This document shows, piece by piece, positions 1 to 64,000 of a stretch of 64,000 bases of DNA (positions are counted from its first letter, which is position 1; every line of letters starts with the position of its first letter). The position numbers and the translations under genes were made by a program. The stretch lies in contig CAYTAJ010000002.1 of the NCBI GenBank assembly GCA_964435725.1, positions 115 through 64,114 on the forward strand. The letters are read 5' to 3'. The notes beneath the pieces are model-generated. The model searched no databases, was not told where the DNA came from, and was given only the letters and a program-made list of their open reading frames with translations. Source of the stretch: an uncultured Algimonas sp. GTDB taxonomy: Bacteria; Pseudomonadota; Alphaproteobacteria; Caulobacterales; Maricaulaceae.

Positions 1-2
1 CA

Positions 3-962
3 ACGGATTCAGGTGCAGAACAATACTATGATTATACTGAACAAAAGTGTGTCACTCCACCCATTATTCACAATGGAGATGAAACAGTTCCTGTAAATGA
101 TTCTGGTCCTGAAAATAACAATAATTCAAACCCAGGAAATAATGAAACTAATCCAGATGATAAAGTCTGTCCTCGTCCCGAGTCAGTCTGCAAGGGTTAC
201 CCAGAAAAAAAATGGTCTGTCGGTTTAGCACAGGACATAACAACACAGAAATATATTAGTAAAGTTAATAAGGCTATTGATACAGCGCTCAAAACAACTC
301 CATTTAATTTTCAAATTGATCCACCTCAAATATTTGGTGATTATGAGTATGGTGAAGAATGTTGCGCAGTTTGCCGTCCAGATTTACCAGCCACCGGTGG
401 GTATCATAAACTTGAGGGCGGTTTAACTATTGGTGCTCGTGCAACACTTGGAGTTGACGGAAAGGCAAATTGGGATAACGAACTGACAATGTTTGGTTAT
501 GGTATTAGATATGAACTATCAGCTGATGCATGGGGCGGTGTGGCTCTAAAATTTGAATTAAAAGCGAGCGCTACTGGTCAGTATAGTTTTGAATGTGAAC
601 AAGGGTGCGCAACAATAGGGGGAACAGGTTCCGCTGTTCTTCAAACTGGCGTGGAAGCAAAAGTAAAAAAAGCTGAATTTGAAATTATCGGTGGTGGAGA
701 TGAATATGAGGTCATTGAATTAAAGGATGGTGCAGCATCGGCTGTAGTTCAATTTGGTGGGTTAAGTATTGACGCAAGACTTAATAAAGGAACAGGTTGT
801 GGCACTGACGACTGTGCATATAATATTGAACCTGGATTGTTAATTGTTTCTCTCACAGGTACAATAGATATGTTTGGTGAATGGATTGACGATGTATCCT
901 TGCCAGATGATTTGAATGTTCAAATTGGCTTATGGAACGCTTTTGGCGGGGAGTGTCTCTAA
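3..962 (+). CDS. C-terminal part of a Cys-rich, probably secreted protein (5' end lies outside the window)
   Basis: Frame 3 reads open from base 3 (TDSGAEQYYDYTEQKCVTPPIIHNG...DKVCPRPESVCKG...EECCAVCRP...) into the track ORF 489..962, so the track start at 489 is an internal Met. Many Cys and a Gly-rich beta-strand pattern. Confidence 0.75.
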   Translation, partial: TDSGAEQYYDYTEQKCVTPPIIHNGDETVPVNDSGPENNNNSNPGNNETNPDDKVCPRPESVCKGYPEKKWSVGLAQDITTQKYISKVNKAIDTALKTTPFNFQIDPPQIFGDYEYGEECCAVCRPDLPATGGYHKLEGGLTIGARATLGVDGKANWDNELTMFGYGIRYELSADAWGGVALKFELKASATGQYSFECEQGCATIGGTGSAVLQTGVEAKVKKAEFEIIGGGDEYEVIELKDGAASAVVQFGGLSIDARLNKGTGCGTDDCAYNIEPGLLIVSLTGTIDMFGEWIDDVSLPDDLNVQIGLWNAFGGECL

Positions 963-1999
963 TGTTTAGAACAATTTTTCTTTATTTTAAACTTATAATT
1001 GGGTTCGCAGCTTTTTCAAACTTTTATTGCTATAATATAGTCGAGGCGAGCGAAGTTAAATTTCCCTTTTTGAGCCAGGGGAATGAAGGTTCGGATATTT
1101 CATTCTCAATTTTTTATGAGGAAAATCTTGGTAATGAGAGATTAGAAATTGTTCTAATTGATCAACTTATTGAAAAGGCAAATAATAGTAATTTAGATGA
1201 GTTTGTAGACTACTCCCGCGAAAAAATAGACCTGGGCGATACCAATAACCAACGTGTGTTTGAAAATTCATTTAAAAATTATTCGCGGGTTAAGAAGCGT
1301 GAGCCTGAATCTATAGCAAAAATTGGTGGCCTAAACCGGTTGAGAATTTCTTATACTTTGGATAACGGCAAAAAAATTACAATAGTAGAAGATTTTTTAT
1401 GCTCTTCTAATGAATGTAAGTTGTTTAAAGGCAAGAGAAATCAATTCGTAGAGCGTACGTATAAATTATTCTTGGACTATATAAAAGATAATGCGGAGTT
1501 TTTAGAAAAAAATGAAGTAAAAATAGGTGAGTTTAAAGATATCGATTTTTACTACTCATCGCAAAAAGACTTAGATGAAACGATAATAAGTAAGTTTAGT
1601 GAATCATACGAAAAACATTTCGAAAAAATCATGATGTTAAATGAAGCTGGAACTAAGGAAGAATATTCAATTTTGTTAGAGAGGGAGTTTGGATTTGAGC
1701 CTCTATCAAAGCAGGATCGGTTTTTAAGAGTTTACTGGGAAGAAGGACAGGCAAATTCGGCTCTTTCTGACATGATACTTTATATGGATATGATAAGGAA
1801 CATAGGTGAAGTGCCAAAAGTCATTGATTGGTTTTCAAGTAGTAATTTTACTTTTTTCGTATTAGAAAATGGAAAAAATTTATATATTTTACCTACTGAC
1901 TTGGACGTTAATAATATAGTTAATGCAAGAACAGATTTTAATTACCGTCACTTAGTATCGCCTGAAATACTAAATATTCTTTCCAGTCATATTAAATGA
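962..1999 (+). CDS. hypothetical exported protein, translationally coupled to the upstream gene
   Basis: TAATG stop/start overlap at 960-964 favours ATG 962 over the track start 932. N-terminal hydrophobic signal-like segment (MFRTIFLYFKLIIGFAAF). Very AT-rich. Confidence 0.7.
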   Translation: MFRTIFLYFKLIIGFAAFSNFYCYNIVEASEVKFPFLSQGNEGSDISFSIFYEENLGNERLEIVLIDQLIEKANNSNLDEFVDYSREKIDLGDTNNQRVFENSFKNYSRVKKREPESIAKIGGLNRLRISYTLDNGKKITIVEDFLCSSNECKLFKGKRNQFVERTYKLFLDYIKDNAEFLEKNEVKIGEFKDIDFYYSSQKDLDETIISKFSESYEKHFEKIMMLNEAGTKEEYSILLEREFGFEPLSKQDRFLRVYWEEGQANSALSDMILYMDMIRNIGEVPKVIDWFSSSNFTFFVLENGKNLYILPTDLDVNNIVNARTDFNYRHLVSPEILNILSSHIK

Positions 2000-2556
2000 C
2001 TTCATTGACGAAAGACGAACAAAAACGAAAAAATACTACTGGTCTCAAACTGGTCGGTTTTATTTTGATGGTCATTTTCGCATCAATGTATGTCAATTGG
2101 AGTGGCGGCTATAAGATTTCAATTGTCGAGCCAATAAAGTTGATTTCTAACTCAGAAGTCGAAAGTGCAAAAGTTACTAAATGTGATAGTATGAAGGTGA
2201 GAATGGGCTCAGGAAATATATCTAACCGCCATTCTCAAGGAATAATATATGCGCCAATTGCAATAACTGAAAAGGGAGAAGAGGCAAGAGGGAGTTATAT
2301 ATTTGGATCTGGGAATTCAAAGTGGTGCTCTGATTTGATTGGAAAGACTGTTAAAGTAAGGGGCCTTAACACTGATGAAGCAATATTGCGAATATCTAGT
2401 TTTTCCCAGCTTTGGTATCCACTATTACAGTTATTACTGGCAATTTTTTGGTTGTTGTTTTCGCCTCAAAATAAAACTTTGACTAAAACATTCCTTTTTA
2501 TCAACCTAATCATATTTCCATTATTGTTTGCATGGGGTTTCTATGTGCAATATTGA
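1996..2556 (+). CDS. hypothetical membrane protein (1 N-terminal TM, beta-rich loop, 2 C-terminal TMs; DUF3592-like topology)
   Basis: Start overlaps the previous stop (ATGA). Hydrophobic segments at residues ~17-35 and in the C-terminal ~45 residues. Confidence 0.65.
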   Translation: MTSLTKDEQKRKNTTGLKLVGFILMVIFASMYVNWSGGYKISIVEPIKLISNSEVESAKVTKCDSMKVRMGSGNISNRHSQGIIYAPIAITEKGEEARGSYIFGSGNSKWCSDLIGKTVKVRGLNTDEAILRISSFSQLWYPLLQLLLAIFWLLFSPQNKTLTKTFLFINLIIFPLLFAWGFYVQY

Positions 2557-2581
2557 CACTTTATAATTTTACAGTTTTTAG

Positions 2582-4756
2582 TCACGTCCTCAGCATCTGC
2601 ATAGGATATTTATTGGCTCGGCTCCAGAGCATGAAGCTTCCGATTGATCCGATAATCGCGCTTATACTGACGATTATGAAGGCAAGGCCGAAGAGGGACG
2701 GATTAACAATATTGCCCAAAGCCGGAATGAACGCTTTTAAAGCGAATAGGCTTACCCCGGCAACCACAACAGAGATTCCAAGTGACATCATAATTTGCGT
2801 TAAGAAAGCATAGAGGACAATACGTGTTGGTCGATTATGGGCGGCCAAAATTCCAATCGGTTGAGCAAATTTTGATAAGAATAACCAAGCCAGGAAACCA
2901 ATTGTCGATAAGATAGAAAAAATGACAATTAGGGCAAATATCTTGAACCCATCTTCAATCACATTTCGCAATTCGACAATTGATGAAAACTTATTATAGG
3001 CTTCGACATTGAAGATATAATTACGCTTCTTCATTTCTGCGATCGTATCCTTCGCCGTATCTTCGGTAAAATAAACAGAGGCGGCATCAAAATCCTTAAG
3101 GCTGTTTTCGCCTGTAATACTGCGCCATGTTTTAAAAATCTCTGTTGTGCTGACGCCATCAATCGCAAAGCGGTCGTTGTAAGGGGCAACAGGCATAAGA
3201 CCGGCAATTTCAAATGACGGTCCCTTAGCATCATAACCTCGCGCAAATTGCACGGTATCAGGATTGCCCACTGATCCTTCTAATATCACCTGATCATAGA
3301 ATTGTTGGCTTAGTGCGATTTTTAACTCATCCGGATATTGCATTAACGATCCCAAAGTCTGCGTATTCTCTGTTCGATCAGAGACCGATAAGGTTTTCAT
3401 ACAAGCCAATAACGGGTCCAAGGGGTCAAGCAGTAGAAGGCGCGCTCTGCGCGTAATAGGGCGATCATTATCAAGATTAGTCAACAAAACGGACTCAATT
3501 TGATCCAAGCGACCAAAAACCTTTGACGCATTGTCCTCTGATTGATCCGACGTCATGCAACCCTCGAAGGGCGAAGCCGAGCTCTTTGAAAAACTAATGA
3601 GAGAGCTATCGAGTTGGTCAAGATCTTGCTGCCTTAGCCGTGTATTGGCAGCGCGCATATTTTGGACAACAACAAAATGTTGCGTTTGTGGATCTTGCTT
3701 TTGTCGTTCAACGTCTGCGCCCACAAAACTCCAAACCCCAAAGGCTAATGTCGCCAAGGTAAGAATAATGCTTAAGACGAAAATATGTGTGAAGATTTTT
3801 ATCTTTTGAAATTTTTCTAGCCAGTTTCGCCCGGGTTCAAAGCTTGTCATGACAGCCAATGAAGCGGCGAGCGAATAATTATTGATGGCTTGTGTCTTTT
3901 TATCGGCAGGGCCGAAGGAAAGATTAGGTGGTACTGGGTTTATATTTTCGATGATTGCCTTAGAGGGCGTAGTATTTTTTACCGACGGCGCTGTATTGGC
4001 AACGATTTTTTTTAATTCGCTGATATTTTTCGTAGGCCAGTCAATAGGTGAGGCAATACCATCTTCATTAAGGCATATATCATTGATTTCGCCATCTGGG
4101 GTGAGAAACAATACAATATCAGCGTATTCTAAAGCTTGTTCATAATTATGCGTAACCCAGATGATTGTACGATTATCTGTCTCTCTTTGCCAATCCTTCA
4201 ATATAGTGAGGCTCTTTTCGGCCCATATAGGGTCCAGGTCGCTTGTTAACTCATCGGCTAAGATCGTGTCTCTGTTGCGGAGGAGGGCTGACATAAGCGC
4301 TAGGCGTCTTTTCTGTCCTCCGGAAAGGTCTCTAACGCGTGCGGAGATTCTATTGCCTGCCTCTGTTGGCATCCCAAATTGTTCTAGAAATTTTTGAAAT
4401 TCTTCGTCGTTTAACGCGATAATATCCATTAAATCTAGATTTAATGTGACCGAGCCACTTTCAAACAAATAAGAGTTTTGAAAAATAAATGAGCAATAAT
4501 CTCCAGGCGTTTCTTTTACCAAATCAATGGGTCGATCAAGACTGTCTGGGTAAAAAAGTGCAGAGGCATTTTCTGTAACATCCGATGGATATAGACGGCC
4601 CAAAATATTTAATAGCGTACTTTTCCCAGAGCCAGATTCACCTAGAACGGCGATAACCTTGCCTTTGGGAATGTCTAATGCGCCTATAGATAAAACAGGC
4701 GCATTGCCATTAAAGCTACAAGTAATATCGCGAAGTTTATAGAGCAGCCCCTGCAT
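2582..4756 (-). CDS. MacB/LolCDE-like ABC transporter, ATPase fused to permease
   Basis: Walker A GESGSGKST, signature LSGGQ, Walker B ILADE, H-loop VTH. Then TM1, a large periplasmic loop and three C-terminal TMs (FtsX/MacB layout). Confidence 0.88.
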   Translation of the reverse strand: MQGLLYKLRDITCSFNGNAPVLSIGALDIPKGKVIAVLGESGSGKSTLLNILGRLYPSDVTENASALFYPDSLDRPIDLVKETPGDYCSFIFQNSYLFESGSVTLNLDLMDIIALNDEEFQKFLEQFGMPTEAGNRISARVRDLSGGQKRRLALMSALLRNRDTILADELTSDLDPIWAEKSLTILKDWQRETDNRTIIWVTHNYEQALEYADIVLFLTPDGEINDICLNEDGIASPIDWPTKNISELKKIVANTAPSVKNTTPSKAIIENINPVPPNLSFGPADKKTQAINNYSLAASLAVMTSFEPGRNWLEKFQKIKIFTHIFVLSIILTLATLAFGVWSFVGADVERQKQDPQTQHFVVVQNMRAANTRLRQQDLDQLDSSLISFSKSSASPFEGCMTSDQSEDNASKVFGRLDQIESVLLTNLDNDRPITRRARLLLLDPLDPLLACMKTLSVSDRTENTQTLGSLMQYPDELKIALSQQFYDQVILEGSVGNPDTVQFARGYDAKGPSFEIAGLMPVAPYNDRFAIDGVSTTEIFKTWRSITGENSLKDFDAASVYFTEDTAKDTIAEMKKRNYIFNVEAYNKFSSIVELRNVIEDGFKIFALIVIFSILSTIGFLAWLFLSKFAQPIGILAAHNRPTRIVLYAFLTQIMMSLGISVVVAGVSLFALKAFIPALGNIVNPSLFGLAFIIVSISAIIGSIGSFMLWSRANKYPMQMLRT

Positions 4757-4766
4757 ACTTTATTGT

Positions 4767-7343
4767 CTAATCAATTTTACGATAACGTGCAATTTCGCCT
4801 GGAAGGTAGCTAGAAGGGATATAGTAATAATCTTCTCCAGAACTGCTGTTCCATGTCCAAGTGAAGTCTCGCAGGTTATCTTTTGACGTCTTGTAATAAT
4901 ACCCATCATCGTCAGAGGCCGATATCAGCCTCTCATCATTGAGACGCTTTCCGTCAATAACTGTTTCTATGAGATAGCTACTTTTGCAAATAGGTTCATA
5001 AATATTTCTAAGACCTTCATGATCACCTTCAGCTCTCTTTGTTTTCCATTCTTCGACAATTTGGTCCGGTGTGTAGTCTAAGAACGATCCAAAATATTCT
5101 TTTGGGATAAAGAGGTATCTTACAATAATTTCCGATACAGCCATGCCAGATAGGTCATCTGTCGTAACCCTATCGCCAGACATTTTTTGTGCGAGGTTAA
5201 TCATAGCATCTTCTAGTTCGTCACGTACGCTGCCTTTTCCAAAAGCTTCACAAGATGTTCTGACAACACGTTGGAAATCCCGCATTGTTTCACCTGGAAT
5301 ATTAATCCAGAAATCAAAATTATTTTTATCCTCTTGGTATAAGACCCATCCTTCAGTCATGAGTTGCTTCTCTTGACTAATACGCTTTATAGCCGCTTCA
5401 TCATAACCTTGTAATTTAAGTGCCAGTTGAATTTCATCCAATCTCGCATTCGGATAATTCTTTTTAATATCCGCTACTTTTACGAGTTTACCTTCGAAAG
5501 CTTGTTGTAATACATCTGCCGCTGCTAACGCTTCTTGATTAATATTGGTCACGCTCTCAACAATTAAGTCTTTTGTACGATTAACGCTTTCTGTTGTTGT
5601 AGCGGTTGCTCCGGCATCATAGGCCAAGCGAACAGTTTCAGTTTTGATAGAAGGATCAAATATACCACCTTCACTATCTTCAGAAGTAGAGGCCAAGGCA
5701 TCTATTTTTTTACGGATAGACTTAGCTTGTCCAATGAAGTGTCCGTTAATATTCTCACGATAATTCCCAGCAACATTAATCGCATTTATTTTAATGCCAT
5801 TTTCAAAAAAACCCTTCGCCGCCGTTTCTATGCGCGTGTCTAAGCTCTCGTCTTGACGATCCCCATGGTCACCTATCCAGATGACAAGCTTTGAACCAGA
5901 ATTACTGGACCAATTTAGATCCGAAATTGAGCGTATTAATGCTGCAGAGCCAGCTTCTGGAATGTCTTTGTAAGCACCATCTTTGAAATAATCATTATTA
6001 TCCGCTTTGTCGGTCAGCTTTTTGAGGTGAGACACTTCACCAGGTGCTGCAAAATTGGCGACAACTTCAAATTCAAGATTGTTAATGTCCGGGTTTTCAG
6101 ATTTTTCTAAGAAGTCGCCATAAACAGCGGCCGCAAAACGAACCTTCGCTTCATTCTCATCATTGTCCAAATCTAATTTCCGTGTGGCTTCTCTGACGCC
6201 GTCAACAACTGCGGAAAAATAAGGTGACATACTTTTGGAATTATCGAGGACATATAATATATCGATGTTTCTAAAATTCTTTTGTTTTAGAATGTTCTCG
6301 CTCATTTCTGCCAAAGCATCTTGACCTGAACGACAACTTTCACCGTCCCCGTCGCAGGATTCACCAAAGAAACCAATTTGATATTTAGTTTCCCGTGATC
6401 CAATGTCATCTTCTTCATAAGGCCTGTTAATATGGGCCAATATTGGGAAACGCGCGATATTACTTTCCAAAGGCTCGAGGTCGCTCGAGCCAGGATGACG
6501 CCCTAGGACAGCGTTATCATTCTCTTCCACCAAGGCAATATTATTCGCATATATAGCCGTGCCTGTTTTATTTTCGTTGAAGTATAGGCTGACCTGAGAC
6601 TCCCAAGGGAACATAGATGATTGCGGAATCCAACCTGCAATCGACCCAGGTTTTAGAAAGTCATCACCACCGACAAAGAACCAATATTCATCACCGATTT
6701 CATAAGCTGCGAAAACGCGGAATATACTGAATATCCCAACATCTGCAATCTTACGCTTACTGCCAACCGGTCTATCGTAAATGGCAACGCGTCGTGCTGA
6801 GTCTATATCTCCTTCAGAGGCGGCTTTTGGGTTGCTTCTCAAAAGCGCTTTTAGCTCAAGAGGATTCTCAATCTCTTTGGTTTCGCCATTAATTTTAATG
6901 ACCTGTTTTGCAAATTGATTGCCACGATCAGTACCAACTATTCTGTGGTATTCAGTGACCTTCATTTTTTTGAGGCCGTCTCTTAATAGGAAAGGACTTT
7001 CCGTCCATCCACAATAATAACCCGTTTCCCCTTTTTTTGAAATGCCAATCAAAGTTCGCCCTGACTCACTTTTAGATTGACTGAGGCGTTCTTTAAAACG
7101 GATTTCAACATTTTCAGGGAGGACAACTTCGCTTGTCCCTGTTGGTCCGGTAAATAAAGGTGGGCTTGACAATAGGGCAAATGCAAATGGGTTTTCACTC
7201 GATGCTAAGGACTCGCCGAATTCTGCAGGACACGTTCCATCTTTTTCTACTATCATGTCTTGAGCTATTGCGGGGACGCTTGCTAGTATAAAGCAACAGC
7301 CCGAAAGCAAAGCTTGCTTAATGTTCTTGCTAAAATTTCTCAC
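4767..7343 (-). CDS. secreted von Willebrand factor A (vWA) domain protein
   Basis: Signal peptide ending AIA-Q. MIDAS motif DxSxS (YVLDNSKSM), then RFAAAVYGD, IPEAG, LNW and LVIWIGD, typical vWA core elements. Helical C-terminus. GTG start overlaps the upstream stop region. Confidence 0.8.
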   Translation of the reverse strand: MRNFSKNIKQALLSGCCFILASVPAIAQDMIVEKDGTCPAEFGESLASSENPFAFALLSSPPLFTGPTGTSEVVLPENVEIRFKERLSQSKSESGRTLIGISKKGETGYYCGWTESPFLLRDGLKKMKVTEYHRIVGTDRGNQFAKQVIKINGETKEIENPLELKALLRSNPKAASEGDIDSARRVAIYDRPVGSKRKIADVGIFSIFRVFAAYEIGDEYWFFVGGDDFLKPGSIAGWIPQSSMFPWESQVSLYFNENKTGTAIYANNIALVEENDNAVLGRHPGSSDLEPLESNIARFPILAHINRPYEEDDIGSRETKYQIGFFGESCDGDGESCRSGQDALAEMSENILKQKNFRNIDILYVLDNSKSMSPYFSAVVDGVREATRKLDLDNDENEAKVRFAAAVYGDFLEKSENPDINNLEFEVVANFAAPGEVSHLKKLTDKADNNDYFKDGAYKDIPEAGSAALIRSISDLNWSSNSGSKLVIWIGDHGDRQDESLDTRIETAAKGFFENGIKINAINVAGNYRENINGHFIGQAKSIRKKIDALASTSEDSEGGIFDPSIKTETVRLAYDAGATATTTESVNRTKDLIVESVTNINQEALAAADVLQQAFEGKLVKVADIKKNYPNARLDEIQLALKLQGYDEAAIKRISQEKQLMTEGWVLYQEDKNNFDFWINIPGETMRDFQRVVRTSCEAFGKGSVRDELEDAMINLAQKMSGDRVTTDDLSGMAVSEIIVRYLFIPKEYFGSFLDYTPDQIVEEWKTKRAEGDHEGLRNIYEPICKSSYLIETVIDGKRLNDERLISASDDDGYYYKTSKDNLRDFTWTWNSSSGEDYYYIPSSYLPGEIARYRKID

Positions 7344-8808
7344 GTGAAAACTCCACTTTCTCAGCCTGCTTTTCAGCTTGTTTCATTGCATTTTTCCAAT
7401 CCAAATTTTCAGATCTTTCAAAGAGGTCAAAGGCAACGATATTATTATTAAAAGATGCTTCTTTTCCGACTTCACAACGGAAGATCTTTTTGGAACTCGA
7501 TAACTTTATCGCTCCCGTGTCATTGGATGTATCTGACATGGGTAGAATAAAAAACGTTGTTTGATCGTTTGTCATTCCAGAAGCTTGGATTGATTTAACG
7601 GCAGAACGGCAAGAGGGGTATTCATCACTAATAAATAAAATGGCTGTCTTATCACCAGCGTTATATCTTTCACTAATTTGATTAAGAGATGGATTTCTCG
7701 TAAAACTTTGCCGAGGTTGCGTAGAAAGCTCAGTCGCAATTTCTAATAAATTCGAGCTTGTCATAATTTCGGCTGGGAAGTTACCTAAAGGCATAAATAT
7801 GGGCGATATTTTACCGTCTTTATCAGGCCCTATCAGGATACCGTCAGTCCATTTCTTGGATGATACGCCAGTTTTGTAAATACTGTTAGTGATGTCCAAT
7901 GTCTCTCGCCAGCGCGCTATTGACCTATGTATTTTTTCAGACTGCATATTAACATAAGCAATGAAAAGAGTGTTGTTAGGCTCTACTGTGAAGGCAAAGT
8001 CAGAATCTTTTAACAAGGATATTAAGTCTTCCAGAGGATATTCTTCCGTCTCTAAATTGTGTTTTTGGCAGCTAGAAGACCCATAAGGTAATGGGTTGGA
8101 AAAATTAATTTTTACTTTGTCTTTATGACTTGAGCCCGGAGGGATGGCGTCAGAATTTGAAAGATGTATATTTCCTTCAATTTCAAACAGACTGCCTGTT
8201 GTGCCTTGGCTTACATTTAAAATTTGAGCTCGACATGTTGTAATCGGCTTGGAAAAACCTTTGTAATTAATAATAGCCTTTAGCTTGATGCGTTCAGGAA
8301 GAGCTTCGACGTTAAATGCATGGTCTTCATCAAGATTGCCAACCTCTCGTTCTTTGATGGCACCTTCAACTTTATGATCGGGTGTTTGCTCCTCGTCTTT
8401 CAAGCTATCAGTTGTGTCTGCTTTTTCATTCACTAATACCTCTTCAGGCATCTTAGGGTTTGTTTGGTTCTCAGGTGTGGTGGGAGCGTTTTCGGCAAGT
8501 GGGGGCATTTCTGCACTTGGAGATGTTGTGGAAAGTATTTTACTAATCTCGTTGATAACGCTTTGGTTGTCTTTAGGTGGTTCTGTGGCTGCCTTTATAT
8601 CATCATCACTCGCTTCTTTTCTGAGTAACCTTCTGACTATATTCGACGTACTTTCGTGAGAGCTTTCTTTTGTAATATCTTCATTTTGAGTTTGTTCCTG
8701 TATCGGAGTGGCTTTTTCATGATGTTCAGATGAAGATTGCGCAATAGCCGGCGATGCAACAAAATAAGATGCAGTTGTGCAGAGCGATAAATAAAATATT
8801 CTGAACAA
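7330..8808 (-). CDS. hypothetical secreted protein with a long E/T/P-rich linker
   Basis: TTG start with a GGGGGGA RBS on the minus strand. Signal peptide ending AIA-Q. Low-complexity region ~residues 25-170, then a folded region with a TAILFISDE (vWA-like strand) segment. Confidence 0.7.
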   Translation of the reverse strand: MFRIFYLSLCTTASYFVASPAIAQSSSEHHEKATPIQEQTQNEDITKESSHESTSNIVRRLLRKEASDDDIKAATEPPKDNQSVINEISKILSTTSPSAEMPPLAENAPTTPENQTNPKMPEEVLVNEKADTTDSLKDEEQTPDHKVEGAIKEREVGNLDEDHAFNVEALPERIKLKAIINYKGFSKPITTCRAQILNVSQGTTGSLFEIEGNIHLSNSDAIPPGSSHKDKVKINFSNPLPYGSSSCQKHNLETEEYPLEDLISLLKDSDFAFTVEPNNTLFIAYVNMQSEKIHRSIARWRETLDITNSIYKTGVSSKKWTDGILIGPDKDGKISPIFMPLGNFPAEIMTSSNLLEIATELSTQPRQSFTRNPSLNQISERYNAGDKTAILFISDEYPSCRSAVKSIQASGMTNDQTTFFILPMSDTSNDTGAIKLSSSKKIFRCEVGKEASFNNNIVAFDLFERSENLDWKNAMKQAEKQAEKVEFSREKF

Positions 8809-8886
8809 TTTCAGTAGTCCCCCCGCTTAATAATTATCATATTTAAGCATTAACTCTTTTGCAAGTTGTAAAGCTCGAAGAAAAAT

Positions 8887-8901
8887 TTAATTATCTGTTA
8901 A
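8887..8901. promoter_or_regulatory. putative CtrA binding site (TTAA-N7-TTAA) in the divergent promoter region of the tad locus
   Basis: TTAA-TTATCTG-TTAA at 8887-8901, 63 bp upstream of the flp ATG. It matches the established alphaproteobacterial CtrA core, but the region is AT-rich so a chance match is possible. Confidence 0.55.
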
Positions 8902-8964
8902 TATTTGCTTGTATCAAGGTTTTTATTTTGATAGTGCAATTTAAGATAAAATGACGGGGGTCTT

Positions 8965-9228
8965 ATGAAAAACTATTTTAACAAATTTTTACGTGATGAA
9001 GATGGAAACAATCTTGTCGTAGGTTTAATTATTCTTGGTATAGTCGCTTTACCGCTTGTTTTTTGGCTAACGGGCCTTGTAAATAGCTCTCGAGACCGGG
9101 CTTCTGATGAGGCAGATCAAATCTTCAATGAAGAGACGGGTTCTCAATATTCTCCTGGTGGAATGGCTGCTTTAGATGTTGATGAGTTGCTAGAAATTAG
9201 AGTTGCAAACTTAATAGTGGTGATTTAA
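8965..9228 (+). CDS. flp: Flp-family (type IVc) major pilin, non-canonical
   Basis: Typical Flp leader MKNYFNKFLRDEDG| followed by a hydrophobic helix. First gene of the operon, next to the prepilin peptidase. Lacks the E+5/Y+6 motif (NNLVVG). Confidence 0.75.
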   Translation: MKNYFNKFLRDEDGNNLVVGLIILGIVALPLVFWLTGLVNSSRDRASDEADQIFNEETGSQYSPGGMAALDVDELLEIRVANLIVVI

Positions 9229-9250
9229 TTCGTAACAAAGCGGCATATAT

Positions 9251-9805
9251 ATGTCGCTTTTTACGACTGCACCTCTAGCCGTACTTTGCGCTTTCTTGGC
9301 TGTAGCGGCACTAATAGATTCAAGAACGCATAAAATTCCGAACTGGTTAACTTTAATCGGTGGGGTTCTCGGGTTAGGCTTAATTGCTCTTGGGGAGGTG
9401 GCATTAAAGAATGCTCTAATAGGCTTTTCGGCTGGTTTCTTGGTTTTTTTCTTTCTGTACATATTAGGAATTGTTGGGGCTGGCGATGTCAAATTAATGG
9501 GGGTGTCAGGTTTGATTTTGGGGTTTCCCGATATAATCATTTTTCTTTTACTGGCGTGTCTTTTTTCATCCGCACTGAGCCTCGTCTATCTGATCTTGTC
9601 TGGAAGAGGTGGGCTTCTGATTAAGGATTTGTCGCGAATTTTCGCGCCTTTCATTAAGCTTTTCAAAAAGCAATCATCAAAACATGTTGTTTCAAATGTG
9701 CAGGGTGAGGCGATGGTTAAGATGCCATTTGCGCCAGGTGCTTTCATAGCAGCCTTGTATTTTTCATACACGTATATTCCGGTTGTGCAGGTCTACAACG
9801 GATGA
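9251..9805 (+). CDS. cpaA: A24 family prepilin peptidase (CpaA/TadV)
   Basis: DxxxxKIPNWL and GAGDVKL catalytic Asp motifs, C-terminal MPFAP, multi-TM. Confidence 0.93.
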   Translation: MSLFTTAPLAVLCAFLAVAALIDSRTHKIPNWLTLIGGVLGLGLIALGEVALKNALIGFSAGFLVFFFLYILGIVGAGDVKLMGVSGLILGFPDIIIFLLLACLFSSALSLVYLILSGRGGLLIKDLSRIFAPFIKLFKKQSSKHVVSNVQGEAMVKMPFAPGAFIAALYFSYTYIPVVQVYNG

Positions 9806-10770
9806 GGCGTTCGGGCGAAATTGGCTTATGGGAGGCCCTGTTGGACTCTCCTACATTTTGGTCAGAAGTTGTATTGCGTGGTGCATTGATTCTTGGGTTG
9901 TTTATCTCAGTTTGCTTTGTTTTGCTTTATTTGTCACGCCGAAGGCGGCGGATGGGGGAAGCTGGCTTTTTTAAAGATGAGCGTGGAAACTGGACGATAG
10001 AATTTGTGCTTATGGCGCCACTTATGACAATTTTTTTCGTTGTTTTAGGGCAAATGACTATATTAATGAGAACGGCCTTGGTGGTTCATTACTCGGCCTA
10101 CAATGCCGCACGATCTGCACGAGTTCACATGCCATCAATATGTGGCACTTTGGCGAAGGTGCAGCCAAATCTTTCAAACAGTTGTGGGGCAGTAAACCAG
10201 TTTGGGGATTTTGTTGAATTGAATAAGCGCGCCCCTCGCCCTGTTTCTAGAAATTATCAAGAGATTGCCGAAAGGGCGGCTCAGAAAACATTGGTTTCTG
10301 CCTCTCCTGTTAATAAGCGTCTTGCTTGTTCTGCTGGGGGAGGGTGTGATGTTCCGGACTTTTTCGATAAAATACCTTTTCAGTCTCAACTCAAAGAGGC
10401 GAGTTTGGTCTCGGCGAACAGACAGCGCGCAAGCTATGCTTATGACCCAGAAAATTTGAACCTTGAGCTTATTGTTGGTGAATTATCGCGATCTGATTTT
10501 CAAAACAAACAAATAACTCTCGAGGACGGAACTCAGATGGCTGCACGTTTGGTTGGTCCGGAAATAGCGCTCACGCAAGGAGAGAATGCTGATAGTGACT
10601 TAGGTTATCCTGTTACCGCAAAATTGACATTTCGTGCGCATTTGATGTTCCCATATTTCTCCAATAATTGCGAGTCAGGTAAATGTCTTTTTGGGGCGCG
10701 GTCGACGACTGACTCATCGGGTCGAAAGCGCTATTATTCTAATATAAATGCCGAAGTGACGGTGTATTAA
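9802..10770 (+). CDS. tadE: TadE-like minor pilin with an unusual N-terminal TM extension
   Basis: FFKDERG|NWTIEFVLMAP prepilin motif with E+5 and the TadE pattern VVHYSAYNAARSA. ATGA coupling to cpaA; alternative ATG at 9952. Confidence 0.85.
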   Translation: MRRSGEIGLWEALLDSPTFWSEVVLRGALILGLFISVCFVLLYLSRRRRRMGEAGFFKDERGNWTIEFVLMAPLMTIFFVVLGQMTILMRTALVVHYSAYNAARSARVHMPSICGTLAKVQPNLSNSCGAVNQFGDFVELNKRAPRPVSRNYQEIAERAAQKTLVSASPVNKRLACSAGGGCDVPDFFDKIPFQSQLKEASLVSANRQRASYAYDPENLNLELIVGELSRSDFQNKQITLEDGTQMAARLVGPEIALTQGENADSDLGYPVTAKLTFRAHLMFPYFSNNCESGKCLFGARSTTDSSGRKRYYSNINAEVTVY

Positions 10771-12510
10771 GTGTCCTCTGTTCCACATAACATTAGAGCC
10801 TCTTTTTTGATGGGTCGAATTAAACGATTTCGACGTTCTGAGCAGGGGTATATTTTACCTTTAATGCTTTTCATGATGTTACTTTTTACGTCAATATTAT
10901 TCTATATGGTGGACACTGGTGATGCTATTCTTAGGAAGACGCGACTTCAGCAGGCAGCTGATTCAGCAGCCATAAGTCAGGCTGAATGGTCGGCGCGGTC
11001 ATTAAATGTCATTTCCATGAATAATGTTGCGCAAACGCAATTACACACAACGCGAATAATTGGGGCAAGTTTACATACTTATGCCTTACAGGCTGAGGCG
11101 AAAACGGCTTATGTTGAGGCTCAGCTTTTAATTGAGACGGGCAAAGTTAATAATTGGAATGTTCAATGGTGTAAGACAAAGATTGGGTGTCTTTATTCTG
11201 CGCCTATTACGGCCACCTGGATGACAGGAATGGGGGTTTATCAAGGTTTTCTACTCTATAACGCTGGCGTTGTTGTTTATAAGCATTGGATAAAATATGA
11301 ACCCATGAATGGGTATGAATATTCTCATAGTGCTTTTGAGGCCATTTATGAGATGGATGATTATTTATTGGATGAAGAAAGAGCGAATGATTTTGGTGCG
11401 GCGAGTTTCGAATTAGCCGAATATCATGGGGCTGAGAACCTCTACACGTTTGGTGGGCAGGGATGCTCAGATCGTAAATGCGGGGACAATAACCCAATTG
11501 GCATGGGTGTTCCCGCTACGAAAGGCAGCTTCAGTCCGAGTGCATCGGATTTATTAAATGCTGGATCAATTGCTAAGCAATTTTGTGACGCCAGCAAAAA
11601 AGGTACGCCGAGTCAAACGTCACGTTTAGGTTATGCTGGCTATCAAGGAGGAAGACTTAATGGCAGTCCCGGGCGTGGTTATCCAACGGGCCGCGGCCCT
11701 TGGATGCATAGTGGTGGCGAGACAGCGTTCAAACACGTAAATGATGAAACCAAAATGGCGCGATATGTCGGCAACTTGGATGATTTATGGAGAGATGCGC
11801 CTTGGCCTGGGTTTTATGGTTCCGGTATGGCTGGACACCCTGGACCAGAGAGGCCTATTGCGCAGCAAAAAACTTGGTTAAAAAAATGGCCTCCAGATGG
11901 CTCAAACCGTCAAAGTATGAATAGTAATGCATTTCTTGAAATGTCAGAAAAGTTAGACGATTTGTATTGTAGTACCTTTGGTGTTGGGGGTGCGGTTCTG
12001 GATCAAATTAAGGTTTTAGATTCGTTTCCTTCGCTAGGTATTTTGCCAAATTTTGCTCGAATGACACCTAGGCCTGTGGGTTTGAAAGGTATGCAAAATG
12101 CAGCAAGCGCATTAGGGTCTACTCCGTCGAGCCTGTTAGAGAGATTTACAGACTCACGTTATATGTCTGTTTTCACGGTCGCGCGTGATGAGGGTAAGAT
12201 TTCCTTGCCAGACCAAGACGACAAGATTTCAATTTACGCCTATTCTCAGGCACAAATTTATAATCCTTCTGCTCCAGACTTATATTCACAAAACTGGCGC
12301 GCGCGTCTGGTTCAAGCCAGTTTTTTAAATGGGCGAGGATGTAACTCTATTTTACAAAATAATTTAACCAGTGATCTGGCTCCGCCGCGTCCAGAAGAGG
12401 TTCTGGATGATATGGGGCAAAAAGCAGGTGGAGGCTTTGAGCAATTTATAGATAGCTTTGACTCGTTTCGGTCGAGTTGTGAGGATTGGGGGGATGTCGT
12501 TGTTTATTAA
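10771..12510 (+). CDS. tadG: TadG-like large minor/tip pilin
   Basis: FRRSEQG|YILPL leader, TM, and VDTG...RLQQAADSAA Tad_N motif. Large Cys/Gly-rich variable region and a C-terminal DLYSQNWRARL motif. Confidence 0.85.
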   Translation: MSSVPHNIRASFLMGRIKRFRRSEQGYILPLMLFMMLLFTSILFYMVDTGDAILRKTRLQQAADSAAISQAEWSARSLNVISMNNVAQTQLHTTRIIGASLHTYALQAEAKTAYVEAQLLIETGKVNNWNVQWCKTKIGCLYSAPITATWMTGMGVYQGFLLYNAGVVVYKHWIKYEPMNGYEYSHSAFEAIYEMDDYLLDEERANDFGAASFELAEYHGAENLYTFGGQGCSDRKCGDNNPIGMGVPATKGSFSPSASDLLNAGSIAKQFCDASKKGTPSQTSRLGYAGYQGGRLNGSPGRGYPTGRGPWMHSGGETAFKHVNDETKMARYVGNLDDLWRDAPWPGFYGSGMAGHPGPERPIAQQKTWLKKWPPDGSNRQSMNSNAFLEMSEKLDDLYCSTFGVGGAVLDQIKVLDSFPSLGILPNFARMTPRPVGLKGMQNAASALGSTPSSLLERFTDSRYMSVFTVARDEGKISLPDQDDKISIYAYSQAQIYNPSAPDLYSQNWRARLVQASFLNGRGCNSILQNNLTSDLAPPRPEEVLDDMGQKAGGGFEQFIDSFDSFRSSCEDWGDVVVY

Positions 12511-13162
12511 TTCTAAATTACGTTCATTTCCGAAAGATGAAAAAGGAACAACGGCAATTGAGTTTTGTCTTTTATTACCTCTATTCGCCGCACTGGCTTT
12601 TTTCGTGTTGGATATGTCGAAAGCACAATTGACCGCCCTGCACGGGGCGTCTGAAGCGAGAACGGCCGCTTGGATGAGTGCGCGCCTAGAGGTTGATATC
12701 GGTGGTAGCTATAGGGCCTTGCCAAAAGAGGTTGCTGGGATGAAACTTTTCCGCCCATTTTGTGATAATGGCGAAGACAGTTTATCGTCACAATATTTAG
12801 AAGATAAACTTCCGAATGAAGATTATGTCGCTAATTTAGAGTCTAAATCTCGTATTGATGATAATGGCGACCAAATGTTTTTAGAAATCACGAACGACGT
12901 CGGTGACAAATTTTTCAGATCAGAATGTGTCGTGAATGATTTCGCCTATTCTGATCGTGGGCCGACGCGGTTTGAATTTTTTAAAATCCAGGAAAAAGCA
13001 CTGGTCCCAAATGTCAGAACCCTTAGGTTTGATGAATCTGATACAATTGCTTGTGGTTACGATCGCTTACTTTTGGATGGACTGGATACGGACGGATTTG
13101 ATGGGCAAATGGATGATCTTTTCCCCAACTTATTTCCACGCGCTTCGAATGGGCAGTGCTAA
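12494..13162 (+). CDS. tadE: TadE-like minor pilin
   Basis: FPKDEKG|TTAIEFCLLLP motif and ARTAAW. ATG 12494 with a GGGGG RBS is preferred over the track start 12458. Confidence 0.88.
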   Translation: MSLFINSKLRSFPKDEKGTTAIEFCLLLPLFAALAFFVLDMSKAQLTALHGASEARTAAWMSARLEVDIGGSYRALPKEVAGMKLFRPFCDNGEDSLSSQYLEDKLPNEDYVANLESKSRIDDNGDQMFLEITNDVGDKFFRSECVVNDFAYSDRGPTRFEFFKIQEKALVPNVRTLRFDESDTIACGYDRLLLDGLDTDGFDGQMDDLFPNLFPRASNGQC

Positions 13163-13164
13163 GC

Positions 13165-13980
13165 ATGGCGCAGCGTTTTACGAAATATAGTTTTCAGTTT
13201 TTGTCTGTCTCCTTCATCTTGCTGGCGTCTTACTTAATGCTTCCAAAGGCATCCGTAGCAGATGTTTACATCCGAACATTAGAGAGCAATGTGGCACAAG
13301 TTCCCGACTTTCCACACCGTATTCTGGGTGGAGGAGCTATGGATATATCCATAAATGAGCAGAAAGCTAAAAGCTTAATTGTTGAAACGGATTTGCCGCC
13401 AAGGGAAGCTATTCAGACACTTTACGATAATCAATCGCTTGGCGACCCTAATATCCCAGAAAGTTGGACAACCAAAAGCCTCTTTGGTGTAATGGGAACC
13501 GATGAGTGGGCATTTTATGCTGATCTTTTCCGTGGTCGTTTATACGCAAAAGAAGAAGGTGGTTACGTAGGGGGATTATCAGAAAAATCTGATTACCCGG
13601 CCCTTGCGGTCTCAGCTTTCAAAAATCCTGAAAGCAATAAGACAATTGTAAATTTTCTTGTCTTTGACGGTGACGCTGATTTGCGTGAAGCCTTTATGAA
13701 TATGAGCCGATTTGATCTCGGTTTTTACAGTGAAGAAACACAATGGGGCGATTTTAAATTTCAGCAATATGACAAAATTTCGGCAGATGATTTGAAACTC
13801 CAGCTTATTAGGGATGCAGAGGAATTAGGGCTTGCATTAGAGACATCAAATTTGGATGGTCGAAATATATTTTTGACATTTTCGGGAAAAAAGAAAACGC
13901 GTGAAATATTTATAAGAGACCCCGAGGGGGGTAGTCTGGGTGTGATTACTCAAGACAGATATTTATCGAAGGAGGGGTAA
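13165..13980 (+). CDS. hypothetical exported protein within the tad operon
   Basis: Signal-peptide-like N-terminus, tightly packed between tadE and cpaB. ATG 13165 (GTG 13156 possible). Confidence 0.7.
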   Translation: MAQRFTKYSFQFLSVSFILLASYLMLPKASVADVYIRTLESNVAQVPDFPHRILGGGAMDISINEQKAKSLIVETDLPPREAIQTLYDNQSLGDPNIPESWTTKSLFGVMGTDEWAFYADLFRGRLYAKEEGGYVGGLSEKSDYPALAVSAFKNPESNKTIVNFLVFDGDADLREAFMNMSRFDLGFYSEETQWGDFKFQQYDKISADDLKLQLIRDAEELGLALETSNLDGRNIFLTFSGKKKTREIFIRDPEGGSLGVITQDRYLSKEG

Positions 13981-14757
13981 ATGCGGTTAGGAATTATTTT
14001 CTTGCTTATATCGTTGATTTTAGGGGGGTACGCCGCTTGGGAAACGAAGAATAAGCTCAGTGCTGAGGAGCAACGTTTTACAGAATGTTTTCTCAGGACA
14101 AATACATTCATCGGTAAAGGAGAGATCCTTGATGGTGATTCTAGAAAAGGCCTCTACACTCGAGAGTGTTTTTCAAGGTCGTCAAGGATGGATCAAATTG
14201 CGGTTGCGGACACGCCGGCGGATCGTGAATGGGTTGAAAGTAGGGCCGCGGTAGTTGATATCGAACAAGGCGTGCTTTTGTTAAAGCAGTTTTTTGTACC
14301 GCCAGACTCAATGGCATTCGATTTAGATCAAATTGAAAAAGGAAAGCGCGCGATTACAATTGGTGTAACGGAATTATCATCAGTTGGTCAGTTTATTGAC
14401 CCTGGGTCACGTGTCGACATTCTTGGTGTTTTTGAAACCCTTACGTCTATGCCAATAGGGACACAAGGCGAAGAAATCGACATTCCGCAAAGTCGCGTGA
14501 AGACTATCTTACAAAGCGTGAAGGTCATTGCGGCAGGACGGGTAACATCTGATGGCGCTTCGAGACAATTACGTGAGCAAGGCGGAGGGTACCGCACAGT
14601 AACTCTAGAGGTGACACCTGAAGAAGCTGAGCTGTTAGTTATGGCAAAGTCTCAATCATCTGTTGGATTGGTTTTAACACTTCGCCGCAAAGACGAAGCT
14701 AATCCAGTGCCGATTCAATCTGTTGACTTTGATGCTGTTATTAATAACGGCAACTAA
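13981..14757 (+). CDS. cpaB: Flp pilus assembly protein CpaB/RcpC
   Basis: N-terminal TM, SAF-like region, and the RcpC-domain motifs GKRAITI...IDPGSRVDILG, KTILQSVKVIA and VTLEVTPEEAELL. Confidence 0.92.
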   Translation: MRLGIIFLLISLILGGYAAWETKNKLSAEEQRFTECFLRTNTFIGKGEILDGDSRKGLYTRECFSRSSRMDQIAVADTPADREWVESRAAVVDIEQGVLLLKQFFVPPDSMAFDLDQIEKGKRAITIGVTELSSVGQFIDPGSRVDILGVFETLTSMPIGTQGEEIDIPQSRVKTILQSVKVIAAGRVTSDGASRQLREQGGGYRTVTLEVTPEEAELLVMAKSQSSVGLVLTLRRKDEANPVPIQSVDFDAVINNGN

Positions 14758-14774
14758 ACGATCGAACGCAGACA

Positions 14775-16772
14775 ATGGCACTCAAGCTCAGAATTCAGTA
14801 TAAGGCTCAAGGGCGAACCCAAAATTATCCGCTTACAGGAACGGCTTATGCCATAGGTACATTTGTCGGTAGCCCGAAAACTTCGTCTGATTTTGAAAAA
14901 ATCGAGATTAACCCGGGTCTTGCACAAGCGGCGATGCCTTTGGAGTTTGATCTGGAAGAGCACAGTCCTGGTGTTTGGGCCCTAACCGTCAATGTAGAAG
15001 ATAAATTTAGTCCTTATCAGTATTCACGATTTGATCCTGAAGAAAACGCCCTTCAAGAGCCCATAAACCTCAAGAAAAATCGAGCAATTTTACTTGAGGT
15101 GGGATCTATCTGGACCCGTCAAAGTATGGCGTTTGAGCTTATTGATGAACCACTCGATGATGCAGAATATGCCAAGCAAGTTGAGTGGATAGAACCTGTT
15201 CTTGAGTTAGAGGCTAAGCTCCATAAAGATTTTGCCAAACATTTGACTGAACTTGAGTCACGTGAGCGTAATTTTAATAGTCAACGTGACCGCAAAATGG
15301 TCCATGACAATTTAGTGGCGCGCCTCGATGAAGAGCTACCCAAGCAATCGGATGAATTAATTGCGGCGACGATTAAGCTTGCGATTATGCGGGGATTGAC
15401 GAAATTTATATCTTCAACCGACCCAAAGAAAGGTGATGTACCGTCTGAGTCTATCGCCCCTATTTTTGGTGTCGTACGTATGAGGGGGCTAGGTCAAAGT
15501 ATACTCAAACATATTGGCGTTTCGGGTATTGTTGAGCCACAACATAAAATTCTGGAAGACATTCGTAAATTTGAAGCAGGCTTTTCACGGGCTTATAAGA
15601 ACTTTGAAACGACACTTGGTCGAACCCCTTCAATAAATGCTGCGAGAATTTATTTTGTTGGTACAATCGAAGATCGTATTCATGAATATGGTCCCTTAAC
15701 GGAATTACTTGCTCTTGATTCTGTTGGCGATATCATGGTGATTAATTATAAAGAGATATATTTGGACCGTTTAGGGCGTGTTGAGAAATACCCATTCCGA
15801 TTCACAGATGATCAAGAATTAAAAAATATCGTTTCAAAAATTCTTCAACAATCAAATCGTACTTTAAACCAGCAAAACCCGATCGTAGATGTTCGTTTGC
15901 CGGATGGCTCGCGTGTTCATGCTGCGCAGGAACCCGTAGTCTTGGCGAAACGCCAGATTGATCCGTCGAATAAACTGGCGGCGACGTGTTTAACAATTCG
16001 TCGTTTTCCTGATGAACCCCTTACAATCGAGCGTTTAGTGGGCTTTGAAAGTTTGACTGAAGAAATGAGGGTGTTCTTAAAAGACTGCGTTAGATTGAGA
16101 AAAAATATTATCGTTTCGGGCGGTACAGGGTCAGGGAAAACTACGCTTATCAACTGCTTGTCGGCCTATTGCGATGAAAGTCATCGAATCGTTACAATCG
16201 AAGACACGGCCGAATTGCAAATTAAAAAACCTCATGTTGTCACGCTCGAAACTGTAAAAAAAACAACAGATAGTTCAGAGCCATACGATATCGGTGCATT
16301 AGTGCGTTCAGCTTTGCGTATGCGTCCGGAACGAATTTTTGTTGGGGAGTGTCGTGGAGCTGAGGCGTTGGATATGCTTCAAGCAATGAATACGGGCCAT
16401 AGCGGTTCAATGACGACAGCACATGCGAACTCTCCGCCAGAAATGTTATTGCGTCTCGAGAATATGGTTCTTTCGGCCCCTGGCGCTCCGCCTTTGGTTG
16501 CCATTAGAAATCTTGTTGCCTCCGCTGTTGACATTATTATTCAAGCCAACCGTTTTGAAATGACCGGCGAAGGAAATTCACGTCGCGTTACATCGATTGC
16601 AGAAATTGTTGGTATGGATGAAAATGGCGAGGATATAATTTTAGAACCGATATTTGAATATGTCGGCCATCCTGAAACAGGTGGTTTTCATGCTCAGACA
16701 GGTTATTTGCCAACATTTTGGCGGCATCTAGCTTTATTCAATCCTGAGTTACAGGAGGAAATTGATGCTTGA
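14775..16772 (+). CDS. cpaF: CpaF/TadA secretion ATPase with a ~300-aa N-terminal extension (FHA-like plus helical)
   Basis: GPLTELL, DIMVIN, VDVRLPDGSR, Walker A GGTGSGKTT, TIEDTAEL, RMRPERIFVGECRG, MNTGHSGSMTTAHAN. Confidence 0.93.
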   Translation: MALKLRIQYKAQGRTQNYPLTGTAYAIGTFVGSPKTSSDFEKIEINPGLAQAAMPLEFDLEEHSPGVWALTVNVEDKFSPYQYSRFDPEENALQEPINLKKNRAILLEVGSIWTRQSMAFELIDEPLDDAEYAKQVEWIEPVLELEAKLHKDFAKHLTELESRERNFNSQRDRKMVHDNLVARLDEELPKQSDELIAATIKLAIMRGLTKFISSTDPKKGDVPSESIAPIFGVVRMRGLGQSILKHIGVSGIVEPQHKILEDIRKFEAGFSRAYKNFETTLGRTPSINAARIYFVGTIEDRIHEYGPLTELLALDSVGDIMVINYKEIYLDRLGRVEKYPFRFTDDQELKNIVSKILQQSNRTLNQQNPIVDVRLPDGSRVHAAQEPVVLAKRQIDPSNKLAATCLTIRRFPDEPLTIERLVGFESLTEEMRVFLKDCVRLRKNIIVSGGTGSGKTTLINCLSAYCDESHRIVTIEDTAELQIKKPHVVTLETVKKTTDSSEPYDIGALVRSALRMRPERIFVGECRGAEALDMLQAMNTGHSGSMTTAHANSPPEMLLRLENMVLSAPGAPPLVAIRNLVASAVDIIIQANRFEMTGEGNSRRVTSIAEIVGMDENGEDIILEPIFEYVGHPETGGFHAQTGYLPTFWRHLALFNPELQEEIDA

Positions 16773-17631
16773 TATAATAAAAGACCCAAGAATATTGGCA
16801 GCTTTAACGGGCCTGTCATGGACGATTGGATTTTTTAGCTTTTTCTACCTTTGCTGGCAGTTGCTAAAACTGGACCGAAGTAAGCTTGATCTATCTGACA
16901 CACTTCAAAAAGATCGTCCTGTTTATGCCAGTCCAATGGGAATAGATATTAGTTTATATTCCATCATTTCTGGTAGTATTTTATTCATCGCTGTTTTTAT
17001 CGCGACGATTAATCCAATCTTCGCAATTATTGCAGGTGGTGCAGGTTTAACGCTTCCTCATTTTTATCAGGTATATCAAACAGACCAAGAAAGAAAAAAG
17101 TTTGAGCGGGACTTGCCCCAAACCGTTGAGCAAATTGCAAGATGGTTGCGATCTGGGCGTTCTTTAGAAGAGTCCATGAGATTAACGTCTCGCGATGCAC
17201 CGTCTGGAACACGCAGAGAAATGCGGCAAATTGCGAGCGAGCTTGATCTAAACGTCCCTGTAAATCATGTGATGACGACGGCGGCGAAACGTATAGGCAG
17301 CGACGCTTTTAACAACCTTGTTGTTTCACTGGCAGTTGCACGGAAAAGAGGCGGTGATATTCCTGTCGTACTCATGAAATTATCTGGAGCCTTGCGTGAG
17401 ATTATACGACTCAATGAAAAACTTAGAACGGCGACAATGGATGGTAAACGGACGGTCCTAATTATTGCTGTTATGCCTTTTGTAATTACCTTGATTGTGA
17501 TGATGGGACAGCCTCAATTAATCGAAACACTGACCGGTGAGATTCTGGGAATAATCATTATGCTGATAAGTGTCATTTTATACATTGGCGCTTTATATCT
17601 CCTAAACGGCATTCTTAAGACGAAAATTTAG
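16765..17631 (+). CDS. tadB: Tad inner-membrane platform protein TadB
   Basis: AGGAGG RBS at 16753. FERDLP...LRSGRSL T2SS-F pattern, GGDIP, and C-terminal TMs. Confidence 0.88.
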   Translation: MLDIIKDPRILAALTGLSWTIGFFSFFYLCWQLLKLDRSKLDLSDTLQKDRPVYASPMGIDISLYSIISGSILFIAVFIATINPIFAIIAGGAGLTLPHFYQVYQTDQERKKFERDLPQTVEQIARWLRSGRSLEESMRLTSRDAPSGTRREMRQIASELDLNVPVNHVMTTAAKRIGSDAFNNLVVSLAVARKRGGDIPVVLMKLSGALREIIRLNEKLRTATMDGKRTVLIIAVMPFVITLIVMMGQPQLIETLTGEILGIIIMLISVILYIGALYLLNGILKTKI

Positions 17632-18579
17632 GTGGGGGTTATGGATTTCAATTATCAAGAATTTTTAAAGTCTCCCAATTTTATCGCCTTATTGGTTTTA
17701 CTTTGTGTGTTGTGCTTTTCTTTCGCTATATTTTTTATGATACGGCAAAGAATTAAAGATATTAACTCCGGAATTAAATTTGAAAAATCTGAAGATACGC
17801 GACTAATGCTAGATCGCTACCCTTTGCTGAGATTGATCTCAAAAACCTTGACGCCTTTTTTTGATGAAGTGGCTCCCAGGTTTGAAGATGATTTATATGC
17901 TAAATTTAAATTAGCAGGACGTCCAGGTTCCATCGGAGGAACAGCGACACCGCGTGATGTATTTGATACATTTGGGTCTATCGCGATCGCTGGAATATTC
18001 GCCGGATTTTTCGTTACATTAACAATGGGTCTGAACTTGGCTGGTGTTGTGGCGCTTTCGATTGCGATTGGAGTACTAACATATTTTGTGATGTCTGCAT
18101 GGCTAGATGGTGAAGCTTCAAAACGTCAGACAAAAATTGACAATGAATTTCCTTTTTATTTGGATCTTAGTGTCATGGCATTAGGCGCTGGAGCTAAGGT
18201 AGAGGATACGTTTGATTTGTATACCGCCGATCGTACGCCTACACCTTTGTCTGAAGAGTTAAACTTGGTTTCAGGTGAGTTAAAGGCAAGTGTGCCTTTC
18301 ATTGATGCAATGTTGAACTTTAATGGTCGTACACAAGCTTTCTCCGTTGAACGAACAGTTACCGAAATTGTTAATAGCCGTGAAGCGGGTACACCAGTGG
18401 CACAAGTGATGAATATTGCGGCCAAAGACTTAAGAGAAGCGCGTACAAATAATGCAGAGCAAATGGGAGAGAAGCTAAAGTCAAAAATTATTTTACCTTC
18501 AATGATGATGGCCGGTTCGGCTATGCTCCTAATCTTAGGGCCCGCTTTCATTGAAATCTTAAACAGTGATGTTTTGTAA
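17632..18579 (+). CDS. tadC: Tad inner-membrane platform protein TadC
   Basis: IDNEFPFYLDLSVMALGAG, AGTPVAQVM, AEQMGEKL...KIILP T2SS-F pattern. Follows tadB directly. Confidence 0.88.
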   Translation: MGVMDFNYQEFLKSPNFIALLVLLCVLCFSFAIFFMIRQRIKDINSGIKFEKSEDTRLMLDRYPLLRLISKTLTPFFDEVAPRFEDDLYAKFKLAGRPGSIGGTATPRDVFDTFGSIAIAGIFAGFFVTLTMGLNLAGVVALSIAIGVLTYFVMSAWLDGEASKRQTKIDNEFPFYLDLSVMALGAGAKVEDTFDLYTADRTPTPLSEELNLVSGELKASVPFIDAMLNFNGRTQAFSVERTVTEIVNSREAGTPVAQVMNIAAKDLREARTNNAEQMGEKLKSKIILPSMMMAGSAMLLILGPAFIEILNSDVL

Positions 18580-18591
18580 AAAGGGTATATT

Positions 18592-19677
18592 GTGGCTGAT
18601 CCTGATCTATTTATCGAAGTTGCAGACGGAAAATCGGTTAACCGGTTTTTGGTGTCGCCCAAAAAACATGAGTTTGTGATAGGCAGCGGAAAAGCGGCTG
18701 ACTTTCAAATTGGGAAACGTAACCTTAAAGAGGTGCACATAAAACTCGTTAGAAATCCGAATACCCAAGAATGGCATGCGCAAGACCTGTCTAATGACTT
18801 ATTTGAAATCAAAGGAAGCACACAAAAACGCTCAATGGCTTCTGTTGCAATAAAACAAGCGATAACAGTCAATCCAAAGTGTATTATCAGGCTAAACACC
18901 GGAAAGGCTTCACTTTCGGAGAAGCTGCTTGCATCAAAATCTGTCGGAGGGTTAGGCGCCAAGGAATATGCTGTGATGATATTAGCCCCAATTTCTATCG
19001 GTCTAACAGTGTTTATGGTTTTGCAAAACCAACCTGATACAGCGCCTAAGAAAGAATTAGATTCAGTTTTAAAATGCCATGCGCAACGCACAGGGCCTGC
19101 ATTGAAAAAATATAAATATGGGTCAACCTATTTGGAACGCGTTTGGCCAGATGCATTCTATGATTGCGTGAAAAATGCAGAAGCCAGTTGTCGAGTAGCT
19201 TATGGAGAAAAAAGCGAAAAAAGAGATGCTTATCGTGGCACTTATAAAAGCCTTTGTTCTTTCCTTTCCGAAACAAGAGAGGAAACAGATGATGGCAAGA
19301 TTGCTATAGACTATTACGCATCAGAATATCCTGCAAAACGCACCATTGATCAATATAATCGACGGGCATCAGTCAGTGAGAATCAATCATTAAAACCTTT
19401 GTCCGAAAATGCGAAGCAGATTATTTCAGAGGTTTGCTTCACGTGTAATGATTATTCTCAGTTAAATGAAGCCCAAAGACAATCTTGTGATGAAGCCTCA
19501 AAAACTGTCGATGATTTGAGTCGTGCTCGAGAGTTGTGGAGTGCCGGAAGGACTAACGATGCATTAGCAGAATATCGTGCGATAAAGGTGAACTCTATGC
19601 AGTCTTGCGAGGCTTACAGAGCCGCTGATTTAAAATCTATAATTATTCTCAGAACCTCAGGTTCTCAGTCTAGGTAA
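18592..19677 (+). CDS. degenerate FHA-like domain - TM - Cys-rich periplasmic protein
   Basis: N-terminus FVIGSG...DFQI...KEVHIKL...WHAQDLSND follows FHA spacing but lacks GR and SxxH. One TM (YAVMILAPISIGLTVFMVL), 8 Cys after the TM, and a TPR-like last helix pair. Confidence 0.7.
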   Translation: MADPDLFIEVADGKSVNRFLVSPKKHEFVIGSGKAADFQIGKRNLKEVHIKLVRNPNTQEWHAQDLSNDLFEIKGSTQKRSMASVAIKQAITVNPKCIIRLNTGKASLSEKLLASKSVGGLGAKEYAVMILAPISIGLTVFMVLQNQPDTAPKKELDSVLKCHAQRTGPALKKYKYGSTYLERVWPDAFYDCVKNAEASCRVAYGEKSEKRDAYRGTYKSLCSFLSETREETDDGKIAIDYYASEYPAKRTIDQYNRRASVSENQSLKPLSENAKQIISEVCFTCNDYSQLNEAQRQSCDEASKTVDDLSRARELWSAGRTNDALAEYRAIKVNSMQSCEAYRAADLKSIIILRTSGSQSR

Positions 19678-19691
19678 GAATTGGAAACTTC

Positions 19692-22202
19692 ATGCTTGAT
19701 GTGAAATATCAAAGACGTTCAGGGTGGTCATCTACTAGGATGGCTGGGCAGTCTGTTTTGTTAATTGAAACAACTGATCCAGCATTAAGTGTCAGATTAA
19801 TCTCAGAGTTTGAGCAGTTTCAAACTTTCAAAAATGAGTTTGTGGAAAATGGTGGACGTTGGGCCCAAACTAATTTTCTCGATTTTGAAGACAATGCCTT
19901 GTCTGATGGTGAGATCAGACTCGCAAATGCTGGAATATCAGTTGCTGACTTGATTTCAGAAAGCCCCTCTGATGATCTTGCTTTAGAAAACTTATTAAAG
20001 GGTGTGCTAAATGCCTTAGCATATACGCATGAGTCTTACACGCAAAAGGGAGAGAACAGAGGACATGGTAACGTCAGACCCGAGTTGATTTTTCAAGACT
20101 CAAGTTCGGCTGATTATCCTTATCTCTTGGGGCCTGCTCTAAATCGTATCCCCGGACCCTATCAACCAGAACTATATCCTGAGAAAGCTTTTGATAAACA
20201 AATTCCGACTCAAAAAGGAGATTTGTATGCGTTAGGCATGATTGCTTTGCGATTACGGATGGGAGACCAAGAATTTGGCGAGTTTTACTCAGAAATTTAT
20301 GAATTAGAAGGAGATCGTGATATTGCTGCGAGATGGCAGGGCTGGCACGATAATATCTTCTTACATCCAAAGCTAAATCGTAAAGTCGGGGCAGATGATA
20401 AGCTCAGTAATTTTGTTATGCGGTTGTTAGAACGCAATGAAGATGCGCAATTTCCATCGGCCCGTTTTGCATTAGAGGAATTAAGCGAATTTACGGGGGC
20501 CATTAAGGTAAAGCCAGAAAAGACAGTTGTTGTTGAGACGGCGGAAGAAAGCGCGGTCGAAGATGAAGATGATGATCCATTTGTTCTTGAGCCGAAGAAG
20601 AAAAATACCAAACTCATAAATGGTCTTCTTATTGGCGCTTGTGCAATCGTTGCCGCAAGTGTAGCTGTTGTGATTTTCAAACCGGATGTCGTGACAAATG
20701 TTTTTGGGTCCGGTTCTGGTATTACCCTTCAAGCCGTTGACGACACATTGTCTGTAGATATGGCAGATAGTCAAAATACGTCTTGTAATGTCATCACAGG
20801 CACAGGGAATTGTGCCTTTGATGATTTAACAACGAAAAATAAGCGGAATATTGAAAAACTGAAACAAGAAATGTTTGTATCAGCAGTCACATTTGGTGAA
20901 ACAACGAAACGCGAAGCTCCATTTAGATTTTCTACAGATGACGGTTTTTCTTTTGAAATGAGCCAAAATGGTAGCTTGACAGTTAATACTGAAAATATGG
21001 CGGTCAATGTAGATAGCCGTGAAACAAACAGAACAATTTTATATACCTTAAAGGTGAAAAATAAGACGGATGAGGGCGCGGTGAATGTTGTTCTGACGCC
21101 ACCCAATACAAAACCAACGGCCACCACGGACGATGTGAAGATTCCGGTCGATAAAATCGAAGATTTCAAATCATTCTCTCTTCTGAAAAATGATATTGAT
21201 CCAGATCTTGCCAATAAACCTTCTGGTTGGTCATTTAATGAACAATTACGCATTTATTCCGTCAATGGGATCGAGTTTGATGGTTCACCGATAGATGTCT
21301 CTTTTGATAATGGTGAGACGAAAGTGAAAGTCAGACGTGATGGGTTATTAGAGTTTGAAAATGTCCCAGAAACCGTGACAGAGCCCATAAGCGCGAGCTT
21401 CACCTATAATGCGTTTGATGTCTTGGGCGCGCGTTCTGGAGACACGACAGCAAACATTACGATTACAAAACCAGATTGGGAAAACTCTAATCCTATTGCA
21501 CAACCAGACTCAGTTGTGGTGGATATGATAACGGAGTCTTTGCCTGTAATATTTGGTTTAATGGCTGATAATGGGAGCGGCATTGATACCGATAATGATA
21601 TCTCAGAAGAAATGGCTGCTATTGGTATATCTGATAGTCTAAAAGTTATTGATGTTAACGGACAGCCTGTGAGCGCTGGGGGGGACATAAGCCTTTCTAA
21701 TGGTGCTAAGGTCCAAGTCATCGAAGACGGAACAGTCGCTATCCTCGAGGCTCCCAGTAATGTGGAATTTGGAAAGCCTGTCTCGGAGCAATTAATTTAT
21801 ACTCTTGCCGATGAGCATGGCGGACTGGCCAATGGTGTCGCGACACTGAACTTTATGATGTCGGCCGATCCGAACTATGAACAATTAAATGACAGCTGGC
21901 GTATAAAAGTAAGGGGTAGAGTCCCAAATGGGTCTTATCAGCAAGTACAATCAGTTGACTTGCCTTCAATAAATGATTGTCGATCCTTTGCGCGAAATAT
22001 CACAGAAGAAAAAGCAAAAAGATTATTACATCCTGATTATGATTTCTTAGGTGTCTTCTGGGTTCAAGAGTTTGACGAGTATTCAGTTTGCATTTTAGAA
22101 CGTGGCTCAGATGGCCTTTTCCAAGCAAAACTGAAATCAGATGAAACGATAAAGACTAGCTTATCAGCCTTTATTCCAGAAAAATTTGAAGGGGCCGAGT
22201 GA
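19692..22202 (+). CDS. membrane protein: Hanks-type (pseudo)kinase domain - acidic linker - TM - cadherin/Ig-like repeats
   Basis: ALAYTH...HGNVRPE (catalytic-loop position, Asp replaced by Asn), YQPE, DLYALG, and LLERNEDAQFPSA C-lobe motifs. No DFG or VAIK seen. One TM, then three AxDD...NG/DG...YT repeats. Confidence 0.8.
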   Translation: MLDVKYQRRSGWSSTRMAGQSVLLIETTDPALSVRLISEFEQFQTFKNEFVENGGRWAQTNFLDFEDNALSDGEIRLANAGISVADLISESPSDDLALENLLKGVLNALAYTHESYTQKGENRGHGNVRPELIFQDSSSADYPYLLGPALNRIPGPYQPELYPEKAFDKQIPTQKGDLYALGMIALRLRMGDQEFGEFYSEIYELEGDRDIAARWQGWHDNIFLHPKLNRKVGADDKLSNFVMRLLERNEDAQFPSARFALEELSEFTGAIKVKPEKTVVVETAEESAVEDEDDDPFVLEPKKKNTKLINGLLIGACAIVAASVAVVIFKPDVVTNVFGSGSGITLQAVDDTLSVDMADSQNTSCNVITGTGNCAFDDLTTKNKRNIEKLKQEMFVSAVTFGETTKREAPFRFSTDDGFSFEMSQNGSLTVNTENMAVNVDSRETNRTILYTLKVKNKTDEGAVNVVLTPPNTKPTATTDDVKIPVDKIEDFKSFSLLKNDIDPDLANKPSGWSFNEQLRIYSVNGIEFDGSPIDVSFDNGETKVKVRRDGLLEFENVPETVTEPISASFTYNAFDVLGARSGDTTANITITKPDWENSNPIAQPDSVVVDMITESLPVIFGLMADNGSGIDTDNDISEEMAAIGISDSLKVIDVNGQPVSAGGDISLSNGAKVQVIEDGTVAILEAPSNVEFGKPVSEQLIYTLADEHGGLANGVATLNFMMSADPNYEQLNDSWRIKVRGRVPNGSYQQVQSVDLPSINDCRSFARNITEEKAKRLLHPDYDFLGVFWVQEFDEYSVCILERGSDGLFQAKLKSDETIKTSLSAFIPEKFEGAE
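20727..21860 (+). repeat. three protein-level cadherin-like/Big_9-type Ig repeats inside the pseudokinase gene
   Basis: Repeat starts LQAVDD, KPTATTDD and NPIAQPDS. Repeat ends ILYTLKV...GAVNVVL, FTYNAFD...TANITI and LIYTLADEHG...ATLNF. Diverged at the DNA level. Confidence 0.65.
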
Positions 22203-22333
22203 TGAATAATATTCTGGAAATTATTATAGTTTTGGGCGTCATAATTTTACCCATCATGTTGCTGATTTTAAAAATTGTCCAAGGCATAGCGAAACTGAAC
22301 ATGAATGATTATTTCATGTTAGCTACATTTTAA
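22202..22333 (+). CDS. 43-aa pilin-like small protein without a cleavable leader (not in the ORF track)
   Basis: ATG overlaps the upstream TGA and has a GAAGGGG RBS. Translation MNNILEIIIVLGVIILPIMLLILKIVQGIAKLNMNDYFMLATF*. Aligns with the mature Flp N-terminus (NNLVVGLIILGIVALPLV). Confidence 0.65.
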   Translation: MNNILEIIIVLGVIILPIMLLILKIVQGIAKLNMNDYFMLATF

Positions 22334-22343
22334 GTCATAAATC

Positions 22344-23333
22344 ATGAGCGGAACTCTTAGCGAAAAAGAAAAGGATATTTGGACACGCGCCATTCACAAT
22401 GTTTTGGGACCAATTGTACCTTTATTTAATGATGATAGTGTTTCTGAAATTATGATTAATGGACCTTCGGCAGTTTATGTTGAACGCAAAGGTCGTATTG
22501 AAAAAACAGATATTGAATTTCGGTCCGAATATGACCTTGAAGCTGGTATGCGCCGTGTCGCACAATTCGCAGGTCGTCGCTTAGGCCCCGATGACATTAG
22601 TGTTGATGCTCGTCTGCCTGATGGTTCTCGAGTACAAATCGTAAGAAGCCCTGCGGCAAGAAATGGTATGAGTGTCGCGATAAGGAAGTTTTCTAAAACA
22701 ACTCTGAAAATTGAAAACATTATAGGTAGTTCTCTTACACAAGAAATGGCTGACTTTCTTGAAAATTCAGTCGCTAGCCATAAGAACGTTATTATTTCTG
22801 GAGGTACGGGGACAGGGAAAACAACAATGTTAAATGTACTCGCAGACTATATTGATCCTGCAGAAAGAATACTTACAATTGAAGATACGGCCGAGCTGCA
22901 ACTGAATAATGAACACGTTGTGACATTAGAATCACAAAAAGCCCGTGATAGCGGGAAGGGTGGTATAACAATCAGGGAACTTTTTAAGGCGTCTCTTAGA
23001 ATGCGTCCTGATCGTATCATTGTTGGGGAATGTCGAGGTGGTGAAGCCGTAGAATTATTACAAGCGATGACGTCTGGTCATGATGGTACTTTGGCTACGG
23101 TTCATGCAAGTACTGTTCATGACACTTTAAATCGGTTGGAGACTATGGCACTAATGAGTGATATAGATATGCCTCTCAACGCTCTTAGGCGCCAGATTGC
23201 ATCAGCAGTTGATATTATTGTAAATATTGTACGTGAATCTTCTGGGTTGAGAAAAGTTGCACGCATTGCAACAGTTGAAGACAATCTAGATAGCAAAGGC
23301 GATTATGTTTTTGAAACATTGTTCGAATTTTAA
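22344..23333 (+). CDS. cpaF: second, short CpaF/TadA-family ATPase
   Basis: SEIMINGP, VDARLPDGSR, Walker A GGTGTGKTT, TIEDTAEL, RMRPDRIIVGECRGGEA, MTSGHDGTLATVHA. Confidence 0.93.
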   Translation: MSGTLSEKEKDIWTRAIHNVLGPIVPLFNDDSVSEIMINGPSAVYVERKGRIEKTDIEFRSEYDLEAGMRRVAQFAGRRLGPDDISVDARLPDGSRVQIVRSPAARNGMSVAIRKFSKTTLKIENIIGSSLTQEMADFLENSVASHKNVIISGGTGTGKTTMLNVLADYIDPAERILTIEDTAELQLNNEHVVTLESQKARDSGKGGITIRELFKASLRMRPDRIIVGECRGGEAVELLQAMTSGHDGTLATVHASTVHDTLNRLETMALMSDIDMPLNALRRQIASAVDIIVNIVRESSGLRKVARIATVEDNLDSKGDYVFETLFEF

Positions 23334-23348
23334 ATAAAGGCTGGGCTG

Positions 23349-24233
23349 ATGAAGCATTTAATTACAGGATTTATTGTAGCGTTTTCGATATCTGCGGCCC
23401 CTATGATTAGTCATGCTCAATTTGGCGGTTTGGACAAAATTAAAGACAAGTTTTCCAAAACAAAAAAAGAAGCCGATAAAGTTAAGGATACTGTCGACAC
23501 CGTAAACGAAACCCGCGAGACGATAGAAACTGTTCAGGATATGGTGAAAGGCGGGAGTGGTAAGCTTGATAAGCTCTTTAATGATGTGAGCTTAGTCGCC
23601 TCTGCCTATAATCAATGCTCGGACTTAACGATTTCAAAAGGGAAATCGACGGTCACGATTACAGGCGCAACGGATAACCTATCTGGTTTGCGTAAAGATC
23701 TTCCCAAATCAGATTCACTTCGATCAAATACAATCATAGAAATTGATAAATCTATGTGTGATTTTGTTGTGGGTATCCGGCGTATTCAAGACCCTAAAGA
23801 TAAGGAAACACCGTCTCTCACAGGGCCGGGGCGACAACAGGTTGCCGATGCATCGGTCAGAAAGCCCGTTCGTTTACGATTTGATTTTAATGAAGATATC
23901 AAGTTCGCACAATTCTATTATGTTGAATGGAAACCCGATCCATTTGTTGTACCACTCCTAGATTTAAAAAACGCAGAGAGCCGTGAGGATTTCTTTGGCG
24001 GAAATAATATTCCTTTGGCTAAAGGTGGTAAGTCATATGAGCTAAAAGGTCCCGATGGTCCCATTACACTATTTGGTTATGGCCCTCGCTTAATCGTTCT
24101 TGTCGAGAGCAAGAAGGCCTTAAATCTCAATGATGAGTCGCCACAAAAATGGCTAACCTCATTAAAGAAAGCACAGATAACAGGTAATGTTGCTGTGTCT
24201 GTTTCATGGCTAGAGCTTTACACGCCTAATTAA
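23349..24233 (+). CDS. hypothetical secreted protein, C-terminal domain possibly DUF4384-like
   Basis: Signal peptide ending SHA-Q, a charged helical N-region, and a C-terminal beta-domain (VRLRF...FYYVEW...PL...GPRLIVLVES) resembling DUF4384 by eye. Confidence 0.6.
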   Translation: MKHLITGFIVAFSISAAPMISHAQFGGLDKIKDKFSKTKKEADKVKDTVDTVNETRETIETVQDMVKGGSGKLDKLFNDVSLVASAYNQCSDLTISKGKSTVTITGATDNLSGLRKDLPKSDSLRSNTIIEIDKSMCDFVVGIRRIQDPKDKETPSLTGPGRQQVADASVRKPVRLRFDFNEDIKFAQFYYVEWKPDPFVVPLLDLKNAESREDFFGGNNIPLAKGGKSYELKGPDGPITLFGYGPRLIVLVESKKALNLNDESPQKWLTSLKKAQITGNVAVSVSWLELYTPN

Positions 24234-24528
24234 ACTCAGTGTGTTTGGTGGCAGCGTAATTTAGCTGCTGCTTTGTGTGCCGGTCTAATGCAAGCCTAGT
24301 TACACTTGTTATATGCAATTTTCAGCCTACCATATTCTGTGGGCACGACTTTCACTCGTCAATGATTGCGACGCCCAACTCTACCGCCGCCGCGCAATCT
24401 TTGATGCGGCGCAATTCGGCGATGCACGTTTTCATAAGACGGTATTGGCGAGGTTGTTTTTTGGATAAAGGATAGACATTTTCAAATCCTCTTAAAAATG
24501 CTATAAAAACCAAAAGGGGACTAGAATT

Positions 24529-24918
24529 ATGAAAATGTATATCAAAAGTGTGATGGTTGAGGATCAAGCCAAGGCGCTTGCCTTTTATACTGAAACATTA
24601 GATTTCGTTGTGAAACACAACATACCCATGGGCGAGCATAGCTGGCTTACGCTTGTGTCAAAGGAAGAACCTGACGGGGTCGAATTAGCACTTGAGCCCA
24701 ATGCCTATCCCCCTGCGAAAGATTTACAGGCTAAGCTTAAATCCGATAATATTCCTTGGACGTCTTTCAGCGTTGATAATATGGACGATGAAATCAAGCG
24801 CCTGAAATCCAAAGGCGTGACTGTCACGCAAGAACCAACAGATGTTGGTACAGCCATCATTGCGACGATTGATGATACATGCGGCAACCTCATTCAGCTG
24901 ATTGAGTTGAAAGGGTAG
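24529..24918 (+). CDS. VOC family (glyoxalase/bleomycin resistance) protein
   Basis: SVMVEDQAKALAFY, WLTLVS, ELALEP, DDTCGNLIQL motifs. GGGGA RBS. Confidence 0.92.
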   Translation: MKMYIKSVMVEDQAKALAFYTETLDFVVKHNIPMGEHSWLTLVSKEEPDGVELALEPNAYPPAKDLQAKLKSDNIPWTSFSVDNMDDEIKRLKSKGVTVTQEPTDVGTAIIATIDDTCGNLIQLIELKG

Positions 24919-24984
24919 TTAGCTTTTCTTTTATTGCGACTTAAATCATTTCTTCATAAATCTGACGAGAAAGTCTCAAGGCGT

Positions 24985-25323
24985 TTATGCGCGTTTCTCC
25001 CCTAACATAAGTCGTCTCATATCGCCCTTTGTCTTGATACTCAGATAGAATAAATAAGCAGAGAGAAACAACATACCGCCAAAGACGGCCAATAGCCCCA
25101 AGAGTAAGCCGCTTGACGAGAAACTATTCCGCCAACTCACCCATAGTCCCGATAAAAGAAGAAAGCAGAAAAAGTCGAAATTAAACTGTCCTGGCCATGT
25201 CATAGCAATCATATCGCCAAAAAAGATGGGTAATAAATTCCATCCATGATTTGATATTGTGACGGCTGTGTAAATTATTATGCCAAGGAATAAGGCTACA
25301 AGAAAACATCTGAAAGCGGTCAT
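24985..25323 (-). CDS. small membrane protein (DUF1475-like)
   Basis: Three TMs and the WPGQFNFDF motif. GGA-type RBS upstream. Confidence 0.7.
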   Translation of the reverse strand: MTAFRCFLVALFLGIIIYTAVTISNHGWNLLPIFFGDMIAMTWPGQFNFDFFCFLLLSGLWVSWRNSFSSSGLLLGLLAVFGGMLFLSAYLFYLSIKTKGDMRRLMLGEKRA

Positions 25324-25423
25324 ATTTAGGAACCCGTTAGAGGATTTATTTCGTTGGTTTATTAGAACGTGACATTTAATCCGTCAATTTGAGGCCTCGA
25401 TAAGAGCCTTTCGGATGGTTTAA

Positions 25424-26314
25424 ATGGTTGTCAGTTTCGGATTCGGAGTGAGATTTGTTCCACGATTATTGATTAGGATTAGTCACAAAAACCGTGCTTT
25501 CCAAAAACTCCATCCCCACCCATCAAACCGTGTTTACAATGCGTGGGTGAAATTTGATGACCACATATCGAGTTATTTGGCCAAGCCTGCGGAAGCGCGG
25601 CGCTTTGACCATGCGGCGGCTGTGCGTCGGATAAATGATCTGTGCTATCTGATGATTGCCATGATATCTTGTGCCTCGACAGCTTTGAAAATCGGACGGC
25701 AGCTCCAAAGAGAGGTGAGACAGATCGCAATAGCGGCCTCTCAGCTCAGGCGATATGAATTAAAGCTCGATATGCTCCGCCATCCAGACTGGCGCTTGAA
25801 AGTCATCAAAGACTTAGGCGGGGTGAATAAATTAATACGCCTTTGGAAACGCCTCTCTGAACCATGCGAGACGTTTAAGCGTCAGCTCAAAAAGCTGACC
25901 TATGAAGAAATTCGGTATCGTCAACATATTCAGCGTATCGCCAAAGCGCATGCCCATCCTAATATTTATCGCGACCCGTTTCGTGTCGACCAAGATGGAG
26001 AGTTCCGCCTACCGCCTATGCCGAGGCGGGCGTTGGGTAAGCCAAATAACAAACCGTCTCCCTATAATTATGACGCGCGTCCTGTCGTCGACTTCAAAGG
26101 CCTCAAACAACCCATCATGGTTTGGCCGGATGAGTTCTTTGTTTTCATGAATTGGAAGGAGCGGCCGAAAGAGGTCAAACTAATCAAACGTCGCCATGCT
26201 TTCATGGATAAATGGCTCGCGGCTATTCTGGCGGATACGGCAGACGAGTTACCCGCGCAGCCGAGGAATAAGACCCAAACGGCGCGGGCCCCGCCTTGTG
26301 AGATATTGGTTTAA
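25424..26314 (+). CDS. hypothetical basic protein; start uncertain
   Basis: 296-aa ORF filling the gap between known genes, rich in Arg/Lys/Pro, followed by a hairpin. No family recognised. Confidence 0.5.
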   Translation: MVVSFGFGVRFVPRLLIRISHKNRAFQKLHPHPSNRVYNAWVKFDDHISSYLAKPAEARRFDHAAAVRRINDLCYLMIAMISCASTALKIGRQLQREVRQIAIAASQLRRYELKLDMLRHPDWRLKVIKDLGGVNKLIRLWKRLSEPCETFKRQLKKLTYEEIRYRQHIQRIAKAHAHPNIYRDPFRVDQDGEFRLPPMPRRALGKPNNKPSPYNYDARPVVDFKGLKQPIMVWPDEFFVFMNWKERPKEVKLIKRRHAFMDKWLAAILADTADELPAQPRNKTQTARAPPCEILV

Positions 26315-26378
26315 GGGAAGCACCATCTGCCCTCCGGGCAGGTGGTTATGAGTGCTGGGAATACGGATGAAGAATGCC

Positions 26379-26410
26379 AAAAAAGCCTGCGAATATCGCA
26401 GGCTTTTCTT
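26379..26410. terminator. intrinsic terminator of aceBA (minus strand), possibly bidirectional
   Basis: AAAAAAGCCTGCGA-ATA-TCGCAGGCTTTT inverted repeat with A/T tails, ~95 bp past the aceA stop. Confidence 0.8.
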
Positions 26411-26504
26411 TCTTGTTACATGTGGGGTGATACAAGAAATTATTTAATTATGGGCAACATAGTCGCATTCTCACTAACGCGCTTTGCGCGCCGCGTTCGA
26501 ATGA

Positions 26505-28094
26505 TTAGGCCGCATTTTCAAACTGGTTCATTGTGTTGTGCTCGCCACCCGCTTTTAAGGCTCGGTCGCCGCCCGTCATCTCTTTGAAATCATCACCGAG
26601 ATTGGAGCCGACCTCATGTTGATGTTTCACAGCAGAGACATTGCGGCGAATTTCTTCACGCTGTATTTCTTTGACGTAAGCCAACATTTTCTGCTCACCG
26701 AAATAACCTTCTGACAGATCATTCATCACCTTGGCCGTACCGTGGAAAGTCGGCAGAGTAATGAGATTGTGGAAGACACCGGCTTCGCGGGCGATATCCG
26801 TTTGGAATGTCTGCAAACGACGGTCTGCCTCCAGACCCAAAGGATCTTCATCATAGGCAGACGACATTAATTGTGTGCTGTCCGGATAATCGCCTGGTTG
26901 AATCGTACCCGCCGCAATCCAATCTTCACGTACCTGTTTGCGCAAGTTCAGCGTCCAGTTAAAAGACGGACTATTATTATAGGTCAGCTTGGCGTGTGGG
27001 GCTTTTTCGCGAATACGGTTCACCATGCCTGCAATCTGCGCGACATTGGGTGTTGCCGTTTCAATCCAGAGCAAATCCGCACCGCCTTCATTGAGACTTG
27101 CGATACAATCCTCAACTACACGGTCTTCGCCTGTACCTTCGCGGAATTTATACAGTCCGTTAGGCAGACGCACTGGCTTGCACAGTTGGCCGTCGAGTTG
27201 AATCGCCATCTCGCCATCGGCGAGTTGGTTCAAGTCAGAGACAGGCGTGGTCTCAAGCCATTTGGTATATTCAGCGGCATGGTCTCCGGCTTCCCGCGAA
27301 ACTGGGATTTTCTGTGTGAGACCGGCACCAAGCGAGTCTGTGCGCGCGACAATCACGCCGTCATCCACGCCGAGCTCTTCAAACGCCATGCGAACGGCGC
27401 GGAGCTTTTCGATGAAGTCTTCACGCGGCACTGTGACTTTCCCGTCTTGGTGACCACATTGTTTCGCGTCGGAGACTTGGTTCTCGATTTGGATGCAACA
27501 CGCACCCGCCTTGATCATTTCTTTGGCCAAAAGATAGGTCGCATGGACGTTACCAAAACCGGCATCAATGTCGGCGATGATTGGGCGGACATAGCTTTGG
27601 AAATTATCAATCTTCGCGATGACAGCCTCACGATTATCCGTTGTTTTTAATTCTGCGAATAGATCATTCAAATCGACTTCATCGGCTTGACGCAAGCTCG
27701 TATAGATTTCCTGTATGAGGTCTACGACCGATGTTTTTTCGTGCATGGATTGATCGGGCAAATGTCCGAAACGGTTTCGTAATCCTGCGACCATCCATCC
27801 CGAAAGATAGACATAGGCTTTATCCAAGGTGCCTTTTTGACGTTTAATCGCGCGCATCATTTGTTGTGCATGGAAGCCGGACCAACACCCGAGCGATTGG
27901 GTAAACGCGCTGCTGTCTGCATCATATGCGGCCATATCCGCGCGCATGACTTTCGCCATGGCCTTGGCAATATCCAAATGGGTCTCGAATGTGTTTTGCG
28001 TTTTGAGCTGCGCCAAATCTTCGAGGTTGATCCCGGCGGGTGCCCCGTTCGGGTAACGGTTGTTTAATTCGGCGAATGTTTGTGAGTAAGTCAT
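26505..28094 (-). CDS. aceA: isocitrate lyase
   Basis: AYVYLSGWMVA, DIDAGFG, QIENQ, catalytic KQCGHQDGK, VARTDS, WIET, YNNSPSFNW. Confidence 0.96.
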   Translation of the reverse strand: MTYSQTFAELNNRYPNGAPAGINLEDLAQLKTQNTFETHLDIAKAMAKVMRADMAAYDADSSAFTQSLGCWSGFHAQQMMRAIKRQKGTLDKAYVYLSGWMVAGLRNRFGHLPDQSMHEKTSVVDLIQEIYTSLRQADEVDLNDLFAELKTTDNREAVIAKIDNFQSYVRPIIADIDAGFGNVHATYLLAKEMIKAGACCIQIENQVSDAKQCGHQDGKVTVPREDFIEKLRAVRMAFEELGVDDGVIVARTDSLGAGLTQKIPVSREAGDHAAEYTKWLETTPVSDLNQLADGEMAIQLDGQLCKPVRLPNGLYKFREGTGEDRVVEDCIASLNEGGADLLWIETATPNVAQIAGMVNRIREKAPHAKLTYNNSPSFNWTLNLRKQVREDWIAAGTIQPGDYPDSTQLMSSAYDEDPLGLEADRRLQTFQTDIAREAGVFHNLITLPTFHGTAKVMNDLSEGYFGEQKMLAYVKEIQREEIRRNVSAVKHQHEVGSNLGDDFKEMTGGDRALKAGGEHNTMNQFENAA

Positions 28095-28099
28095 TATCT

Positions 28100-29734
28100 T
28101 TATCCTTTCAAAAGATCGTAAGCAGGGATTGTTAGGAAGTCTGGCAGCACTTCGGCTGTCGCTGTTTGCGTAAAAATATTGGCGGCATCATCGAAACGGC
28201 CTTGGGTGAAACCGTCTTCGCTCAGTTCGTTTTTCAGCTTCGCGATTTCCTCGTTGAACAGACGTTCATAAAGACGCTCTGTCAGTGTCTCTTGAAAACC
28301 GCCTTCCATCTCGACGCTCGCGCCATGACGGAGCCATTGCCAAATTTGGGTGCGGGAAATTTCCGCTGTCGCTGCATCTTCCATAAGGTTGTGAATGGGC
28401 ACAGCGCCGCGACCGCAAAGCCAAGCAGCGATATAGCGAATCCCGACTTCGATATTGGTGCGCACACCGCCTTCGGTGATTGTTCCACTATGGGGGGCAA
28501 TCATTGACTCATCGGTCACACGTGGGCTTTGGCGTTTCTTGTGAATCTGATGTTTGGACGGCATGATCTCGTCAAAGACATCCATAGCAACCGGCACCAG
28601 ATCGGGATGGGCAACCCAGGTGCCGTCATGTCCGATAGAGGCTTCTCGCGCTTTATCTTTACGCACTTTTTCAAAGGCTGCGGCGTTGGCGGCCTCATCG
28701 TTCTTAACAGGTATCTGGGCCGCCATACCGCCCATGGCATGGGCCCGACGCTTATGACAGACTTCGACCAGACGACTGGCATAAGCAGAAAGAAAGTCAC
28801 GATCCATCCCCACTTGCGCGCGGTCTGGTAGAATGAACGCCTTATGATTACGCAGTGTTTTAATATAGCTAAAGATATAATCCCAACGCCCGCAATTCAG
28901 GCCGGTGATGTGATTGCGCAGGACGTAGAGAATCTCTTCCATCTGGAAGGCCGCCGGCAGGGTTTCAATCAGCACGGTCGATTTAATCGTGCCATTCGGG
29001 ATATCCAGAACGGCTTGCGCGAAATTGAACACATCATTCCACAGGCGCGCCTCTTGATAGCTTTCAATCTTTGGCAGGTAGTAGAACGGACCTTTGCCGC
29101 TTTCCGTAAGAGCTTTGGCATTGTGGAAGAAATGCAAACCAAAGTCACAGAGCGACGCACTCATGGGATTTCCGTCCACGGTTATGTGTCGTTCTTCCAA
29201 ATGCCAGCCACGCGGCCGTACGAGCATTGTCGCTGTTTCTTCATTGAGGGCGTAGGATTTTTTTTCCGTTGTGAGGGTGAGGGTGCCACGCGCATAATCG
29301 CGCATGTTTACTTGTCCGGACATCATGTTCCCAAAGGTCGGCGAGCTGGCATCTTCGAAATCGGCCATGAACATTTTAGCACCGGAATTCAGGGCATTGA
29401 TCATCATTTTGCGATCAACAGGGCCGGTGATTTCAACACGACGGTCTTGCAAGGCTTTCGGGCAAGGGGCGACTTCCCACACAGAGTTTCGGACATGTTT
29501 GGTCTCGAGAGGTTGCGTTGGCATTTCGCCATCATCAAAGCGTTCTTGTTGCAAGCGACGGTTTTCCAACAGGATTTTACGCTGCGGGCCGAAGCGACGT
29601 TCAAGGTCCGCCAAAAAAAGCAAAGCCTCGGGCGTCAGGATCTCGGAATACTCTGCAGCGTTCTCTGCCACAACTTTGGCCAAGACCCTGTGGCGTGGAA
29701 TTGGGCTGTTAGTCTGTATAACGGGCGCATTCAT
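28100..29734 (-). CDS. aceB: malate synthase A
   Basis: RRVEITGP, MADFED, VRPRGWH, LNCGRWDYIFS, AMGGMA, GHDGTWVAHP, LMEDAATAEISR. The start with a GGAGA RBS is ATG 29734. Confidence 0.96.
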   Translation of the reverse strand: MNAPVIQTNSPIPRHRVLAKVVAENAAEYSEILTPEALLFLADLERRFGPQRKILLENRRLQQERFDDGEMPTQPLETKHVRNSVWEVAPCPKALQDRRVEITGPVDRKMMINALNSGAKMFMADFEDASSPTFGNMMSGQVNMRDYARGTLTLTTEKKSYALNEETATMLVRPRGWHLEERHITVDGNPMSASLCDFGLHFFHNAKALTESGKGPFYYLPKIESYQEARLWNDVFNFAQAVLDIPNGTIKSTVLIETLPAAFQMEEILYVLRNHITGLNCGRWDYIFSYIKTLRNHKAFILPDRAQVGMDRDFLSAYASRLVEVCHKRRAHAMGGMAAQIPVKNDEAANAAAFEKVRKDKAREASIGHDGTWVAHPDLVPVAMDVFDEIMPSKHQIHKKRQSPRVTDESMIAPHSGTITEGGVRTNIEVGIRYIAAWLCGRGAVPIHNLMEDAATAEISRTQIWQWLRHGASVEMEGGFQETLTERLYERLFNEEIAKLKNELSEDGFTQGRFDDAANIFTQTATAEVLPDFLTIPAYDLLKG

Positions 29735-29773
29735 TTTATATCTCCGCATGAGTTTATTTATACTCATACGATA

Positions 29774-29871
29774 TTTACAAAAATCTATGTGAGTCTATAA
29801 GTAATTGTAAAATATAGGTATTTATGTAATAATTGTAAAAATACAATTGTATTATTTGTAAATGTTGTAAA
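29774..29871. promoter_or_regulatory. array of five TTGTAAA boxes, putative RamB/ScfR operators
   Basis: TTTACAA at 29774 and TTGTAAA at 29805, 29833, 29856 and 29865, between aceB and ramB. Resembles the TTTGCAAA core reported for RamB/PccR. Confidence 0.7.
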
Positions 29872-29874
29872 ATT

Positions 29875-31305
29875 ATGAGCGAAAAAGAGACAAAACTCCT
29901 CATTGGCCCGCGCTTGCGGCGGTTCCGTCAAACACTCGGTTTGACCCAGGCCCGCATGGCAGAGGACCTTGGTATTTCAACGTCTTACCTCAATCTGATG
30001 GAACGCAATCAAAGGGCTTTATCTGCCAAGGTCTTGCTCAAAATGGCCGAGATTTATGATTTCGACATTGCCCGGTTTACCGGGGCCGGAGACGCGCACC
30101 TTGTTGCAGAAGTTTATGAGGCCTTGCGCGATCCCTTATTCAAAGGTGAAACGATTTCGAAAAATGAGGCGGAAGACCTCGTCAATGTAAGCCCAGCTGC
30201 GGCGCGGTCTTTTCTGAAGCTCTATGGCAAACATCGTGACTCTGTCCGCCGCGGAACGCAAATCACGGCAGACCGGGATAAAGTTGAATTGCTGGAGCAA
30301 TCAGCCGAAGCGGTCGAACTCGTCCGTCGTTTCATTCACAAGCAAAGCAATTATTTCCCACGCTTGGATGAGGCAGCCGAAGCTCTGTCGCAAGAATTAG
30401 GTCTGACGAAAAGAGAGCCTCATGCCGCTTTGACTGATCGGCTGAAGGAAAAACATGATTTAAATGTTCGTATTGTTCCCTTGGATATCATGCCGAAAAT
30501 GCTGCGATATTTTGATCGTCATTCTAAACGTATAAATTTGTCTGAACTGCTGCGCCAATCGGGCCGTCGGTTCCAACTCGCTTTTCAGATTGGGATGTTA
30601 GAGCAACGCGCGTTGATTGATGACATTATCAAATCCGCAAATTTAGGAGGGCGAGAAGCCGAAGGTCTTATGCGGACGTCTTTGGCGAATTATTTCGCCG
30701 CGGCGACACTCATGCCTTATACCCGTTTTTTACGCGAAGCGGAAAACTGCAAATATGATGTGGATCTCTTATCTCATCGGTTTGGGACGAGTTTTGAGCA
30801 AACCGCGCATCGCCTCACGACTCTGCAAAAACCTGATGCGCGGGGCATCCCTTTCTTCTTTGTCCGCATTGATGTGGCGGGAAATGTGTCGAAACGTTTT
30901 TCAGCAGGGCGGTTTCATTTCAGTCAGTTTGGTGGAGCGTGTCCGCTTTGGAATATCCATGAGTGTTTTCAAACACCGGGTAAGACGATTACGCAAATGA
31001 TACAAATGCCGGATGAGACGACTTATTTCTCAATCGCGAAAATGGTCTCTCGCGGTGACGGAACGTTTAACGCGCCTGCGCAAAAGCTCGCTATTGGATT
31101 GGGTTGTGACATTATCTATGCGCCGCGTCTTATCTATGCCCAAAACTATAATTTAGAGAACCCGCAACCCACACCGATAGGGATAAACTGTTATCTCTGT
31201 GATCGTCAAAATTGTCGGTCCAGAGCGCATGCGCCTCTTGATAAAAAGCTGGATTTTGATGAGCGCGCGCGGGGAGTCTCTCTCTTTAGTTTCCGTGAAG
31301 ATTAG
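29875..31305 (+). CDS. ramB: ScfR/RamB family XRE transcriptional regulator
   Basis: N-terminal XRE HTH (IGPRLRRFRQTLGLTQ...YLNLMERNQR), HRLTTLQ, FVRIDVAGNVSKR and FGGACPLW, and C-terminal GINCYLCDRQNC. Divergent from aceBA. Confidence 0.9.
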   Translation: MSEKETKLLIGPRLRRFRQTLGLTQARMAEDLGISTSYLNLMERNQRALSAKVLLKMAEIYDFDIARFTGAGDAHLVAEVYEALRDPLFKGETISKNEAEDLVNVSPAAARSFLKLYGKHRDSVRRGTQITADRDKVELLEQSAEAVELVRRFIHKQSNYFPRLDEAAEALSQELGLTKREPHAALTDRLKEKHDLNVRIVPLDIMPKMLRYFDRHSKRINLSELLRQSGRRFQLAFQIGMLEQRALIDDIIKSANLGGREAEGLMRTSLANYFAAATLMPYTRFLREAENCKYDVDLLSHRFGTSFEQTAHRLTTLQKPDARGIPFFFVRIDVAGNVSKRFSAGRFHFSQFGGACPLWNIHECFQTPGKTITQMIQMPDETTYFSIAKMVSRGDGTFNAPAQKLAIGLGCDIIYAPRLIYAQNYNLENPQPTPIGINCYLCDRQNCRSRAHAPLDKKLDFDERARGVSLFSFRED

Positions 31306-31338
31306 GAAAAACAGCGTCATTCCGTCAGTTTTCATACG

Positions 31339-31364
31339 TTTTTCAATAAAAAATTATTGAAAAA
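31339..31364. promoter_or_regulatory. perfect 10-bp inverted repeat upstream of the RND operon (candidate operator)
   Basis: TTTTTCAATA-AAAAAT-TATTGAAAAA. Confidence 0.45.
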
Positions 31365-31425
31365 CAATAATAATCTGATATGAGTCGAACATACTGGTGT
31401 GCCAACCAGCCAAAGGGAGACGACT

Positions 31426-32712
31426 ATGACTGAGTCTGAAAAGACCACGAATCCGCCTGTTTATGGGGGATATTCACCACAACAAGACCCAAAGCCGCGT
31501 AAAAAGCTATGGATCTTACGCCTAGTGACCTTTGTTTTGCCGATACTCGTTATTGTCGGCGCCATAGGGGGTACGGTCGCCATGGGCGCGCTCAAACCGG
31601 AACCCGAAGAAAAGAAGGAAGAGGCGAAAGCCATTCCTGTTTTGACAGCCTTGGCCGAAGTCGGCGATGTAACATTGAAAGTCAAAGCACAGGGTGAAGT
31701 TCAACCCCGCACACAGATCAATGTCGTTCCACAGGTTGGCGGGAAAATCACTTATATGTCCCCGAAATTTATCGAAGGCGGTAAGTTCAATAAAGGTGAT
31801 CTCCTTGTTCGTATCGAACCTGCCGAGTTTAACCTCCGTGTTGTGCAAGCCCGTGCCGGTGTGACCCAAGCTGAGACGGTCATCATGCGCGAAAAGTCCG
31901 AGGCTGAAATTGCGCGCCGTGATTGGGAAGAATTGGGCCGTTCGGGTGAACCGTCTCCTTTATCTCTTCGCATTCCGCAGCTTGCAGAAGCGCAAGCGAA
32001 TTTGGAATCCGCTAAAGCGCAACTCGCCGAAACGGAGCTTCAACTTTCTCGAACCTCAATCTACGCGCCCTTTAACGGACGGGTCACGGAACGCCATATT
32101 GATCAAGGTGAGTTTGTCACAATTGGTACACGTCTTGGCCAAATCTATGCCACCGATGTGATGGATGTTCGCTTGCCTCTCAGCAATAAAGACCTTCGCG
32201 AAGCGGGACTCACTTTAGGCTATGAAGCTCTGGGAGAGGCGGGCATTCCCGTCACATTATCCAGTGATGTTGCCGGACAATATAGTGAATGGACCGGATA
32301 TATCACCCGTACAGATAGCCGTTTCGATAGTCAGTCTCGTGTCCTTTACGCCTATGCTGAAGTCAGAAATCCATTTGGCAAAACACCTGAGTCAAATGCG
32401 CCTCTTGCTCCGGGCTTGTTTGTCGATGCCAAGATCAATGGGCAAGCCGTTAAGGATGTGATTTTCGTGCCTCGCTCTGCCCTGCGCGGTGAAGATCAAG
32501 TCTATGTCGCGAATGAAGATAATACGCTCTCTATTAAAACAGTCAGCGTGCTTTCGTCAAACCGAGATCAAGCCATGCTGAATGGAGGTCTCGATATTGG
32601 TGCACCCGTTATCACGTCCCCAATACGCGGGGTTGCGGACGGCATGAAAATCGAAGTTGTTGAAAGAGAGTCCGCGACCGATGCGGCCTTGGTATCGGGA
32701 GAACAACCATGA
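31426..32712 (+). CDS. RND efflux periplasmic adaptor subunit
   Basis: N-terminal TM, PQVGGKI, GDLLVRI, and SIYAPFNGRV lipoyl halves; PRSAL. GGGAGA RBS before ATG 31426. Confidence 0.92.
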   Translation: MTESEKTTNPPVYGGYSPQQDPKPRKKLWILRLVTFVLPILVIVGAIGGTVAMGALKPEPEEKKEEAKAIPVLTALAEVGDVTLKVKAQGEVQPRTQINVVPQVGGKITYMSPKFIEGGKFNKGDLLVRIEPAEFNLRVVQARAGVTQAETVIMREKSEAEIARRDWEELGRSGEPSPLSLRIPQLAEAQANLESAKAQLAETELQLSRTSIYAPFNGRVTERHIDQGEFVTIGTRLGQIYATDVMDVRLPLSNKDLREAGLTLGYEALGEAGIPVTLSSDVAGQYSEWTGYITRTDSRFDSQSRVLYAYAEVRNPFGKTPESNAPLAPGLFVDAKINGQAVKDVIFVPRSALRGEDQVYVANEDNTLSIKTVSVLSSNRDQAMLNGGLDIGAPVITSPIRGVADGMKIEVVERESATDAALVSGEQP

Positions 32713-35700
32713 GCCGCATAATTAAATGGTGGGCCAGTAATTCCGTTGCGGCCAATTTATTGATGATTATCTGCCTCTTGGGCGGTCTCGTCAGCTATTT
32801 TCAAATTGAACGCGAATTAGACCCTTATGTCGAGTTTCCGGGGGCATGGACCTATGTCGCTTGGCCCGGCGCGTCTCCACAGGATGTGGAAGAGCAAATT
32901 ATCGTGCGTATGGAAGAGGCCTTGTCAGAAGTCGAAGGCGTCAACCGTATGTGGGCTTTTGCCGGAGAGGGCGGTGGGTCCGTCACTGTTGTTGGCAAAA
33001 ACGGTGTAGATGAAGCGAAACTCATGGCGGATGTGAAACGCCAAATTGATTCAATTAATGCATTTCCGCCTGCTGCCGAAGAACCTCAGATTAATATATT
33101 CCGCAATCAACAGGAAATGATCCGTTTAGCGGTGTCCGGTGATGAAAGTGTCAGTGAGCGTGAGCTTAAACGGTTTGCTGAAAAGACGCGTCGTGAAATA
33201 GGCCTTCTAGGCTATATCCCGTCTGTCGAACTTTTCGGTGTTCGCGGTGAAGAAGTTTCCATAGAGGTCTCAGAAGACGCTTTGCGTCAATATGGGCTCA
33301 CTTTAGACGAAGTCGCACGTGCTGTGAGAGGGACGTCAGTTAATTCTTCCTCCGGCAACGTCCGAACCGACATTGGGAATATGCAATTACGCACCCGCAA
33401 CCAGGCTGACAGCCAATCCGATTTTGAAAATATTATTGTTCGACAAGCTCCGGGCGGGGCCACCATTCGCGTGAGCGATGTTGCAACGGTCATTGATGGT
33501 TTTGAGCAGGTGGACTTACTTGCGACTGTAAATGGCAAACGTACCGTTTTGGTTCAGATAATGAGCGGCCCGAATATGGACATCATCAAGATGTCCAGAA
33601 ACGTGAATAATTATCTTGAGACTATTCAAGATGATTTGCCGAGCGGTGTTTCCATCACCGTTTGGGAAGACGCCGAAGAAATGTATACCGGTCGTATCAG
33701 TACAATCGCGAAGAACTTCTTTACTGGATTGCTTCTTGTTTGTTTAACCTTGATGTTATTCCTGCGTCCGAAAATTGCGATTTGGGTCTCAATCGGTATC
33801 GCAACGGCTTTTGCCGGTGGCTTGGCTTTGCTGCCTCTCTTTGATGTCTCCTTTAATATGATTTCGACATTTGCGTTCTTGCTCGTGATTGGGGTGATTG
33901 TTGATGATGCGATTATCGTAGGAGAAGCCATTCACTTCAAAACAGAAGAAGGTGAAATAGGTCTGGAAGCCGCGGTGAGCGGAACCAATATGGTTGTAAA
34001 ACCCGTTATTTTTGCGGTGATTACTACCATGATTTTCTTTGCACCATGGATGTTTTTATCCGGTGGGACGAGTGAGTTTACCCGTGCGATTTCGCTTGTA
34101 GTTATCCTGTCTTTGTTCTTCTCTCTTGTAGAATCACTTTTAATTTTGCCAGCGCATTTGGGACACTTGAAACCGGCTGACCCAAAAAGTCGTATTATGA
34201 AATTCCAAAACAAGCTGTCTCAAAGTTTGATGGCGTTTTCTCATAAAGTGTATCGGCCTTTGATCACGAAAGCTTTGCAGCGCCGTTATCTGACGGCCTC
34301 CTTATTTGTCGCCTTCATGATTTTGTCTATTTCTCTGATGTCGAACGGTTTGGTCAAATCAACCTTCTTCCCTGAAAGTGAGTCTGATCAAATTGCAATT
34401 GATGTTACTTTACCAGAAGGGACGCCTTATTCGCGAACGCTTGAAGTTTTGGCGCAAATCCAAAAAGCGGAACATGACTTACAAGAAGAGATTAGAGCGA
34501 AAGACGGCGATCTGATTGAAAATTGGTACACTCGCTCACGCGATAACAATATCTTGGCTTTGGTCAAATTGGTCCCGCCGGAAACGCGTTTGCTCTCTGC
34601 CAAAGAAACGTCTGAACGCTTGCGAGACTTAATTGGTGAAGTGCCGGATGCTGAGAATATTTCGGTCAATTACCAAGACGGGAATAATGGACCGCCCATT
34701 CAATATGTCCTGAATGCAAAAGAGTTTGGTGACCTACAAGCTGCCGCTGATGATCTGATGGGGCAATTGCGGAGCTATGAAGGCGTGTTCAATGTTGTCA
34801 ACGACATGGAAAGCGCATCTGAAGAAGTACAGTTTGACCTCAAGCCCGGTGCGGAAAGCCTCGGCATTACCACGGCTGATGTTGCCAGACAGGTGCGACA
34901 AGGTTTCTTTGGTGAAGAGGTCCAGCGTCTCCCACGTGACGGCGAAGATGTCAGAGTCTATGTCCGTTATCCGCGCATGGACAGAGAGTCTTTGGACTTC
35001 TTAAACTCTATCCGCATTCGGACGAATGATGGACGCGAGTTACCCTTAGAAGCGGTCGCAGACCTTCGTTTTGAAAAAGGCACGAACCGTATTCTACGCC
35101 GGGAACGCCAACGCGCTATTATTGTGAGTGCGGAAGTTGTGTCTGAGCGTATTGAAGAAATTCGCAAAACTTTGAACGAAGATTTCTTTGAGGAATTTGA
35201 CAAACGTCACCCGAATGTCACGCGCGGAAATATTGGCCGTGCGCAGGGAGAAGCAGAGTTCCAGCAAGAATTAATGACCTTCTTATTAATTGCGATTGGT
35301 TTTGCTTATTTCTTGGTTGCGGTGTCGTTTAAGTCTTATTCAGAACCTATCCTCATTCTCTTTGCCGCTATTCCCTTCTGTTATTGCGGGATGATTATAG
35401 GGCATTTGGTCATGGATAAACCTGTGTCGGTCTTATCGCTCTTGGGAATGTTTGCGGCTGCGGGCGTGGCGGTGAATGATAACCTTGTGCTGATTGATTA
35501 TGTGCAAAGACTACGTGCCAAAGGCATGAGTGGGGCGGAAGCTTTGATTGAAGCAGGCACAAGACGTTTCCGTCCTATTTTATTAACCTCGCTCACGACA
35601 TTTATTGGTTTGATGCCGCTCTTATTAGAGCGTTCGCTTCAAGCGCAGTGGTTGATTCCGATTGGGATTAGTTTGGCCTTTGGTGTGTTGTTTGCACTCT

Positions 35701-35861
35701 TCGTGACGCTTTTCTTTGTGCCGGCTTTATATGGAATTGGTGCCGATATTCGACGTTATTTCGTCTATCTGATTAATGGCAAACCGATTGAGCCCTTTAC
35801 GCCCGATCAGCCTGCATCACCAATTTCTTATAATCCTTCAGGTCGCCATCATACCGCTTAG
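32709..35861 (+). CDS. RND efflux permease (AcrB/AcrD/AcrF family)
   Basis: ~1050 aa, 12-TM layout, WPGASPQDVE, GVIVDDAIIVGE, VNDNLVL, RFRPILLTS. Confidence 0.95.
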   Translation: MSRIIKWWASNSVAANLLMIICLLGGLVSYFQIERELDPYVEFPGAWTYVAWPGASPQDVEEQIIVRMEEALSEVEGVNRMWAFAGEGGGSVTVVGKNGVDEAKLMADVKRQIDSINAFPPAAEEPQINIFRNQQEMIRLAVSGDESVSERELKRFAEKTRREIGLLGYIPSVELFGVRGEEVSIEVSEDALRQYGLTLDEVARAVRGTSVNSSSGNVRTDIGNMQLRTRNQADSQSDFENIIVRQAPGGATIRVSDVATVIDGFEQVDLLATVNGKRTVLVQIMSGPNMDIIKMSRNVNNYLETIQDDLPSGVSITVWEDAEEMYTGRISTIAKNFFTGLLLVCLTLMLFLRPKIAIWVSIGIATAFAGGLALLPLFDVSFNMISTFAFLLVIGVIVDDAIIVGEAIHFKTEEGEIGLEAAVSGTNMVVKPVIFAVITTMIFFAPWMFLSGGTSEFTRAISLVVILSLFFSLVESLLILPAHLGHLKPADPKSRIMKFQNKLSQSLMAFSHKVYRPLITKALQRRYLTASLFVAFMILSISLMSNGLVKSTFFPESESDQIAIDVTLPEGTPYSRTLEVLAQIQKAEHDLQEEIRAKDGDLIENWYTRSRDNNILALVKLVPPETRLLSAKETSERLRDLIGEVPDAENISVNYQDGNNGPPIQYVLNAKEFGDLQAAADDLMGQLRSYEGVFNVVNDMESASEEVQFDLKPGAESLGITTADVARQVRQGFFGEEVQRLPRDGEDVRVYVRYPRMDRESLDFLNSIRIRTNDGRELPLEAVADLRFEKGTNRILRRERQRAIIVSAEVVSERIEEIRKTLNEDFFEEFDKRHPNVTRGNIGRAQGEAEFQQELMTFLLIAIGFAYFLVAVSFKSYSEPILILFAAIPFCYCGMIIGHLVMDKPVSVLSLLGMFAAAGVAVNDNLVLIDYVQRLRAKGMSGAEALIEAGTRRFRPILLTSLTTFIGLMPLLLERSLQAQWLIPIGISLAFGVLFALFVTLFFVPALYGIGADIRRYFVYLINGKPIEPFTPDQPASPISYNPSGRHHTA

Positions 35862-37380
35862 CGCGACCTTTATTCACCAGCCAGAGGCGATCTGCGGTCG
35901 CCTCTGCCAAGTAAACATCATGGGTAATTAAAAGGACTGCGCCCGGGAAATCATTAAGCGCGTAAATTAGAGCCTCCCGACTATCAATGTCCAAATGTGA
36001 CGTTGGCTCATCCAATATCAAAACATGCGGTTTATCGATGGACATAAGTCCCAATAGAAGCCGCACTTTCTCACCACCTGAAAGTTTTTCAACATTCGTT
36101 TCAACTTTTTCATGAGAGAACCCGATCTGAGCCGCAGCGCCCCGCGCTTTGTGTTGTGGGGTTCCGGCCGGGAGTTTTTGAGTCACGTGATCTAAAACTG
36201 TTTCGCCCGCTGTCAGCTCATCGAGTTGGTCTTGCGAAAAATAACCGATGCGCAGTGAAGACGACGCTTTGCGTTTCCCTGTCATAAGTGGGAGGCGTTG
36301 GGCGATGGATTTAACCAAAGTTGTTTTGCCCTGACCATTTGCGCCCACAATAGCGATGCGGTCATCCGGGTCTAAACGTAGATTGACGTTGGACAATATT
36401 TTCGCGTCTTCGCCATAGCCCAGGTCAGCCTCTTCTAGCTCTAACATAGGCGGCGCGAGCTTACCTTTAGGTTCGGGGAATTTAAACGGTGTTGCGCGCT
36501 CCGTAATCGGGATAGCAATGTCCTGCATTTTCTCCAGCATTTTGACGCGTGATTGTGCTTGGCGGGCTTTTGAGGCTTTGGCTTTAAACCTGTCGACGAA
36601 AGCTTGAAGATGGGCGCGATCAGCTTCTTGTTTGGCTTTTTGAGCAACAAGTTGCGCTGTCTTTGCGGCTTGTAACGTCATCCAATCATCATAGCCGCCG
36701 GGTGTGACGGTGAGTTGCTGATGCTCCAAAGCTAGTGTGTGCGTTACAGACCGATTGAGCATTTCACGGTCATGGCTAACCATAATCACGGTATGCGGAT
36801 ATTTTCGGATATAGCTTTCGAGCCAAGCGGCGCCTTCAAGATCAAGATAGTTTGTCGGCTCATCCAATAAGAGGCAATCCGGTTCACTCACAAGCACACC
36901 GGCAATCGCGGCGCGCATCCGCCACCCGCCGGAGAATTCTTTTGTGGCGCGGTAAAAATCATCTTGTTGAAAGCCCAAACCCGCTAAGACTATCGCGGCG
37001 CGCGTATCGGCGTTCCACGCATCCATATCGGTCAGGCGTTCATATATTTCGCCTAATTTATCGGGGTCTGTTTCCGTTTCAGACGCTTTCATTAATTTAT
37101 GACGCTCTTGATCGGCTGCGAGAACCACATCCATGATAGTGTCGTCTGTGGCTTCGACTTCTTGGGCGACCCACCCCAAACGTGCCCGTTTATTGAGGCG
37201 AATAGAGGCATCAGATGTCGGGTTTTCGACCTCCTCGCGTATTAATCGCAAGAGCGTAGATTTACCTGTTCCGTTACGTCCAATCAAACCGACTTTCCAA
37301 CCCGCCGCAATCTGCGCCGAAGCTTTGCGGAAAAGCGGTCGGCCCTGAACGGCATAATCAAGGTCATTAATCGATAACAT
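35797..37380 (-). CDS. ABC-F family ATP-binding protein
   Basis: Two NBDs (GRNGTGKST/FSGGW/LLDE and GANGQGKTT/LSGGE/ILDE) with an inter-domain linker and no TMs. Confidence 0.93.
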   Translation of the reverse strand: MLSINDLDYAVQGRPLFRKASAQIAAGWKVGLIGRNGTGKSTLLRLIREEVENPTSDASIRLNKRARLGWVAQEVEATDDTIMDVVLAADQERHKLMKASETETDPDKLGEIYERLTDMDAWNADTRAAIVLAGLGFQQDDFYRATKEFSGGWRMRAAIAGVLVSEPDCLLLDEPTNYLDLEGAAWLESYIRKYPHTVIMVSHDREMLNRSVTHTLALEHQQLTVTPGGYDDWMTLQAAKTAQLVAQKAKQEADRAHLQAFVDRFKAKASKARQAQSRVKMLEKMQDIAIPITERATPFKFPEPKGKLAPPMLELEEADLGYGEDAKILSNVNLRLDPDDRIAIVGANGQGKTTLVKSIAQRLPLMTGKRKASSSLRIGYFSQDQLDELTAGETVLDHVTQKLPAGTPQHKARGAAAQIGFSHEKVETNVEKLSGGEKVRLLLGLMSIDKPHVLILDEPTSHLDIDSREALIYALNDFPGAVLLITHDVYLAEATADRLWLVNKGRAKRYDGDLKDYKKLVMQADRA

Positions 37381-37508
37381 GCGCGCGCCTTAAGCAATGC
37401 AGAACAGAACGCAAGAAGAAAGCGCTGTCATATTCGCTGCGATACAGGACATTTGACATAGAAGATTGCCCGCTTACTACTTAGAGAAAAACGTTAAGGG
37501 AATATATT

Positions 37509-37775
37509 TTGACAACAAAATCTGAGACGTCCGACCCAAAAGGGTATTGGAAAGCCATGATCCGCCTAACCATTGGACTTCTTATTGTTTGGTTTTTAGC
37601 GTCCTTTGGGGCGGGCATATTATTTCGTGAAGCTTTGGATAATTTTAAAATCGGTGGAGCGCCGCTTGGTTTTTGGTTCGCGCAAAATGGGGCCATCTAT
37701 ATCTTTCTCATTTTGATTGTAATTTATTGTCGTCAAATGACAAAGCTCGAAAAGAAATTTGGAATTAAGGGTTAG
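37509..37775 (+). CDS. DUF4212 small membrane protein (actP partner)
   Basis: YWKA..., GAPLGFWFAQNG motif, two TMs, directly upstream of the symporter. TTG start. Confidence 0.85.
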   Translation: MTTKSETSDPKGYWKAMIRLTIGLLIVWFLASFGAGILFREALDNFKIGGAPLGFWFAQNGAIYIFLILIVIYCRQMTKLEKKFGIKG

Positions 37776-37778
37776 GTC

Positions 37779-39575
37779 ATGGATCAAACTCTTTGGACAT
37801 ACTTTTTCGTTATCCTGACTTTCGGTCTTTATATCGGTATCGCCTTTTGGGCGAAGGCCGGATCGACTGAGGATTTTTATGTTGCCGGACATGATATTCA
37901 TCCTGCCCTGAATGGTATGGCAACGGGCGCGGACTGGATGAGTGCGGCGTCTTTCTTATCCATGGCCGGATTAATCGCCTTTTTAGGCTATGGCGGCTCT
38001 GTCTATCTTATGGGCTGGACCGGGGGTTATGTACTACTGGCATTACTCCTCGCGCCTTTCTTGCGGGAGTTCGGAAAGTTTACCGTGCCCGATTTTGTCG
38101 GTGACCGCTATTATTCAAAAGTCGCGCGGGTCATTGCCGTTATTTGTGCTTTGATGGTGTCTTTCACCTATATTGCCGGGCAAATGAAAGGCGTCGGTGT
38201 TGCGTTCTCTTCGTTCTTAGGCGTTGATTTTAATGTCGGAATTGTCATCGGGTCTGCCATCGTTTTCTTCTATGCGGTGCTCGGCGGGATGAAAGGCATT
38301 ACCTATACGCAAGTCGCACAATATGTTGTGTTGATCTTTGCTTATACCGTCCCTGCGATCTTTATCTCACTCACCATTACAGGGAACCCGATCCCTCAAT
38401 TGGGCTTTATCGGAAATGCGGCCGGTACGGATGTCAGCATGTTAGAAAAGCTGAACACAGTGGTGACTGATTTAGGCTTCACGGAATATACCTCGACAAC
38501 CAAGTCAAAGATTGATGTGTTCTGCATTACGGCTGCGCTGATGTTTGGCACAGCGGGATTACCTCATGTGATTATTCGTTTCTTTACAGTGGGTTCGGCT
38601 CAGGCCGCTCGTAAGTCAGCGGGTTGGGCTCTCATGTTCATCGCTTGTCTTTATACAGTCGCACCTGCCGTTGGCGCTTTTGCCCGTATGAACTTCATAG
38701 ATACAGTCAATGAAGCGACCTATATCGCGGATGGTGAAAACTATGATGAGCGCGCCGCGCAAATTATCGCGGATGGTGGCAAGCCTGTCCCTGTCTGGTA
38801 TAAGACATGGGAAGAAACAGGCCTTCTGAAATATGATGATCTGAATGGTGATGGTGTGATGCAATATCGTGGGCCAAATGCACCTGATGGTGTGGCGAAT
38901 GAGGTCGTGCCAAACCGTGACATCTTCGTGTTAGCTAATCCGCAAATTGCCAATTTGCCGGATTGGGTTGTTGGTTTGGTCGTAGCCGGTGGTCTGGCGG
39001 CGGCGCTGTCAACGGCAGCAGGGCTGCTCATGGTGATTTCCTCAGCGGTCAGTCATGACTTGTTAAAGCGAACTTTTACGCCGCAAATGACCGAGAAACA
39101 GGAAATGCTGGCGGCACGCCTTGCGGCGGCTGCGGCTGTTGTGTCTTCGGCCTTGTTAGGGGCTTTTGCTTCGTCACTTCCCTTTGTCGCACAGGTGGTT
39201 GCTTTTGCTTTCGGCATTGCGGCGGCCTCACTCTTCCCGATTATCTTCCTAGGTATTTTCTGGAAGCGTATGAATAAGGAAGGCGCGATTGCGTCCATGC
39301 TTGTCGGTTTGATTTCGACAGTGGGCTATATTTGCTACTTCAAATTCTTTGGTGGGACAGAAGAGGGCTGGTGGTTCAACTTCGGCGATGGTGGCGTGTC
39401 ACCGGAAGGTATTGGATTTGTCGTCATGTGGTTCTCGGCGGCTTTGGGTATTGTGGTCTCATTGGTCACAGCCGCACCGCCGCAAGATATACAAGACCTT
39501 GTCGAAGATATCCGTATTCCCGGCACGCGTCAGCCACATGGTATTGCCGATTCAGATATGTTACCTTCTAAGTAA
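37779..39575 (+). CDS. actP: sodium:solute symporter, acetate permease type
   Basis: [49 protein letters not shown]. Adjacent to acs. Confidence 0.88.
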
Positions 39576-39604
39576 ATCTAGGTCTTAGATATGAAGAGTT
39601 CACA

Positions 39605-41548
39605 ATGAGCGACGATACAAAACTTTATCCGGTGCCGCACAAGTTTGCACAGCAAGCTAATCTTACTCCTGAGCGCTATAAAGAAATGTATGCGCAATCT
39701 ATCAAAGACCCTGAAAGTTTTTGGGCAGAGCAGGGCAAACGCCTGAATTGGATGACGCCTTATAGCCGCGCGAAGAATGTCTCTTGGGAAGAGGGCGACT
39801 TCAATATTGAATGGTACACCGATGGTGTTTTGAATGTCACGGAAAACTGCCTTGATCGTCATCTTGAAACGAGAGGCGATAAGACCGCGATTATCTGGGA
39901 AGCCGATAGTCCCAGCGCGTCTAAAAAACTGACCTATCGTGAGCTGCATCGTGAAGTCTGTCGGTTTGCGAATGTCTTGAAGGCTAATGGTGTCAAGAAA
40001 GGCGATCGTGTCACGATTTATATGCCCATGATACTCGAGGCCAGTTATGCGATACTCGCCTGTGCCCGTATCGGAGCCATCCACAGTGTTGTCTTTGGCG
40101 GGTTCTCTCCGGATGCTCTGGCTGGGCGTATTACCGATTGTGACAGCACATTTGTCATCACAGCGGATGAAGGTCTGCGCGGTACAAAACGTGTCCCGCT
40201 AAAAGCCAATTGTAATGCGGCTTGTGACATTGCCGGTATTGTGAAAACGGTTCTCACTGTGCGGCATACGGGCGGTGACGTCGCTATGAAAGACGGTCGT
40301 GATGTTTGGTTGCATGAAGCCTTGGAGAGCGTTTCTGATGATTGTCCGCCTGAGCCCATGAAGGCCGAAGATCCACTTTTCATCCTTTATACAAGTGGGT
40401 CTACGGGCAAACCCAAAGGCGTGCTCCATACAACGGGCGGATATCTTGTTTGGGCCTCTATGACCCATGAATATGTTTTCGACCTCAAAGAAGACGATGT
40501 GTATTGGTGTTCCGCCGATGTGGGCTGGGTGACTGGTCATACCTATATCGTGTATGGGCCGCTCGCCAATGGGGCGACGACGGTCATGTTTGAAGGCGTC
40601 CCGACCTATCCGGATGCCTCACGGTTCTGGCAGGTGTGTGATGAGCACAAGGTTTCTATTTTTTACACCGCCCCGACGGCCATACGTGCGTTGATGCGAG
40701 AAGGTGAGGGCCCCGTTAAAGCGACATCGAGAAAGTCCCTGCGCTTATTGGGCACGGTTGGTGAACCCATTAATCCTGAGGCTTGGGAATGGTATTTCCA
40801 TGTCGTCGGTGATGGTCGCTGCCCGATTGTTGATACATGGTGGCAGACAGAAACGGGCGGGGCGATGATTGTTCCGCTACCGGGGGGCAGTGATATGAAA
40901 CCTGGGGCTGGGTCTCATCCTTTCTTTGGTATCAAGCCTGAACTGGTCGATGCAGACGGTAACACGCTAGACGGCGCAACTGAAGGGAATTTGATTATTA
41001 CCGATAGTTGGCCGGGACAGATGCGAACTGTCTATGGCAATCACCAGCGTTTTAAAGAGACTTATTTCTCGGCCTATCCGGGCAATTATTTTACGGGCGA
41101 TGGTTGTCGTCGTGACAAGGACGGGTTCTATTGGATTACGGGTCGCGTTGATGACGTGATTAATGTCTCCGGCCACCGTATGGGGACGGCCGAAGTCGAA
41201 AGCGCGCTTGTCGCGCATGACGCTATCGCGGAAGCGGCTGTTGTCGGCTATCCGCATGATATTAAAGGGCAGGGTATCTACGCCTACGTCACCGTAAGAG
41301 CGGGTGTTGAGGTGGATGAGGCGTTGCGCAAAAGTCTCGTTCAGCATGTTCGGGCAGATATTGGGCCGATTGCGACGCCTGATCTTATTCAATTTGCGCC
41401 GGGCCTTCCGAAAACACGGTCCGGAAAAATCATGCGGCGTATCTTGCGCAAAATAGCGGAAAATGAGTTTGGGAATCTTGGAGATACCTCAACGCTCGCC
41501 GATCCAAGCGTGGTTGATGATTTGATTGAGAATAGAATGAATCGTTAA
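39605..41548 (+). CDS. acs: acetyl-CoA synthetase
   Basis: [44 protein letters not shown]. Confidence 0.97.
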
Positions 41549-41576
41549 ATACAAAAGATAGGGTATCTATCGATTG

Positions 41577-41605
41577 AGCCACTCTCTTCTAAGGGTGGCT
41601 TTTTT
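41577..41605 (+). terminator. intrinsic terminator after acs
   Basis: AGCCACTCT-cttcta-AGGGTGGCT followed by a T run. Confidence 0.75.
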
Positions 41606-41710
41606 ATTTAATTTATAAGGCAAGTATAGATATGGCCCGAGCCATCAATTGAAACATCACCCACTTATATCGACGTGATGAATGAAAACTCGAGCAATTT
41701 ATCTATATAG

Positions 41711-42982
41711 CTACGGGACTAACAACAATGAAATTGCCGGGATATATGTGACCAATAGCAAACAGATGATAAGCGCCAGATAAAACGGCCACATCGTTTT
41801 GATTGTATCCTCGACTTTGATTTTACCAACAGCGGCTCCGACAAAGAGCACTGTTCCCACGGGTGGTGTGATTGTGCCAATACCGAGGGCTAACATCATG
41901 ATAATTCCAAAATGCACAGGATCAACACCAATGGTCTGAACAACCGGCAAAAAGATTGGTGTCACGATAATGATCAGCGGGGCCATATCCATAAAAGTAC
42001 CTAGGACAAGCAAGCAGGCTAAGACCATCAAAAGAATGAGGACAGGATTACTCGTCGCGCCAAGAATTAGGTCTGACATCATCGTTGGAGCCTCAAGAAG
42101 GGCAAGGAGCCAACCAAATGCTGCGGCTGCACCAATAATCAGCATAATCATCGCTGTCGTTTTGGTGGAATTAATAACGGCAGCTTTGAACTCTTTGAGC
42201 CCCAAGGAACGGTAGACAAAAATACCAATAATCAGCGTATAGACAATGGCGACAGCTGAACTTTCGGTCGGCGTAAAGACGCCACCCAAAATACCCACGA
42301 CGATGATGATGGCGGTCATCAGGCCGGGTATAGCGGCGAGGGCAGAATATAGAAGCGCGCGGAAGCCTGGGAAGACCCCTTTGGCATAACCCTTGCGCGC
42401 CGCAAGAATAGAAACAGTGACCATCAAAGCCAAACCACACAGTATGCCCGGTAAAATACCAGCCACAAAAAGGTCTCCGATTGAAATAGAGACGGCGGCA
42501 GCCGCTGAATAAATAATCATATTATGGCTAGGCGGAATAATCAGGCCCAACACAGCGGCTGAAGAGGTGACGTTAACGGCGAAATCTCTGTCATATCCCT
42601 TTTCTTCCATGATTGGGATCATCGTACTACCGATAGCGGACACACTGGCGATAGCGGAACCTGATACGGCACCGAACATCATCGATGCCCCAACATTAAC
42701 ATGGCCGAGGCCGCCGCGAACACGTCCGAAGAGACCTTCTGCGACCTTAATGAGGCGTGCGGCAATTCCGGTTTGAGTCATAAGGTCTCCGGCAAAGACA
42801 AAGAAAGGAATGGCCATAAGCGTGAAGACATCAATCCCGGCGGATAAACGCTGAACAGCGATAAGCGGGTTAAGTCCGATAAACGCAAAGACAATCATTG
42901 ACGAAATAAGCAAGGCGAACGCGACGGGGACGCGAATGGCAAGCAGGCCTAGAAGGCTAAAGAGGAGAAGTAAAAGTTCCAT
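41711..42982 (-). CDS. dctM: TRAP transporter large permease
   Basis: MAIPFFVFAGDLM, FGAVSGSAIAS, IIPPS, FTPTESS, GTITPPVG. Confidence 0.94.
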   Translation of the reverse strand: MELLLLLFSLLGLLAIRVPVAFALLISSMIVFAFIGLNPLIAVQRLSAGIDVFTLMAIPFFVFAGDLMTQTGIAARLIKVAEGLFGRVRGGLGHVNVGASMMFGAVSGSAIASVSAIGSTMIPIMEEKGYDRDFAVNVTSSAAVLGLIIPPSHNMIIYSAAAAVSISIGDLFVAGILPGILCGLALMVTVSILAARKGYAKGVFPGFRALLYSALAAIPGLMTAIIIVVGILGGVFTPTESSAVAIVYTLIIGIFVYRSLGLKEFKAAVINSTKTTAMIMLIIGAAAAFGWLLALLEAPTMMSDLILGATSNPVLILLMVLACLLVLGTFMDMAPLIIIVTPIFLPVVQTIGVDPVHFGIIMMLALGIGTITPPVGTVLFVGAAVGKIKVEDTIKTMWPFYLALIICLLLVTYIPAISLLLVP

Positions 42983-42983
42983 T

Positions 42984-43466
42984 TTATTTCACCTTTTCAA
43001 CGGTTGGTGCCGTAAATTCTTCGTGGAGTTGCGCCAGTGCGAAGAGAATAATAAGGGCGCCAGAGATAGGAATGGGTAAGAGAGCAAGACCGCGCGGAAT
43101 TCCCAATGCGGGAATATCAAAAGCCCAAAGCGTTGTCGTTAATTGCCATCCGGCAATCACCATAACTAATCCCGCTATTGCAACGGATAAATTGGCAATA
43201 ACGTCAAATGACTTGCCTATTTTCGCGGGAAATGCGTTCCGAATGGCGTCAATGCGAATATGGAATTTTTCATAAACGCCCGTCGCAGCACCAAAGAAGA
43301 CAAGGTAGCCCAATAGCACAAGCGACAGTCTTTCGGACCAAGCTGGACTATTGTTAAAGAAATATCTGGCAATAACTTGATAGGAAATAATCGCTGTCAT
43401 TGCGACAATACAAACCGAACTTATCAGTAAACAGGTGCGGCTTAGAAACGCTAAAAGGGTCTTCAT
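42984..43466 (-). CDS. dctQ: TRAP transporter small permease
   Basis: QVIARYFFN.SPAWSE, HIRID, four TMs. Confidence 0.92.
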   Translation of the reverse strand: MKTLLAFLSRTCLLISSVCIVAMTAIISYQVIARYFFNNSPAWSERLSLVLLGYLVFFGAATGVYEKFHIRIDAIRNAFPAKIGKSFDVIANLSVAIAGLVMVIAGWQLTTTLWAFDIPALGIPRGLALLPIPISGALIILFALAQLHEEFTAPTVEKVK

Positions 43467-44509
43467 GAGCCTGTCTCCGCTATGCGTTCAATTTTTTTGA
43501 GATAAGGTTCTAGTTGAGGAGTCACGAATTTCTCATAAACAGGGGCCATAAGATCCCTAAATGGAGCTGAGTCTATATCCGATAAAATCTCACCACCTCT
43601 ATCCAATAGAGCTTTTTTCGATTTTTCAACTTCGGCATCCCAGAGATTGCGCATGACGCCCATAGAATGACGGGCGGCCTCTTTTATCAACGCCTGATCG
43701 TCCTCTGAGAAACTCTGCCACGCCCGTAAGCTCATAATCAACATATCAGGTGTTCTGAAGTGTCCTGTTTCAGACATATAACTCGCGACTTCATAATGGC
43801 GAGAGGCAATATAAGCCGGCCAATTGTTTTCGGCACCATCAATAACTTTTTGGACGAGGCCTTGATAAACTTCGCCGTAATTCATCGGCGTGGGATTAGC
43901 TCCCAAGGCACGCATTGTATCTAAAAATATATCAGAATTGGGCACGCGAATTTTCATCCCGTCGAGGTCTGATGGATGCGTAATAAGGCGGTCTGTTGTG
44001 TAAAAACTCCGACCGCCCGTGTCGTAGATTGCAATGCCACGCAGGTTATAATTTTCAAGGGATTCCATAATGTCTTCACCGATATCGCTATCGATGACGG
44101 CGCGTTGATGAGCGGTCGAGCGGAATAAGAAGGGTAAGCTAAAAAGCTTTGTAAGCGGCGCGATATTATTGAGTGCCGCGCTGAATGTTCGCGTCATATC
44201 CAAACCGCCAAACATGGCGATTTCTAATGTGCTGCCTTCGGATCCCAGTTGTCCGCCGGGATAAAACTTTACACCAAGGCGACCGTCTGTTTTTTCTTCG
44301 AGATATTCTCCCAAAGCCACAACAGCCGCGGTTGAGGGATAGCTTACGGGCTGAGAGTCTGCGGCATAAATTGAGCGTTTGGTATTGCTGGATGAATCTG
44401 CACAACCAGAAGAGAGCAAAGCTGCACTGCCTAATGCCAATACACCCCGTCTATTTGTTTTTAATGACCCAATTTGTCTCATGGTATTCGCGTGTTTCTT
44501 ATTTTGCAT
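43463..44509 (-). CDS. dctP: TRAP substrate-binding protein with twin-Arg and lipobox signal
   Basis: TNRRGVL...LLSSGC signal; GQLGSE, GMKIRVP, PTPMNYGEVY, DGAENN. Start may be ATG 44482. Confidence 0.9.
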   Translation of the reverse strand: MQNKKHANTMRQIGSLKTNRRGVLALGSAALLSSGCADSSSNTKRSIYAADSQPVSYPSTAAVVALGEYLEEKTDGRLGVKFYPGGQLGSEGSTLEIAMFGGLDMTRTFSAALNNIAPLTKLFSLPFLFRSTAHQRAVIDSDIGEDIMESLENYNLRGIAIYDTGGRSFYTTDRLITHPSDLDGMKIRVPNSDIFLDTMRALGANPTPMNYGEVYQGLVQKVIDGAENNWPAYIASRHYEVASYMSETGHFRTPDMLIMSLRAWQSFSEDDQALIKEAARHSMGVMRNLWDAEVEKSKKALLDRGGEILSDIDSAPFRDLMAPVYEKFVTPQLEPYLKKIERIAETGS

Positions 44510-44556
44510 AAAGTTTTACATAACAGGGTCTGCTTGCTTAGCAAGATTGAAGAGGC

Positions 44557-45072
44557 TTAATGTTCCCAACGTGTGGATAACAGTTTGTAATCAGAATCTT
44601 TTGCCCAAACTTCAAATCGCGGGTTTGAACTGTCTCCCTCAAGAAAGACTTCATATATAATAGCGCCGTCTGTTTGCTTACTCTCAATGACGCGTCCAAC
44701 GCGGTCATTAGGGTTTTTCGCATTTTCTACGAGTTTGCGCGCTGGTTCAGGGACAGAGCTCCAATCCAGATCACGTTGGATTTCGACGATTTCCGGTCCC
44801 GTTGCCTGCATCAAAACATCGAATTCGAGTTCGCTCCCATCTGAGAGCTCACCCTCTACATCATAGTAAACACGTGAACCCCGCTCCTTTTTCAAAACCT
44901 CTGAAATTACGAAGTCAGGCTGCGCCTCTGTTACGAGTGTTTTTACGGAGGCGGGCAGATCTTGCAGAGAAATCTCTGTCGTGATTTCTTTTGCCTCATC
45001 GCTAGCAGATGTGCCGGAACACGCTGAAAAGGCCAAAGCCAGTGACATCAAAGAAAAGATACGTAGGCTCAT
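44557..45072 (-). CDS. lipoprotein with two PepSY-like repeats
   Basis: Lipobox FSAC. Repeats LPASVKTLV...YYDVEG and VPEPARKLV...IYEVFL. ATGA overlap with kduD supports the start at 45072. Confidence 0.7.
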   Translation of the reverse strand: MSLRIFSLMSLALAFSACSGTSASDEAKEITTEISLQDLPASVKTLVTEAQPDFVISEVLKKERGSRVYYDVEGELSDGSELEFDVLMQATGPEIVEIQRDLDWSSVPEPARKLVENAKNPNDRVGRVIESKQTDGAIIYEVFLEGDSSNPRFEVWAKDSDYKLLSTRWEH

Positions 45073-45836
45073 CGCGATAGCCATCCACCGTCAACAGGCA
45101 GAGTAATGCCTTGGACATAGTCAGAGGCCGCAGAAGACAAGAACACGGCCGCGCCGCCGAGGTCAGACGGGTCACCCCATCGTCCGCTTGGAATCCGTCC
45201 CAGTATTTCTGAGTTACGTTTTTCATCAGCTTGCAAAGCCGCTGTATTATTGGTCGCGAAATAACCCGGAGCAATTGCATTCACATTGATGCCATGTTGC
45301 GCCCATTCATTGGCAAGGGCTTTGGTTAAACCACCCACCCCGCTTTTCGAGGCTGTATATGATGGCACGCGAATACCTCCTTGGAAGGTCAACATAGAGG
45401 CAATGTTGATAATTTTTCCGGGTTTATTCTCTGAGACCAGATGGCGCGCAAACGCTTGCGACAAAAAGAATAAGGTCCGTAAGTTGACATTCATCACAGA
45501 GTCCCACTCATCCGGCGTGAAGTCGATGGCCTCATTCCTCTTGATGATGCCAGCATTGTTCACGAGGATATCTGCACGACCTAAGGCTGATACGGCTTCT
45601 TGAACAATCGAAGCGACATTGTCAGATTTACCTAGGTCGGTAAGGATGGAGTGTGTTTTTACACCTAATCCGGAAATTATATCGAGCGTTTCCGTAGGTT
45701 CGGACCGTCCGACTAAAGCGATGTCTGCTCCTGCTTTCGCAAGTGCCACCGCCATGCCTTGACCGAGACCTGTATTAGCGCCTGTAACAAGCGCCGTTTT
45801 TCCGGTTAAATCAAAAGGGTTCTCAGACATAGACAT
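45069..45836 (-). CDS. kduD: 2-dehydro-3-deoxy-D-gluconate 5-dehydrogenase (SDR)
   Basis: VTGANTGLGQG, NNAGII, IASMLTFQGGIRVPSYTASK, NAIAPGY, VDGGWL. Confidence 0.93.
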   Translation of the reverse strand: MSMSENPFDLTGKTALVTGANTGLGQGMAVALAKAGADIALVGRSEPTETLDIISGLGVKTHSILTDLGKSDNVASIVQEAVSALGRADILVNNAGIIKRNEAIDFTPDEWDSVMNVNLRTLFFLSQAFARHLVSENKPGKIINIASMLTFQGGIRVPSYTASKSGVGGLTKALANEWAQHGINVNAIAPGYFATNNTAALQADEKRNSEILGRIPSGRWGDPSDLGGAAVFLSSAASDYVQGITLPVDGGWLSR

Positions 45837-45883
45837 TTCCTAAATCAGCAATCTTGAATGGTTATGTGTTCGCCAGAAAATGA

Positions 45884-46525
45884 TTAGCCAGCGAGAACGT
45901 CTTTTACATAAGCTTTCAGAGCTTCATCTGTTGCATTCGCAAAGAACAGTTCTTCAAACTTTTCACCCGCTGTAGCGGCCTTGACTAAAGCAGGGTCAAC
46001 AGATTTTAAGACTGTTAACATGTCCTGTGTTGCCGCTGATTTTACTTCGCTAAAGATGTTACGATTCTTTGCCATAATCTCTGCACGTTCTTTCGGATAG
46101 CCTACGCCGCGCTCGACTTCGAAAAGCTTGCGGTAGCAGTCTTGGAGGTTAAGTTCAGCCGCCCAGCCGAAACCTTTGGCATAAGGCATTGAAATGGCAT
46201 TACCGTCATTAATTTGACCAAATAAGAAGGCATCCGTTGGATCGATAACAAGGCCGCATACAACATTTGGCATAGCATTCAGTGCCAACATAGCACCCAT
46301 GCCTGTACCACAACCGGATACCACAAAATCGGCGGCGCCTGAATTAACTAAAAGACCCGCCAGCAATCCATTCATGACATATGTCAGTTGAGCGTCATCA
46401 TCAGCCGCGTACATGCCGTAATGTGAAACTGTGTGACCCTGCGGCTCCGCAACGGATTTTAGGGCTTCATACACAACTGGACTTTTTGCCGCCTGGCTGT
46501 TTTCCATAATAAGGGCGATTTTCAT
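45884..46525 (-). CDS. RpiB/LacA/LacB-family isomerase (KduI-substitute / DhuI-like)
   Basis: MKIALIMENSQAAK, VSGCGTGMGA, NDGNAISMPYAKGFGW. Immediately upstream of kduD. Confidence 0.85.
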   Translation of the reverse strand: MKIALIMENSQAAKSPVVYEALKSVAEPQGHTVSHYGMYAADDDAQLTYVMNGLLAGLLVNSGAADFVVSGCGTGMGAMLALNAMPNVVCGLVIDPTDAFLFGQINDGNAISMPYAKGFGWAAELNLQDCYRKLFEVERGVGYPKERAEIMAKNRNIFSEVKSAATQDMLTVLKSVDPALVKAATAGEKFEELFFANATDEALKAYVKDVLAG

Positions 46526-46575
46526 TTCATGCTCCTGCATATTTATATCTGATTATAATGGGATTTCTCATGTAT

Positions 46576-46590
46576 GGTAACCGGTGTCAT
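46576..46590. promoter_or_regulatory. LacI-family operator copy 1
   Basis: GGTAACCGGTGTCAT upstream of the isomerase-kduD operon. Exact reverse complement of copy 2, with a central CG typical of LacI sites. Confidence 0.75.
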
Positions 46591-46626
46591 TACCGGCGTC
46601 TAGGTTTATTACACAAATTTCCGGGA

Positions 46627-47667
46627 CTAACTTGCGGGAGGCGTTGTAGATTCCCGAATGATGAGATCTAAATCAATCGTTTGAGGTTTTGAAGCTGTGT
46701 TCCCTTCATCTAATTTGTCTGAAGATAATAGTAATTTAGCGATATCACTTCCAACTTTCCGAATCGGAAAACGCACGGATGTCATAGGTGGCCAAAGACG
46801 AGACACAATTGGCGTATCGTCATATCCAACGACTGATAAGTCTTCCGGAATTCTGAGGTTGGCTTTTCGTGCAGCGGTGTAAATACCCACCGCCATTTCG
46901 TCATTACCTGCAAAAATGGCTGTGGGCCGGTCTTTCATTAAAAGGAGTTTGGTCGCGCATTTGACACCTGAATCATAGGTATAAGCCCCTTCCATTGTAT
47001 ATTTAGGCGCAAGTTTAAGGCCGAACTCCGCCAAACCATCGATGAATCCTGCGCGGCGTTGGCGCGCCGACATAAAAAGCTCAGGACCATGAATATGGGC
47101 AATTTTTGTGTGTCCTAATTGTGCTAGGTGTCTGGCTGCATATTTTGCCCCTTCGTAATCTGTCGTCATGAGTTGGTGGTCGGGATCTTCAAAGTCGACA
47201 GAAGCAATGCGTACAAAGTGACAATTCAGAGCTTTTAGCTTTTCGGACAGCTTGATGTCTTCGGATACAGAAGGAACAAAAATAAGTCCAAAGGGATTAT
47301 GTTGTTTCACGAAAGACAATATTTTTTCGTGATAGTCAGGATCAGACCGATTACAGGGACGCAGAACCAGTTGGTATCGTGTCCCTTTTAAGGCTTGCAA
47401 AATACCGTGTTGCATATTGGCAATATATTGTGGGCTCGGATTGTCATAGACTAAGCCGATTAGAAAAGATCGTCGAAATGCGAGGGCTTGTGCTTGCGGG
47501 TTAGGGACAAAACCTGTCTCTTCAATAATTTTCTTTATCTGGGTGCGCGTATTCTCTCTGACTGAAGGGGCGTTATTAATGACTCGCGACACAGTTTTTT
47601 TAGACACGCCGGCCATACGGGCGATGTCGTTAATTGTGATTGTTTCTTTACTGCGCTGCGTCGTCAT
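46627..47667 (-). CDS. LacI family transcriptional regulator
   Basis: TINDIARMAGVSKKTVSRVIN HTH, PNPQAQAL hinge, AIFAGNDEMA, DLSVVGYDD. Confidence 0.95.
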   Translation of the reverse strand: MTTQRSKETITINDIARMAGVSKKTVSRVINNAPSVRENTRTQIKKIIEETGFVPNPQAQALAFRRSFLIGLVYDNPSPQYIANMQHGILQALKGTRYQLVLRPCNRSDPDYHEKILSFVKQHNPFGLIFVPSVSEDIKLSEKLKALNCHFVRIASVDFEDPDHQLMTTDYEGAKYAARHLAQLGHTKIAHIHGPELFMSARQRRAGFIDGLAEFGLKLAPKYTMEGAYTYDSGVKCATKLLLMKDRPTAIFAGNDEMAVGIYTAARKANLRIPEDLSVVGYDDTPIVSRLWPPMTSVRFPIRKVGSDIAKLLLSSDKLDEGNTASKPQTIDLDLIIRESTTPPAS

Positions 47668-47772
47668 TGCTTAGAAGGTCGTATTATTCTTATACTTTAT
47701 CGCAGTCTTATCCTGACTTCACAATGTCATATAAAAGAAAAAAGAGATTAAATTTATCTGTTGGATTGCTAA

Positions 47773-47787
47773 ATGACACCGGTTACC
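47773..47787. promoter_or_regulatory. LacI-family operator copy 2
   Basis: ATGACACCGGTTACC between lacI and the hydratase gene. Confidence 0.75.
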
Positions 47788-47818
47788 TATAAAGGTTGTA
47801 AGACGACGACCTACATAA

Positions 47819-48625
47819 GTGGATGATATAGATATGACTCAGGGCTCTTCGGTATTACCGACAATCTCGCAGGTTTTTACAGACGCAAGACGAGACTCAG
47901 TAGGACTTCCTCAATACCCGGGGGATGTGCCGGCAAGTCTGGAGGAGGCTTACCGTATTCAAGATGAGGCTATTGATTTGTGGCCTCACAAGATTGCGGG
48001 TTGGAAAATAGGCGGCATTGGCCCGAGTTATCAGAGCGACCTGGGTGCGGCCAAACTTGCAGGCCCTGTCTTCGAAAATCAAATCTATCGTAGCGAAGCT
48101 GGCCAGGTGATTGAAATGCCCGTATTTGCAGAAGGTTTTGCGGCGATCGAGCCTGAAATTGTCTTCATTGTTGCTGAGGATGCGCCAGTTGACAAGACAG
48201 AGTGGACACAATCAGAGGCCGCTGAATATATTGGAAAAGTCTATATCGGTGTTGAAATCGCCAGCAGCCCTTTTCCGGCCATCAATGATATGGGGCCCTT
48301 GGTCACGATCTCCGATTTTGGCAATAATAACGGCCTCATCATTGGTGATGAGCTCTTAAATTGGAAAAACTCTGACCTGTCAGATTGGAGTGTGGAAACA
48401 ATTATTGAGGGTGAGAGTGTCGGTGTGACTTCGCCTCCGGGGCCGTTAGAGTCTTTCCGGTTCGTTCTCGAAAATACGGCACAGCGAGGCCGGCCCCTGA
48501 AAAAAGGCATGGCCATCACAACCGGTGCGATAACCGGTGTGCATCAAGCCTTTGCTGGGCAATCCAGTACAATCCACTGTACTCATGCAAGCGACATATC
48601 TCTTAAGCTTGTGCCATCAAAATAA
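47819..48625 (+). CDS. FAH-superfamily 2-keto-4-pentenoate hydratase-like protein
   Basis: AYRIQ, GWKIG, IEPEIVF, GVEIASS, SDFGNN, ITTGA motifs. Start GTG 47819 or ATG 47834. Confidence 0.8.
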   Translation: MDDIDMTQGSSVLPTISQVFTDARRDSVGLPQYPGDVPASLEEAYRIQDEAIDLWPHKIAGWKIGGIGPSYQSDLGAAKLAGPVFENQIYRSEAGQVIEMPVFAEGFAAIEPEIVFIVAEDAPVDKTEWTQSEAAEYIGKVYIGVEIASSPFPAINDMGPLVTISDFGNNNGLIIGDELLNWKNSDLSDWSVETIIEGESVGVTSPPGPLESFRFVLENTAQRGRPLKKGMAITTGAITGVHQAFAGQSSTIHCTHASDISLKLVPSK

Positions 48626-48664
48626 GACAGTGCTTTAAGGATAACCAATATAATAGGGAAAAAG

Positions 48665-50350
48665 ATGAGCCGATTTACAACACGTTTTTGTTCAGCACTT
48701 TTAATGGCAGGCACTAGTTTGGGGATAGGTTTCTCCTCTCTGGCGACGGACAAGCCGGACATTAAAATTTTGTCGAACCAAGATGTGATGTCTGAGCACT
48801 ATCTGCCGGATTATTCTTATGCGGGGTATAATAATGGCGTTGGCGAAATCCCTTTGCTTGAGGGACGTGTCATTGATGTTACAAAATATGGCGTTATCGC
48901 AGATGACGATATTGATGACTCAAAGGCATTGCAAAAAGCGCTTGAAGCCGCCCACAAAGCGCGCGGCCCTGTTATTGTTAAGTTCCCTCAAGGCAAGATC
49001 CTTATTTCTGAAATTCTTCGGATTAACCGGAGTAATATCGTTTTACGCGGAAGCGGGTCCGGCAAAAACGGCACAAACCTGCATTTCCCACGCCCTTTAC
49101 AGATGGTGGATGATAAGGGCTATTTTGAAGAAATACGGGAGTATTTAGTCAAATATGACAAACGCCAGCGCGAGAAATCTAAAAATATAGACGTCTTATT
49201 TTCTGAATATTCATGGACAGGCGGATTTATCTGGATTCAGAAAGAGGAAACGCGCGCGGCCTCTTATCTGGAGGAATTGGATCCGCCGATTGATGTCTTG
49301 GCGGGCGCCGTGAAGGGTGAAATTGGAACGCAATTTGTGACCGTTGAGAATAGTCGTAATCTAAAAGCCGGGGATGTCGTTGAACTACAATGGTTGAATC
49401 GTAAAGGCGAAAACGGCCCGTTTTTAAAAGAGCTTTATGGCGACACCGAGCTTAAAATTGGCTCGCACCATTGGACATTTGAAGAGCGTCCTTTGGTGCG
49501 TCAGAAAACAAAAATCTTGGCCATAGATGGGACGAGCGTAAAAATTAGCGATCCTCTCTTGCACAATATTACGGATGATGTTCCGGCGCAATTTGCGACA
49601 TGGGAGCATTTGGAAAATGTTGGGATTGAGGATTTAAGTCTTACTTTTCCAGACTCTCCGGCTTTCGGGCATCACATGGAGCGCGGCTATAATGGCATAT
49701 ATTTAACGAGCGTCTTTGATGGCTGGGTCAGGGATGTAAATTTTCACAATGCTGATGCGGGCATATTATCTTATAATAGCGCCAATGTAACGATGTCCGA
49801 TATTGAAACGACAGGCAATCGACGGGCGCATTACAGTGTTCATCTGGGCAATGTTCATAATGTTTTGGTTGAAAGGGTTCGGGTCAATAATCCTTCTGTG
49901 CATTCATTGACGGTCAATACGCAGTCGACGAAATGTGTTTTTAAAGAAGCTGTTGTGACCGCTACCCCTGTCCTGGATCAACATGCGGGCGCGAATCATC
50001 AGAACCTATTTGATAATATTACGGTCTTTGTCGACGCCAAGCGTGATAAGAAAAAGCCATATTACCCGATTTGGAATGGAAGTGGAGCGGGATACTGGCA
50101 GCCCGGGCATGGGCGTTTCAACACAACGTGGAATCTGAAAGTGAATGTTCAGGGGGGTGCGGACCGCGATGAAGTTGTGACCTTGGAAGGTTTGGCAGAG
50201 GGACCTGCGGCCCGTATTGTGGGTGTATCCGGAAATCGAGAATTTGAAGTCGATTACTACCCATCGCCATACGCAGAGCGAATAAATGTCGAGATGAGCG
50301 ATGTGCCATCTTTATATGATTATCAACTTCAAAAGCGTCTTTCGAGGTAA
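48665..50350 (+). CDS. secreted right-handed beta-helix glycan-active enzyme (pectate-lyase-3/GH28-related superfamily)
   Basis: Signal peptide, LPDYSYAGY, IDVTKYGV..DD..DDS.ALQKAL...G..VKFPQG...ILRG, and ENVGIEDL beta-helix entry motifs. Confidence 0.75.
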   Translation: MSRFTTRFCSALLMAGTSLGIGFSSLATDKPDIKILSNQDVMSEHYLPDYSYAGYNNGVGEIPLLEGRVIDVTKYGVIADDDIDDSKALQKALEAAHKARGPVIVKFPQGKILISEILRINRSNIVLRGSGSGKNGTNLHFPRPLQMVDDKGYFEEIREYLVKYDKRQREKSKNIDVLFSEYSWTGGFIWIQKEETRAASYLEELDPPIDVLAGAVKGEIGTQFVTVENSRNLKAGDVVELQWLNRKGENGPFLKELYGDTELKIGSHHWTFEERPLVRQKTKILAIDGTSVKISDPLLHNITDDVPAQFATWEHLENVGIEDLSLTFPDSPAFGHHMERGYNGIYLTSVFDGWVRDVNFHNADAGILSYNSANVTMSDIETTGNRRAHYSVHLGNVHNVLVERVRVNNPSVHSLTVNTQSTKCVFKEAVVTATPVLDQHAGANHQNLFDNITVFVDAKRDKKKPYYPIWNGSGAGYWQPGHGRFNTTWNLKVNVQGGADRDEVVTLEGLAEGPAARIVGVSGNREFEVDYYPSPYAERINVEMSDVPSLYDYQLQKRLSR

Positions 50351-50394
50351 GTGAGGAGGTGTGGCGTAAAGGCAACATAATATTATAAATGTAA

Positions 50395-50409
50395 ATTGGT
50401 CACACCAAT
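50395..50409. promoter_or_regulatory. GntR/FadR-type operator upstream of TonB receptor 1
   Basis: Perfect palindrome ATTGGT-CAC-ACCAAT, with a degenerate second copy at 50418. Confidence 0.8.
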
Positions 50410-50528
50410 ATATACTAATTGGTGGCCTCAATCGGTTGACTTGTAACTGTTTTGTTCTACTGATTGATTAAGTTAACCTTAGAATCCCGACACCAAATGA
50501 TCGGGAGCATCCATCCCAGGGGAGAAAA

Positions 50529-53495
50529 ATGATGCAAAAAAAATCTATTTTCGCAGCGACACTGGCTTCGGCGTCAGTACTCGCAATCAGTTCGGTCGCC
50601 ATTGCGCAAGACGCGGAACCGACCGATGAAGTTATCGCCGTCGGTATCCGGCAATCGCTAGAGAATGCTCTTGATGAAAAACGCGATGCCAACAGCCTTG
50701 TCGAAGTCATTTTAGCAGAAGATATTGGTAAGCTTCCTGACCAAAACCTTGCAGAAGTCCTCGAAAACGTAACAGGCATTCAGATCACGCGTACCGCCGG
50801 TGTGGGTACAGGTGTTCAAATTCGGGGTACGAATGACAACCGTGTAGAAATCAATGGTGTGTCAACTGTCGGATCTGGTTCCGGTCGTGTTGGTATTAGC
50901 TTTGAGGACGTAAACCCTGCAATCATCGCGGGTGTTGAAGTGATTAAAGCTCCGGAAGCGTCTACGATTGAAGGATCAGTCGGTGGTACGGTTAACCTTC
51001 GAACAATTCGCCCGCTTGATCTTAATGAAACATTGGCTTCAGTGCGTGTTCAGGGTGAATATAGTGAGTTGAGCACTGAGGGCATTAAGCCCCGCATTTC
51101 GGGTGCATTTGGTAAGGCATGGGCGAATAACTCTGGGCAAGAGATTGGCGTTGTTCTGAGCGGATCTTACACCGAGCAGGACGCTGTGTCATTCCGTCCT
51201 CGCTTAGATCTTGACCAGCTCAATGTTAGACCGGATGAGACGCCGAGCGAGTATCTTGGTCCACAATTCTTGCTGCAAGAGCAGGAAAATTTCGAATATG
51301 AAACGATTAACTTTGCGGGATCAATCGAAGCCAAACCGACTGATGGTGTGAAGCTTTACTTCGACGCTATCGTCAATGATCAGCAGCGTGCGCAAGATTC
51401 TTACCGTATACAGGCTTCGGGCGTAAGTTCGCTCCGTTCTGTTGCAGAGATTGATACGTTTGAAGAAGTTGATTTTGGATTCGCGAATACGCCGACAACA
51501 GTCGCTGTGTCTGGTCGAATTCCTGTGAATTTAGATGTTGATGATGATGATCCAAACTTACGGGCCTCTAGTGATACGGGCGCGCGTGTAACATTAAGTA
51601 ACTTGTTTGTATTAGGTGGTGAATGGGATGTCACGGATCGCCTTTCCCTTCGTGCGGAGTGGGCTAAATCTACCGCTGAAACGGAAAATCCGAATCTCAG
51701 CACAACAGTTAATTTCATTAACCCAAACACACCGCTTGATGGTGGTGCGACAGGCGATCCTAGCACGAGTAATGATAACTCAATTCCCTTCGTGTTTGAC
51801 CGATCGAATGAGTCGCTTTCATTCGGCATTGATTTTTCATCGCCCTTTGCGCCGACGGTTGCACAGCTTTTAGACCCTAATAACTATGTGTTGGACGATA
51901 TTCAGTTGGGCGCAAATACTACGGATAATAGCGAAGAGGCCATCCGTTTTGATGTCTCTTATGATTTTGAAGATAGTGCGTTTGGAGAATTCCTAAGTTC
52001 CGTTGATGCGGGTTACAGACGGAATGAGACCACAAGCGAGTTTAGGCGTGTAAATGGTCGCATTGGGGGCTTTAGTCGCCTGGAAGACAGTCCGAATGGT
52101 AGCTTGTTTAGCGAACTTCTTGTTCCTGGACCTGACAACTTTGGTGATGCCGATGGACGTGAGCTTTTTGTTGCGAATTTCCTCTTAATTGATCCAGATC
52201 GCGCCTTTAGTGACCCGGATGGAACACTCGCTATTCTTGAAAATGCTTTGGCTCAGCAGCGTATTCTCGAGCCACAGGCCGACGGGGAAACAGTATCTGA
52301 TTTGGCTTTAGACCAAGGCGCGTCTTACGCTGTTGAGGAAAAAACAGATGCCTTCTACGCGCAAGCCAATTTCGATTTTGGTATGGTTCGCGGCAATGTA
52401 GGTGCGAGATATATCGAAACTGATGTAGATTCGACTTCTTTTGTTCCTTCACCGACTGGCGGAGGGTCACTCGTCACAACGTCGGGCTCTTATGATTTCT
52501 TCTTACCGCGTGCCAACTTATTGGTTGAGGCAAGGGAAGATATCTTGCTCCGTGCGTCATATACTCAAGACGTACTTCGTCCAGGTTTCGGCAATATTAA
52601 CACTGCTGCGACATTCACTCAGAATGAAAATACTCCAATTACAATCGGTAATCCGGGGCTTGAGCCTTCTGTAACAGACTCATTCGATGTTTCGGCGGAA
52701 TGGTATTTTGCGCCTGCATCCCTGATAAGTATCGGCTATTTCAATAAAAAGCGTAATTCGACAATTAGTCAGATTACTGACGAGGCGGCGCTTAGCCCAG
52801 GTAACTCTGGGTCTGGATTGGTGCGCGAAACAGATCCGAATTGCCCTGGTGGTGGTATTTTTAACCCGGTTGCTTTTGCAAACCAGTTCCAAGTTGATGA
52901 TACAACAGGCTTCTGCGTGGATTTGGTAACGGTTGTTAATGAGCCAGCGTCTCTTTCTCAAGAGGGTATTGAGGTGTCTTTCCAACACACACTTAATGAC
53001 TATGAAGATAGTATGGGAAGCTTTGCTTGGGCGTCCGGTTTCGGTATCCTTGCGAACTACACTTATCAGAAATTTGGTGGTGGTTCTATTGTTGATGAAA
53101 CTGGCGGTCGCGGTTTGGCCACTTTGGGAGCTCAATCCCTCCCGCGTGGACTATTAGATAACTCCGAAAATGCTTACAACTTGACAGCATTTTATGAAAA
53201 ATATGGTTTGTCAGCGCGTGCGCGTTATACTTGGCGTGATCAATATCGCACATTAGACTTTGCTGGTGGTGCGAGTACAAACTCAACGTTCAGTTTCCCT
53301 GTTGTGAATGAGGCCCGTGGCCAGCTTAATGCGAGTGTGAACTATGACATTACAGATCAGTTCACGGTTGGTGTTGAAGGTGTGAATTTGACAAAGTCGA
53401 ACGTAGTTCAGCGCTGTGTCGCGGATACAGGACCAATCTGCTTTGTGGGTTATCCAGACCGTCGTATTGTTTTCAGCGGCAGCTATACTTTCTAA
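50529..53495 (+). CDS. TonB-dependent receptor 1
   Basis: Signal peptide, TonB box EVIAVG, plug motif LPDQNLAEVLENVTGIQI, C-terminal aromatic F. Confidence 0.95.
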   Translation: MMQKKSIFAATLASASVLAISSVAIAQDAEPTDEVIAVGIRQSLENALDEKRDANSLVEVILAEDIGKLPDQNLAEVLENVTGIQITRTAGVGTGVQIRGTNDNRVEINGVSTVGSGSGRVGISFEDVNPAIIAGVEVIKAPEASTIEGSVGGTVNLRTIRPLDLNETLASVRVQGEYSELSTEGIKPRISGAFGKAWANNSGQEIGVVLSGSYTEQDAVSFRPRLDLDQLNVRPDETPSEYLGPQFLLQEQENFEYETINFAGSIEAKPTDGVKLYFDAIVNDQQRAQDSYRIQASGVSSLRSVAEIDTFEEVDFGFANTPTTVAVSGRIPVNLDVDDDDPNLRASSDTGARVTLSNLFVLGGEWDVTDRLSLRAEWAKSTAETENPNLSTTVNFINPNTPLDGGATGDPSTSNDNSIPFVFDRSNESLSFGIDFSSPFAPTVAQLLDPNNYVLDDIQLGANTTDNSEEAIRFDVSYDFEDSAFGEFLSSVDAGYRRNETTSEFRRVNGRIGGFSRLEDSPNGSLFSELLVPGPDNFGDADGRELFVANFLLIDPDRAFSDPDGTLAILENALAQQRILEPQADGETVSDLALDQGASYAVEEKTDAFYAQANFDFGMVRGNVGARYIETDVDSTSFVPSPTGGGSLVTTSGSYDFFLPRANLLVEAREDILLRASYTQDVLRPGFGNINTAATFTQNENTPITIGNPGLEPSVTDSFDVSAEWYFAPASLISIGYFNKKRNSTISQITDEAALSPGNSGSGLVRETDPNCPGGGIFNPVAFANQFQVDDTTGFCVDLVTVVNEPASLSQEGIEVSFQHTLNDYEDSMGSFAWASGFGILANYTYQKFGGGSIVDETGGRGLATLGAQSLPRGLLDNSENAYNLTAFYEKYGLSARARYTWRDQYRTLDFAGGASTNSTFSFPVVNEARGQLNASVNYDITDQFTVGVEGVNLTKSNVVQRCVADTGPICFVGYPDRRIVFSGSYTF

Positions 53496-53517
53496 ACTCC
53501 GCTATAAGAAAAATTAT

Positions 53518-53547
53518 AAACCGTCCCGATCTTGGGGCGGTTTTTTT
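53518..53547 (+). terminator. intrinsic terminator after TonB receptor 1
   Basis: AAACCGTCCC-gatctt-GGGGCGGTTT followed by a T run. Confidence 0.8.
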
Positions 53548-53610
53548 ATGTAATAAGAAAATGTGAATTAGAAATAGTTACATTTAAGCCACACTCTGGT
53601 ATAAAATTGA

Positions 53611-53625
53611 ATTGGTTATACCAAT
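53611..53625. promoter_or_regulatory. GntR/FadR-type operator upstream of TonB receptor 2
   Basis: Perfect palindrome ATTGGT-TAT-ACCAAT. Confidence 0.8.
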
Positions 53626-53720
53626 GATAAAATATTGGTTCGTAAATCGTCTTGACATAGTGTCGGTGTTTGGTTCACACGCAGGTAACAAAAAGTTTAA
53701 TTTCAAAGGGGATCGGAAAT

Positions 53721-56700
53721 ATGCATCGTCATAGTTTTCATTTAAATCGTAAACGTACTATCAAAGGCTTCTTGCTTGGGGGCGTCTCTGTTTCAATGCT
53801 TGCATTGACGCAAACGGCTCTTGCTCAAGACGCTGATGTTGATGAAGTCGTGGCCACAGGCACGCGTCAAGTGATTCAAGACTCACTCGCGCTCAAGCGC
53901 AATAATGTCCAAATCGTTGATGGTCTGTCCGCTGATGAAATTGGCGACATTCCTGCACTTTCAATTGGTGAAGCTCTAGAAACTGTAACGGGTGTTGCAT
54001 CCCATCGTGAAAACGGCGGTGCAACAGAAGTCTCTATTCGTGGTCTGGGGCCATATCTTTCTTCGACAACAATCAACGGGCGAATCGTTGGTAATGGCTC
54101 GGGTGACCGCTCGGTCAACTTCTCGCAGTTCCCATCTGAATTAATGAATAAGCTCGCCGTGTTTAAAACGCAGGACGCTAGTCAAATCGAAGGTGGTGTG
54201 GCTGGTCAAATCCAGATTGAAACGCTTAAGCCTCTTGAGTTTGGTAAGCGTCGTATTCAGTTTGATGTTAAAGGTAATATCAACCCTGATCAGCTCAACC
54301 AAGATGATACACAGGTTGGTGATATTGGGTATCGCGGAACAGTAAGTTATGTGGACCAATATGAAGTAAAAGGCTTAGGTGATATTGGTATCTCTGTGGG
54401 TGGCCAAATCAGTAAGATTTCCCAGCCTGAAGCAGAAATTCGTTCTACATCAAACTCAGGTTCCTCAAGTTTCGCCTGTATCGTAAATCGAACCAGTGTT
54501 GATCCTATTGGAATAGGTTTTTCAAATAATCCAATCGAGAATGACCGTGATTGTGAGGATTATCGTGCGCCAAGTAGCCTAGGTGGCGATGTTAACAATA
54601 TCGGGCTTCCGACAAATATCGGAGAACTCCAAGACGGAGACTCGGTTGGTTATGGTACTATTGATAGCGATGATGCCGCGATATTGAATGGAATCAATTT
54701 TAATGCGCCTTTCGTCTTGGTGCCAAGTCAGCGTCATTTCCGTCAGAATGACACGGAAGACTCACGTGATTCCTTATTTGGTGCCGTGCAGTGGCAGCCA
54801 AATGACCGTCTTGATATCAATGTTGATGCTCAGTGGTCTGAACGTATACAGTCAGAGGAACGCAATGATTTAACATTCAATGGTTGGAAGAGAAATGAGC
54901 AGGGGTTGGGCGGACTGCCAAACTATGAAGGGGCGGGTCTTGATGATCCGGCATCAGTAGATTTGCTTCAGTTTACGCCTAGTGGTGCTATTACGCAAGC
55001 TTTCACCGATAATACAGTCGAGGTGCAAGGTGGTAATTGGCAACGTAAAGAGACCTTTATTGGTGGCGGTATCGGCGGTTCTTATGACGTAAGTGATAGG
55101 CTGACTTTGTCTGCTGATCTTTCATATTCTAAAGTTGAGAGAAACGAGCAAGCGATTGAATTCCGCATTCAGTCTGATGCGACGCCAACGATCGAGTTTA
55201 ATACTTCAACCGGCATTCCGTTATATACGCTTTATGACGGCGAATTTGATGTAAATAATCATGACAATTTTGTTGATCGTCTTCGTGTTAGAATTGATAA
55301 CGATCTAGAGCGTGAAAATTCATTTACGGCGGCTCGTTTTGATGTTGACTACGAATTAGGTGGAAACTTCTTTACGAGTGTTGAAGCGGGTATTCGTTTT
55401 GCACGCCAAGATTATCTTTCTACGCCAGGTGGATCAGATACATCAGATCCACTAAGTAGCGTGAATGGACGATTGTCGTTTGAAATCGAAAATGATGGTG
55501 AGTTGACTGTTAATAACCGGGAAATTCTTGACGACTCAAATGAAGGTAGTGATGAGCCGGCATTTGCAGAACAACTCGCACTTCAGAATGACCTTATTGC
55601 AATAATTGGCTCTACTAATCAGGCTTGTCGCGAGTCATTCCCTGAATCGGATTTTCTTTCAAACCTACGTGGCGACAATAATCTCGTAACAAATGTTGAT
55701 GTGGACGGTAATGTAATTAGTGCCACAAACAGCTGGGGTGTGTTTAATGCTCAGTGTGTTGCAGAAACATCAGTGAATTCTCTGAATGCGATTCTTGATG
55801 CAATTAATGCGTATTCCACAAACCCTGACGCGACTGAAAATAGTTTTGGTGGAGTCTTAGGGGCGTTTTCAACGGGTATTCCTAGCCTTGATAGAGATAA
55901 TTCAAGGACAATAAATGTTCAGGAAGATACTTTGGCATTATATGCAATGGCAAATTACGACACGACGTTTGATGGTCTGCCATTACGTGGTAATGTTGGC
56001 CTTCGTGTTGTAAATACTGAGGTCACGTCAAGTAGTTTCCGCCAGGGATATGAAATATCTGGAGATGCTAGCAGCGGCTTCACGATTGCTGAGGTGGGTG
56101 ATCCCGTTCCTGTTAGTACAACATCAGATTATACAACCTTCTTGCCAAGTCTGACGGCAATTTTGGATGTTGCAGATGACAAACTGGTGCGTTTTGGCGC
56201 ATTCCGTGCTATTTCACGAGCTGACCCGGATGATCTGGGCTTTAGTCGTAGTTTCGGTATTGTGGGTGCTGAAGAAGGAGAGGTTATAACCAATCCAAAT
56301 GATCTTCTTGTTCTAAATAGTGCAGGCGGAACGCCAAATATTGGCCCTTTAACATCTTGGAATGTTGATCTCGGTTTTGAATGGTATCCGAATGAAGATT
56401 CTATCTTTGCTGTGAGTACTTACTACAAACAATTCCAAGGGGCTTTTGAGAACGTCATTCAGAATGAGACCTTTGAAATTGACGGTCAAGACATTACGCT
56501 TCCTGTGAGTGGTCTTCAAGAAGTCAGCCCTGAGGAGAGTGATTTATGGGGTGTGGAAATTACCGCGTCGCATAGATTTAGCTATCTTCCGGGGTATTTG
56601 AGTGGTCTTGGTGTAAAGGCGAGCTATAATCACGTAACATCTGATTTTGAATTCGAAGATAGTATCTACGGTGATCGTTTCACACGTCAGCTTGATGGAA

Positions 56701-57062
56701 CACTTGTTCAAACTCATGAAGGGATTGTAGCACCAGGTAGTTTGCCTGGATTGTCCGAAAATGTCTTTAGTGGGACTGTCTATTATCAAATTGGTGATTT
56801 AGATCTGTCAGCTATCTACAAGTATCGTGATAATTATTTCCAACCGTTTACATCAGATGGAACGCGATTGCGTTATGTTGGTGACGTCGGTGTTTTGGAA
56901 GCTCGCGCTGCTTATAAGATTAATGATAATTTCCGCATCTCTGTGGAAGCTATTAATTTGCTGGACGCAGAAAAAGAGCAGTTCCAGTGGGTTCAGGATA
57001 ATCAGTATGAAGTCAATTCATACGGTCCACGTATCTTCTTTGGTGTTCGTGGCCGCTTCTAA
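53721..57062 (+). CDS. TonB-dependent receptor 2
   Basis: TonB box EVVATG, plug IPALSIGEALETVTGV, C-terminal FGVRGRF. ATG 53721 preferred over the track TTG 53670. Confidence 0.95.
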   Translation: MHRHSFHLNRKRTIKGFLLGGVSVSMLALTQTALAQDADVDEVVATGTRQVIQDSLALKRNNVQIVDGLSADEIGDIPALSIGEALETVTGVASHRENGGATEVSIRGLGPYLSSTTINGRIVGNGSGDRSVNFSQFPSELMNKLAVFKTQDASQIEGGVAGQIQIETLKPLEFGKRRIQFDVKGNINPDQLNQDDTQVGDIGYRGTVSYVDQYEVKGLGDIGISVGGQISKISQPEAEIRSTSNSGSSSFACIVNRTSVDPIGIGFSNNPIENDRDCEDYRAPSSLGGDVNNIGLPTNIGELQDGDSVGYGTIDSDDAAILNGINFNAPFVLVPSQRHFRQNDTEDSRDSLFGAVQWQPNDRLDINVDAQWSERIQSEERNDLTFNGWKRNEQGLGGLPNYEGAGLDDPASVDLLQFTPSGAITQAFTDNTVEVQGGNWQRKETFIGGGIGGSYDVSDRLTLSADLSYSKVERNEQAIEFRIQSDATPTIEFNTSTGIPLYTLYDGEFDVNNHDNFVDRLRVRIDNDLERENSFTAARFDVDYELGGNFFTSVEAGIRFARQDYLSTPGGSDTSDPLSSVNGRLSFEIENDGELTVNNREILDDSNEGSDEPAFAEQLALQNDLIAIIGSTNQACRESFPESDFLSNLRGDNNLVTNVDVDGNVISATNSWGVFNAQCVAETSVNSLNAILDAINAYSTNPDATENSFGGVLGAFSTGIPSLDRDNSRTINVQEDTLALYAMANYDTTFDGLPLRGNVGLRVVNTEVTSSSFRQGYEISGDASSGFTIAEVGDPVPVSTTSDYTTFLPSLTAILDVADDKLVRFGAFRAISRADPDDLGFSRSFGIVGAEEGEVITNPNDLLVLNSAGGTPNIGPLTSWNVDLGFEWYPNEDSIFAVSTYYKQFQGAFENVIQNETFEIDGQDITLPVSGLQEVSPEESDLWGVEITASHRFSYLPGYLSGLGVKASYNHVTSDFEFEDSIYGDRFTRQLDGTLVQTHEGIVAPGSLPGLSENVFSGTVYYQIGDLDLSAIYKYRDNYFQPFTSDGTRLRYVGDVGVLEARAAYKINDNFRISVEAINLLDAEKEQFQWVQDNQYEVNSYGPRIFFGVRGRF

Positions 57063-57084
57063 ACTATAAAATTTCTGACTGATT

Positions 57085-57122
57085 GCCCAGCTTTCGAAAA
57101 TTCGAAAGTTGGGCTTTTTTTT
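57085..57122 (+). terminator. intrinsic terminator after TonB receptor 2
   Basis: GCCCAGCTTTCGAA-aa-TTCGAAAGTTGGGC followed by a long T run. Confidence 0.85.
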
Positions 57123-57130
57123 TGTTTTAA

Positions 57131-57145
57131 ATTGGTCTAGGCAAT
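57131..57145. promoter_or_regulatory. GntR/FadR-type operator upstream of the gntR gene (autoregulation)
   Basis: ATTGGT-CTA-GGCAAT, a near-palindrome of the same motif. Further half-sites at 57164, 57936, 57949 and 57962. Confidence 0.65.
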
Positions 57146-57176
57146 AGTGGGGAACTAAAAAACATTGGTATAGATT

Positions 57177-57926
57177 ATGGCTGAACAGCGTTTGTATCAC
57201 ACGGTATCGAATCAGATATTGGAATTAATTGACTCTGGCGTCTTTCCGCCGGGTAGTCGCTTGCCGGGGGAGCGTGATCTCGCAAAACAATTTGGCGTCA
57301 GTCGTGTGGCTGTGCGCGAAGCTGAAATTGCGCTTCAGGCGCAGGGGCGTCTTGAAATAAAAGTAGGGTCTGGGGCTTATGTCCTTGATGGCGGTGGTCA
57401 ATTGGGGCGTGGTCAACCCCGCGTGGGGCCGTTTGAACTTACGGAAGCTCGTGCGTTATTTGAGGCTGAGGCTGCGGCTCTTGCGGCGCCCATCATTACT
57501 GATGAGGCTATAAACGAGTTAGAAGGATATATAAATGCTATGTTGGGTAAAGGGGCAATGGCCGCTGCTGACGTTGAGGAAGCGGACAGGTTGTTTCATC
57601 TAACAATTGCGAAAGCAACGAATAACCCTGCGATTATCTATACCATTGAAAACTTATGGAAAATGCGAGCAGAGGCTACAAAAGTTCAAACGGTCTATGG
57701 CTATGTTTGTCATAGTGATGATACGCTTTTAGAAGATGAACATAGGGCGATTTTAAACGCCCTAAAAGCGAGGGACTCGTCTATGGCCCGAAAAACCATG
57801 CGGGCCCATTTCACACGCATGATTGAAGCGCTTCTACAAGCGTCAGAGGAGGAGGCATACCGCGAGGTTAAGCGCAAAGCCTCTGAGAGCCGGTCTCGGT
57901 TCTTACTGACGAAGCAAATGACATAA
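57177..57926 (+). CDS. GntR/FadR family transcriptional regulator
   Basis: PGSRLPGERDLAKQFGVSRVAVREA wHTH and an FCD domain (DRLFHLTIAKATNN, EHRAILNAL). Confidence 0.94.
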   Translation: MAEQRLYHTVSNQILELIDSGVFPPGSRLPGERDLAKQFGVSRVAVREAEIALQAQGRLEIKVGSGAYVLDGGGQLGRGQPRVGPFELTEARALFEAEAAALAAPIITDEAINELEGYINAMLGKGAMAAADVEEADRLFHLTIAKATNNPAIIYTIENLWKMRAEATKVQTVYGYVCHSDDTLLEDEHRAILNALKARDSSMARKTMRAHFTRMIEALLQASEEEAYREVKRKASESRSRFLLTKQMT

Positions 57927-58080
57927 AATATCTATACCAATGGTGTAAATTGGTTTGAAATATTGGTTGACACATAGGCCTTAATTTCGGATATTTTGGC
58001 TATCAAAAAAGCGCGAGATTGCTTGTTGTTACTCTTCTGAATTCAACATGCGGTGGGACGTCTTTTCTCAGGGGAACGGC

Positions 58081-60342
58081 ATGAAAACTCGCAATCTGAA
58101 ATCTGTAATGTGTTTAACCACTGCGGTTTTACTCTCCGCCTGTGGGAGCTCATCTAATGATGATGCGAGTATCATTCTGGTAAAAGATCAAGCGGCTTAT
58201 AAAGACGCTGTGAAAAATGCCGAACCGGGTGATGTTATCAAATTAGCCAATGGCACATGGGAAGACTTTGAAATTCTTTTCATGGGTGAAGGGGAAGAGG
58301 GTAACCCCATTCGATTGACGGCTGAGACGAAAGGGGAAGTTATTCTTTCGGGTCAATCTAACCTGCGCCTTGCAGGAGAGTATCTCGAGGTCTCGGGGTT
58401 GGTTTTCAAAGATGGATATACTCCGACAAGTGAAGTTATCTCGTTCCGTCAGAATGCTAAAAATTTAGCAAATAACTCCCGTGTGACAGAGGTCGTAATC
58501 GACGATTTTAACAATCCAGAACGATTTGAAGTTGACTTCTGGGTTATGATGTACGGGCAAAATAATCAATTTGACAGCAACCATATTGTTGGGAAGCGTA
58601 ATAAGGGCGTCACAATGGCGGTGCGTTTGAATACAGAAGCAAGCCAGAATAATAACCACATCATTGAAAATAATTATTTCGGGCCACGTCAAATCTTAGG
58701 GTCTAATGGCGGCGAGACCTTACGGGTTGGTACGAGCCATTATTCCCGCACCGACTCTTTCACCACTGTTCGGAATAATTATTTTGACCGTACTGATGGT
58801 GAATTGGAAGTTATCTCGAATAAATCCGGTCGTAATACATTTAAGAATAATACGTTTTATGAAGCCCGCGGAACGCTTACGATGCGTCACGGTAATAACA
58901 ACCTTGTTGAGGATAATGTCTTTTTCGGTAATGGGGCCGACCATACGGGTGGGCTACGCGTCATCAATGCAGGTCAAACCATTCGGAATAACTATATTGA
59001 GGGTGTGACGGGTTCGCGTTTCGGTGGCGCTTTGGTTGTGATGAACGGCGTGCCGAACGGACCTATTAATCGCTATGACCCGGTTATTGATGCCGTTATC
59101 GAAAATAATACGCTTATTAATAGCGACAATGTCCAGCTTGGGGCGGGCAGCGACGAAGAACGCAGTGCTGTCCCTGAAAATAGCGTCTTTCAAAATAACC
59201 TTATTTACAGTGAAAAAGGCGTCGATGTTTTCACTGTCTATGATGATATGAGCGGCATAGACTTTAAAGAAAATATATTGGGGGAACAGCCTCTACCGAC
59301 GTTTTCGGACGGGTTTGTATCCAAAGAGATAGCTTTGACGCGCGCAGGTAACGGCCTGCTCTATCCGCAATCCGACATTGCCGCAGGTGTCTCGCGCGAC
59401 ATATCGGTCACATCTAAGGATGAGACAGGGGTCACATGGTATCCCAAGGCTGAACCCAATGTGGCTTTCGGATCCGGTAAGACGATCAATGTTGAGCCGG
59501 AAGAGGGGGCTGTCTTTGATGCTGTTGAGGCTGCTGAGGCGGGTGATGTTATCTCTCTAGCGGCAGGTGATTATGTCGTGAGTAAATTTCTTCATCTGGA
59601 TAAGCCTTTGACCTTCAAGGCCGATGGAGACGTTAATCTGACATTTGAACGATCGGCTTTATTTGAAATTCAAAATGGCGGGGGCTTGCAAATTGTCGGC
59701 TTGACAATTTCCGGTGCGGATGCACCGGATAATACCGGCAATGCCGTTATCCGAACATCGCCTTATTCCATGTTGAAAAACTACCGACTTGAGATAATCG
59801 ATAGTGAATTTGTGGATATGGACGTCAACCGTTCTTTCAATATGGTGTCCGTTTCCAAGGGAACTTTTGCGGACGATATTTTGATTAAAAATTCGAGCTT
59901 TAGCGATGTGACTGGCGCCATTCTAAAGCTGGATAAAGAGATTGAAGATTATGGTATTTATAATGCTGAATATCTCACAATAGAAAACTCTCGCTTCGAA
60001 AATGTTCAAGGGGCCTTAGTTGATTATTATAGAGGCGGAACGGATGAAAGTACCTTTGGTCCTCACTTCAGTCTCAAAAACTCTTCTCTAAAAAATGTCG
60101 GTAATGGGAGCAGGAATAAATCTAAAGCCTCTATTCACTTGCACGGCGTGCAGGTCACAAACATTTCTGATAATGTCTTTGAGGATAGCCAGTCATTTTT
60201 GATTAATCATACAGTTGGTGAACCTAAAACGCGTATTTTTGACAATCAATTTATCAATACGGGGGCGCCAAAAGTCTTTGAACTCAATAGCGGGTTGGCG
60301 CCAACTGCAATCATTGAAAGCAATACGGGGTTAAATCAATAA
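58081..60342 (+). CDS. polysaccharide lyase family 6 alginate lyase (two beta-helix domains), lipoprotein
   Basis: Lipobox LLSAC. Chondroitinase-B-like motifs PGDVIKLANG, GSNGGETLRVGTS, GELEVISNKS, GTLTMRHG. Second beta-helix domain. Adjacent to PL17. Confidence 0.9.
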   Translation: MKTRNLKSVMCLTTAVLLSACGSSSNDDASIILVKDQAAYKDAVKNAEPGDVIKLANGTWEDFEILFMGEGEEGNPIRLTAETKGEVILSGQSNLRLAGEYLEVSGLVFKDGYTPTSEVISFRQNAKNLANNSRVTEVVIDDFNNPERFEVDFWVMMYGQNNQFDSNHIVGKRNKGVTMAVRLNTEASQNNNHIIENNYFGPRQILGSNGGETLRVGTSHYSRTDSFTTVRNNYFDRTDGELEVISNKSGRNTFKNNTFYEARGTLTMRHGNNNLVEDNVFFGNGADHTGGLRVINAGQTIRNNYIEGVTGSRFGGALVVMNGVPNGPINRYDPVIDAVIENNTLINSDNVQLGAGSDEERSAVPENSVFQNNLIYSEKGVDVFTVYDDMSGIDFKENILGEQPLPTFSDGFVSKEIALTRAGNGLLYPQSDIAAGVSRDISVTSKDETGVTWYPKAEPNVAFGSGKTINVEPEEGAVFDAVEAAEAGDVISLAAGDYVVSKFLHLDKPLTFKADGDVNLTFERSALFEIQNGGGLQIVGLTISGADAPDNTGNAVIRTSPYSMLKNYRLEIIDSEFVDMDVNRSFNMVSVSKGTFADDILIKNSSFSDVTGAILKLDKEIEDYGIYNAEYLTIENSRFENVQGALVDYYRGGTDESTFGPHFSLKNSSLKNVGNGSRNKSKASIHLHGVQVTNISDNVFEDSQSFLINHTVGEPKTRIFDNQFINTGAPKVFELNSGLAPTAIIESNTGLNQ

Positions 60343-62507
60343 TGCGTCGCAGAGCTTATATCCTTCCAGCTTTACTTCTGGGGGCCGCAATTGTCGGCTG
60401 CAATAATGTTACGCCAGCAGATGTGACGCAAGAGGTGGTCACGCCTTCAGGGTTCGATATGACGTTGCAGTCAGCCAAAGCTAAAATAGAAGCGCAGATG
60501 CTGGATACGCCTGTCATCCCAATACCGAAAGATGCGGGTGGTGGGTATACCCATGAAAAACACAAAGATAATGCTAAATTGATCTATGATGCAGGCCAAA
60601 TTTATAAGCTGACAGGTGAAAAAGCTTTTGCAGATTTTGCCGCAAAGCTAATGATAGGCTATGCAGATGTTTATCCGGATTGGGAATTGCATCCAGAGCA
60701 AAAAGAGCAATCACCGGGTCGGATGTTTTGGCAGAATTTGAATGAGAGCTGGTGGTTGGTTCACGTGTCTCAATCTTATGGTGCGATTAAAGACACATTG
60801 AGCGAAGACCAAAAAGCGCATATTGAAACAAATCTTTTGCGAAATATGGCGAATTTTCTTTCTGTCGAAGCGCCTGAAACTTTTGATAAAATTCATAACC
60901 ACGGAACTTGGGCGACTGCGGCTGTTGGGCTGACGGGCTATGCCATAGGCGACCAAAATTATGTCGAGCAAGCCCTTTTAGGGCTGGATAAATCTGGCAA
61001 GGCTGGGTTCTTGAAGCAAATGGACGTCCTGTTTTCACCAGACGGTTATTACAATGAGGGGCCTTATTATCAGCGCTACGCTTTGATGCCTTTTGTCGTT
61101 TTTGCTCATGCTGTGAATAAGAATAACCCCGAAAAGAAAATTTTTGAAAAACGGGATGGTATTTTAAAGAAAGCGATTTTCACCACTATTCAGCAAAGCT
61201 ATGGCGGATTATTTTTTCCAATCAACGATGCGATAAAAGATAAAGATATTGCAACAACAGAACTCCTTCATGGTGTTGCAATAGCCTATGACTTAACAGG
61301 TGATGAGGGTCTGTTGTCCATTGCTGAAGCACAAGGAAAATTTGTGCTGACACCTGAAAGTCAAAAAGTCTCTCGCGACCTAGCTGCCGGTAAAGCTAAG
61401 CCTTTTGACTTTAAATCCATGCGGCTCTCTGATGGAGCGGACGGAACGCAAGGGGCTTTGGATATATTACGGGCATCCTCTGATCCGAATGACTTAACAG
61501 TTGTTGCGAAAAACACCTCACAAGGTTTGGGGCATGGTCATTTCGATAAAATGGGTCTTCTGATTTATGATCAAGGTCATGAGATTATCAGAGATTATGG
61601 TGCCGCACGCTTCCTCAACGTAGAGGCCAAATATGGCGGACACTACCTCCCGGAAAATAATGCTTATGCGAAGCAAACGATTGCGCATAATGCCTTAGTT
61701 GTTGACGAAGAAAGTCACTTTAAGGGCGTGACGGCGACAGGGAATGAATTCGCCCCAACGCTCGGCACCTTTACGGGTGAGGGGGATTTAAAAATCACCT
61801 CTGCAGAAATTGATACTGCATATGACGGTGTTTTATTGCGTCGGACAGTGGCCCTTATCAATGATAAGATATTTCCTATCCCTGTCGTCGTTGACGTGAT
61901 GCAAGCGCAATCTGATGAAGCGCATCAATATGATTTACCCTTCCATTATAACGGGCAAGTGACGGATACGAATTTTGTTTTAGAAGCTGATCCTGTTTCT
62001 CGTTCGCCTTTGGGCACAAAAAATGGCTATCAATATTTATGGAAAGTTGCAGAAAGTCGCGCGGTTGACGGTTTGTCACAATTCACATTCCTAAAAGATA
62101 GACGGTTTTATACGGTGACCTCAGCCGTTGCTGACAACACAGATGTTATCATTGCTGAGACAGGTGCCAATGACCCTAATATAAATCTACGCCGTGAGCC
62201 CGCCTTTATTCTGCGAAGCTGGGTTGATGGGGATGTGACATTTGCGTCAGTTATTGAGCCTCATGGCGAATATAATCCAACGGTGGAGTACACACTCAAT
62301 AGCCATAGCCACATTAAAACAGTGTCTCACTTTGCGGGCGAAGGCTCTGATTATGTGGAGATAGAAACTAAAAATGGAGACCGTGTCGGACTTGCTCTCG
62401 CGCAACAAGCAGATACCGATAGGGAACACACAATTGAGGCGAACGGAAAGACTGTGTCTTGGACCGGGCCGCATAAACTTTTCACATCTGATATGCTGTC
62501 TGAATGA
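60342..62507 (+). CDS. polysaccharide lyase family 17 oligoalginate lyase, lipoprotein
   Basis: GGGYTHEKHK, GRMFWQNLNE, IHNHGTW, GYYNEGPYYQRY, GHGHFDK, DYGAARFLNVE, QTIAHN motifs (alginate-lyase plus heparinase II/III-like). Lipobox IVGC. Confidence 0.92.
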   Translation: MRRRAYILPALLLGAAIVGCNNVTPADVTQEVVTPSGFDMTLQSAKAKIEAQMLDTPVIPIPKDAGGGYTHEKHKDNAKLIYDAGQIYKLTGEKAFADFAAKLMIGYADVYPDWELHPEQKEQSPGRMFWQNLNESWWLVHVSQSYGAIKDTLSEDQKAHIETNLLRNMANFLSVEAPETFDKIHNHGTWATAAVGLTGYAIGDQNYVEQALLGLDKSGKAGFLKQMDVLFSPDGYYNEGPYYQRYALMPFVVFAHAVNKNNPEKKIFEKRDGILKKAIFTTIQQSYGGLFFPINDAIKDKDIATTELLHGVAIAYDLTGDEGLLSIAEAQGKFVLTPESQKVSRDLAAGKAKPFDFKSMRLSDGADGTQGALDILRASSDPNDLTVVAKNTSQGLGHGHFDKMGLLIYDQGHEIIRDYGAARFLNVEAKYGGHYLPENNAYAKQTIAHNALVVDEESHFKGVTATGNEFAPTLGTFTGEGDLKITSAEIDTAYDGVLLRRTVALINDKIFPIPVVVDVMQAQSDEAHQYDLPFHYNGQVTDTNFVLEADPVSRSPLGTKNGYQYLWKVAESRAVDGLSQFTFLKDRRFYTVTSAVADNTDVIIAETGANDPNINLRREPAFILRSWVDGDVTFASVIEPHGEYNPTVEYTLNSHSHIKTVSHFAGEGSDYVEIETKNGDRVGLALAQQADTDREHTIEANGKTVSWTGPHKLFTSDMLSE

Positions 62508-62595
62508 GCATAGTGGATAATCAAAAATCAAATTGCGTTACGAGGGCTTAGAGAACCCAAACATCAAAAGACGCATAACCTACAGGAGTACATCT

Positions 62596-63477
62596 ATGTC
62601 TAAACCAGTTATTGGCTTTATCGGCCTCGGCCTTATGGGCGGCAATATGGTCGAAAACCTTCAAAAAAGAGGGTATGAAGTCGTCGTTATGGACCTTAAC
62701 AAGGACGCTGTTGCCAGAGTCTTAGAGCGTGGCAATGCAACAGAAGCCAGTTCGCCAAAAGAACTCGCAGAGAAAAGTGATATTGTAGAATTCTGCCTGA
62801 CAACATCCGCTGTTGTTGAAAAGATTGTTTATGGTGAAAATGGTATCTTAGAAGGTATCAAAGAAGGGTCCGTCCTGATTGACTTCGGCACGTCTATCCC
62901 CGCTTCAACAAAGAAGATCGGTGCTGATTTGGCTAAAAAAGGCGTTGGCATGATTGATGCGCCATTAGGGCGTACACCCGCACATGCAAAAGATGGCTTA
63001 CTAAATATTATGGCGGCCGGTGACAAAGAGACATTCGAAAAATATCTTCCAATCCTAAAAGAGCAGGGCGAAAATGTTTTCTATCTCGGTGGACTGGGTT
63101 CAGGACACGTTACAAAGCTCATCAATAACTTCATGGGTATGACAACGGTAACGGCTATGTCTCAGGCGTTTGCTGCCGCTGAATTGGCCGGTGTGGACCG
63201 TCAGCAGCTTTATGATATTATGTCAGCAGGTCCGTCAAATTCACCCTTTATGAAGTTCTGTAAAAACTATGCCGTTGATGGCGTTAGTGATTTGGGCTTC
63301 TCAATTAATAACGCCAATAAAGATTTGGGATATTTCGTGCAAATGATGTCTGATCTAGGGTCACGCTCTTTGGTCGCTGAAGGAACATCAACGTCTCTAC
63401 AAGCCGCCGTTGATGCGGGTATGGGGAACGGAAATGTGCCAGAGATTTTTGATTATTTTGTGAAGCTTAAAAAGTAA
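62596..63477 (+). CDS. NAD(P)-dependent beta-hydroxyacid dehydrogenase family oxidoreductase
   Basis: GFIGLGLMG Rossmann motif, IDAPLG, KLINN. AGGAG RBS before ATG 62596. Confidence 0.88.
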   Translation: MSKPVIGFIGLGLMGGNMVENLQKRGYEVVVMDLNKDAVARVLERGNATEASSPKELAEKSDIVEFCLTTSAVVEKIVYGENGILEGIKEGSVLIDFGTSIPASTKKIGADLAKKGVGMIDAPLGRTPAHAKDGLLNIMAAGDKETFEKYLPILKEQGENVFYLGGLGSGHVTKLINNFMGMTTVTAMSQAFAAAELAGVDRQQLYDIMSAGPSNSPFMKFCKNYAVDGVSDLGFSINNANKDLGYFVQMMSDLGSRSLVAEGTSTSLQAAVDAGMGNGNVPEIFDYFVKLKK

Positions 63478-63611
63478 GCAAAAATAAAATTTCGAATTAA
63501 ATAAATTGATTGAGATGCAGTGGGTTTACCTTGCATCTCATAAATTGGCCTCTATTACCGGCGCGGCGATTCAAAGTAGCGACGGTATATTCTTTTCAAA
63601 AGGCTTTTAAA

Positions 63612-64000
63612 ATGAGTGAAAAATTAATCTCTTCATTGCGTGCAAAACGCGTTGTCCCTCTTGTCCAATCCGATGATCCTAAGACGGCTTTAAAAATATC
63701 AGAAGCCTTAATGGAAGGTGGATTAGACGTGCTTGAGGTCGTTTTGCGCACCGATGAAGCTTTGGACTGCCTCGAAGCGATTGTTAAAGAATTTCCACAC
63801 GCTCATGTCGGCGCAGGGACTGTTCTGAGCGCGGGTCAATCCAAAGAAGTGATACGCCGAGGCGCGACCTTTATTGTATCACCCGGACTTGATCCTGCCT
63901 CTGTTGATGTGGCGAAAGCGGCGGATATTCCAATTTTACCCGGTATTTCAACGGCTACAGAATTACAAAGCGCGTGGAATATGGGGCTTCGGACGGTGAA
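63612..64000 (+). CDS. eda: KDPG/KHG aldolase (truncated by the window end; not in the ORF track)
   Basis: Manual translation MSEKLISSLRAKRVVPLVQ...LEVVLRT...VGAGTVL...FIVSPG...LPGISTATE, running off the end. Confidence 0.92.
   Translation, partial: MSEKLISSLRAKRVVPLVQSDDPKTALKISEALMEGGLDVLEVVLRTDEALDCLEAIVKEFPHAHVGAGTVLSAGQSKEVIRRGATFIVSPGLDPASVDVAKAADIPILPGISTATELQSAWNMGLRTV

Follow-up and report, generated by a model that had tools for sequence, protein, structure and literature searches.

The Tad system of Caulobacter relies on a single bifunctional CpaF motor, which suffices there. Almost all alphaproteobacterial CpaFs are reported to belong to class II, with only an IDR at the N-terminus (PMC12019362), and trios of TadE, TadF and TadG proteins have been modelled as tip complexes (PMC12075869). 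The Kil system of Myxococcus xanthus lacks TadG and has a single ATPase and a short secretin (KilC); it is split between two clusters and acts together with a T3SS* partner. The Kil paper does not mention a kinase. FHA, kinase and ABC modules have been connected with assembly triggered by contact, both by the authors of the Kil work and in the literature on T6SS. In Pseudomonas aeruginosa, the TagQRST-PpkA-Fha1 pathway has the H1-T6SS assembled where contact or damage occurs. Its kinase PpkA has a VWA domain in the periplasm. In T7SSb of Firmicutes, EssB/YukC is a bitopic pseudokinase and assembly hub in which all catalytic motifs are degraded, and it binds, independently of phosphorylation, the degenerate N-terminal FHA domains of the motor ATPase EssC/YukB (PMC9600267; PMC12599244).

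The window (the whole 64-kb stretch of DNA analysed) holds, at positions 2582-24233, a densely packed Tad (type IVc) operon and a divergent operon, 18 genes in total (Table 1). At most junctions the genes overlap or are 0-18 nt apart; the three wider gaps measure 23, 157 and 297 nt. Every gene listed in a preliminary description of this DNA was recovered among the open reading frames, with the same positions and order, and the VWA and MacB-type ABC genes reported there as back-to-back lie on the minus strand, divergent from the tad operon. We consider it somewhat probable that the locus encodes a complete, conserved inner-membrane Tad-like (type IVc) filament machine of a rare subtype in which phospho-independent docking between pseudokinase and FHA-like domains gates a two-motor pilus for contact-triggered adhesion.

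Table 1. Genes of the Tad-like locus in order of position, with the main basis for each assignment
Feature	Length	Position	Strand	Basis or remark
ABC fusion	724 aa	2582..4756	-	ABC_tran E 2.6e-21; NCBIfam NBD matches including MacB, LolD
Secreted VWA protein	858 aa	4767..7343	-	TssR_VWA E 8.8e-6; VWA E 0.0037
Secreted protein, first gene of divergent operon	492 aa	7330..8808	-	signal peptide
Flp-like major pilin candidate	87 aa	8965..9228	+	leader FLRDEDG↓NNLVVG, Flp-type motif
Prepilin peptidase CpaA/TadV	184 aa	9251..9805	+	Peptidase_A24 E 1.1e-19
TadE-type minor pilin	322 aa, 7 Cys	9802..10770	+	TadE E 0.0012
TadG-type large minor pilin	579 aa, 8 Cys	10771..12510	+	PF13400 Tad E 1.8e-7
TadE/TadF-type minor pilin	about 222-234 aa, 5 Cys	12458..13162	+	TadE E 0.0017; Flp_Fap E 0.0013
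Periplasmic protein	274 aa	13156..13980	+	directly 5' of cpaB
CpaB/RcpC	258 aa	13981..14757	+	RcpC E 1.2e-22; TIGR03177 104 bits (cutoff 71)
Long CpaF paralog	665 aa	14775..16772	+	T2SSE E 2.4e-50; PDB CpaF 8rkd E 2.7e-78
TadB platform protein	289 aa	16762..17631	+	T2SSF E 6.8e-16
TadC platform protein	315 aa	17632..18579	+	T2SSF E 5.1e-11
Bitopic FHA-like protein	361 aa	18592..19677	+	position, topology, sub-threshold profile matches
Bitopic pseudokinase	836 aa	19692..22202	+	remote Pkinase homology
Single-TM protein	43 aa	22202..22333	+	start overlaps pseudokinase stop (ATGA)
Short CpaF paralog	329 aa	22344..23333	+	T2SSE E 5.9e-57; PDB CpaF E 3e-74
Secreted protein, last operon gene	294 aa	23349..24233	+	conserved in relatives

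With the Tad systems of Caulobacter and Aggregatibacter the locus shares the A24 peptidase, CpaB/RcpC, a CpaF-family ATPase, TadB and TadC, along with minor pilins of the TadE/TadG type and a small pilin whose leader is Flp-type. Its CpaFs match the solved Caulobacter CpaF with E values of 1e-74 to 1e-78. In contrast to Caulobacter, it has two CpaF paralogs, one class III-like and one class I-like, instead of one bifunctional motor and the class II type usual among alphaproteobacteria. Furthermore, the pseudokinase, the FHA-like protein, the 43-aa protein, the VWA protein and the ABC fusion are additions to the Caulobacter/Aggregatibacter set, while secretin, CpaE/TadZ and CpaD/TadD were found neither in the 64-kb window nor in any related locus.

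The peptidase retains both catalytic Asp motifs (LIDSR..IPN and GAGDVKL). The Flp-like pilin candidate has no Pfam match, and its mature N-terminus lacks the canonical Glu5-Tyr6; it is nevertheless kept in the related loci L013 and L015 and, with the same G↓...PLV pattern, in the more distant L016 and L017. The first TadE-type pilin has the cleavage motif G↓NWTIEF behind an unusually long leader (~61 aa) with an extra hydrophobic helix, which is also conserved in L016. The TadE/TadF-type pilin (222 aa as called in L001) has the canonical motif G↓TTAIEF, and both have orthologues in related loci. The TadG-type pilin, whose orthologues are 34-84% identical, is the probable backbone of a tip complex. 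The 274-aa periplasmic protein matched no family in Pfam or other family searches, and neither did the 294-aa secreted protein; each recurs in four loci, at 25-76% and 25-73% identity, respectively.

Wherever a related metagenomic locus extends far enough (L013, L015, L009/L010 and L011), it has all 18 genes in unchanged order, down to pseudokinase identities of 29-36%; the right-hand flanks differ between loci. Because this order recurs wherever the loci reach, the arrangement is far beyond chance. The accessory genes to which attention had been drawn at the outset, including the back-to-back VWA/ABC operon, are thus conserved beside tad genes elsewhere.

The closest relatives of this family lie in a wider class of two-ATPase loci, to which the long CpaF led in two cases (L016, L017) and the pseudokinase, independently, in a third (L018). 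Their shared gene order is short CpaF, flp, cpaA and tadE, then cpaB, FHA::cpaF, tadB, tadC, FHA-TM and kinase-TM, and none has a secretin within 10 kb. Pfam detects their FHA domains; each of the three kinases matches Pfam Pkinase and has a periplasmic FGE-sulfatase domain (TagR-like, COG1262), and two of them are canonical. The FHA-TM proteins have the same topology as the one in the window, the ATPase pairs are orthologous, and the 274-aa protein weakly matches, over its full length, the gene in the corresponding slot (hhalign E 5.7e-4, 205 columns). Unlike the wider class, the window has degenerate FHA domains, a dead kinase and cadherin-like repeats as the periplasmic part of the latter, and its mini-ORF and short ATPase close the operon instead of opening it. 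The VWA/ABC operon and the gene for the 294-aa protein are seen only in the window's family; for the 294-aa protein, no counterpart was found in the wider class. The decay of the kinase is graded: canonical in L016, without DFG in L017 and complete in the window. Judged by these sequences, the locus is a degenerate derivative of the wider two-ATPase Tad-like class. The 'repurposed folds' of the preliminary description can therefore be recast as the traceable decay of a signalling module. No description of such two-ATPase Tad-like loci with FHA and Ser/Thr-kinase genes was found in the searched literature.

Walker A and B motifs, Asp box and His box are intact in both CpaF paralogs, which are 42% identical to each other. 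The long one combines a degenerate FHA-like domain (residues ~1-125), a helical linker (~126-300) and the CpaF NTD and ATPase domains, a KilF-like FHA::CpaF architecture. Its nearest relatives outside the family are FHA+T2SSE proteins of ~620 aa (query coverage 73-95%), and its N-terminus matches a profile of 68 FHA::CpaF N-terminal sequences (hhalign probability 87.5%, E 3.6e-6). The short one consists of a minimal NTD and the ATPase; of all proteins in the system it is the best conserved (68-93% identity across the family). Both form long-branch clades of their own, nearer to FHA-fused CpaFs than to Caulobacter CpaF: core identities are 46% and 41% to the latter and 52-54% and 48-49% to the FHA::CpaFs. 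This placement bears out the earlier view of the locus as a distinct Tad subtype. In the wider class, the short paralog finds its best match in the short ATPase and not in FHA::CpaF (L016: 55% versus 47%); the pairs are reciprocally orthologous between family and class, and the paralogs have been kept separate throughout. Their conservation indicates strong purifying selection on both.

These observations bear on the reading of the locus as an ordinary adhesive Tad pilus, with accessory proteins that are lineage-specific structural parts (substitutes for CpaE/CpaD, for instance, or an alignment complex), no gating or sensing and a redundant second ATPase. The core Tad parts are complete, and the bitopic proteins could replace the missing TadZ/CpaE and secretin-associated parts; VWA proteins are often adhesins, and a surface-attached epibiont, as the host probably is, would suit such a pilus. 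However, ancestry in loci with recognisable FHA proteins and a kinase of the STK family implies regulation in the ancestor. In addition, purifying selection on both ATPases, the short one above all, argues against redundancy, and the two paralogs stay apart across the whole wider class. We regard this alternative as unlikely.

A second alternative takes up the preliminary proposal of a Kil-like system: a weapon assembled on cell contact that kills or intoxicates the other cell via a minor-pilin tip or a partner system. Kil and the locus have in common a motor ATPase with an N-terminal FHA fusion, several FHA-type proteins, a minor-pilin trio (here TadE/TadG/TadE) as possible tip and many conserved genes without known function. 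Some related loci point in the same direction. In L017, a TadE-type prepilin N-terminus (G↓LASVEM) is joined to a TNT toxin domain. OmpA proteins come after the module in L009/L010 and L015; next to them L009/L010 has a two-partner secretion pair, ShlB and a TPS-domain protein of at least 984 aa, and L015 a ShlB gene cut by the locus end. Against this, neither the window nor its closest relative, L013, has the TPS and TNT genes, and family searches found a toxin, immunity or lytic domain in none of the 18 proteins; the locus also contains no effector and no T3SS*-like partner. The defining parts of Kil are not matched either: with two ATPases, a TadG and no secretin, the window departs from Kil in all three respects, and its FHA domains are degenerate. 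Membership in the Kil system is thus not upheld. Moreover, Kil tips are reported as restricted to Myxococcota (PMC12075869), and the host is not a known predator; the flanking genes are those of a polysaccharide-degrading heterotroph and do not resemble a predator's. A weapon of this kind seems to us quite improbable.

Gated adhesion, the reading that we prefer, depends on the two bitopic proteins. The pseudokinase comprises a cytoplasmic kinase-like domain (residues 1-270), a TM helix (311-329), periplasmic cadherin-like repeats (Cadherin_4 E 0.06) and a conserved Cys-containing C-terminal domain. It belongs to a family of about eight members among billions of proteins. Outside this family, a profile of residues 1-270 matches true Pkinase proteins only (E 2e-9 to 1e-3, collinear), which identifies the domain as a remote homologue of Hanks kinases. 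The HRD Asp, the Mg-binding Asn and the DFG Asp are lost: HGNVRPEL stands in place of HRDLKPxN, DFG and the Gly-loop are missing, and this is invariant in eight members. On these residues the protein is catalytically dead, and its early designation as a pseudokinase can be kept. Kinases also rank top in a Foldseek search, below significance.

The label FHA-like for the second protein is well supported by operon slot and topology, which match those of the true FHA-TM proteins of L016, L017 and L018, while the sequence matches stay below threshold (Pfam FHA E 0.2, YscD_cpl E 0.23, GltG E 0.028; FHA profile by hhalign E 2.7e-4, probability 42%, 72 columns). Its cytoplasmic domain (1-105) is beta-rich; beyond the TM helix (126-144), the periplasmic domain (145-361) is rich in Cys and for the most part helical. 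Seven cysteines of the protein are invariant. The AF2 models of the two bitopic proteins are poor (pLDDT 42 and 45), with an all-beta N-terminus in that of the FHA-like one, so that the assignment of both folds rests on sequence, profile and synteny arguments. His49 is retained. The Arg, Ser and Asn positions that contact pThr are substituted both here and in the FHA-like domain of the long CpaF.

The loss of catalytic and pThr-contacting residues supports, at the level of sequence, the earlier suggestion that kinase and FHA folds act as scaffolds, for which T7SSb provides a precedent (PMC9600267). We conclude that the dead kinase and the degenerate FHA domains are most likely docking scaffolds, not signalling enzymes. 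EssB/YukC is here an analogue with no detectable homology; PDB sequence searches gave no EssB/YukC match, and the motor (FtsK/SpoIIIE versus CpaF), the machine and the cell envelope differ too. Live phospho-signalling, by a non-canonical kinase mechanism or by trans-phosphorylation from another Ser/Thr kinase, the FHA-like domains still reading phospho-threonine, could draw on the retained His49, on atypical activities of pseudokinases such as SelO and SidJ and on the MviN pseudokinase, which is phosphorylated by PknB and recruits FhaA (PMC12599244), but it is very unlikely given the invariant replacement of the catalytic residues, the substituted pThr contacts and the lack, in all loci, of a second kinase or a PP2C phosphatase.

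The 43-aa protein had been called a mini-pilin. The conserved single-TM gene is real, with a length of exactly 43 aa in seven loci, a C-terminal motif (LNxNDYFLLxxF) and 45-aa counterparts 5' of the short ATPase in L016 and L017. Its hydrophobic segment resembles a mature Flp N-terminus (NN..., G11, P16), but it has no prepilin leader, the Glu is not conserved, and its nature as a pilin is unproven.

In the divergent operon, the ABC fusion has an N-terminal NBD of the LolD/MacB type (COG1136). By hydropathy, a periplasmic loop of ~270 aa separates TM1 (321-339) from three TM helices at the C-terminus, a MacB/FtsX-like topology. The description as MacB-type therefore agrees with NBD, 1+3 TM arrangement and loop, although no FtsX Pfam match was obtained. 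An ABC NBD occupies the same position in L015 (59% identity over the available part). The VWA protein has a signal peptide and a VWA domain (about 354-539) with a DxSxS MIDAS motif (VLDNSKSM); orthologues in the same position are 87% (L013) and 52% (L015) identical. The 492-aa protein, low in complexity over its N-terminal third and without a Pfam or NCBIfam family, has counterparts there of 42% and 32% identity. The H1-T6SS pathway contains similar part types to those of the window or the wider class, namely a membrane kinase with a periplasmic domain, an FHA protein, a Lol/MacB-type ABC complex (TagTS: COG1136 and COG4591) and the FGE-like periplasmic TagR (COG1262). The resemblance is by domain type only: kinase and FHA protein are active and phospho-dependent there, and the machine that they regulate is a contractile injection system rather than a pilus.

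The following scheme could unite these features. The ancestor would have been a Tad-like locus in which FHA proteins and a membrane Ser/Thr kinase were coupled to a pair of CpaF motors. In the present locus, the degenerate FHA domains would dock with the dead kinase domain without phosphorylation, in the manner of EssB/YukC and EssC/YukB, and so link the long motor to the TadB/TadC platform and to the large periplasmic domains (cadherin-like repeats and Cys-rich domain). Along with the VWA protein, and with the ABC protein as a mechanotransducer, these domains may sense the state of envelope or surface; for the divergent operon, such a role is suggested by analogy only. Pilus assembly would then be placed or gated by contact instead of being constitutive, and the TadE-TadG-TadE trio would form a disulfide-rich tip complex. 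As a guess, the long motor might drive regulated extension and the short one retraction, unless the latter is an unregulated helper. The output would be adhesion, triggered by a surface or by contact, of a marine alphaproteobacterium that lives in association with algae, with killing as the rival output.

All compared loci derive from metagenomes, and a search for RNA runs found none. Just one named genome, a MAG that bears the label uncultured Algimonas sp., has an orthologous locus, and the assignment to an alphaproteobacterium, also made earlier, is based on it. The host is probably a surface-attached algal epibiont. The flank of the locus in the window carries the repertoire of an alginate/pectin-degrading heterotroph.

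The locus at 2582-24233 comprises 18 genes arranged in two divergent operons. The gene list of the preliminary description was correct: Pfam and NCBIfam confirm the Tad core and the nucleotide-binding domain of the ABC fusion, and weakly the VWA domain. Gene junctions mostly overlap or measure 0-18 nt (for instance ATGA at 22202, 9805/9802, 13162/13156 and 16772/16762), with three larger gaps of 23, 157 and 297 nt.

Genes of the locus in window coordinates, with the evidence for their assignment
Gene	Coordinates	Strand	Evidence
ABC fusion	2582-4756	-	nucleotide-binding domain, Pfam/NCBIfam
VWA protein	4767-7343	-	VWA domain, weak Pfam/NCBIfam support
orf492	7330-8808	-
Flp-like pilin	8965-9228	+	Flp-type leader, hydrophobic helix
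A24 prepilin peptidase	9251-9805	+	Peptidase_A24
TadE-like (TadE322)	9802-10770	+	TadE E ~1e-3, below gathering score; motif G|NWTIEF
TadG-like (TadG579)	10771-12510	+	Tad domain E 1.8e-7
TadE/Flp-like (TadE234)	12458-13162	+	TadE E ~1e-3, below gathering score; motif G|TTAIEF
orf274	13156-13980	+
CpaB	13981-14757	+	RcpC; TIGR03177 above cutoff
CpaF-long	14775-16772	+	T2SSE E 2e-50
TadB	16762-17631	+	T2SSF
TadC	17632-18579	+	T2SSF
FHA-like protein	18592-19677	+	Pfam FHA E 0.2; position, topology
Pseudokinase	19692-22202	+	profile homology to Pkinase proteins
43-aa ORF	22202-22333	+	conserved, seven loci
CpaF-short	22344-23333	+	T2SSE E 6e-57
orf294	23349-24233	+

The same gene order is found on every contig carrying a pseudokinase homologue. 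In tblastn comparisons, all genes from the ABC fusion through orf294 are kept wherever a locus extends far enough, and the accessory genes are conserved beside tad genes elsewhere, namely in these related loci. Across the family, identity of the pseudokinase falls to 29-36% and that of CpaF-short stays at 68-93%. The divergent orf492-VWA-ABC operon is present both in L013, the closest related locus, and in the distant L015, and is therefore part of the system. The topology of the ABC fusion (nucleotide-binding domain, four TM helices and a large TM1-TM2 periplasmic loop) fits a MacB/FtsX-like protein by hydropathy, and no FtsX or MacB periplasmic-domain match was obtained in Pfam.

To the right of orf294, conservation across the family loci ends. 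The right border is placed at about 24233 because a glyoxalase gene and two ORFs are not kept beside the module in L013; the unit delimited earlier matches the conserved one. In the more distant members of the family, one or two genes for OmpA-domain proteins come after the module (L009:14892-18783, L010:13235-20093, L015:19874-21992). Next to these, L009 and L010 carry a ShlB/TpsB gene and a TPS-domain protein of at least 984 aa; the L015 sequence stops within a ShlB gene, the only one of the pair that it shows. Searches for promoters and terminators at the borders of the operons found nothing above chance, no Rfam families, tRNAs or mobile-element markers were seen in the window, and no RNA runs containing the window sequence were found. 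The GC content of the module is only moderately lower than that of the right flank (41.9% versus 46.9%), a difference which suggests that the module may have been acquired horizontally.

The assignment to the Tad/Flp machines rests on several components. Two T2SSF proteins (TadB and TadC), the A24 prepilin peptidase and a CpaB recognised by RcpC and TIGR03177 are all present, as are minor pilins of the TadE/TadF/TadG type, the two TadE-like ones with canonical motifs. TadE322 has a conserved leader of ~61 aa before the prepilin cleavage site, far longer than usual Tad leaders, with a WEAxLxSPTF motif and an extra hydrophobic helix; such a leader also occurs at L016:5567-6406, in a locus of the wider class described below. 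The Flp-like pilin has the leader FLRDEDG| and the mature end NNLVVG, without Glu5-Tyr6, and gives no Flp_Fap match. The 43-aa protein has exactly this length in seven loci, an invariant Pro17 and the C-terminal motif LNxNDYFLLxxF, and its helix resembles the mature Flp helix. Its description as a leaderless mini-pilin with Glu5 was rejected: since it has no prepilin leader and the Glu occurs only in the closest relatives, a pilin identity is unproven. Other Tad parts are missing. The secretin RcpA/CpaC of diderm systems was absent from the ORFs scanned in the 64-kb window and the related loci, and so were the ParA-like localisation ATPase TadZ/CpaE and the lipoprotein TadD/CpaD; a secretin could be encoded elsewhere in the genome.

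The locus encodes two CpaF/TadA-family ATPases, CpaF-long and CpaF-short (TIGR03819, E 2e-72 and 4e-81; solved Caulobacter CpaF, E 3e-78 and 3e-74). They are 42% identical, and the Walker A and B motifs, Asp box and His box are retained in both. A rough neighbour-joining tree built on the ATPase core puts each of them in a separate clade on a long branch. Core identity to CpaFs with a fused FHA domain (FHA::CpaF) is 52-54% for the long and 48-49% for the short enzyme, against 46% and 41% to Caulobacter CpaF. The proposal that the locus represents a distinct Tad subtype is supported by this placement. A recent classification (PMC12019362, 2025) distinguishes minimal CpaFs (class I), CpaFs with an N-terminal IDR, which include almost all alphaproteobacterial ones (class II), and CpaFs with an FHA domain and an IDR (class III). 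The locus pairs a class III-like long with a class I-like short CpaF. The best non-family relatives covering 73-95% of CpaF-long are proteins of ~620 aa, most of them annotated FHA + T2SSE. The best-scoring non-family matches (proteins P0069-P0105, CpaF-like, 775-1159 aa, one labelled Chloroflexota) cover only about half of the query and look like tandem or extended CpaF fusions.

The 836-aa protein is rare. A word-indexed search among 5.8 billion clustered proteins returned five homologues, all family members. Four 50%-identity clusters exist among 1.84 billion representatives, one MAG was retrieved from GTDB with the profile, and a JGI metagenome scan gave nothing. The protein itself has no Pfam Pkinase match. 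A profile of residues 1-270, run against a 1.8-billion-protein library, recovers the family and then about 46 weak collinear matches (E 2e-9 to 1e-3). Seven non-family matches were scanned; every one is a true Pkinase protein, and four carry an FGE-sulfatase domain at the C-terminus. In the alignment with true kinases, HRDLKPxN is replaced by HGNVRPEL and DFG by LLGP, the Gly-rich loop (GxGxxG) is lacking and the β3 Lys has no alignable counterpart; these replacements are invariant in the eight family members. The C-lobe motifs PE, GDLYALG, RWxxWH and RFxSA are retained. Since the catalytic HRD Asp, the Mg-binding Asn, the DFG Asp and the Gly-rich loop are absent, the protein is classified as a pseudokinase. 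It is predicted to be bitopic, with one TM helix at residues 311-329 by hydropathy; the 500 periplasmic residues carry signatures of cadherin-like repeats (Cadherin_4 E 0.06), and their conserved end contains Cys. In two weak profile matches, the kinase-like proteins P0022 and P0025, HRD is replaced by HCN/HAN and DFG by SD-G, followed by an FHA-like segment in the same polypeptide; they may constitute another pseudokinase-FHA pairing.

Degenerate FHA domains appear in two proteins. The first ~106 residues of CpaF-long align with an FHA::CpaF N-terminal profile (hhalign probability 87.5%, E 3.6e-6); a reference of nine FHA sequences was too weak, and 68 FHA::CpaF N-termini were needed. At the pThr-contact positions GR is changed to GT and neither SxxH nor N is preserved, so that a 'dead FHA' in this motor is well supported at the sequence level. 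In the 361-aa FHA-like protein, a TM helix (126-144) separates a β-rich N-terminal domain from a periplasmic domain that is mostly helical and rich in cysteines, seven of them invariant. Its scores are weak (Pfam FHA E 0.2, YscD_cpl E 0.23, GltG E 0.028, hhalign E 2.7e-4 at a probability of 42%), and its four matches in the word-indexed search are all family members. In the alignment, R, S and N of the pThr-contact positions become S, K and D and the His is kept. Here, a 'dead FHA' is supported mainly by position and topology.

Structure prediction contributed little for either protein. Built from alignments of just 4-5 sequences, the AF2 models had pLDDT values of 42 for the pseudokinase domain and 45 for the FHA-like protein, too poor to use. 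Kinases were the top Foldseek matches of the pseudokinase model in the PDB at E>1, which is not significant, and those of the low-confidence FHA-like model were meaningless. Sequence and profile searches of the PDB gave nothing for the two proteins.

It is a wider class of loci which reframes the finding. L016 and L017 were reached from the nearest architectural relatives of CpaF-long (P0138 and P0114), and L018 independently from the best kinase match of the pseudokinase profile (P0017). The three loci share synteny: a short CpaF, flp, cpaA and tadE, then cpaB, FHA::cpaF, tadB, tadC, an FHA protein, a kinase and OmpA. Each encodes an FHA protein of 283-289 aa and a Pkinase+FGE-sulfatase protein of 788-827 aa, and Pfam detects the FHA domains of all three. 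In L016 and L017 the FHA protein shares the topology of the window's protein (FHA at 1-100, TM helix near 125-145), and a 45-aa ORF lies upstream of the short ATPase in both loci. The Flp-type leader without mature Glu5-Tyr6 is common to the window and the class, and no secretin is found within 10 kb in any of the three. Reciprocal comparison pairs the short ATPase of the window most closely with the short ones of the three loci and its long ATPase with the FHA-fused ones, and the pseudokinase matches the kinases of L016 and L017 in tblastn (E 1e-8 and 1e-9). The L016 kinase is canonical (VAIK, HRDLKPGN, DLG). Its L017 counterpart (K17, L017:8398-10842) reads HLDIRPET and has lost DFG (LSLGN); judged by these motifs, it represents an intermediate stage in the decay of the kinase under a shared synteny. 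Shared synteny, topology, reciprocal ATPases and the kinase series thus argue that the window's family is the fully degenerate end of a kinase/FHA-equipped two-motor Tad-like class. GC within the class ranges from 43 to 64%. No counterpart of orf294 was found in it, and no description of a Tad-linked pseudokinase or of a two-motor kinase/FHA class was found in the searched literature. In L017, the gene after tadG (15297-15777, running off the locus end) encodes a 491-aa product with a TadE-type prepilin N-terminus, NQFG|LASVEMCLIMPVV, and a precomputed match to PF14021, the NAD+-glycohydrolase toxin TNT; it is possibly a toxin-bearing minor pilin.

By analogy, T7SSb offers the best documented parallel for the mechanism. 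Its assembly hub is EssB/YukC, a bitopic pseudokinase to which the degenerate FHA domains of the EssC/YukB motor bind independently of phosphorylation (PMC9600267, PMC12599244). Both systems combine a bitopic pseudokinase with a motor ATPase bearing a degenerate N-terminal FHA domain. The T7SSb hub is regarded as an analogue and not as a family member, because the pseudokinase has no sequence similarity to solved EssB/YukC. The earlier suggestion that dead kinase/FHA modules were repurposed as scaffolds finds support in the lost catalytic and pThr residues and in this precedent (PMC9600267). The dead kinase domain would dock onto the degenerate FHA of CpaF-long, of the membrane FHA-like protein, or of both, and so connect the motor and the TadB/C platform to the large periplasmic domains. 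The Cys-rich TadE-TadG-TadE trio may form a tip complex, and the two motors may divide regulated extension from retraction. The same types of parts recur in the threonine-phosphorylation pathway that directs T6SS assembly to sites of contact: a membrane kinase, an FHA protein, a Lol/MacB-type ABC complex and a VWA or FGE-like periplasmic domain. Given the T7SSb logic, this likeness in parts and the comparison of Kil with the same pathway by the Kil authors themselves, contact- or surface-gated assembly is the favoured reading.

The preliminary description had gone further and raised the possibility of a contact-dependent system like the prey-killing Kil of Myxococcus xanthus. The FHA::CpaF architecture is indeed shared with the motor KilF, although in CpaF-long the FHA domain is degenerate and the pThr residues are lost. 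The TNT-bearing prepilin of L017 (G|LASVEM) and the OmpA genes after the module in L009/L010 and L015, with the two-partner secretion pair or ShlB behind them, are leads towards such a function; these features are absent from the window and its closest relative. Kil has a single ATPase, a short N0-less secretin (KilC) and no TadG (PMC8460266), whereas the window locus has two ATPases, a TadG and no secretin that could be found. In addition, none of the 18 locus proteins contains a toxin domain, and genes resembling Kil's T3SS* partner were not found in the window. Kil-like killing by this locus is not supported.

The scaffold reading with gated assembly can be extended into a general proposal, which we offer as speculative and rather doubtful in its full form. 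The locus and its FHA/kinase relatives would be an unrecognised Tad-like class with two CpaF motors (one regulated, one minimal) and no secretin in the locus, in which a T6SS-like membrane kinase/FHA module gates assembly. In the present lineage of marine alphaproteobacteria, this module would have decayed to a phospho-independent scaffold convergent with EssB-EssC, and some members would arm the pilus tip with toxin-bearing minor pilins, so that contact-dependent weapons of the Tad type would reach beyond the predatory Myxococcota.

Extension and retraction of Tad pili are currently attributed to a single bifunctional CpaF. The locus and its relatives would represent a natural two-motor design, with paralogs kept apart across phylum-scale GC differences. 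Little is known about the placement and triggering of Tad assembly beyond TadZ/CpaE and the unexplained FHA proteins of Kil. A kinase/FHA module inside a Tad operon would supply the 'missing kinase' logic which the Kil authors only inferred from the T6SS analogy. The passage from canonical to partly degenerate to fully dead kinase within one synteny would offer a clean system for studying how a phospho-switch becomes a structural scaffold. As a membrane pseudokinase linked to a type IV filament machine, the protein would also be the first of its kind; a review from 2025 on pseudokinases in bacteria names no family associated with pili (PMC12599244). With its function predicted from sequence, the locus is of clear interest to specialists of type IV filaments and secretion systems.

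The surroundings of the module provide some further observations. On its left, window 1-2581 adjoins the ABC fusion gene and has the lowest GC of the window (35%). Its three ORFs (489-962, 932-1999 and 1996-2556) are without significant Pfam or NCBIfam family, and the related loci all end short of the stretch matching this segment. On its right, window 24985-26314 separates the module from the glyoxylate-shunt genes and contains the glyoxalase gene and the two ORFs (112 aa, minus strand; 296 aa, plus strand; neither with a family match). At 26505-31305, isocitrate lyase and malate synthase adjoin a divergently encoded regulator of the type HTH + Peptidase_M78 + ScfRs, and an RND efflux pair comes next. 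The window sequence is a seawater-metagenome scaffold, and among named genomes an orthologous locus was found in one only, a MAG labelled uncultured Algimonas sp. (Alphaproteobacteria, Maricaulales, Robiginitomaculaceae). The right flank is predicted to encode the glyoxylate shunt together with a locus for the use of alginate and pectin, in keeping with an algal epibiont. This alginate/pectin locus (window 41711-63477) comprises a TRAP transporter (DctP/DctM), an SDR, a LacAB/RpiB isomerase, LacI and GntR regulators, a pectate-lyase-like β-helix protein, two TonB-dependent receptors, a Chondroitinase_B-family (PL6-type) lyase, an alginate-lyase/heparinase II-III protein and a 3-hydroxyisobutyrate-dehydrogenase-like reductase.

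What the first reader, a model, noticed from the sequence alone, without database searches (positions are those of the whole stretch)
2582..8808. Divergent vWA + MacB-type ABC operon resembles the T6SS TagS/TagT-PpkA sensory module, here paired with a Tad locus
Seen: a three-gene operon (secreted orphan, secreted MIDAS-vWA protein, ABC ATPase-permease fusion) shares a 156-bp divergent promoter region with flp. Established: in the Pseudomonas H1-T6SS the LolCDE/MacB-like TagS/TagT act upstream of the kinase PpkA and Fha1, and the Serratia PpkA periplasmic region contains a MIDAS vWA domain. Inference: a split version of that threonine-phosphorylation sensory pathway (stand-alone vWA sensor, separate TM pseudokinase, FHA-like receivers) has been wired to a pilus instead of a T6SS. 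No tss genes are in the window.
Basis: partly seen in the sequence, partly recalled or inferred. Interest (0 to 1): 0.7.

Follow-up and report, generated by a model that had tools for sequence, protein, structure and literature searches.

The report
vWA plus MacB-type ABC cassette beside Tad pilus
A tightly packed three-gene operon (secreted protein, secreted metal-binding vWA protein, MacB-type ABC pump) is a real, undescribed cassette that here sits head-to-head with an unusual pilus gene cluster and, in distant relatives, often lies beside protein kinases, so it probably controls or supports the pilus machine from the cell envelope.

Summary
Three minus-strand genes run from 8808 to 2582 and diverge from a flp-like gene across exactly 156 bp. 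They encode a secreted 492-aa protein, a secreted 858-aa MIDAS-vWA protein, and a 724-aa fusion of an ABC ATPase domain (NBD) with four TM helices. The ABC is MacB/FtsX-type: full-length MacB structures are the top Foldseek hits, and hhalign on the membrane half alone gives 90% probability.

The trio is a conserved cassette. The vWA gene had the fused ABC next to it or two genes away in 14 of 14 contexts. All four close relatives (42-88% identity) keep the head-to-head link to the same Tad-like cluster, which lacks a secretin and TadZ. Relatives at about 20-32% identity lie next to authentic transmembrane Ser/Thr kinases (4 loci), an FHA protein (1) or MotA/ExbB clusters (3). None lies next to tss genes.

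The TagST-PpkA analogy is therefore plausible as logic, but membership is not shown. The ABC is fused, the vWA protein stands alone, and its best vWA model is TssR_VWA at a marginal score. The window's kinase-like protein appears to lack the catalytic residues on a weak alignment.

I read it as a new variant of type VII ABC mechanotransmission systems. Its function is inferred, not shown.

The parts
7330..8808 (-). Gene A: secreted 492-aa protein. It has a signal peptide, an acidic Glu/Ser/Thr/Pro-rich linker (about residues 25-170) and a conserved C-terminal domain of about 300 aa with an unknown fold.
   Evidence: ORF. No Pfam, NCBIfam, PADLOC or PDB match. The C-terminal domain is conserved in all cassette relatives (BLASTP E 4e-18 to L005, 7e-22 to L013, 6e-19 to L015). 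Four invariant Cys plus RW and WxDG motifs. hhalign finds no relation to any domain of the vWA protein.
4767..7343 (-). Secreted 858-aa MIDAS-vWA protein with an N-terminal beta-rich region (about 30-330), a vWA domain (355-550) and a C-terminal helical domain (about 580-800).
   Evidence: Pfam TssR_VWA 25.4 bits against a cut-off of 25.7, and VWA weak. AF2 mean pLDDT 71. Foldseek gives generic vWA hits only. Family of 1360 representative clusters, mostly full-length. MIDAS residues invariant or nearly so.
2582..4756 (-). 724-aa MacB/FtsX-type (type VII) ABC protein: an N-terminal ATPase domain fused to four TM helices, with a periplasmic domain between TM1 and TM2.
   Evidence: ABC_tran E 2.6e-21. 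All catalytic motifs intact. AF2 topology. Full-length MacB structures are the top Foldseek hits. hhalign of the TMD against FtsX/MacB_PCD proteins gives 90% probability. Distant orthologues carry weak FtsX Pfam hits.
8809..8964 (.). 156-bp divergent intergenic region between gene A and the flp-like gene. It holds a promoter-like site for the minus-strand operon.
   Evidence: Sequence. TTGCAA-17-TATGAT at 8864-8836 and TTGATA-16-GATAAT at 8917-8890 on the minus strand, though the count of such sites is not above the shuffled expectation. The CAACTTGCAA block is shared with the Algimonas MAG locus L007. The divergent layout is kept in L001, L004 and L007, with gaps of 198, 141 and 155 bp.
8965..9228 (+). 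flp-like pilin gene (87 aa), atypical.
   Evidence: Leader MKNYFNKFLRDEDG followed by a hydrophobic helix. No Pfam Flp hit. Small ORFs of 55-88 aa sit at the same position in L001, L004 and L007.
9251..18579 (+). Core of the Tad-like machine: A24 prepilin peptidase, TadE-like (322 aa), TadG-like (579 aa), TadE/Flp-like (234 aa), an unknown 274-aa protein, RcpC/CpaB, a 665-aa TadA/CpaF ATPase with a 300-aa N-terminal extension, TadB and TadC. No secretin and no TadZ/CpaE.
   Evidence: Pfam and NCBIfam. Orthologues in the same order in L001, L004 and L007.
18592..19677 (+). 361-aa bitopic protein with a possible degenerate FHA-like cytoplasmic N-terminus, a TM helix at 125-146 and a Cys-rich periplasmic part.
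   Evidence: Pfam FHA E 0.2 and Yop-YscD_cpl E 0.23, neither significant. Topology. No PDB sequence match.
19692..22202 (+). 836-aa putative TM pseudokinase with a kinase-like cytoplasmic N-domain, a TM helix at 306-338 and a periplasmic part of about 500 aa.
   Evidence: NCBIfam MAD6 kinase E 0.005. hhalign against cassette-linked kinases is collinear but weak: HGNVRPE aligns with HRDIKPAN, LLGPA with LLDFGSA, DLYALG with DIYSLG, at E 0.027 and probability 1.8%. No Pkinase Pfam hit. Cadherin_4 E 0.06.
22344..24233 (+). A second TadA-family ATPase (329 aa) and a secreted 294-aa protein that close the cluster.
   Evidence: T2SSE E 5.9e-57 and TadA-family TIGR03819 E 4e-81. Signal-like N-terminus.

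Best explanation
The three genes encode one envelope device. A homodimeric MacB/FtsX-type ABC protein sits in the inner membrane. It has two secreted periplasmic partners, the MIDAS-vWA protein and the gene A product.

By analogy with other type VII ABC systems (FtsEX-EnvC, LolCDE, MacAB, YbbAP-TesA, BceAB-BceS, TagTS), I infer that ATP hydrolysis in the cytoplasm moves the ABC's periplasmic domain, and that this movement switches or holds the vWA partner. The vWA MIDAS site would bind an acidic residue of a ligand, possibly the Glu/Asp-rich linker of gene A or a pilus-machine component.

In this lineage the cassette is dedicated to the adjacent secretin-less Tad-like machine and is probably co-regulated with it from the shared 156-bp region. 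It most likely acts as an assembly checkpoint or envelope sensor for that machine. The bitopic pseudokinase and the FHA-like protein would link the periplasm to the cytoplasmic TadA ATPases as scaffolds, without phosphorylation.

Shown: gene structure, domain types, MacB-type fold, conservation of the trio, conserved linkage to this Tad subtype, and recurrent linkage to Ser/Thr kinases in relatives. Inferred: physical complex formation, the direction of signalling, and the effect on the pilus.
For: Tight gene packing: a 14-nt overlap and a 10-nt gap.

The three genes travel together in every relative down to about 30% vWA identity in which a gene A homologue is detectable. The vWA gene had the fused ABC adjacent or two genes away in 14 of 14 contexts.

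MacB-type architecture with intact ATPase motifs. MIDAS conserved family-wide.

All four close relatives keep the head-to-head position with the same Tad-like cluster. Identities of cassette proteins and Tad proteins fall in the same rank order: L007, then L004, then L001.

Kinases lie next to the cassette in L005, L013, L012 and L016, with an FHA protein in L016.

Literature precedents: TagQRST acts upstream of PpkA and Fha1, TagS is COG4591, TagT is COG1136, and P. aeruginosa PpkA has a periplasmic vWA domain (PMC13584744, PMC3224232). The Myxococcus Kil Tad-like system carries many FHA proteins (PMC8460266).
Against: There is no experimental or expression data. Only DNA metagenome runs hold the sequence.

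The cassette also occurs with no Tad genes nearby and with other partners, such as MotA/ExbB clusters, TIR, caspase and mobile-element genes. Its basic role is therefore not pilus-specific.

The pseudokinase and FHA assignments in the window rest on weak alignments. The TadA N-terminal extension has no detectable FHA signal.

The AF2 models are only moderate (pLDDT 71 and 63), and the ABC's periplasmic domain is poorly resolved. Promoter-like sites are no more frequent than in shuffled sequence.
Confidence: 0.4

Rival explanations
1. Structural reading. The vWA protein, gene A and the ABC form the periplasmic and outer-envelope part of the Tad-like machine. They would replace the missing secretin, pilotin and TadZ functions, much as the vWA lipoprotein TssR is a structural subunit of the non-canonical T6SSiii membrane complex.
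For: No secretin or TadZ/CpaE is found in the window cluster or in L001, L004 and L007, although the host is diderm with TonB-dependent receptors and an RND pump.

The best vWA Pfam model is TssR_VWA, matched by 11 of 38 family members with a best E of 5e-11.

The size (about 850 aa against 790 aa) and the layout of N-domain, vWA and C-domain resemble TssR (PMC10781749). In other loci the cassette pairs with other inner-membrane motors, the MotA/ExbB type.
Against: The TssR_VWA score is below the gathering threshold for the window protein. The protein has a type I signal peptide rather than a lipobox, and orthologues lack the Cys. No beta-barrel or other outer-membrane channel candidate is evident. 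A secretin could be encoded elsewhere in the genome. No direct structural comparison with TssR was possible.
Confidence: 0.2
2. Autonomous cassette. The trio does its own job, such as export or surface display of the vWA or gene A adhesin, envelope stress handling, or a conflict or defence function. It lies next to the Tad genes only because both were inherited on one low-GC island.
For: The whole 1-26 kb region has lower GC (0.32-0.46) than the flanking genes (0.47-0.52). Distant cassettes occur without Tad and beside TIR_2, caspase, CHAT, lipase and mobile-element genes. vWA domains are common adhesins, and Foldseek hits include the pilus tip adhesins PitA and SpaC.
Against: The divergent head-to-head layout with flp is kept from 88% down to 42% identity, with co-varying divergence. 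No PADLOC family matches gene A or the vWA protein. There is no membrane-fusion protein or TolC partner for export.
Confidence: 0.2
3. The strict form of the first reader's idea. The ABC and vWA proteins are true evolutionary derivatives (orthologues) of TagS/TagT and of the PpkA sensor domain, moved from a T6SS to a pilus, and they still drive threonine phosphorylation.
For: The domain set is the same as in the TagQRST-PpkA-Fha pathway: type VII ABC, vWA, kinase-like and FHA-like proteins. One relative's kinase carries an FGE-sulfatase domain like TagR.
Against: The ABC is fused and MacB-like, not split like LolD/LolE. The vWA protein is a stand-alone 850-aa three-domain protein. None of 14 contexts has tss genes. 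On a weak alignment the window kinase-like protein lacks the catalytic Asp residues, and no PP2C phosphatase was found among the ORFs scanned. No sequence-level link to TagS, TagT or PpkA was shown.
Confidence: 0.04

Closest known systems
TagQRST-PpkA-Fha1 threonine phosphorylation pathway of the Pseudomonas aeruginosa H1-T6SS
   Same: It combines a type VII (LolCDE/MacB-like) ABC complex, a periplasmic vWA domain, a bitopic Ser/Thr-kinase-type protein and an FHA-type protein, all placed next to an envelope nanomachine. In relatives the cassette sits beside active TM kinases, one of which carries the TagR-type FGE-sulfatase domain.
   Different: Here the ABC is one fused chain and the vWA protein is a separate secreted 858-aa protein rather than the C-terminus of the kinase. 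On a weak alignment the kinase-like protein in the window lacks catalytic residues. No TagQ- or TagR-like protein and no PppA-type phosphatase was found in the scans. The partner machine is a Tad-like pilus, and none of 14 contexts has tss genes. Sequence relatedness to TagS, TagT or PpkA was not tested.
TssR, the vWA lipoprotein of the Bacteroidota T6SSiii membrane complex (PMC10781749)
   Same: TssR_VWA (PF20782) is the best-matching vWA model for this family. Overall length is similar, and both have a central vWA flanked by N- and C-terminal domains. Both accompany envelope machines that lack the canonical outer-membrane component.
   Different: The score is marginal (25.4 against 25.7 bits). 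There is no lipobox and no tssN/O/P/Q neighbours. Hosts are proteobacterial. The protein is always paired with an ABC fusion, which TssR is not reported to be.
MacB / FtsEX / LolCDE / YbbAP type VII ABC 'mechanotransmission' systems
   Same: The domain order is that of MacB: NBD, TM1, periplasmic domain, TM2-4. Full-length MacB structures are the top fold matches. The TMD is homologous to FtsX/MacB_PCD proteins by hhalign.
   Different: The window protein has no Pfam FtsX or MacB_PCD hit. Its periplasmic domain has a divergent sequence. There is no MacA-type adaptor or TolC gene. The partners are a vWA protein and an unknown secreted protein.
Kil Tad-like apparatus of Myxococcus xanthus (PMC8460266)
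   Same: It is a non-canonical Tad-like machine with many unknown accessory genes, FHA-type proteins and a TadA/CpaF ATPase carrying an N-terminal extension. Its authors also drew the analogy to the T6SS phosphorylation pathway.
   Different: Kil has a (short) secretin and a single ATPase, and no vWA, ABC or kinase is mentioned in the paper's main text. In the window the FHA assignment is weak, and the TadA extension is not detectably FHA.

Membership tests
TagS/TagT (T6SS TPP ABC complex) | FtsX/LolCE-type permease fold (4 TM helices with a periplasmic domain) paired with a COG1136-type ATPase | tested here: met
   AF2 topology. Full-length MacB structures are the top Foldseek hits. hhalign of the TMD against FtsX/MacB_PCD proteins gives 90% probability. 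NCBIfam NBD hits include the L_ocin_972 ABC, MacB, LolD, DevA and DarD families.
TagS/TagT (T6SS TPP ABC complex) | ATPase (TagT) and permease (TagS) are separate polypeptides | tested here: not met
   The window has a single 724-aa fusion, as do all but one relative. Only L004 has the gene split, possibly through a frameshift.
TagS/TagT (T6SS TPP ABC complex) | Encoded in a T6SS cluster with tagQ, tagR, ppkA, pppA and fha1 | tested here: not met
   No tss, Hcp or VgrG Pfam families appear in the window or in any of 14 family contexts.
TagS/TagT (T6SS TPP ABC complex) | Phylogenetic clustering with TagS/TagT rather than with MacB, LolCDE or FtsEX | not tested
   TagS and TagT sequences could not be obtained from the available collections. 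Attempts through plasmid records found no T6SS kinase loci.
PpkA-type periplasmic vWA sensor | vWA domain with an intact MIDAS site | tested here: met
   D367, S371 and D492 are invariant and position 369 is at least 90% Thr (Ser in the window). The vWA fold is confirmed.
PpkA-type periplasmic vWA sensor | vWA fused through a TM helix to an active Ser/Thr kinase | tested here: not met
   The vWA protein stands alone with a signal peptide. The kinase-like protein is a separate gene, and on a weak alignment it reads HGN for HRD and lacks the DFG aspartate.
PpkA-type periplasmic vWA sensor | Specific sequence or structure similarity to the PpkA vWA domain | not tested
   No PpkA chain appears among the 50 best Foldseek PDB hits. 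No PpkA sequence was available.
TssR (T6SSiii membrane complex) | Match to the PF20782 TssR_VWA model above its gathering score | tested here: inconclusive
   The window protein scores 25.4 bits against a cut-off of 25.7. Eleven of 38 family members match at E of 1e-3 or better, with a best of 5e-11.
TssR (T6SSiii membrane complex) | SPII lipoprotein signal | tested here: not met
   The leader ends in AIAQ (AxA type). Orthologues have AWAQ, AVA or SHAQ and no conserved lipobox Cys. This is by inspection only.
TssR (T6SSiii membrane complex) | Neighbourhood with tssN, tssO, tssP and tssQ and T6SS core genes | tested here: not met
   None appears in any context (same calls as above).
MacB-type tripartite efflux pump | NBD-FtsX fusion with a periplasmic domain | tested here: met
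MacB-type tripartite efflux pump | Cognate MacA/HlyD-family adaptor and a TolC-type exit duct encoded with it | tested here: not met
   No HlyD or membrane-fusion-protein family is found in the operon or in any relative's cassette. The RND adaptor at 31399-32712 belongs to a separate RND pump.
Canonical Tad/Flp pilus system | flp pilin, A24 peptidase, TadE/F/G-like pseudopilins, RcpC/CpaB, TadA, TadB and TadC | tested here: met
   The flp assignment rests on position and sequence inspection only.
Canonical Tad/Flp pilus system | Secretin (RcpA/CpaC) and TadZ/CpaE in the cluster | tested here: not met
   No Secretin or ParA/MinD-type hit appears among all ORFs of at least 150 aa in 1-26.5 kb, nor in L001, L004 or L007.
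   No BatA or VWA_2 hits in the window protein or in 38 family members.

The most novel reading that the evidence does not exclude
The trio is a portable 'outer-envelope adaptor' that plugs into different inner-membrane motors. It consists of an ATP-driven MacB-like mechanotransmitter, a TssR-like vWA protein and the gene A product. The motors it joins include a Tad ATPase platform here and MotA/ExbB stators elsewhere. In this lineage it lets a Tad-like filament cross or engage the outer membrane of a diderm without a secretin, with kinase- and FHA-type proteins acting as the gate. That would be a new way of building the envelope-spanning part of a type IV filament machine. It would also provide a split, genetically tractable model of the TagQRST-PpkA sensing step.
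Probability: 0.12. Interest if true: 0.85.

Novelty: new variant of a known kind. Interest (0 to 1): 0.6.

Why it matters
How type VII ABC complexes such as TagTS pass an envelope signal to a kinase is still unclear. So is how non-canonical envelope machines manage without their usual outer-membrane parts.

This cassette separates the pieces into distinct genes: ABC, vWA protein and kinase-like protein. Its vWA family is widespread, with 1360 representative clusters, and every member whose source name was looked up is called a hypothetical protein. It is tied here to a Tad-like system that has no secretin.

If the link is functional, it gives a defined, testable unit for studying periplasm-to-cytoplasm control of a pilus. 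It also points to a large uncharacterised family of ABC-vWA envelope devices in marine Proteobacteria.

Tried and rejected
1. Sequence searches of gene A, the vWA protein, their family profiles, the pseudokinase N-domain and the FHA-like protein against PDB chains gave nothing significant.

2. PADLOC gave only generic ABC-ATPase hits, so the cassette is not a catalogued defence system.

3. hhalign of the gene A C-domain against the three parts of the vWA protein showed no relation.

4. The word-indexed homologue search with the family alignment added no new members. The exhaustive representative search was needed to see that the family is large.

5. The genome scan gave 3 loci and the metagenome scan gave 1. 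The viral and plasmid collections gave none.

6. I tried to obtain a PpkA, TagS or TagT sequence for direct comparison. The Ralstonia megaplasmid region I fetched carries no annotation in the collection, and the Azoarcus and Leisingera plasmid kinases proved not to lie in T6SS loci. I abandoned this line.

7. Co-expression could not be tested, because only four seawater DNA metagenome runs hold the sequence.

8. The promoter and terminator scan is not above the shuffled background. There are no tRNA genes to mark island borders.

9. hhalign of the full-length ABC family against MacB-like proteins reported only the NBD. The membrane half had to be compared alone.

10. I rejected BatA-type vWA, BceAB-type peptide-resistance ABC (which has a 10-TM permease) and tripartite MacAB-TolC efflux as identities. 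Their defining features are absent.

Full report
**1. The observation**

The window carries three minus-strand ORFs at 8808-7330 (492 aa), 7343-4767 (858 aa) and 4756-2582 (724 aa). The first two overlap by 14 nt. The last two are 10 nt apart. On the other strand a small flp-like ORF starts at 8965, so the divergent gap is 8809-8964, exactly 156 bp.

Both upstream proteins begin with a hydrophobic leader ending in AIAQ. That is a type I signal peptide pattern by inspection. No predictor was available.

**2. The vWA protein**

Pfam gives TssR_VWA (PF20782) at E 8.8e-6, scoring 25.4 bits against a gathering score of 25.7, over residues 354-539. The generic VWA model is weaker. NCBIfam and PDB sequence searches give nothing.

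An AF2 model built on eight orthologues has a mean pLDDT of 71. It shows three parts:
- a beta-rich N-terminal region at about 30-330;
- a Rossmann-type vWA domain at 355-550;
- a helical C-terminal domain at about 580-800.

Foldseek against the PDB returns only generic vWA domains at probability 1.0. These include integrin beta-I domains, CMG2, the Gram-positive pilus adhesins PitA and SpaC, Ku and TFIIH p44.

The MIDAS residues are D367-x-S369-x-S371 and D492. D367, S371 and D492 are invariant, and position 369 is at least 90% Thr (Ser in the window), across 38 family members that share only 18-34% identity with the window protein. The 'MIDAS-vWA' call is therefore sound.

**3. The ABC protein**

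The N-terminal 230 residues are an ABC ATPase (ABC_tran E 2.6e-21). All the catalytic motifs are intact:
- Walker A (GESGSGKS);
- Q-loop Q93;
- LSGGQ signature;
- Walker B ILADE with E169;
- H-loop H203.

The C-terminal half has no Pfam hit. Hydropathy gives three hydrophobic stretches at 318-349, 598-631 and 646-712. The AF2 model (pLDDT 63) resolves them as four helices at 322-354, 584-629, 645-676 and 686-714, with an alpha/beta periplasmic domain between TM1 and TM2.

Three results place it in the type VII ABC superfamily as a MacB-style fusion:
- The seven best Foldseek PDB hits are full-length MacB chains aligned over about 775 columns, at E 3e-20 to 1e-17. NBD-only chains start at about 1e-13, and many of those are type VII NBDs such as MacB, FtsE, YbbA, HrtA, BceA and YtrE.
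- hhalign of the membrane half of the family against proteins carrying Pfam FtsX and MacB_PCD gives 90% probability and E 1.4e-6 over 354 collinear columns, from TM1 to the C-terminus.
- Distant family members (L016, L017) carry weak FtsX hits of their own and align end to end with closer relatives.

**4. Gene A**

This protein has no match in Pfam, NCBIfam, PADLOC or the PDB. Residues 25-170 are a low-complexity, Glu-rich linker.

Residues 170-480 form a domain conserved in every cassette relative, for example BLASTP E 4e-18 to L005 and 7e-22 to L013. The domain has four invariant Cys plus conserved RW and WxDG motifs. It is unrelated to any part of the vWA protein.

The 'orphan' is thus a conserved third component, not a one-off.

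**5. The cassette elsewhere**

The word-indexed search found only nine vWA relatives. The exhaustive search of 1.84 billion representatives found 1360 clusters at E of 1e-3 or better, and 156 at 1e-30 or better, mostly full-length proteins of 750-870 aa. All those with a source name are called 'hypothetical'.

I could read 14 distinct gene contexts. In all 14 the vWA gene has a fused NBD-4TM ABC gene nearby: directly downstream in 12, and two genes upstream in L016 and L017. A large secreted protein sits just upstream of the vWA gene in these contexts, and it is a detectable gene A homologue in the closer relatives.

Four contexts form a 'Tad clade':
- the window itself;
- an uncultured Algimonas MAG at 88% vWA identity (L007, L008, L009);
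- L004 at 53%;
- L001 at 42%.

All four have the cassette head-to-head with the same gene order: flp, A24 peptidase, a 322-aa TadE-like gene, a TadG-like gene of about 580 aa, genes of about 230 aa and about 270 aa, RcpC, a 665-aa TadA, then TadB and TadC. The intergenic gaps are 141-198 bp. Cassette and Tad proteins diverge in the same rank order across these loci. A CAACTTGCAA block in the gap, overlapping a promoter-like TTGCAA-17-TATGAT site, is shared with the Algimonas locus.

The remaining contexts (about 20-32% identity) have no Tad genes within reach. Their neighbours are:
- L005 and L013: an 830-870-aa TM Ser/Thr kinase two genes upstream, plus conserved genes of about 206 aa and about 421-470 aa downstream.
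- L012: a caspase-domain protein, a kinase fused to an FGE-sulfatase domain, and a MotA/ExbB gene.
- L014 and a second contig with no locus id: a MotA/ExbB-containing cluster.
- L016: an FHA protein and a Pkinase-SH3 protein in the same string of genes.
- L015 (a Hyphomonas MAG): a TIR_2 protein just upstream.
- L017: sits among integrase, relaxase and TrwB genes.
- L011: no recognisable partner.

No context contains T6SS genes.

**6. The neighbouring Tad-like cluster**

It has no secretin and no TadZ/CpaE among all ORFs of at least 150 aa in 1-26.5 kb. The same holds in L001, L004 and L007. The host is nonetheless diderm, with TonB-dependent receptors and an RND pump. The cluster also has two TadA-family ATPases.

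The 836-aa protein has a cytoplasmic N-domain, a TM helix at 306-338 and a periplasmic part of about 500 aa. This is the same topology as PpkA.

Aligned to the cassette-linked kinases, its N-domain is collinear through the catalytic core:
- HGNVRPE aligns with HRDIKPAN;
- LLGPA aligns with LLDFGSA;
- DLYALG aligns with DIYSLG.

The statistics are weak: pairwise E 0.027 and probability 1.8%. NCBIfam gives a MAD6 kinase hit at E 0.005, and there is no Pkinase Pfam hit. If it is a kinase fold, the catalytic aspartates are missing.

The 361-aa protein has an FHA-like N-terminus only at E 0.2. It reads GS for GR and KEVH for SxxH. A TM helix and a Cys-rich periplasmic part follow.

The 300-aa N-terminal extension of the long TadA has no detectable FHA signal.

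The 'pseudokinase' and 'FHA-like' labels therefore remain tentative.

**7. How it most likely works**

Type VII ABC systems use cytoplasmic ATP hydrolysis to do work on periplasmic partners rather than to move substrates across the inner membrane. This is established for MacB, LolCDE, FtsEX-EnvC and YbbAP-TesA, and I cite it from general knowledge.

The tight coupling of the three genes, their strict co-inheritance and the intact ATPase motifs point to one model. An ABC dimer's periplasmic domain engages the vWA protein and the gene A product, and the vWA MIDAS site binds an acidic ligand. These steps are inferred.

The fixed divergent linkage to one Tad subtype suggests that the device serves that machine in this lineage. 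The recurrent kinase and FHA neighbours in relatives suggest that its usual output or input is a bitopic kinase-type protein. I therefore favour a checkpoint or sensor role with TPP-like logic, confidence 0.4. In the window this would be phosphorylation-independent, if the weak kinase alignment is right.

The rivals are:
- a structural role that replaces the missing secretin, as TssR does in the T6SSiii membrane complex (0.2);
- an autonomous export, adhesion or conflict cassette merely co-inherited on the low-GC island (0.2);
- true TagST/PpkA orthology (0.04).

**8.

The literature confirms three points:
- TagQRST acts upstream of PpkA and Fha1.
- TagS is COG4591, TagT is COG1136 and TagR is COG1262 (PMC13584744).
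- P. aeruginosa PpkA carries a periplasmic vWA domain (PMC3224232 and PMC1262709).

The statement about Serratia is not borne out. Its PpkA periplasmic domain is residues 363-482 and is described as distinct from the P. aeruginosa one (PMC6082577).

The analogy in domain content is real, and the kinase-linked relatives strengthen it. Membership fails on three tested features: the ABC is fused rather than split, the vWA protein stands alone, and there is no T6SS neighbourhood. The decisive phylogeny could not be run.

The Myxococcus Kil system shows that Tad-like machines with FHA-type accessories exist (PMC8460266). Its paper, however, describes a secretin and does not mention a vWA protein or an ABC transporter.

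Full-text searches found no description of a vWA-MacB-type cassette with Tad, FHA or kinase genes.

**9. Verdict**

The cassette is an undescribed, widespread family built from known domain types. Its conserved pairing with a secretin-less Tad-like system is new. I rate it a new variant of a known kind, with interest 0.6.

The function rests on comparative inference only. No expression or experimental data exist, because only seawater DNA metagenomes hold the sequence.

Noticed in passing
window 8965-24233: The Tad-like cluster lacks a secretin (RcpA/CpaC) and TadZ/CpaE in a diderm host. The same gene set recurs in L001, L004 and L007. A secretin could still be encoded elsewhere in the genome.
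   Followed up: partly
window 14775-16772 and 22344-23333: The cluster has two TadA/CpaF-family ATPases. One is 665 aa with a 300-aa N-terminal extension of unknown fold, for which precomputed Pfam on orthologues shows a weak PF27713 (UCP018868) hit. The other is a minimal 329-aa protein. They may be an extension and retraction pair.
   Followed up: partly
window 19692-22202: A bitopic 836-aa protein whose cytoplasmic domain aligns weakly but collinearly with Ser/Thr kinases. It has HGN for HRD and no DFG aspartate. The periplasmic part of about 500 aa has a faint Cadherin_4 signal (E 0.06).
   Followed up: partly
window 18592-19677: A bitopic 361-aa protein with an FHA-like N-terminus (Pfam E 0.2) that lacks the usual Arg and Ser phosphothreonine-binding residues. 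Its periplasmic tail contains eight Cys.
   Followed up: partly
window 8965-9228: The flp-like pilin is atypical. It has no Glu5/Tyr6 after the predicted Gly cleavage site, a C-terminal tail of about 45 aa and no Pfam Flp hit. The 234-aa protein at 12458-13162 has the classic G/TTAIEF motif instead.
   Followed up: no
window 1-26000 versus 26000-64000: GC is 0.32-0.46 across the cassette and Tad region, against 0.47-0.52 from the isocitrate lyase and malate synthase genes (26505-29767) onward. This suggests a horizontally acquired island. No tRNA or integrase marks the border.
   Followed up: partly
window 489-2556: Three plus-strand ORFs (157, 355 and 186 aa) downstream of the ABC gene lie in the lowest-GC stretch (0.32). 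They have no family match and are not conserved in relatives.
   Followed up: partly
window 48665-63477: A polysaccharide utilisation locus: a pectate-lyase-like protein, two TonB-dependent receptors, a Chondroitinase_B-family protein, an alginate-lyase/heparinase II/III-type lyase and a dehydrogenase. This fits a marine, alga-associated alphaproteobacterium such as Algimonas.
   Followed up: no
L015 5077-5805; L012 3-2066; L007 12798-17664; L005 327-1046; L017 13528-20142: Distant cassette relatives sit beside TIR_2, caspase (C14), CHAT and lipase or phospholipase genes. One lies within mobile-element genes (integrase, relaxase, TrwB). This hints at a conflict-system or mobile context for some family members.
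   Followed up: no
L012 15060-17834; L013 11919-13893; L014 1-4463: Kinase-linked and other relatives share extra conserved genes of about 206 aa and about 421-474 aa downstream of the ABC, together with MotA/ExbB-type clusters. This suggests a larger uncharacterised envelope system built around the same trio.
   Followed up: partly
L004 12560-14736: In this relative the ABC gene is split into a 224-aa NBD and a 382-aa membrane part, with a small opposite-strand ORF between them. It may be a frameshift, an assembly error or a genuine split.
   Followed up: no

What the first reader, a model, noticed from the sequence alone, without database searches (positions are those of the whole stretch)
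22202..22333. Hidden 43-aa leaderless paralog of the major pilin
Seen: an unannotated ORF wedged between the pseudokinase stop (TGA/ATG overlap) and the second cpaF, with a GAAGGGG RBS. Its sequence MNNILEIIIVLGVIILPIMLL aligns without gaps to the predicted mature Flp (G|NNLVVGLIILGIVALPLVFWL), sharing NN, LG and LP at the same positions. It has no basic leader or Gly cleavage site (in-frame TGA at 22187) but does carry Glu at the +5 position. Inference: a pilin that is made already mature and bypasses the prepilin peptidase, or a membrane-anchored decoy or regulator of assembly.
Basis: partly seen in the sequence, partly recalled or inferred. Interest (0 to 1): 0.8.

Follow-up and report, generated by a model that had tools for sequence, protein, structure and literature searches.

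The report
Leaderless Flp-type pilin gene
A conserved 43-codon gene just upstream of a second pilus ATPase encodes a membrane helix that looks like a mature Flp (Tad) pilin made without the usual cleavable leader. If it does enter the pilus machine, it would be a pilin that needs no prepilin peptidase.

Summary
Its ATG shares one base with the TGA of the 836-aa gene. GAAGGGG lies 7 nt upstream, and an in-frame TGA five codons upstream rules out any leader.

It is a conserved gene. Two Algimonas-type relatives keep it, with 21 synonymous against 7 non-synonymous differences, while the other five frames carry stops. A 43-44-aa positional counterpart lies directly upstream of the orthologous short TadA/CpaF-like ATPase in Rhizobium, Neorhizobium and Chthonobacter. 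There the two genes overlap (ATGA or TGATG), and RefSeq annotates the small one as a hypothetical protein.

The match to the locus's 87-aa pilin beats real and shuffled TM helices (score 50 against a maximum of 37; shuffle p about 4e-4; hhalign 77%).

An exhaustive profile search of 1.84 billion proteins found one protein outside the 43-44-aa family. It is an Flp prepilin with a normal leader (G|ATMFEY), encoded next to an orthologous short ATPase (hhalign 96.9%, full length). Three more leader-bearing relatives share that arrangement.

So this is an Flp-type pilin that has lost its class III signal peptide. Its function is inferred only: a peptidase-independent minor pilin or pilin mimic acting with the second ATPase. 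It is a new variant of a known kind.

The parts
22188..22194 (+). Shine-Dalgarno-like GAAGGGG, 7 nt upstream of the sORF ATG
   Evidence: Read directly from the sequence. Relatives also have SD-like motifs before their starts: GGAG in L001, AAGGA in L084, GGAGAG, GGAGG or GGGAGGGGG in the Rhizobium-type loci.
22202..22333 (+). 43-codon gene for a leaderless Flp-type single-helix membrane protein
   Evidence: ORF confirmed. Conserved in L001 and L084 with dN 0.076-0.22 and saturated dS, while the other five frames carry stops. Belongs to a family of 43-44-aa proteins. AF2 predicts one helix over residues 2-42, pLDDT 83. Similarity to pilins is shown.
22344..23333 (+). Short (329 aa) TadA/CpaF-type ATPase. 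It starts 10 nt after the sORF stop, has no evident SD of its own, and is the conserved partner gene of the sORF.
   Evidence: Pfam T2SSE E 5.9e-57. NCBIfam TadA-family, below cutoff. It falls in a clade distinct from the long ATPase: 52-54% identity to the Rhizobium-type (Rhizobium, L083) short ATPases and 49% to L082's, against 40-43% to long ATPases. A sORF or FlpB gene is adjacent in every locus of this clade examined.
8965..9228 (+). 87-aa Flp-like prepilin (leader MKNYFNKFLRDEDG | NNLVVG...), the presumed major pilin. It belongs to the Flp1_like type and has no Glu at +5.
   Evidence: ORF. No Pfam hit of its own, but it aligns with Rhizobium 67-aa and L082 82-aa homologues (A4). The L082 homologue hits PF16982 Flp1_like at E 1.5e-5.
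9251..9805 (+). A24 prepilin peptidase
   Evidence: Pfam Peptidase_A24 E 1.1e-19.
9802..13162 (+). Three TadE/TadG-like pseudopilin genes (9802-10770, 10771-12510, 12458-13162)
   Evidence: Pfam TadE, Tad and Flp_Fap/TadE hits, weak to moderate. Canonical G|xxxxE[F] motifs are visible in the translations.
13981..14757 (+). CpaB/RcpC homologue
   Evidence: Pfam RcpC E 1.2e-22.
14775..16772 (+). Long (665 aa) TadA/CpaF-type ATPase with an N-terminal extension of about 300 aa
   Evidence: Pfam T2SSE E 2.4e-50 over residues 305-589. 39% identical to the Rhizobium long ATPase.
16762..18579 (+). Two T2SSF platform genes (TadB/TadC-like)
   Evidence: Pfam T2SSF E 6.8e-16 and 5.1e-11.
18592..19677 (+). 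361-aa protein at the position of the FHA-domain protein in the syntenic Rhizobium locus
   Evidence: Only a very weak FHA hit here (E 0.2). The syntenic gene in Rhizobium and L085 is annotated as, or hits, FHA.
19692..22202 (+).
   Evidence: ORF. Only faint kinase and cadherin-like hits. An 830-aa homologue precedes the sORF in L084.
23349..24233 (+). 294-aa signal-peptide-like protein downstream of the short ATPase
   Evidence: ORF. No family hit. A 299-aa counterpart follows the ATPase in L084.

Best explanation
The ORF is a genuine gene for a 43-residue, single-helix inner-membrane protein. It descends from an Flp (type IVc/Tad) pilin and has lost its class III signal peptide, so translation starts within one residue of the old cleavage site. 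It is therefore made 'already mature' and cannot be a substrate of the A24 prepilin peptidase encoded in the locus.

It is co-produced with the locus's second, short TadA/CpaF-type ATPase. The two genes are adjacent in every lineage and are translationally coupled or overlapping.

Most likely mechanism (inferred, not shown): it inserts into the inner membrane like a pilin and engages the TadB/TadC platform as a low-copy minor subunit. It could act as an adapter or primer between the TadE/TadG-like tip and the 87-aa major pilin, or as a platform-bound pilin. Through this it would link the short ATPase to filament assembly or disassembly without any peptidase step.

Shown: the gene is real, it is conserved, it lacks a leader, it resembles pilins, and it is linked to the ATPase gene. 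Inferred: topology, entry into the machine and role.
For: Real gene:
- Orthologues exist in L001 (Algimonas MAG) and L084, with 21 synonymous against 7 non-synonymous differences (window vs L001). dN is 0.076-0.22 with dS saturated, and all other frames carry stops.
- The start of the antisense ORF is not conserved.

Family:
- 17 protein clusters were found, all exactly 43 aa, from Rhizobium, Neorhizobium, Chthonobacter and Algimonas.
- The exhaustive HMM search of 1.84 billion representatives returned only five proteins at E<=1e-3.

Linkage to the short ATPase:
- The small gene lies directly upstream of the short-clade ATPase in all loci examined.
- The two genes overlap as ATGA or TGATG in the Rhizobium-type loci. 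In the window the gap is 10 nt and the ATPase has no SD of its own.

Pilin ancestry:
- The only hit outside the 43-44-aa family in the exhaustive search is P0020. It is a 58-aa Flp prepilin (leader + G|ATMFEY; Pfam Flp_Fap E 2.7e-6; named Flp by JGI). It is encoded between an orthologous short ATPase and a Flp1-like gene followed by an A24 peptidase.
- hhalign of the sORF family against P0020 gives 96.9% probability over 41 of 43 columns.
- hhalign of Rhizobium-type sORFs against four leader-bearing FlpB proteins gives 94.6%, E 6.7e-8, full length.
- The reciprocal FlpB profile retrieves the Rhizobium-type sORFs at E of about 1e-4 among 26,275 ORF segments.
- A negative control with unrelated Flps gives 0.6%.

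The window's own sequence:
- Against the locus pilin family, hhalign gives 77%, E 2e-5, and the ungapped score of 50 lies 5-6 sd above real TM helices.
- Its top non-self hits among 26,275 ORF segments are P0020, Rhizobium-type sORFs and Flp1-like pilins.

Shape and size:
- AF2 predicts a single helix over residues 2-42. The 45-residue mature C. crescentus Tad pilin is also a single helix (PMC11067988).

Precedent for a second short Flp acting as an adapter minor pilin in a Tad-like machine: KilK and KilO (PMC12075869).
Against: - There is no evidence of translation, membrane insertion, topology or assembly. The RNA-run contigs were uninformative.
- The Algimonas-type sequences alone match leader-bearing FlpB only weakly (hhalign 6%, E 0.006; FlpB profile E 29). 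They match Rhizobium-type sORFs moderately (47%, E 2e-4, over the TM only). Their orthology to the Rhizobium family therefore rests largely on position, length and the TM motif.
- Neither the sORF nor the Rhizobium-type members tested hit Pfam Flp_Fap. Only one of four leader-bearing FlpB proteins does, and below the gathering score.
- Without the basic leader, the usual N-in orientation is not assured. The Algimonas type has Glu near the N-terminus and 2-3 Lys/Arg after the helix, which under the positive-inside rule would favour the opposite orientation.
- Rhizobium-type members lack Glu at +5, which Tad pilins use for subunit contacts (PMC11067988).
- The stated rule in the field is that minor pilins need peptidase processing to function (PMC12075869).
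Confidence: 0.5

Rival explanations
1. It is a non-polymerising membrane tether or regulator of the short ATPase. A pilin helix has been exapted as a small anchor that stays in the inner membrane. Its 17-residue C-tail or its helix recruits, gates or inhibits the short ATPase or the platform. This corresponds to the reader's 'decoy or regulator'.
For: - Strict adjacency and translational coupling with the short ATPase across lineages, including a separate two-gene operon in Rhizobium.
- The C-terminal half is as conserved as the TM: NxNDYFxLATF in the Algimonas type, LFGMSxxLxGMP[LF] in the Rhizobium type.
- The charge distribution of the Algimonas type (acidic N-end, basic after the helix) fits N-out/C-in (read from the sequences).
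- Glu+5 is lost in the Rhizobium type.
Against: - Leader-bearing relatives with the same full-length mature sequence are ordinary prepilins next to a peptidase, so the ancestral role was a processed pilin.
- C-terminal positive charges also occur in leader-bearing FlpB proteins such as L090 and L091, so the charge argument is weak.
- I know of no precedent for a 43-aa anchor of a TadA-type ATPase, and nothing was found.
Confidence: 0.3
2. It is an upstream ORF whose translation merely delivers ribosomes to the SD-less ATPase gene (translational coupling or a leader peptide). The peptide itself would have no function.
For: The ATPase start has no evident SD in the window and lies 10 nt after the sORF stop. 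The stop and start overlap in the Rhizobium-type loci.
Against: - The amino-acid sequence is under strong purifying selection, and its length is fixed at 43-44 aa across genera whose DNA is saturated at synonymous sites.
- It shows specific full-length similarity to pilins.
- Coupling and a functional peptide are not mutually exclusive.
Confidence: 0.07
3. The Algimonas sORF is an independent, lineage-specific truncated copy of the locus's own 87-aa pilin. On this view it is not an orthologue of the Rhizobium/FlpB family, and the two leaderless families arose convergently at the same position.
For: - The window sORF profile matches the Flp1-like family better (77%) than the Rhizobium sORFs (47%) or FlpB (6%).
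- It shares NN at +1/+2 with its own pilin.
Against: - Same length, same position and same coupling to orthologous ATPases (54% identity).
- The pooled profile that includes the Algimonas sequences still aligns with P0020 over its full length, including the DYF C-terminal motif.
- phmmer with the window sORF alone ranks P0020 first among non-self hits (E 0.023).
- Two independent leader losses at the same locus position is less parsimonious than one.
Confidence: 0.1
4. It is a chance ORF, with chance resemblance between two hydrophobic helices.
For: The ORF is short, AT-rich and hydrophobic. Pfam and NCBIfam give no hit.
Against: Conservation with a coding-type substitution pattern, a 43-aa family spanning genera, and similarity above every null used.
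Confidence: 0.02

Closest known systems
Flp/Fap (type IVc, Tad) pilins, e.g. Caulobacter crescentus PilA (PMC11067988)
   Same: - The mature protein is about 45 residues and forms a single amphipathic helix.
- The N-terminal half is hydrophobic.
- Glu sits at +5 in the Algimonas-type members.
- The gene lies in a locus with an A24 peptidase, TadB/C-type platform proteins, a CpaB homologue and a CpaF-type ATPase.
   Different: - No class III signal peptide and no Gly-1, so it cannot be a peptidase substrate.
- No Tyr/Phe at +6.
- No Pfam Flp_Fap hit.
- Translationally coupled to a second, short ATPase.
Leader-bearing 'FlpB' prepilins of metagenomic relatives (P0020 in L082; L089, L090, L091)
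   Same: - The mature length is the same (44 aa).
- The L-x-L-G/A...P...[FY]...P-[FL] pattern is shared, and the full-length profile match is 95-97% (hhalign).
- They are encoded next to the orthologous short ATPase, the Flp1-like pilin and the A24 peptidase.
   Different: - They keep a 13-20-residue charged leader ending in Gly, plus Glu+5 and an aromatic or His residue at +6.
- The gene order is ATPase then FlpB, not sORF then ATPase, and they are not translationally coupled.
KilK/KilO, short Flp 'adapter' minor pilins of the Myxococcus Kil Tad-like system (PMC12075869)
   Same: They are a second, short, all-helical Flp. It sits alongside a longer major pilin and TadE/G-type tip pilins in an FHA-rich Tad-like machine, and is expressed at low level.
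   Different: KilK and KilO have leader peptides and a cleavage motif. No sequence comparison was made here, and the Kil system has a single ATPase.
43-aa hypothetical proteins WP_003594894.1 and WP_012763633.1 (RL_RS41075 on pRL11 of R. johnstonii 3841)
   Same: They are positional counterparts with the same length, the same coupling to the short ATPase and the same Tad-like gene set.
   Different: They share only 21-26% identity with the window protein. They lack Glu+5, have Glu at position 2 instead, and have no basic residues. The gene pair is transcribed divergently from the rest of the locus.

Membership tests
Flp/Fap type IVc pilins (PF04964) | N-terminal class III signal peptide ending in Gly-1, cleaved by a TadV/CpaA-type A24 peptidase | tested here: not met
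   An in-frame TGA lies five codons upstream of the ATG, allowing at most one extra codon (GTG). No family member has a conserved upstream extension.
Flp/Fap type IVc pilins (PF04964) | Flp motif after the cleavage site: Glu at +5 and Tyr/Phe at +6, followed by a hydrophobic helix | tested here: inconclusive
   In the Algimonas type, Glu6 aligns with Glu+5 of FlpB but Ile or Val follows it. In the Rhizobium type, Ser/Thr/Asn occupies that position and Glu is at position 2.
Flp/Fap type IVc pilins (PF04964) | Detectable sequence homology to the family | tested here: inconclusive
   The direct Pfam scan gives no hit at E<=10. An indirect link exists: the sORF family matches P0020 at 96.9%, and P0020 matches Flp_Fap at E 2.7e-6, 27.5 bits, below the gathering score of 32.2. 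The Algimonas-only profile against FlpB gives 6%.
Flp/Fap type IVc pilins (PF04964) | Small all-helical mature subunit of about 40-50 aa | tested here: met
   43 aa. AF2 predicts a helix over residues 2-42, pLDDT 83. The mature C. crescentus pilin is 45 residues and a single helix.
Flp/Fap type IVc pilins (PF04964) | Encoded in a tad-type locus | tested here: met
   A24 peptidase, TadE/G-like genes, RcpC, two T2SSE and two T2SSF genes lie in one gene string. The Rhizobium locus is syntenic.
Flp/Fap type IVc pilins (PF04964) | Polymerises into an extracellular filament | not testable with these tools
   This needs shearing plus MS, cysteine labelling or cryo-EM.
43-aa sORF family coupled to the short TadA-like ATPase (RefSeq hypothetical proteins WP_003594894.1 and WP_012763633.1) | 43-44 aa, immediately upstream of and coupled to the short-clade ATPase, with an L-G/A...P-[LIVM]-[ML] helix motif | tested here: met
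   Position and length are identical. L11, P17 and M19 are invariant or nearly so. Profile similarity of the Algimonas type to the Rhizobium type is only moderate (47%, E 2e-4).
Flp1_like pilins (PF16982; the locus's 87-aa pilin family) | Homology to the helix of the locus's own major pilin ('paralog of the major pilin') | tested here: inconclusive
   hhalign gives 77% (Algimonas-only profile) and 69% (whole family) over 28-29 columns. The ungapped score of 50 beats all TM nulls. The similarity is confined to the TM helix.
Regulatory leader peptide or uORF | Function lies in the act of translation, so the peptide sequence is free to drift | tested here: not met
   dN/dS is about 0.03-0.18 and the length is fixed across genera.

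The most novel reading that the evidence does not exclude
A naturally leaderless type IV (Flp) pilin is inserted into the membrane and fed into a Tad-like machine without any prepilin-peptidase step, by a dedicated second ATPase whose gene is translationally coupled to it. This would be the first peptidase-independent pilin, and a two-motor, two-pilin, secretin-less Tad variant shared by marine Algimonas and Rhizobium plasmids.
Probability: 0.3. Interest if true: 0.85.

Novelty: new variant of a known kind. Interest (0 to 1): 0.65.

Why it matters
All type IV filament subunits described so far are made as prepilins. Leader cleavage is treated as a prerequisite for function (for example, the statement on minor pilins in PMC12075869).

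A conserved pilin-derived protein that starts at the cleavage site raises three questions:
- What is the leader really needed for: targeting, orientation, or holding the subunit back?
- How can a pilin helix orient itself without its basic leader?
- What does a second, PilT-sized TadA-type ATPase do in a Tad-like system? Canonical Tad systems are thought to use one bifunctional motor (PMC11300603, PMC12019362).

The same module is present on pRL11 of Rhizobium johnstonii 3841 and in R. etli CFN42, which are genetically tractable, so the question can be tested directly. The finding also shows that a functional pilus component can hide among 43-codon 'hypothetical' genes that annotators call inconsistently.

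Tried and rejected
- **Pfam, NCBIfam and PDB sequence searches.** The sORF and its family gave nothing usable. P0020 against PDB gave only spurious undecaprenyl-diphosphatase hits.
- **Expression evidence.** The window comes from seawater metagenomes and has no RNA runs. Contigs from Rhizobium 'RNA-seq' runs cover the region as 15-25-kb contigs of flat depth, which says nothing about transcription or translation.
- **More distant short-ATPase relatives.** Myxococcota, Chloroflexota and Gammaproteobacteria loci (L033-L080; most of L092-L168) have no sORF-like or FlpB-like gene beside the ATPase. On plasmids, only Rhizobium and Neorhizobium carry the orthologue.
- **Generic Flps from unrelated loci.** Used as a control, they gave no similarity (hhalign 0.6%).
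- **Literature.** Searches for a leaderless Flp or pilin, or for a second Tad ATPase, found nothing relevant in the open-access library.
- **Antisense ORF 22171-22302.** Rejected because its start codon is not conserved.
- **Foldseek on the 43-residue single helix.** Not run, because such a model matches any long helix.
- **Complex prediction.** AF-multimer with TadB/C, the pilin or the ATPase is not available here.
- **Topology.** No topology predictor was available. The positive-inside reasoning was done by eye and is inconclusive, because leader-bearing FlpB proteins also carry basic residues after the helix.


Full report
**Observation**

ATG 22202 to TAA 22333 encodes MNNILEIIIVLGVIILPIMLLILKIVQGIAKLNMNDYFMLATF. 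The A of its ATG is the last base of the TGA that ends the 836-aa ORF (19692-22202). GAAGGGG lies 7 nt upstream. An in-frame TGA at 22187 excludes any N-terminal extension beyond one GTG codon. Ten nucleotides after its stop begins a 329-aa T2SSE/CpaF-type ATPase (Pfam E 5.9e-57).

The 87-aa protein at 8965-9228 reads MKNYFNKFLRDEDG|NNLVVGLIILGIVALPLVFWL...

**It is a real gene**

An Algimonas MAG (L001, ATPase 93% identical) and a third metagenomic locus (L084, ATPase 84% identical) carry the same ORF at the same place.
- Window against L001 shows 21 synonymous and 7 non-synonymous nucleotide differences (four conservative amino-acid replacements).
- dN is 0.076 and dS is saturated.
- The other five reading frames contain stops in all three sequences.
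- The start codon of the antisense ORF (22171-22302) is not conserved.
- The start varies (ATG, GTG, ATG) but is always preceded by an SD-like motif.

**Family and genomic linkage**

In Rhizobium, Neorhizobium and Chthonobacter, scanning upstream of the 55%-identical orthologue of the short ATPase found a 43-codon ORF in every locus. A typical sequence is METMSSILILGLVLIPLMMFFPTAVQMMATLFGMSTVLVGMPL.
- A k-mer-seeded profile search found 17 clusters, all exactly 43 aa.
- An exhaustive HMM search of 1.84 billion representatives returned only five proteins at E<=1e-3.
- In the Rhizobium-type loci the small gene overlaps the ATPase start (ATGA or TGATG).
- In the Rhizobium, Neorhizobium and L085/L086 loci, where enough flank is held, the small gene and the ATPase form a two-gene unit transcribed divergently from the rest of a syntenic gene set.
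- That gene set is: Flp-like, A24 peptidase, TadE/TadG-like genes, two unknowns, CpaB, a long ATPase, two T2SSF genes and an FHA protein.
- RefSeq annotates the small gene as a hypothetical protein in some records (WP_003594894.1; RL_RS41075 on pRL11 of R. johnstonii 3841) and omits it in others.

The window locus has the same parts in one direction. No secretin or TadZ/CpaE was detected in either version.

**Relationship to pilins**

Similarity of the window sORF to its own locus's pilin is above chance.
- All 317 TM segments from the fetched loci score at most 44 (mean 23, sd 5).
- Among 69-119 TM-like segments of the same clade the maximum is 32-37.
- Composition-preserving shuffles of the hydrophobic core reach 50 in 2 of 5000 trials.
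- The Rhizobium pair and both cross pairs also exceed their shuffles (p 0.007, 2e-4 and 1.6e-3).

The key result is P0020, the one hit outside the 43-44-aa family in the exhaustive search.
- It is a 58-aa protein, MVGMLNRLRTDQDG|ATMFEYVLILGMIVLPLIMLFEKLFEMLSDYFGMIAYYVSWPFL, matching profile positions 3-43.
- It has a canonical Flp leader and G/xxxxEY motif. It hits Pfam Flp_Fap (E 2.7e-6, below the gathering score) and JGI names it Flp.
- It is encoded between an orthologue of the short ATPase (49% identity to the window's short ATPase, 40% to the long one) and an 82-aa homologue of the window's 87-aa pilin. That homologue hits PF16982 Flp1_like at E 1.5e-5. An A24 peptidase follows.

A metagenome scan with the short-ATPase alignment found three more loci (L089-L091) with the same order: short ATPase, leader-bearing short Flp (44-aa mature part, Glu+5, C-terminus ...P-F/L), then the Flp1-like pilin. 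In L090 and L091 an A24 peptidase and a TadE-like gene follow.

hhalign results:

| Comparison | Probability | E-value | Columns |
|---|---|---|---|
| sORF family vs P0020 | 96.9% | 1.9e-10 | 41 |
| Rhizobium-type sORFs vs four leader-bearing 'FlpB' | 94.6% | 6.7e-8 | 41 |
| sORF family vs Flp1-like family | 69% | 4.3e-5 | 29 |
| Algimonas-type only vs Flp1-like family | 77% | 2e-5 | 28 |
| Algimonas-type vs Rhizobium-type | 47% | 2e-4 | 22 |
| Algimonas-type vs FlpB | 6% | 0.006 | 22 |
| sORF family vs unrelated Flps (control) | 0.6% | 0.094 | 9 |

The FlpB profile retrieves the Rhizobium sORFs (E about 1e-4 among 26,275 ORF segments) but not the Algimonas ones. With the Algimonas profile, or the window peptide alone, all top non-self hits are Rhizobium-type sORFs, Flp1-like pilins and P0020, though none is individually significant.

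My reading:
- The Rhizobium-type sORFs are securely leaderless FlpB.
- The window's sORF is securely a member of a conserved leaderless pilin-like family.
- Its assignment to the FlpB lineage, rather than to an independent truncated copy of the 87-aa pilin, rests on position, length, coupling and modest sequence signals.

In both leaderless types translation begins within one residue of the ancestral cleavage site. Met1 aligns with -1 in the Algimonas type and with +1 in the Rhizobium type.

Structure: AF2 with the family alignment gives one continuous helix, residues 2-42, pLDDT 83. The 45-residue mature C. crescentus Tad pilin is also a single helix whose Glu+5 bonds to neighbouring subunits (PMC11067988).

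**Mechanism (inferred)**

Leader-bearing FlpB proteins are ordinary peptidase substrates next to the short ATPase. The ancestral role was therefore a processed, probably minor, pilin working with that ATPase. In the alphaproteobacterial loci the leader is gone and the gene has become the first cistron of the ATPase message.

The most economical reading is a ready-made pilin-like subunit, produced in fixed ratio with the accessory motor, that enters or occupies the TadB/TadC platform without a peptidase step.

The Myxococcus Kil system gives a precedent for a second, short Flp acting as an adapter between a TadE/G-type tip complex and a longer major pilin, although those adapters keep their leaders (PMC12075869). 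The short ATPase is PilT/VirB11-sized and lacks the long N-terminal region of the other motor. Whether it extends, retracts or gates is unknown.

Caveats:
- The orientation of a leaderless helix is uncertain. The Algimonas type has an acidic N-end and basic residues after the helix, but so do some leader-bearing FlpB proteins.
- Glu+5 is lost in the Rhizobium type.
- Glu+5 is also absent from the Flp1-like pilin in both alphaproteobacterial lineages.

An anecdotal observation: the first residues of the two pilin-like proteins match within each lineage. The pairs are NN/NN in Algimonas, E/D in Rhizobium and A...E/A...E in L082. Three lineages are too few for a test.

**Rivals**
- A non-polymerising tether or regulator of the short ATPase (0.3).
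- Independent origin from the 87-aa pilin (0.1).
- A pure coupling uORF (0.07), contradicted by peptide-level selection.
- A chance ORF (0.02).

**Novelty**

Open-access literature searches found no leaderless Flp or pilin and no description of this two-ATPase module. The gene family exists in RefSeq only as 'hypothetical protein'. I class it as a new variant of a known kind. The finding is worth following up because tractable Rhizobium strains carry it.

Noticed in passing
window 1-27000; L081 (Rhizobium pSU303_2) 3991-16099: This Tad-like locus has no detectable secretin (RcpA/CpaC) or TadZ/CpaE. It has two TadA-type ATPases (665 aa and 329 aa) and an FHA-position protein. The same gene set is syntenic on Rhizobium and Neorhizobium replicons.
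   Followed up: partly
window 8965-9228; L009 5113-5379(-); L082 1626-1874: The presumed major pilin belongs to the Flp1_like (PF16982) type rather than Flp_Fap. It lacks Glu at +5 in Algimonas (G|NNLVVG) and Rhizobium (G|DMAQIV) but keeps it in the metagenomic relatives (G|AQGLEL, G|ADMIEY, G|ADLIEY).
   Followed up: partly
L082 102-2450; L089 739-2434; L090 566-2812; L091 3327-6800: Related metagenomic loci have the order short ATPase, leader-bearing short Flp, then Flp1-like pilin. An A24 peptidase follows in L082, L090 and L091, and a TadE-like gene in L090 and L091. The short-ATPase/short-Flp pairing therefore predates the loss of the leader, and the gene order is inverted in the leaderless lineages.
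   Followed up: partly
L169 (R. johnstonii 3841 pRL11) 1526-1657; plasmid hits: The Rhizobium 43-aa gene is annotated in some records and missing in others. In strain 3841 it has an out-of-series locus tag (RL_RS41075), which suggests it was added later.
   Followed up: no
L001 5846-5860: The Algimonas MAG has an in-frame ATG four codons upstream of the GTG (MELK-VNNILE...). A 1-nt indel puts this stretch out of frame in the window, so the extension is not conserved.
   Followed up: yes
window 19692-22202; L084 613-3105; L085 11419-13971: An 836-aa protein (830 aa in L084) with faint kinase and cadherin-like hits precedes the sORF in the Algimonas-type loci. In L085/L086 an 850-860-aa Peptidase_C14 + Sel1 protein follows the short ATPase instead. 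Large accessory proteins vary between lineages.
   Followed up: no
window 22334-22346: The short ATPase has no evident Shine-Dalgarno sequence (TAAGTCATAAATCATG). Its translation probably depends on ribosomes terminating at the sORF stop.
   Followed up: partly
window 2582-8808 (- strand): Upstream on the opposite strand lie a 724-aa protein with an N-terminal ABC ATPase domain, an 858-aa protein with a TssR-like VWA domain, and a 492-aa protein with no family hit. Any link to the pilus locus is unknown.
   Followed up: no
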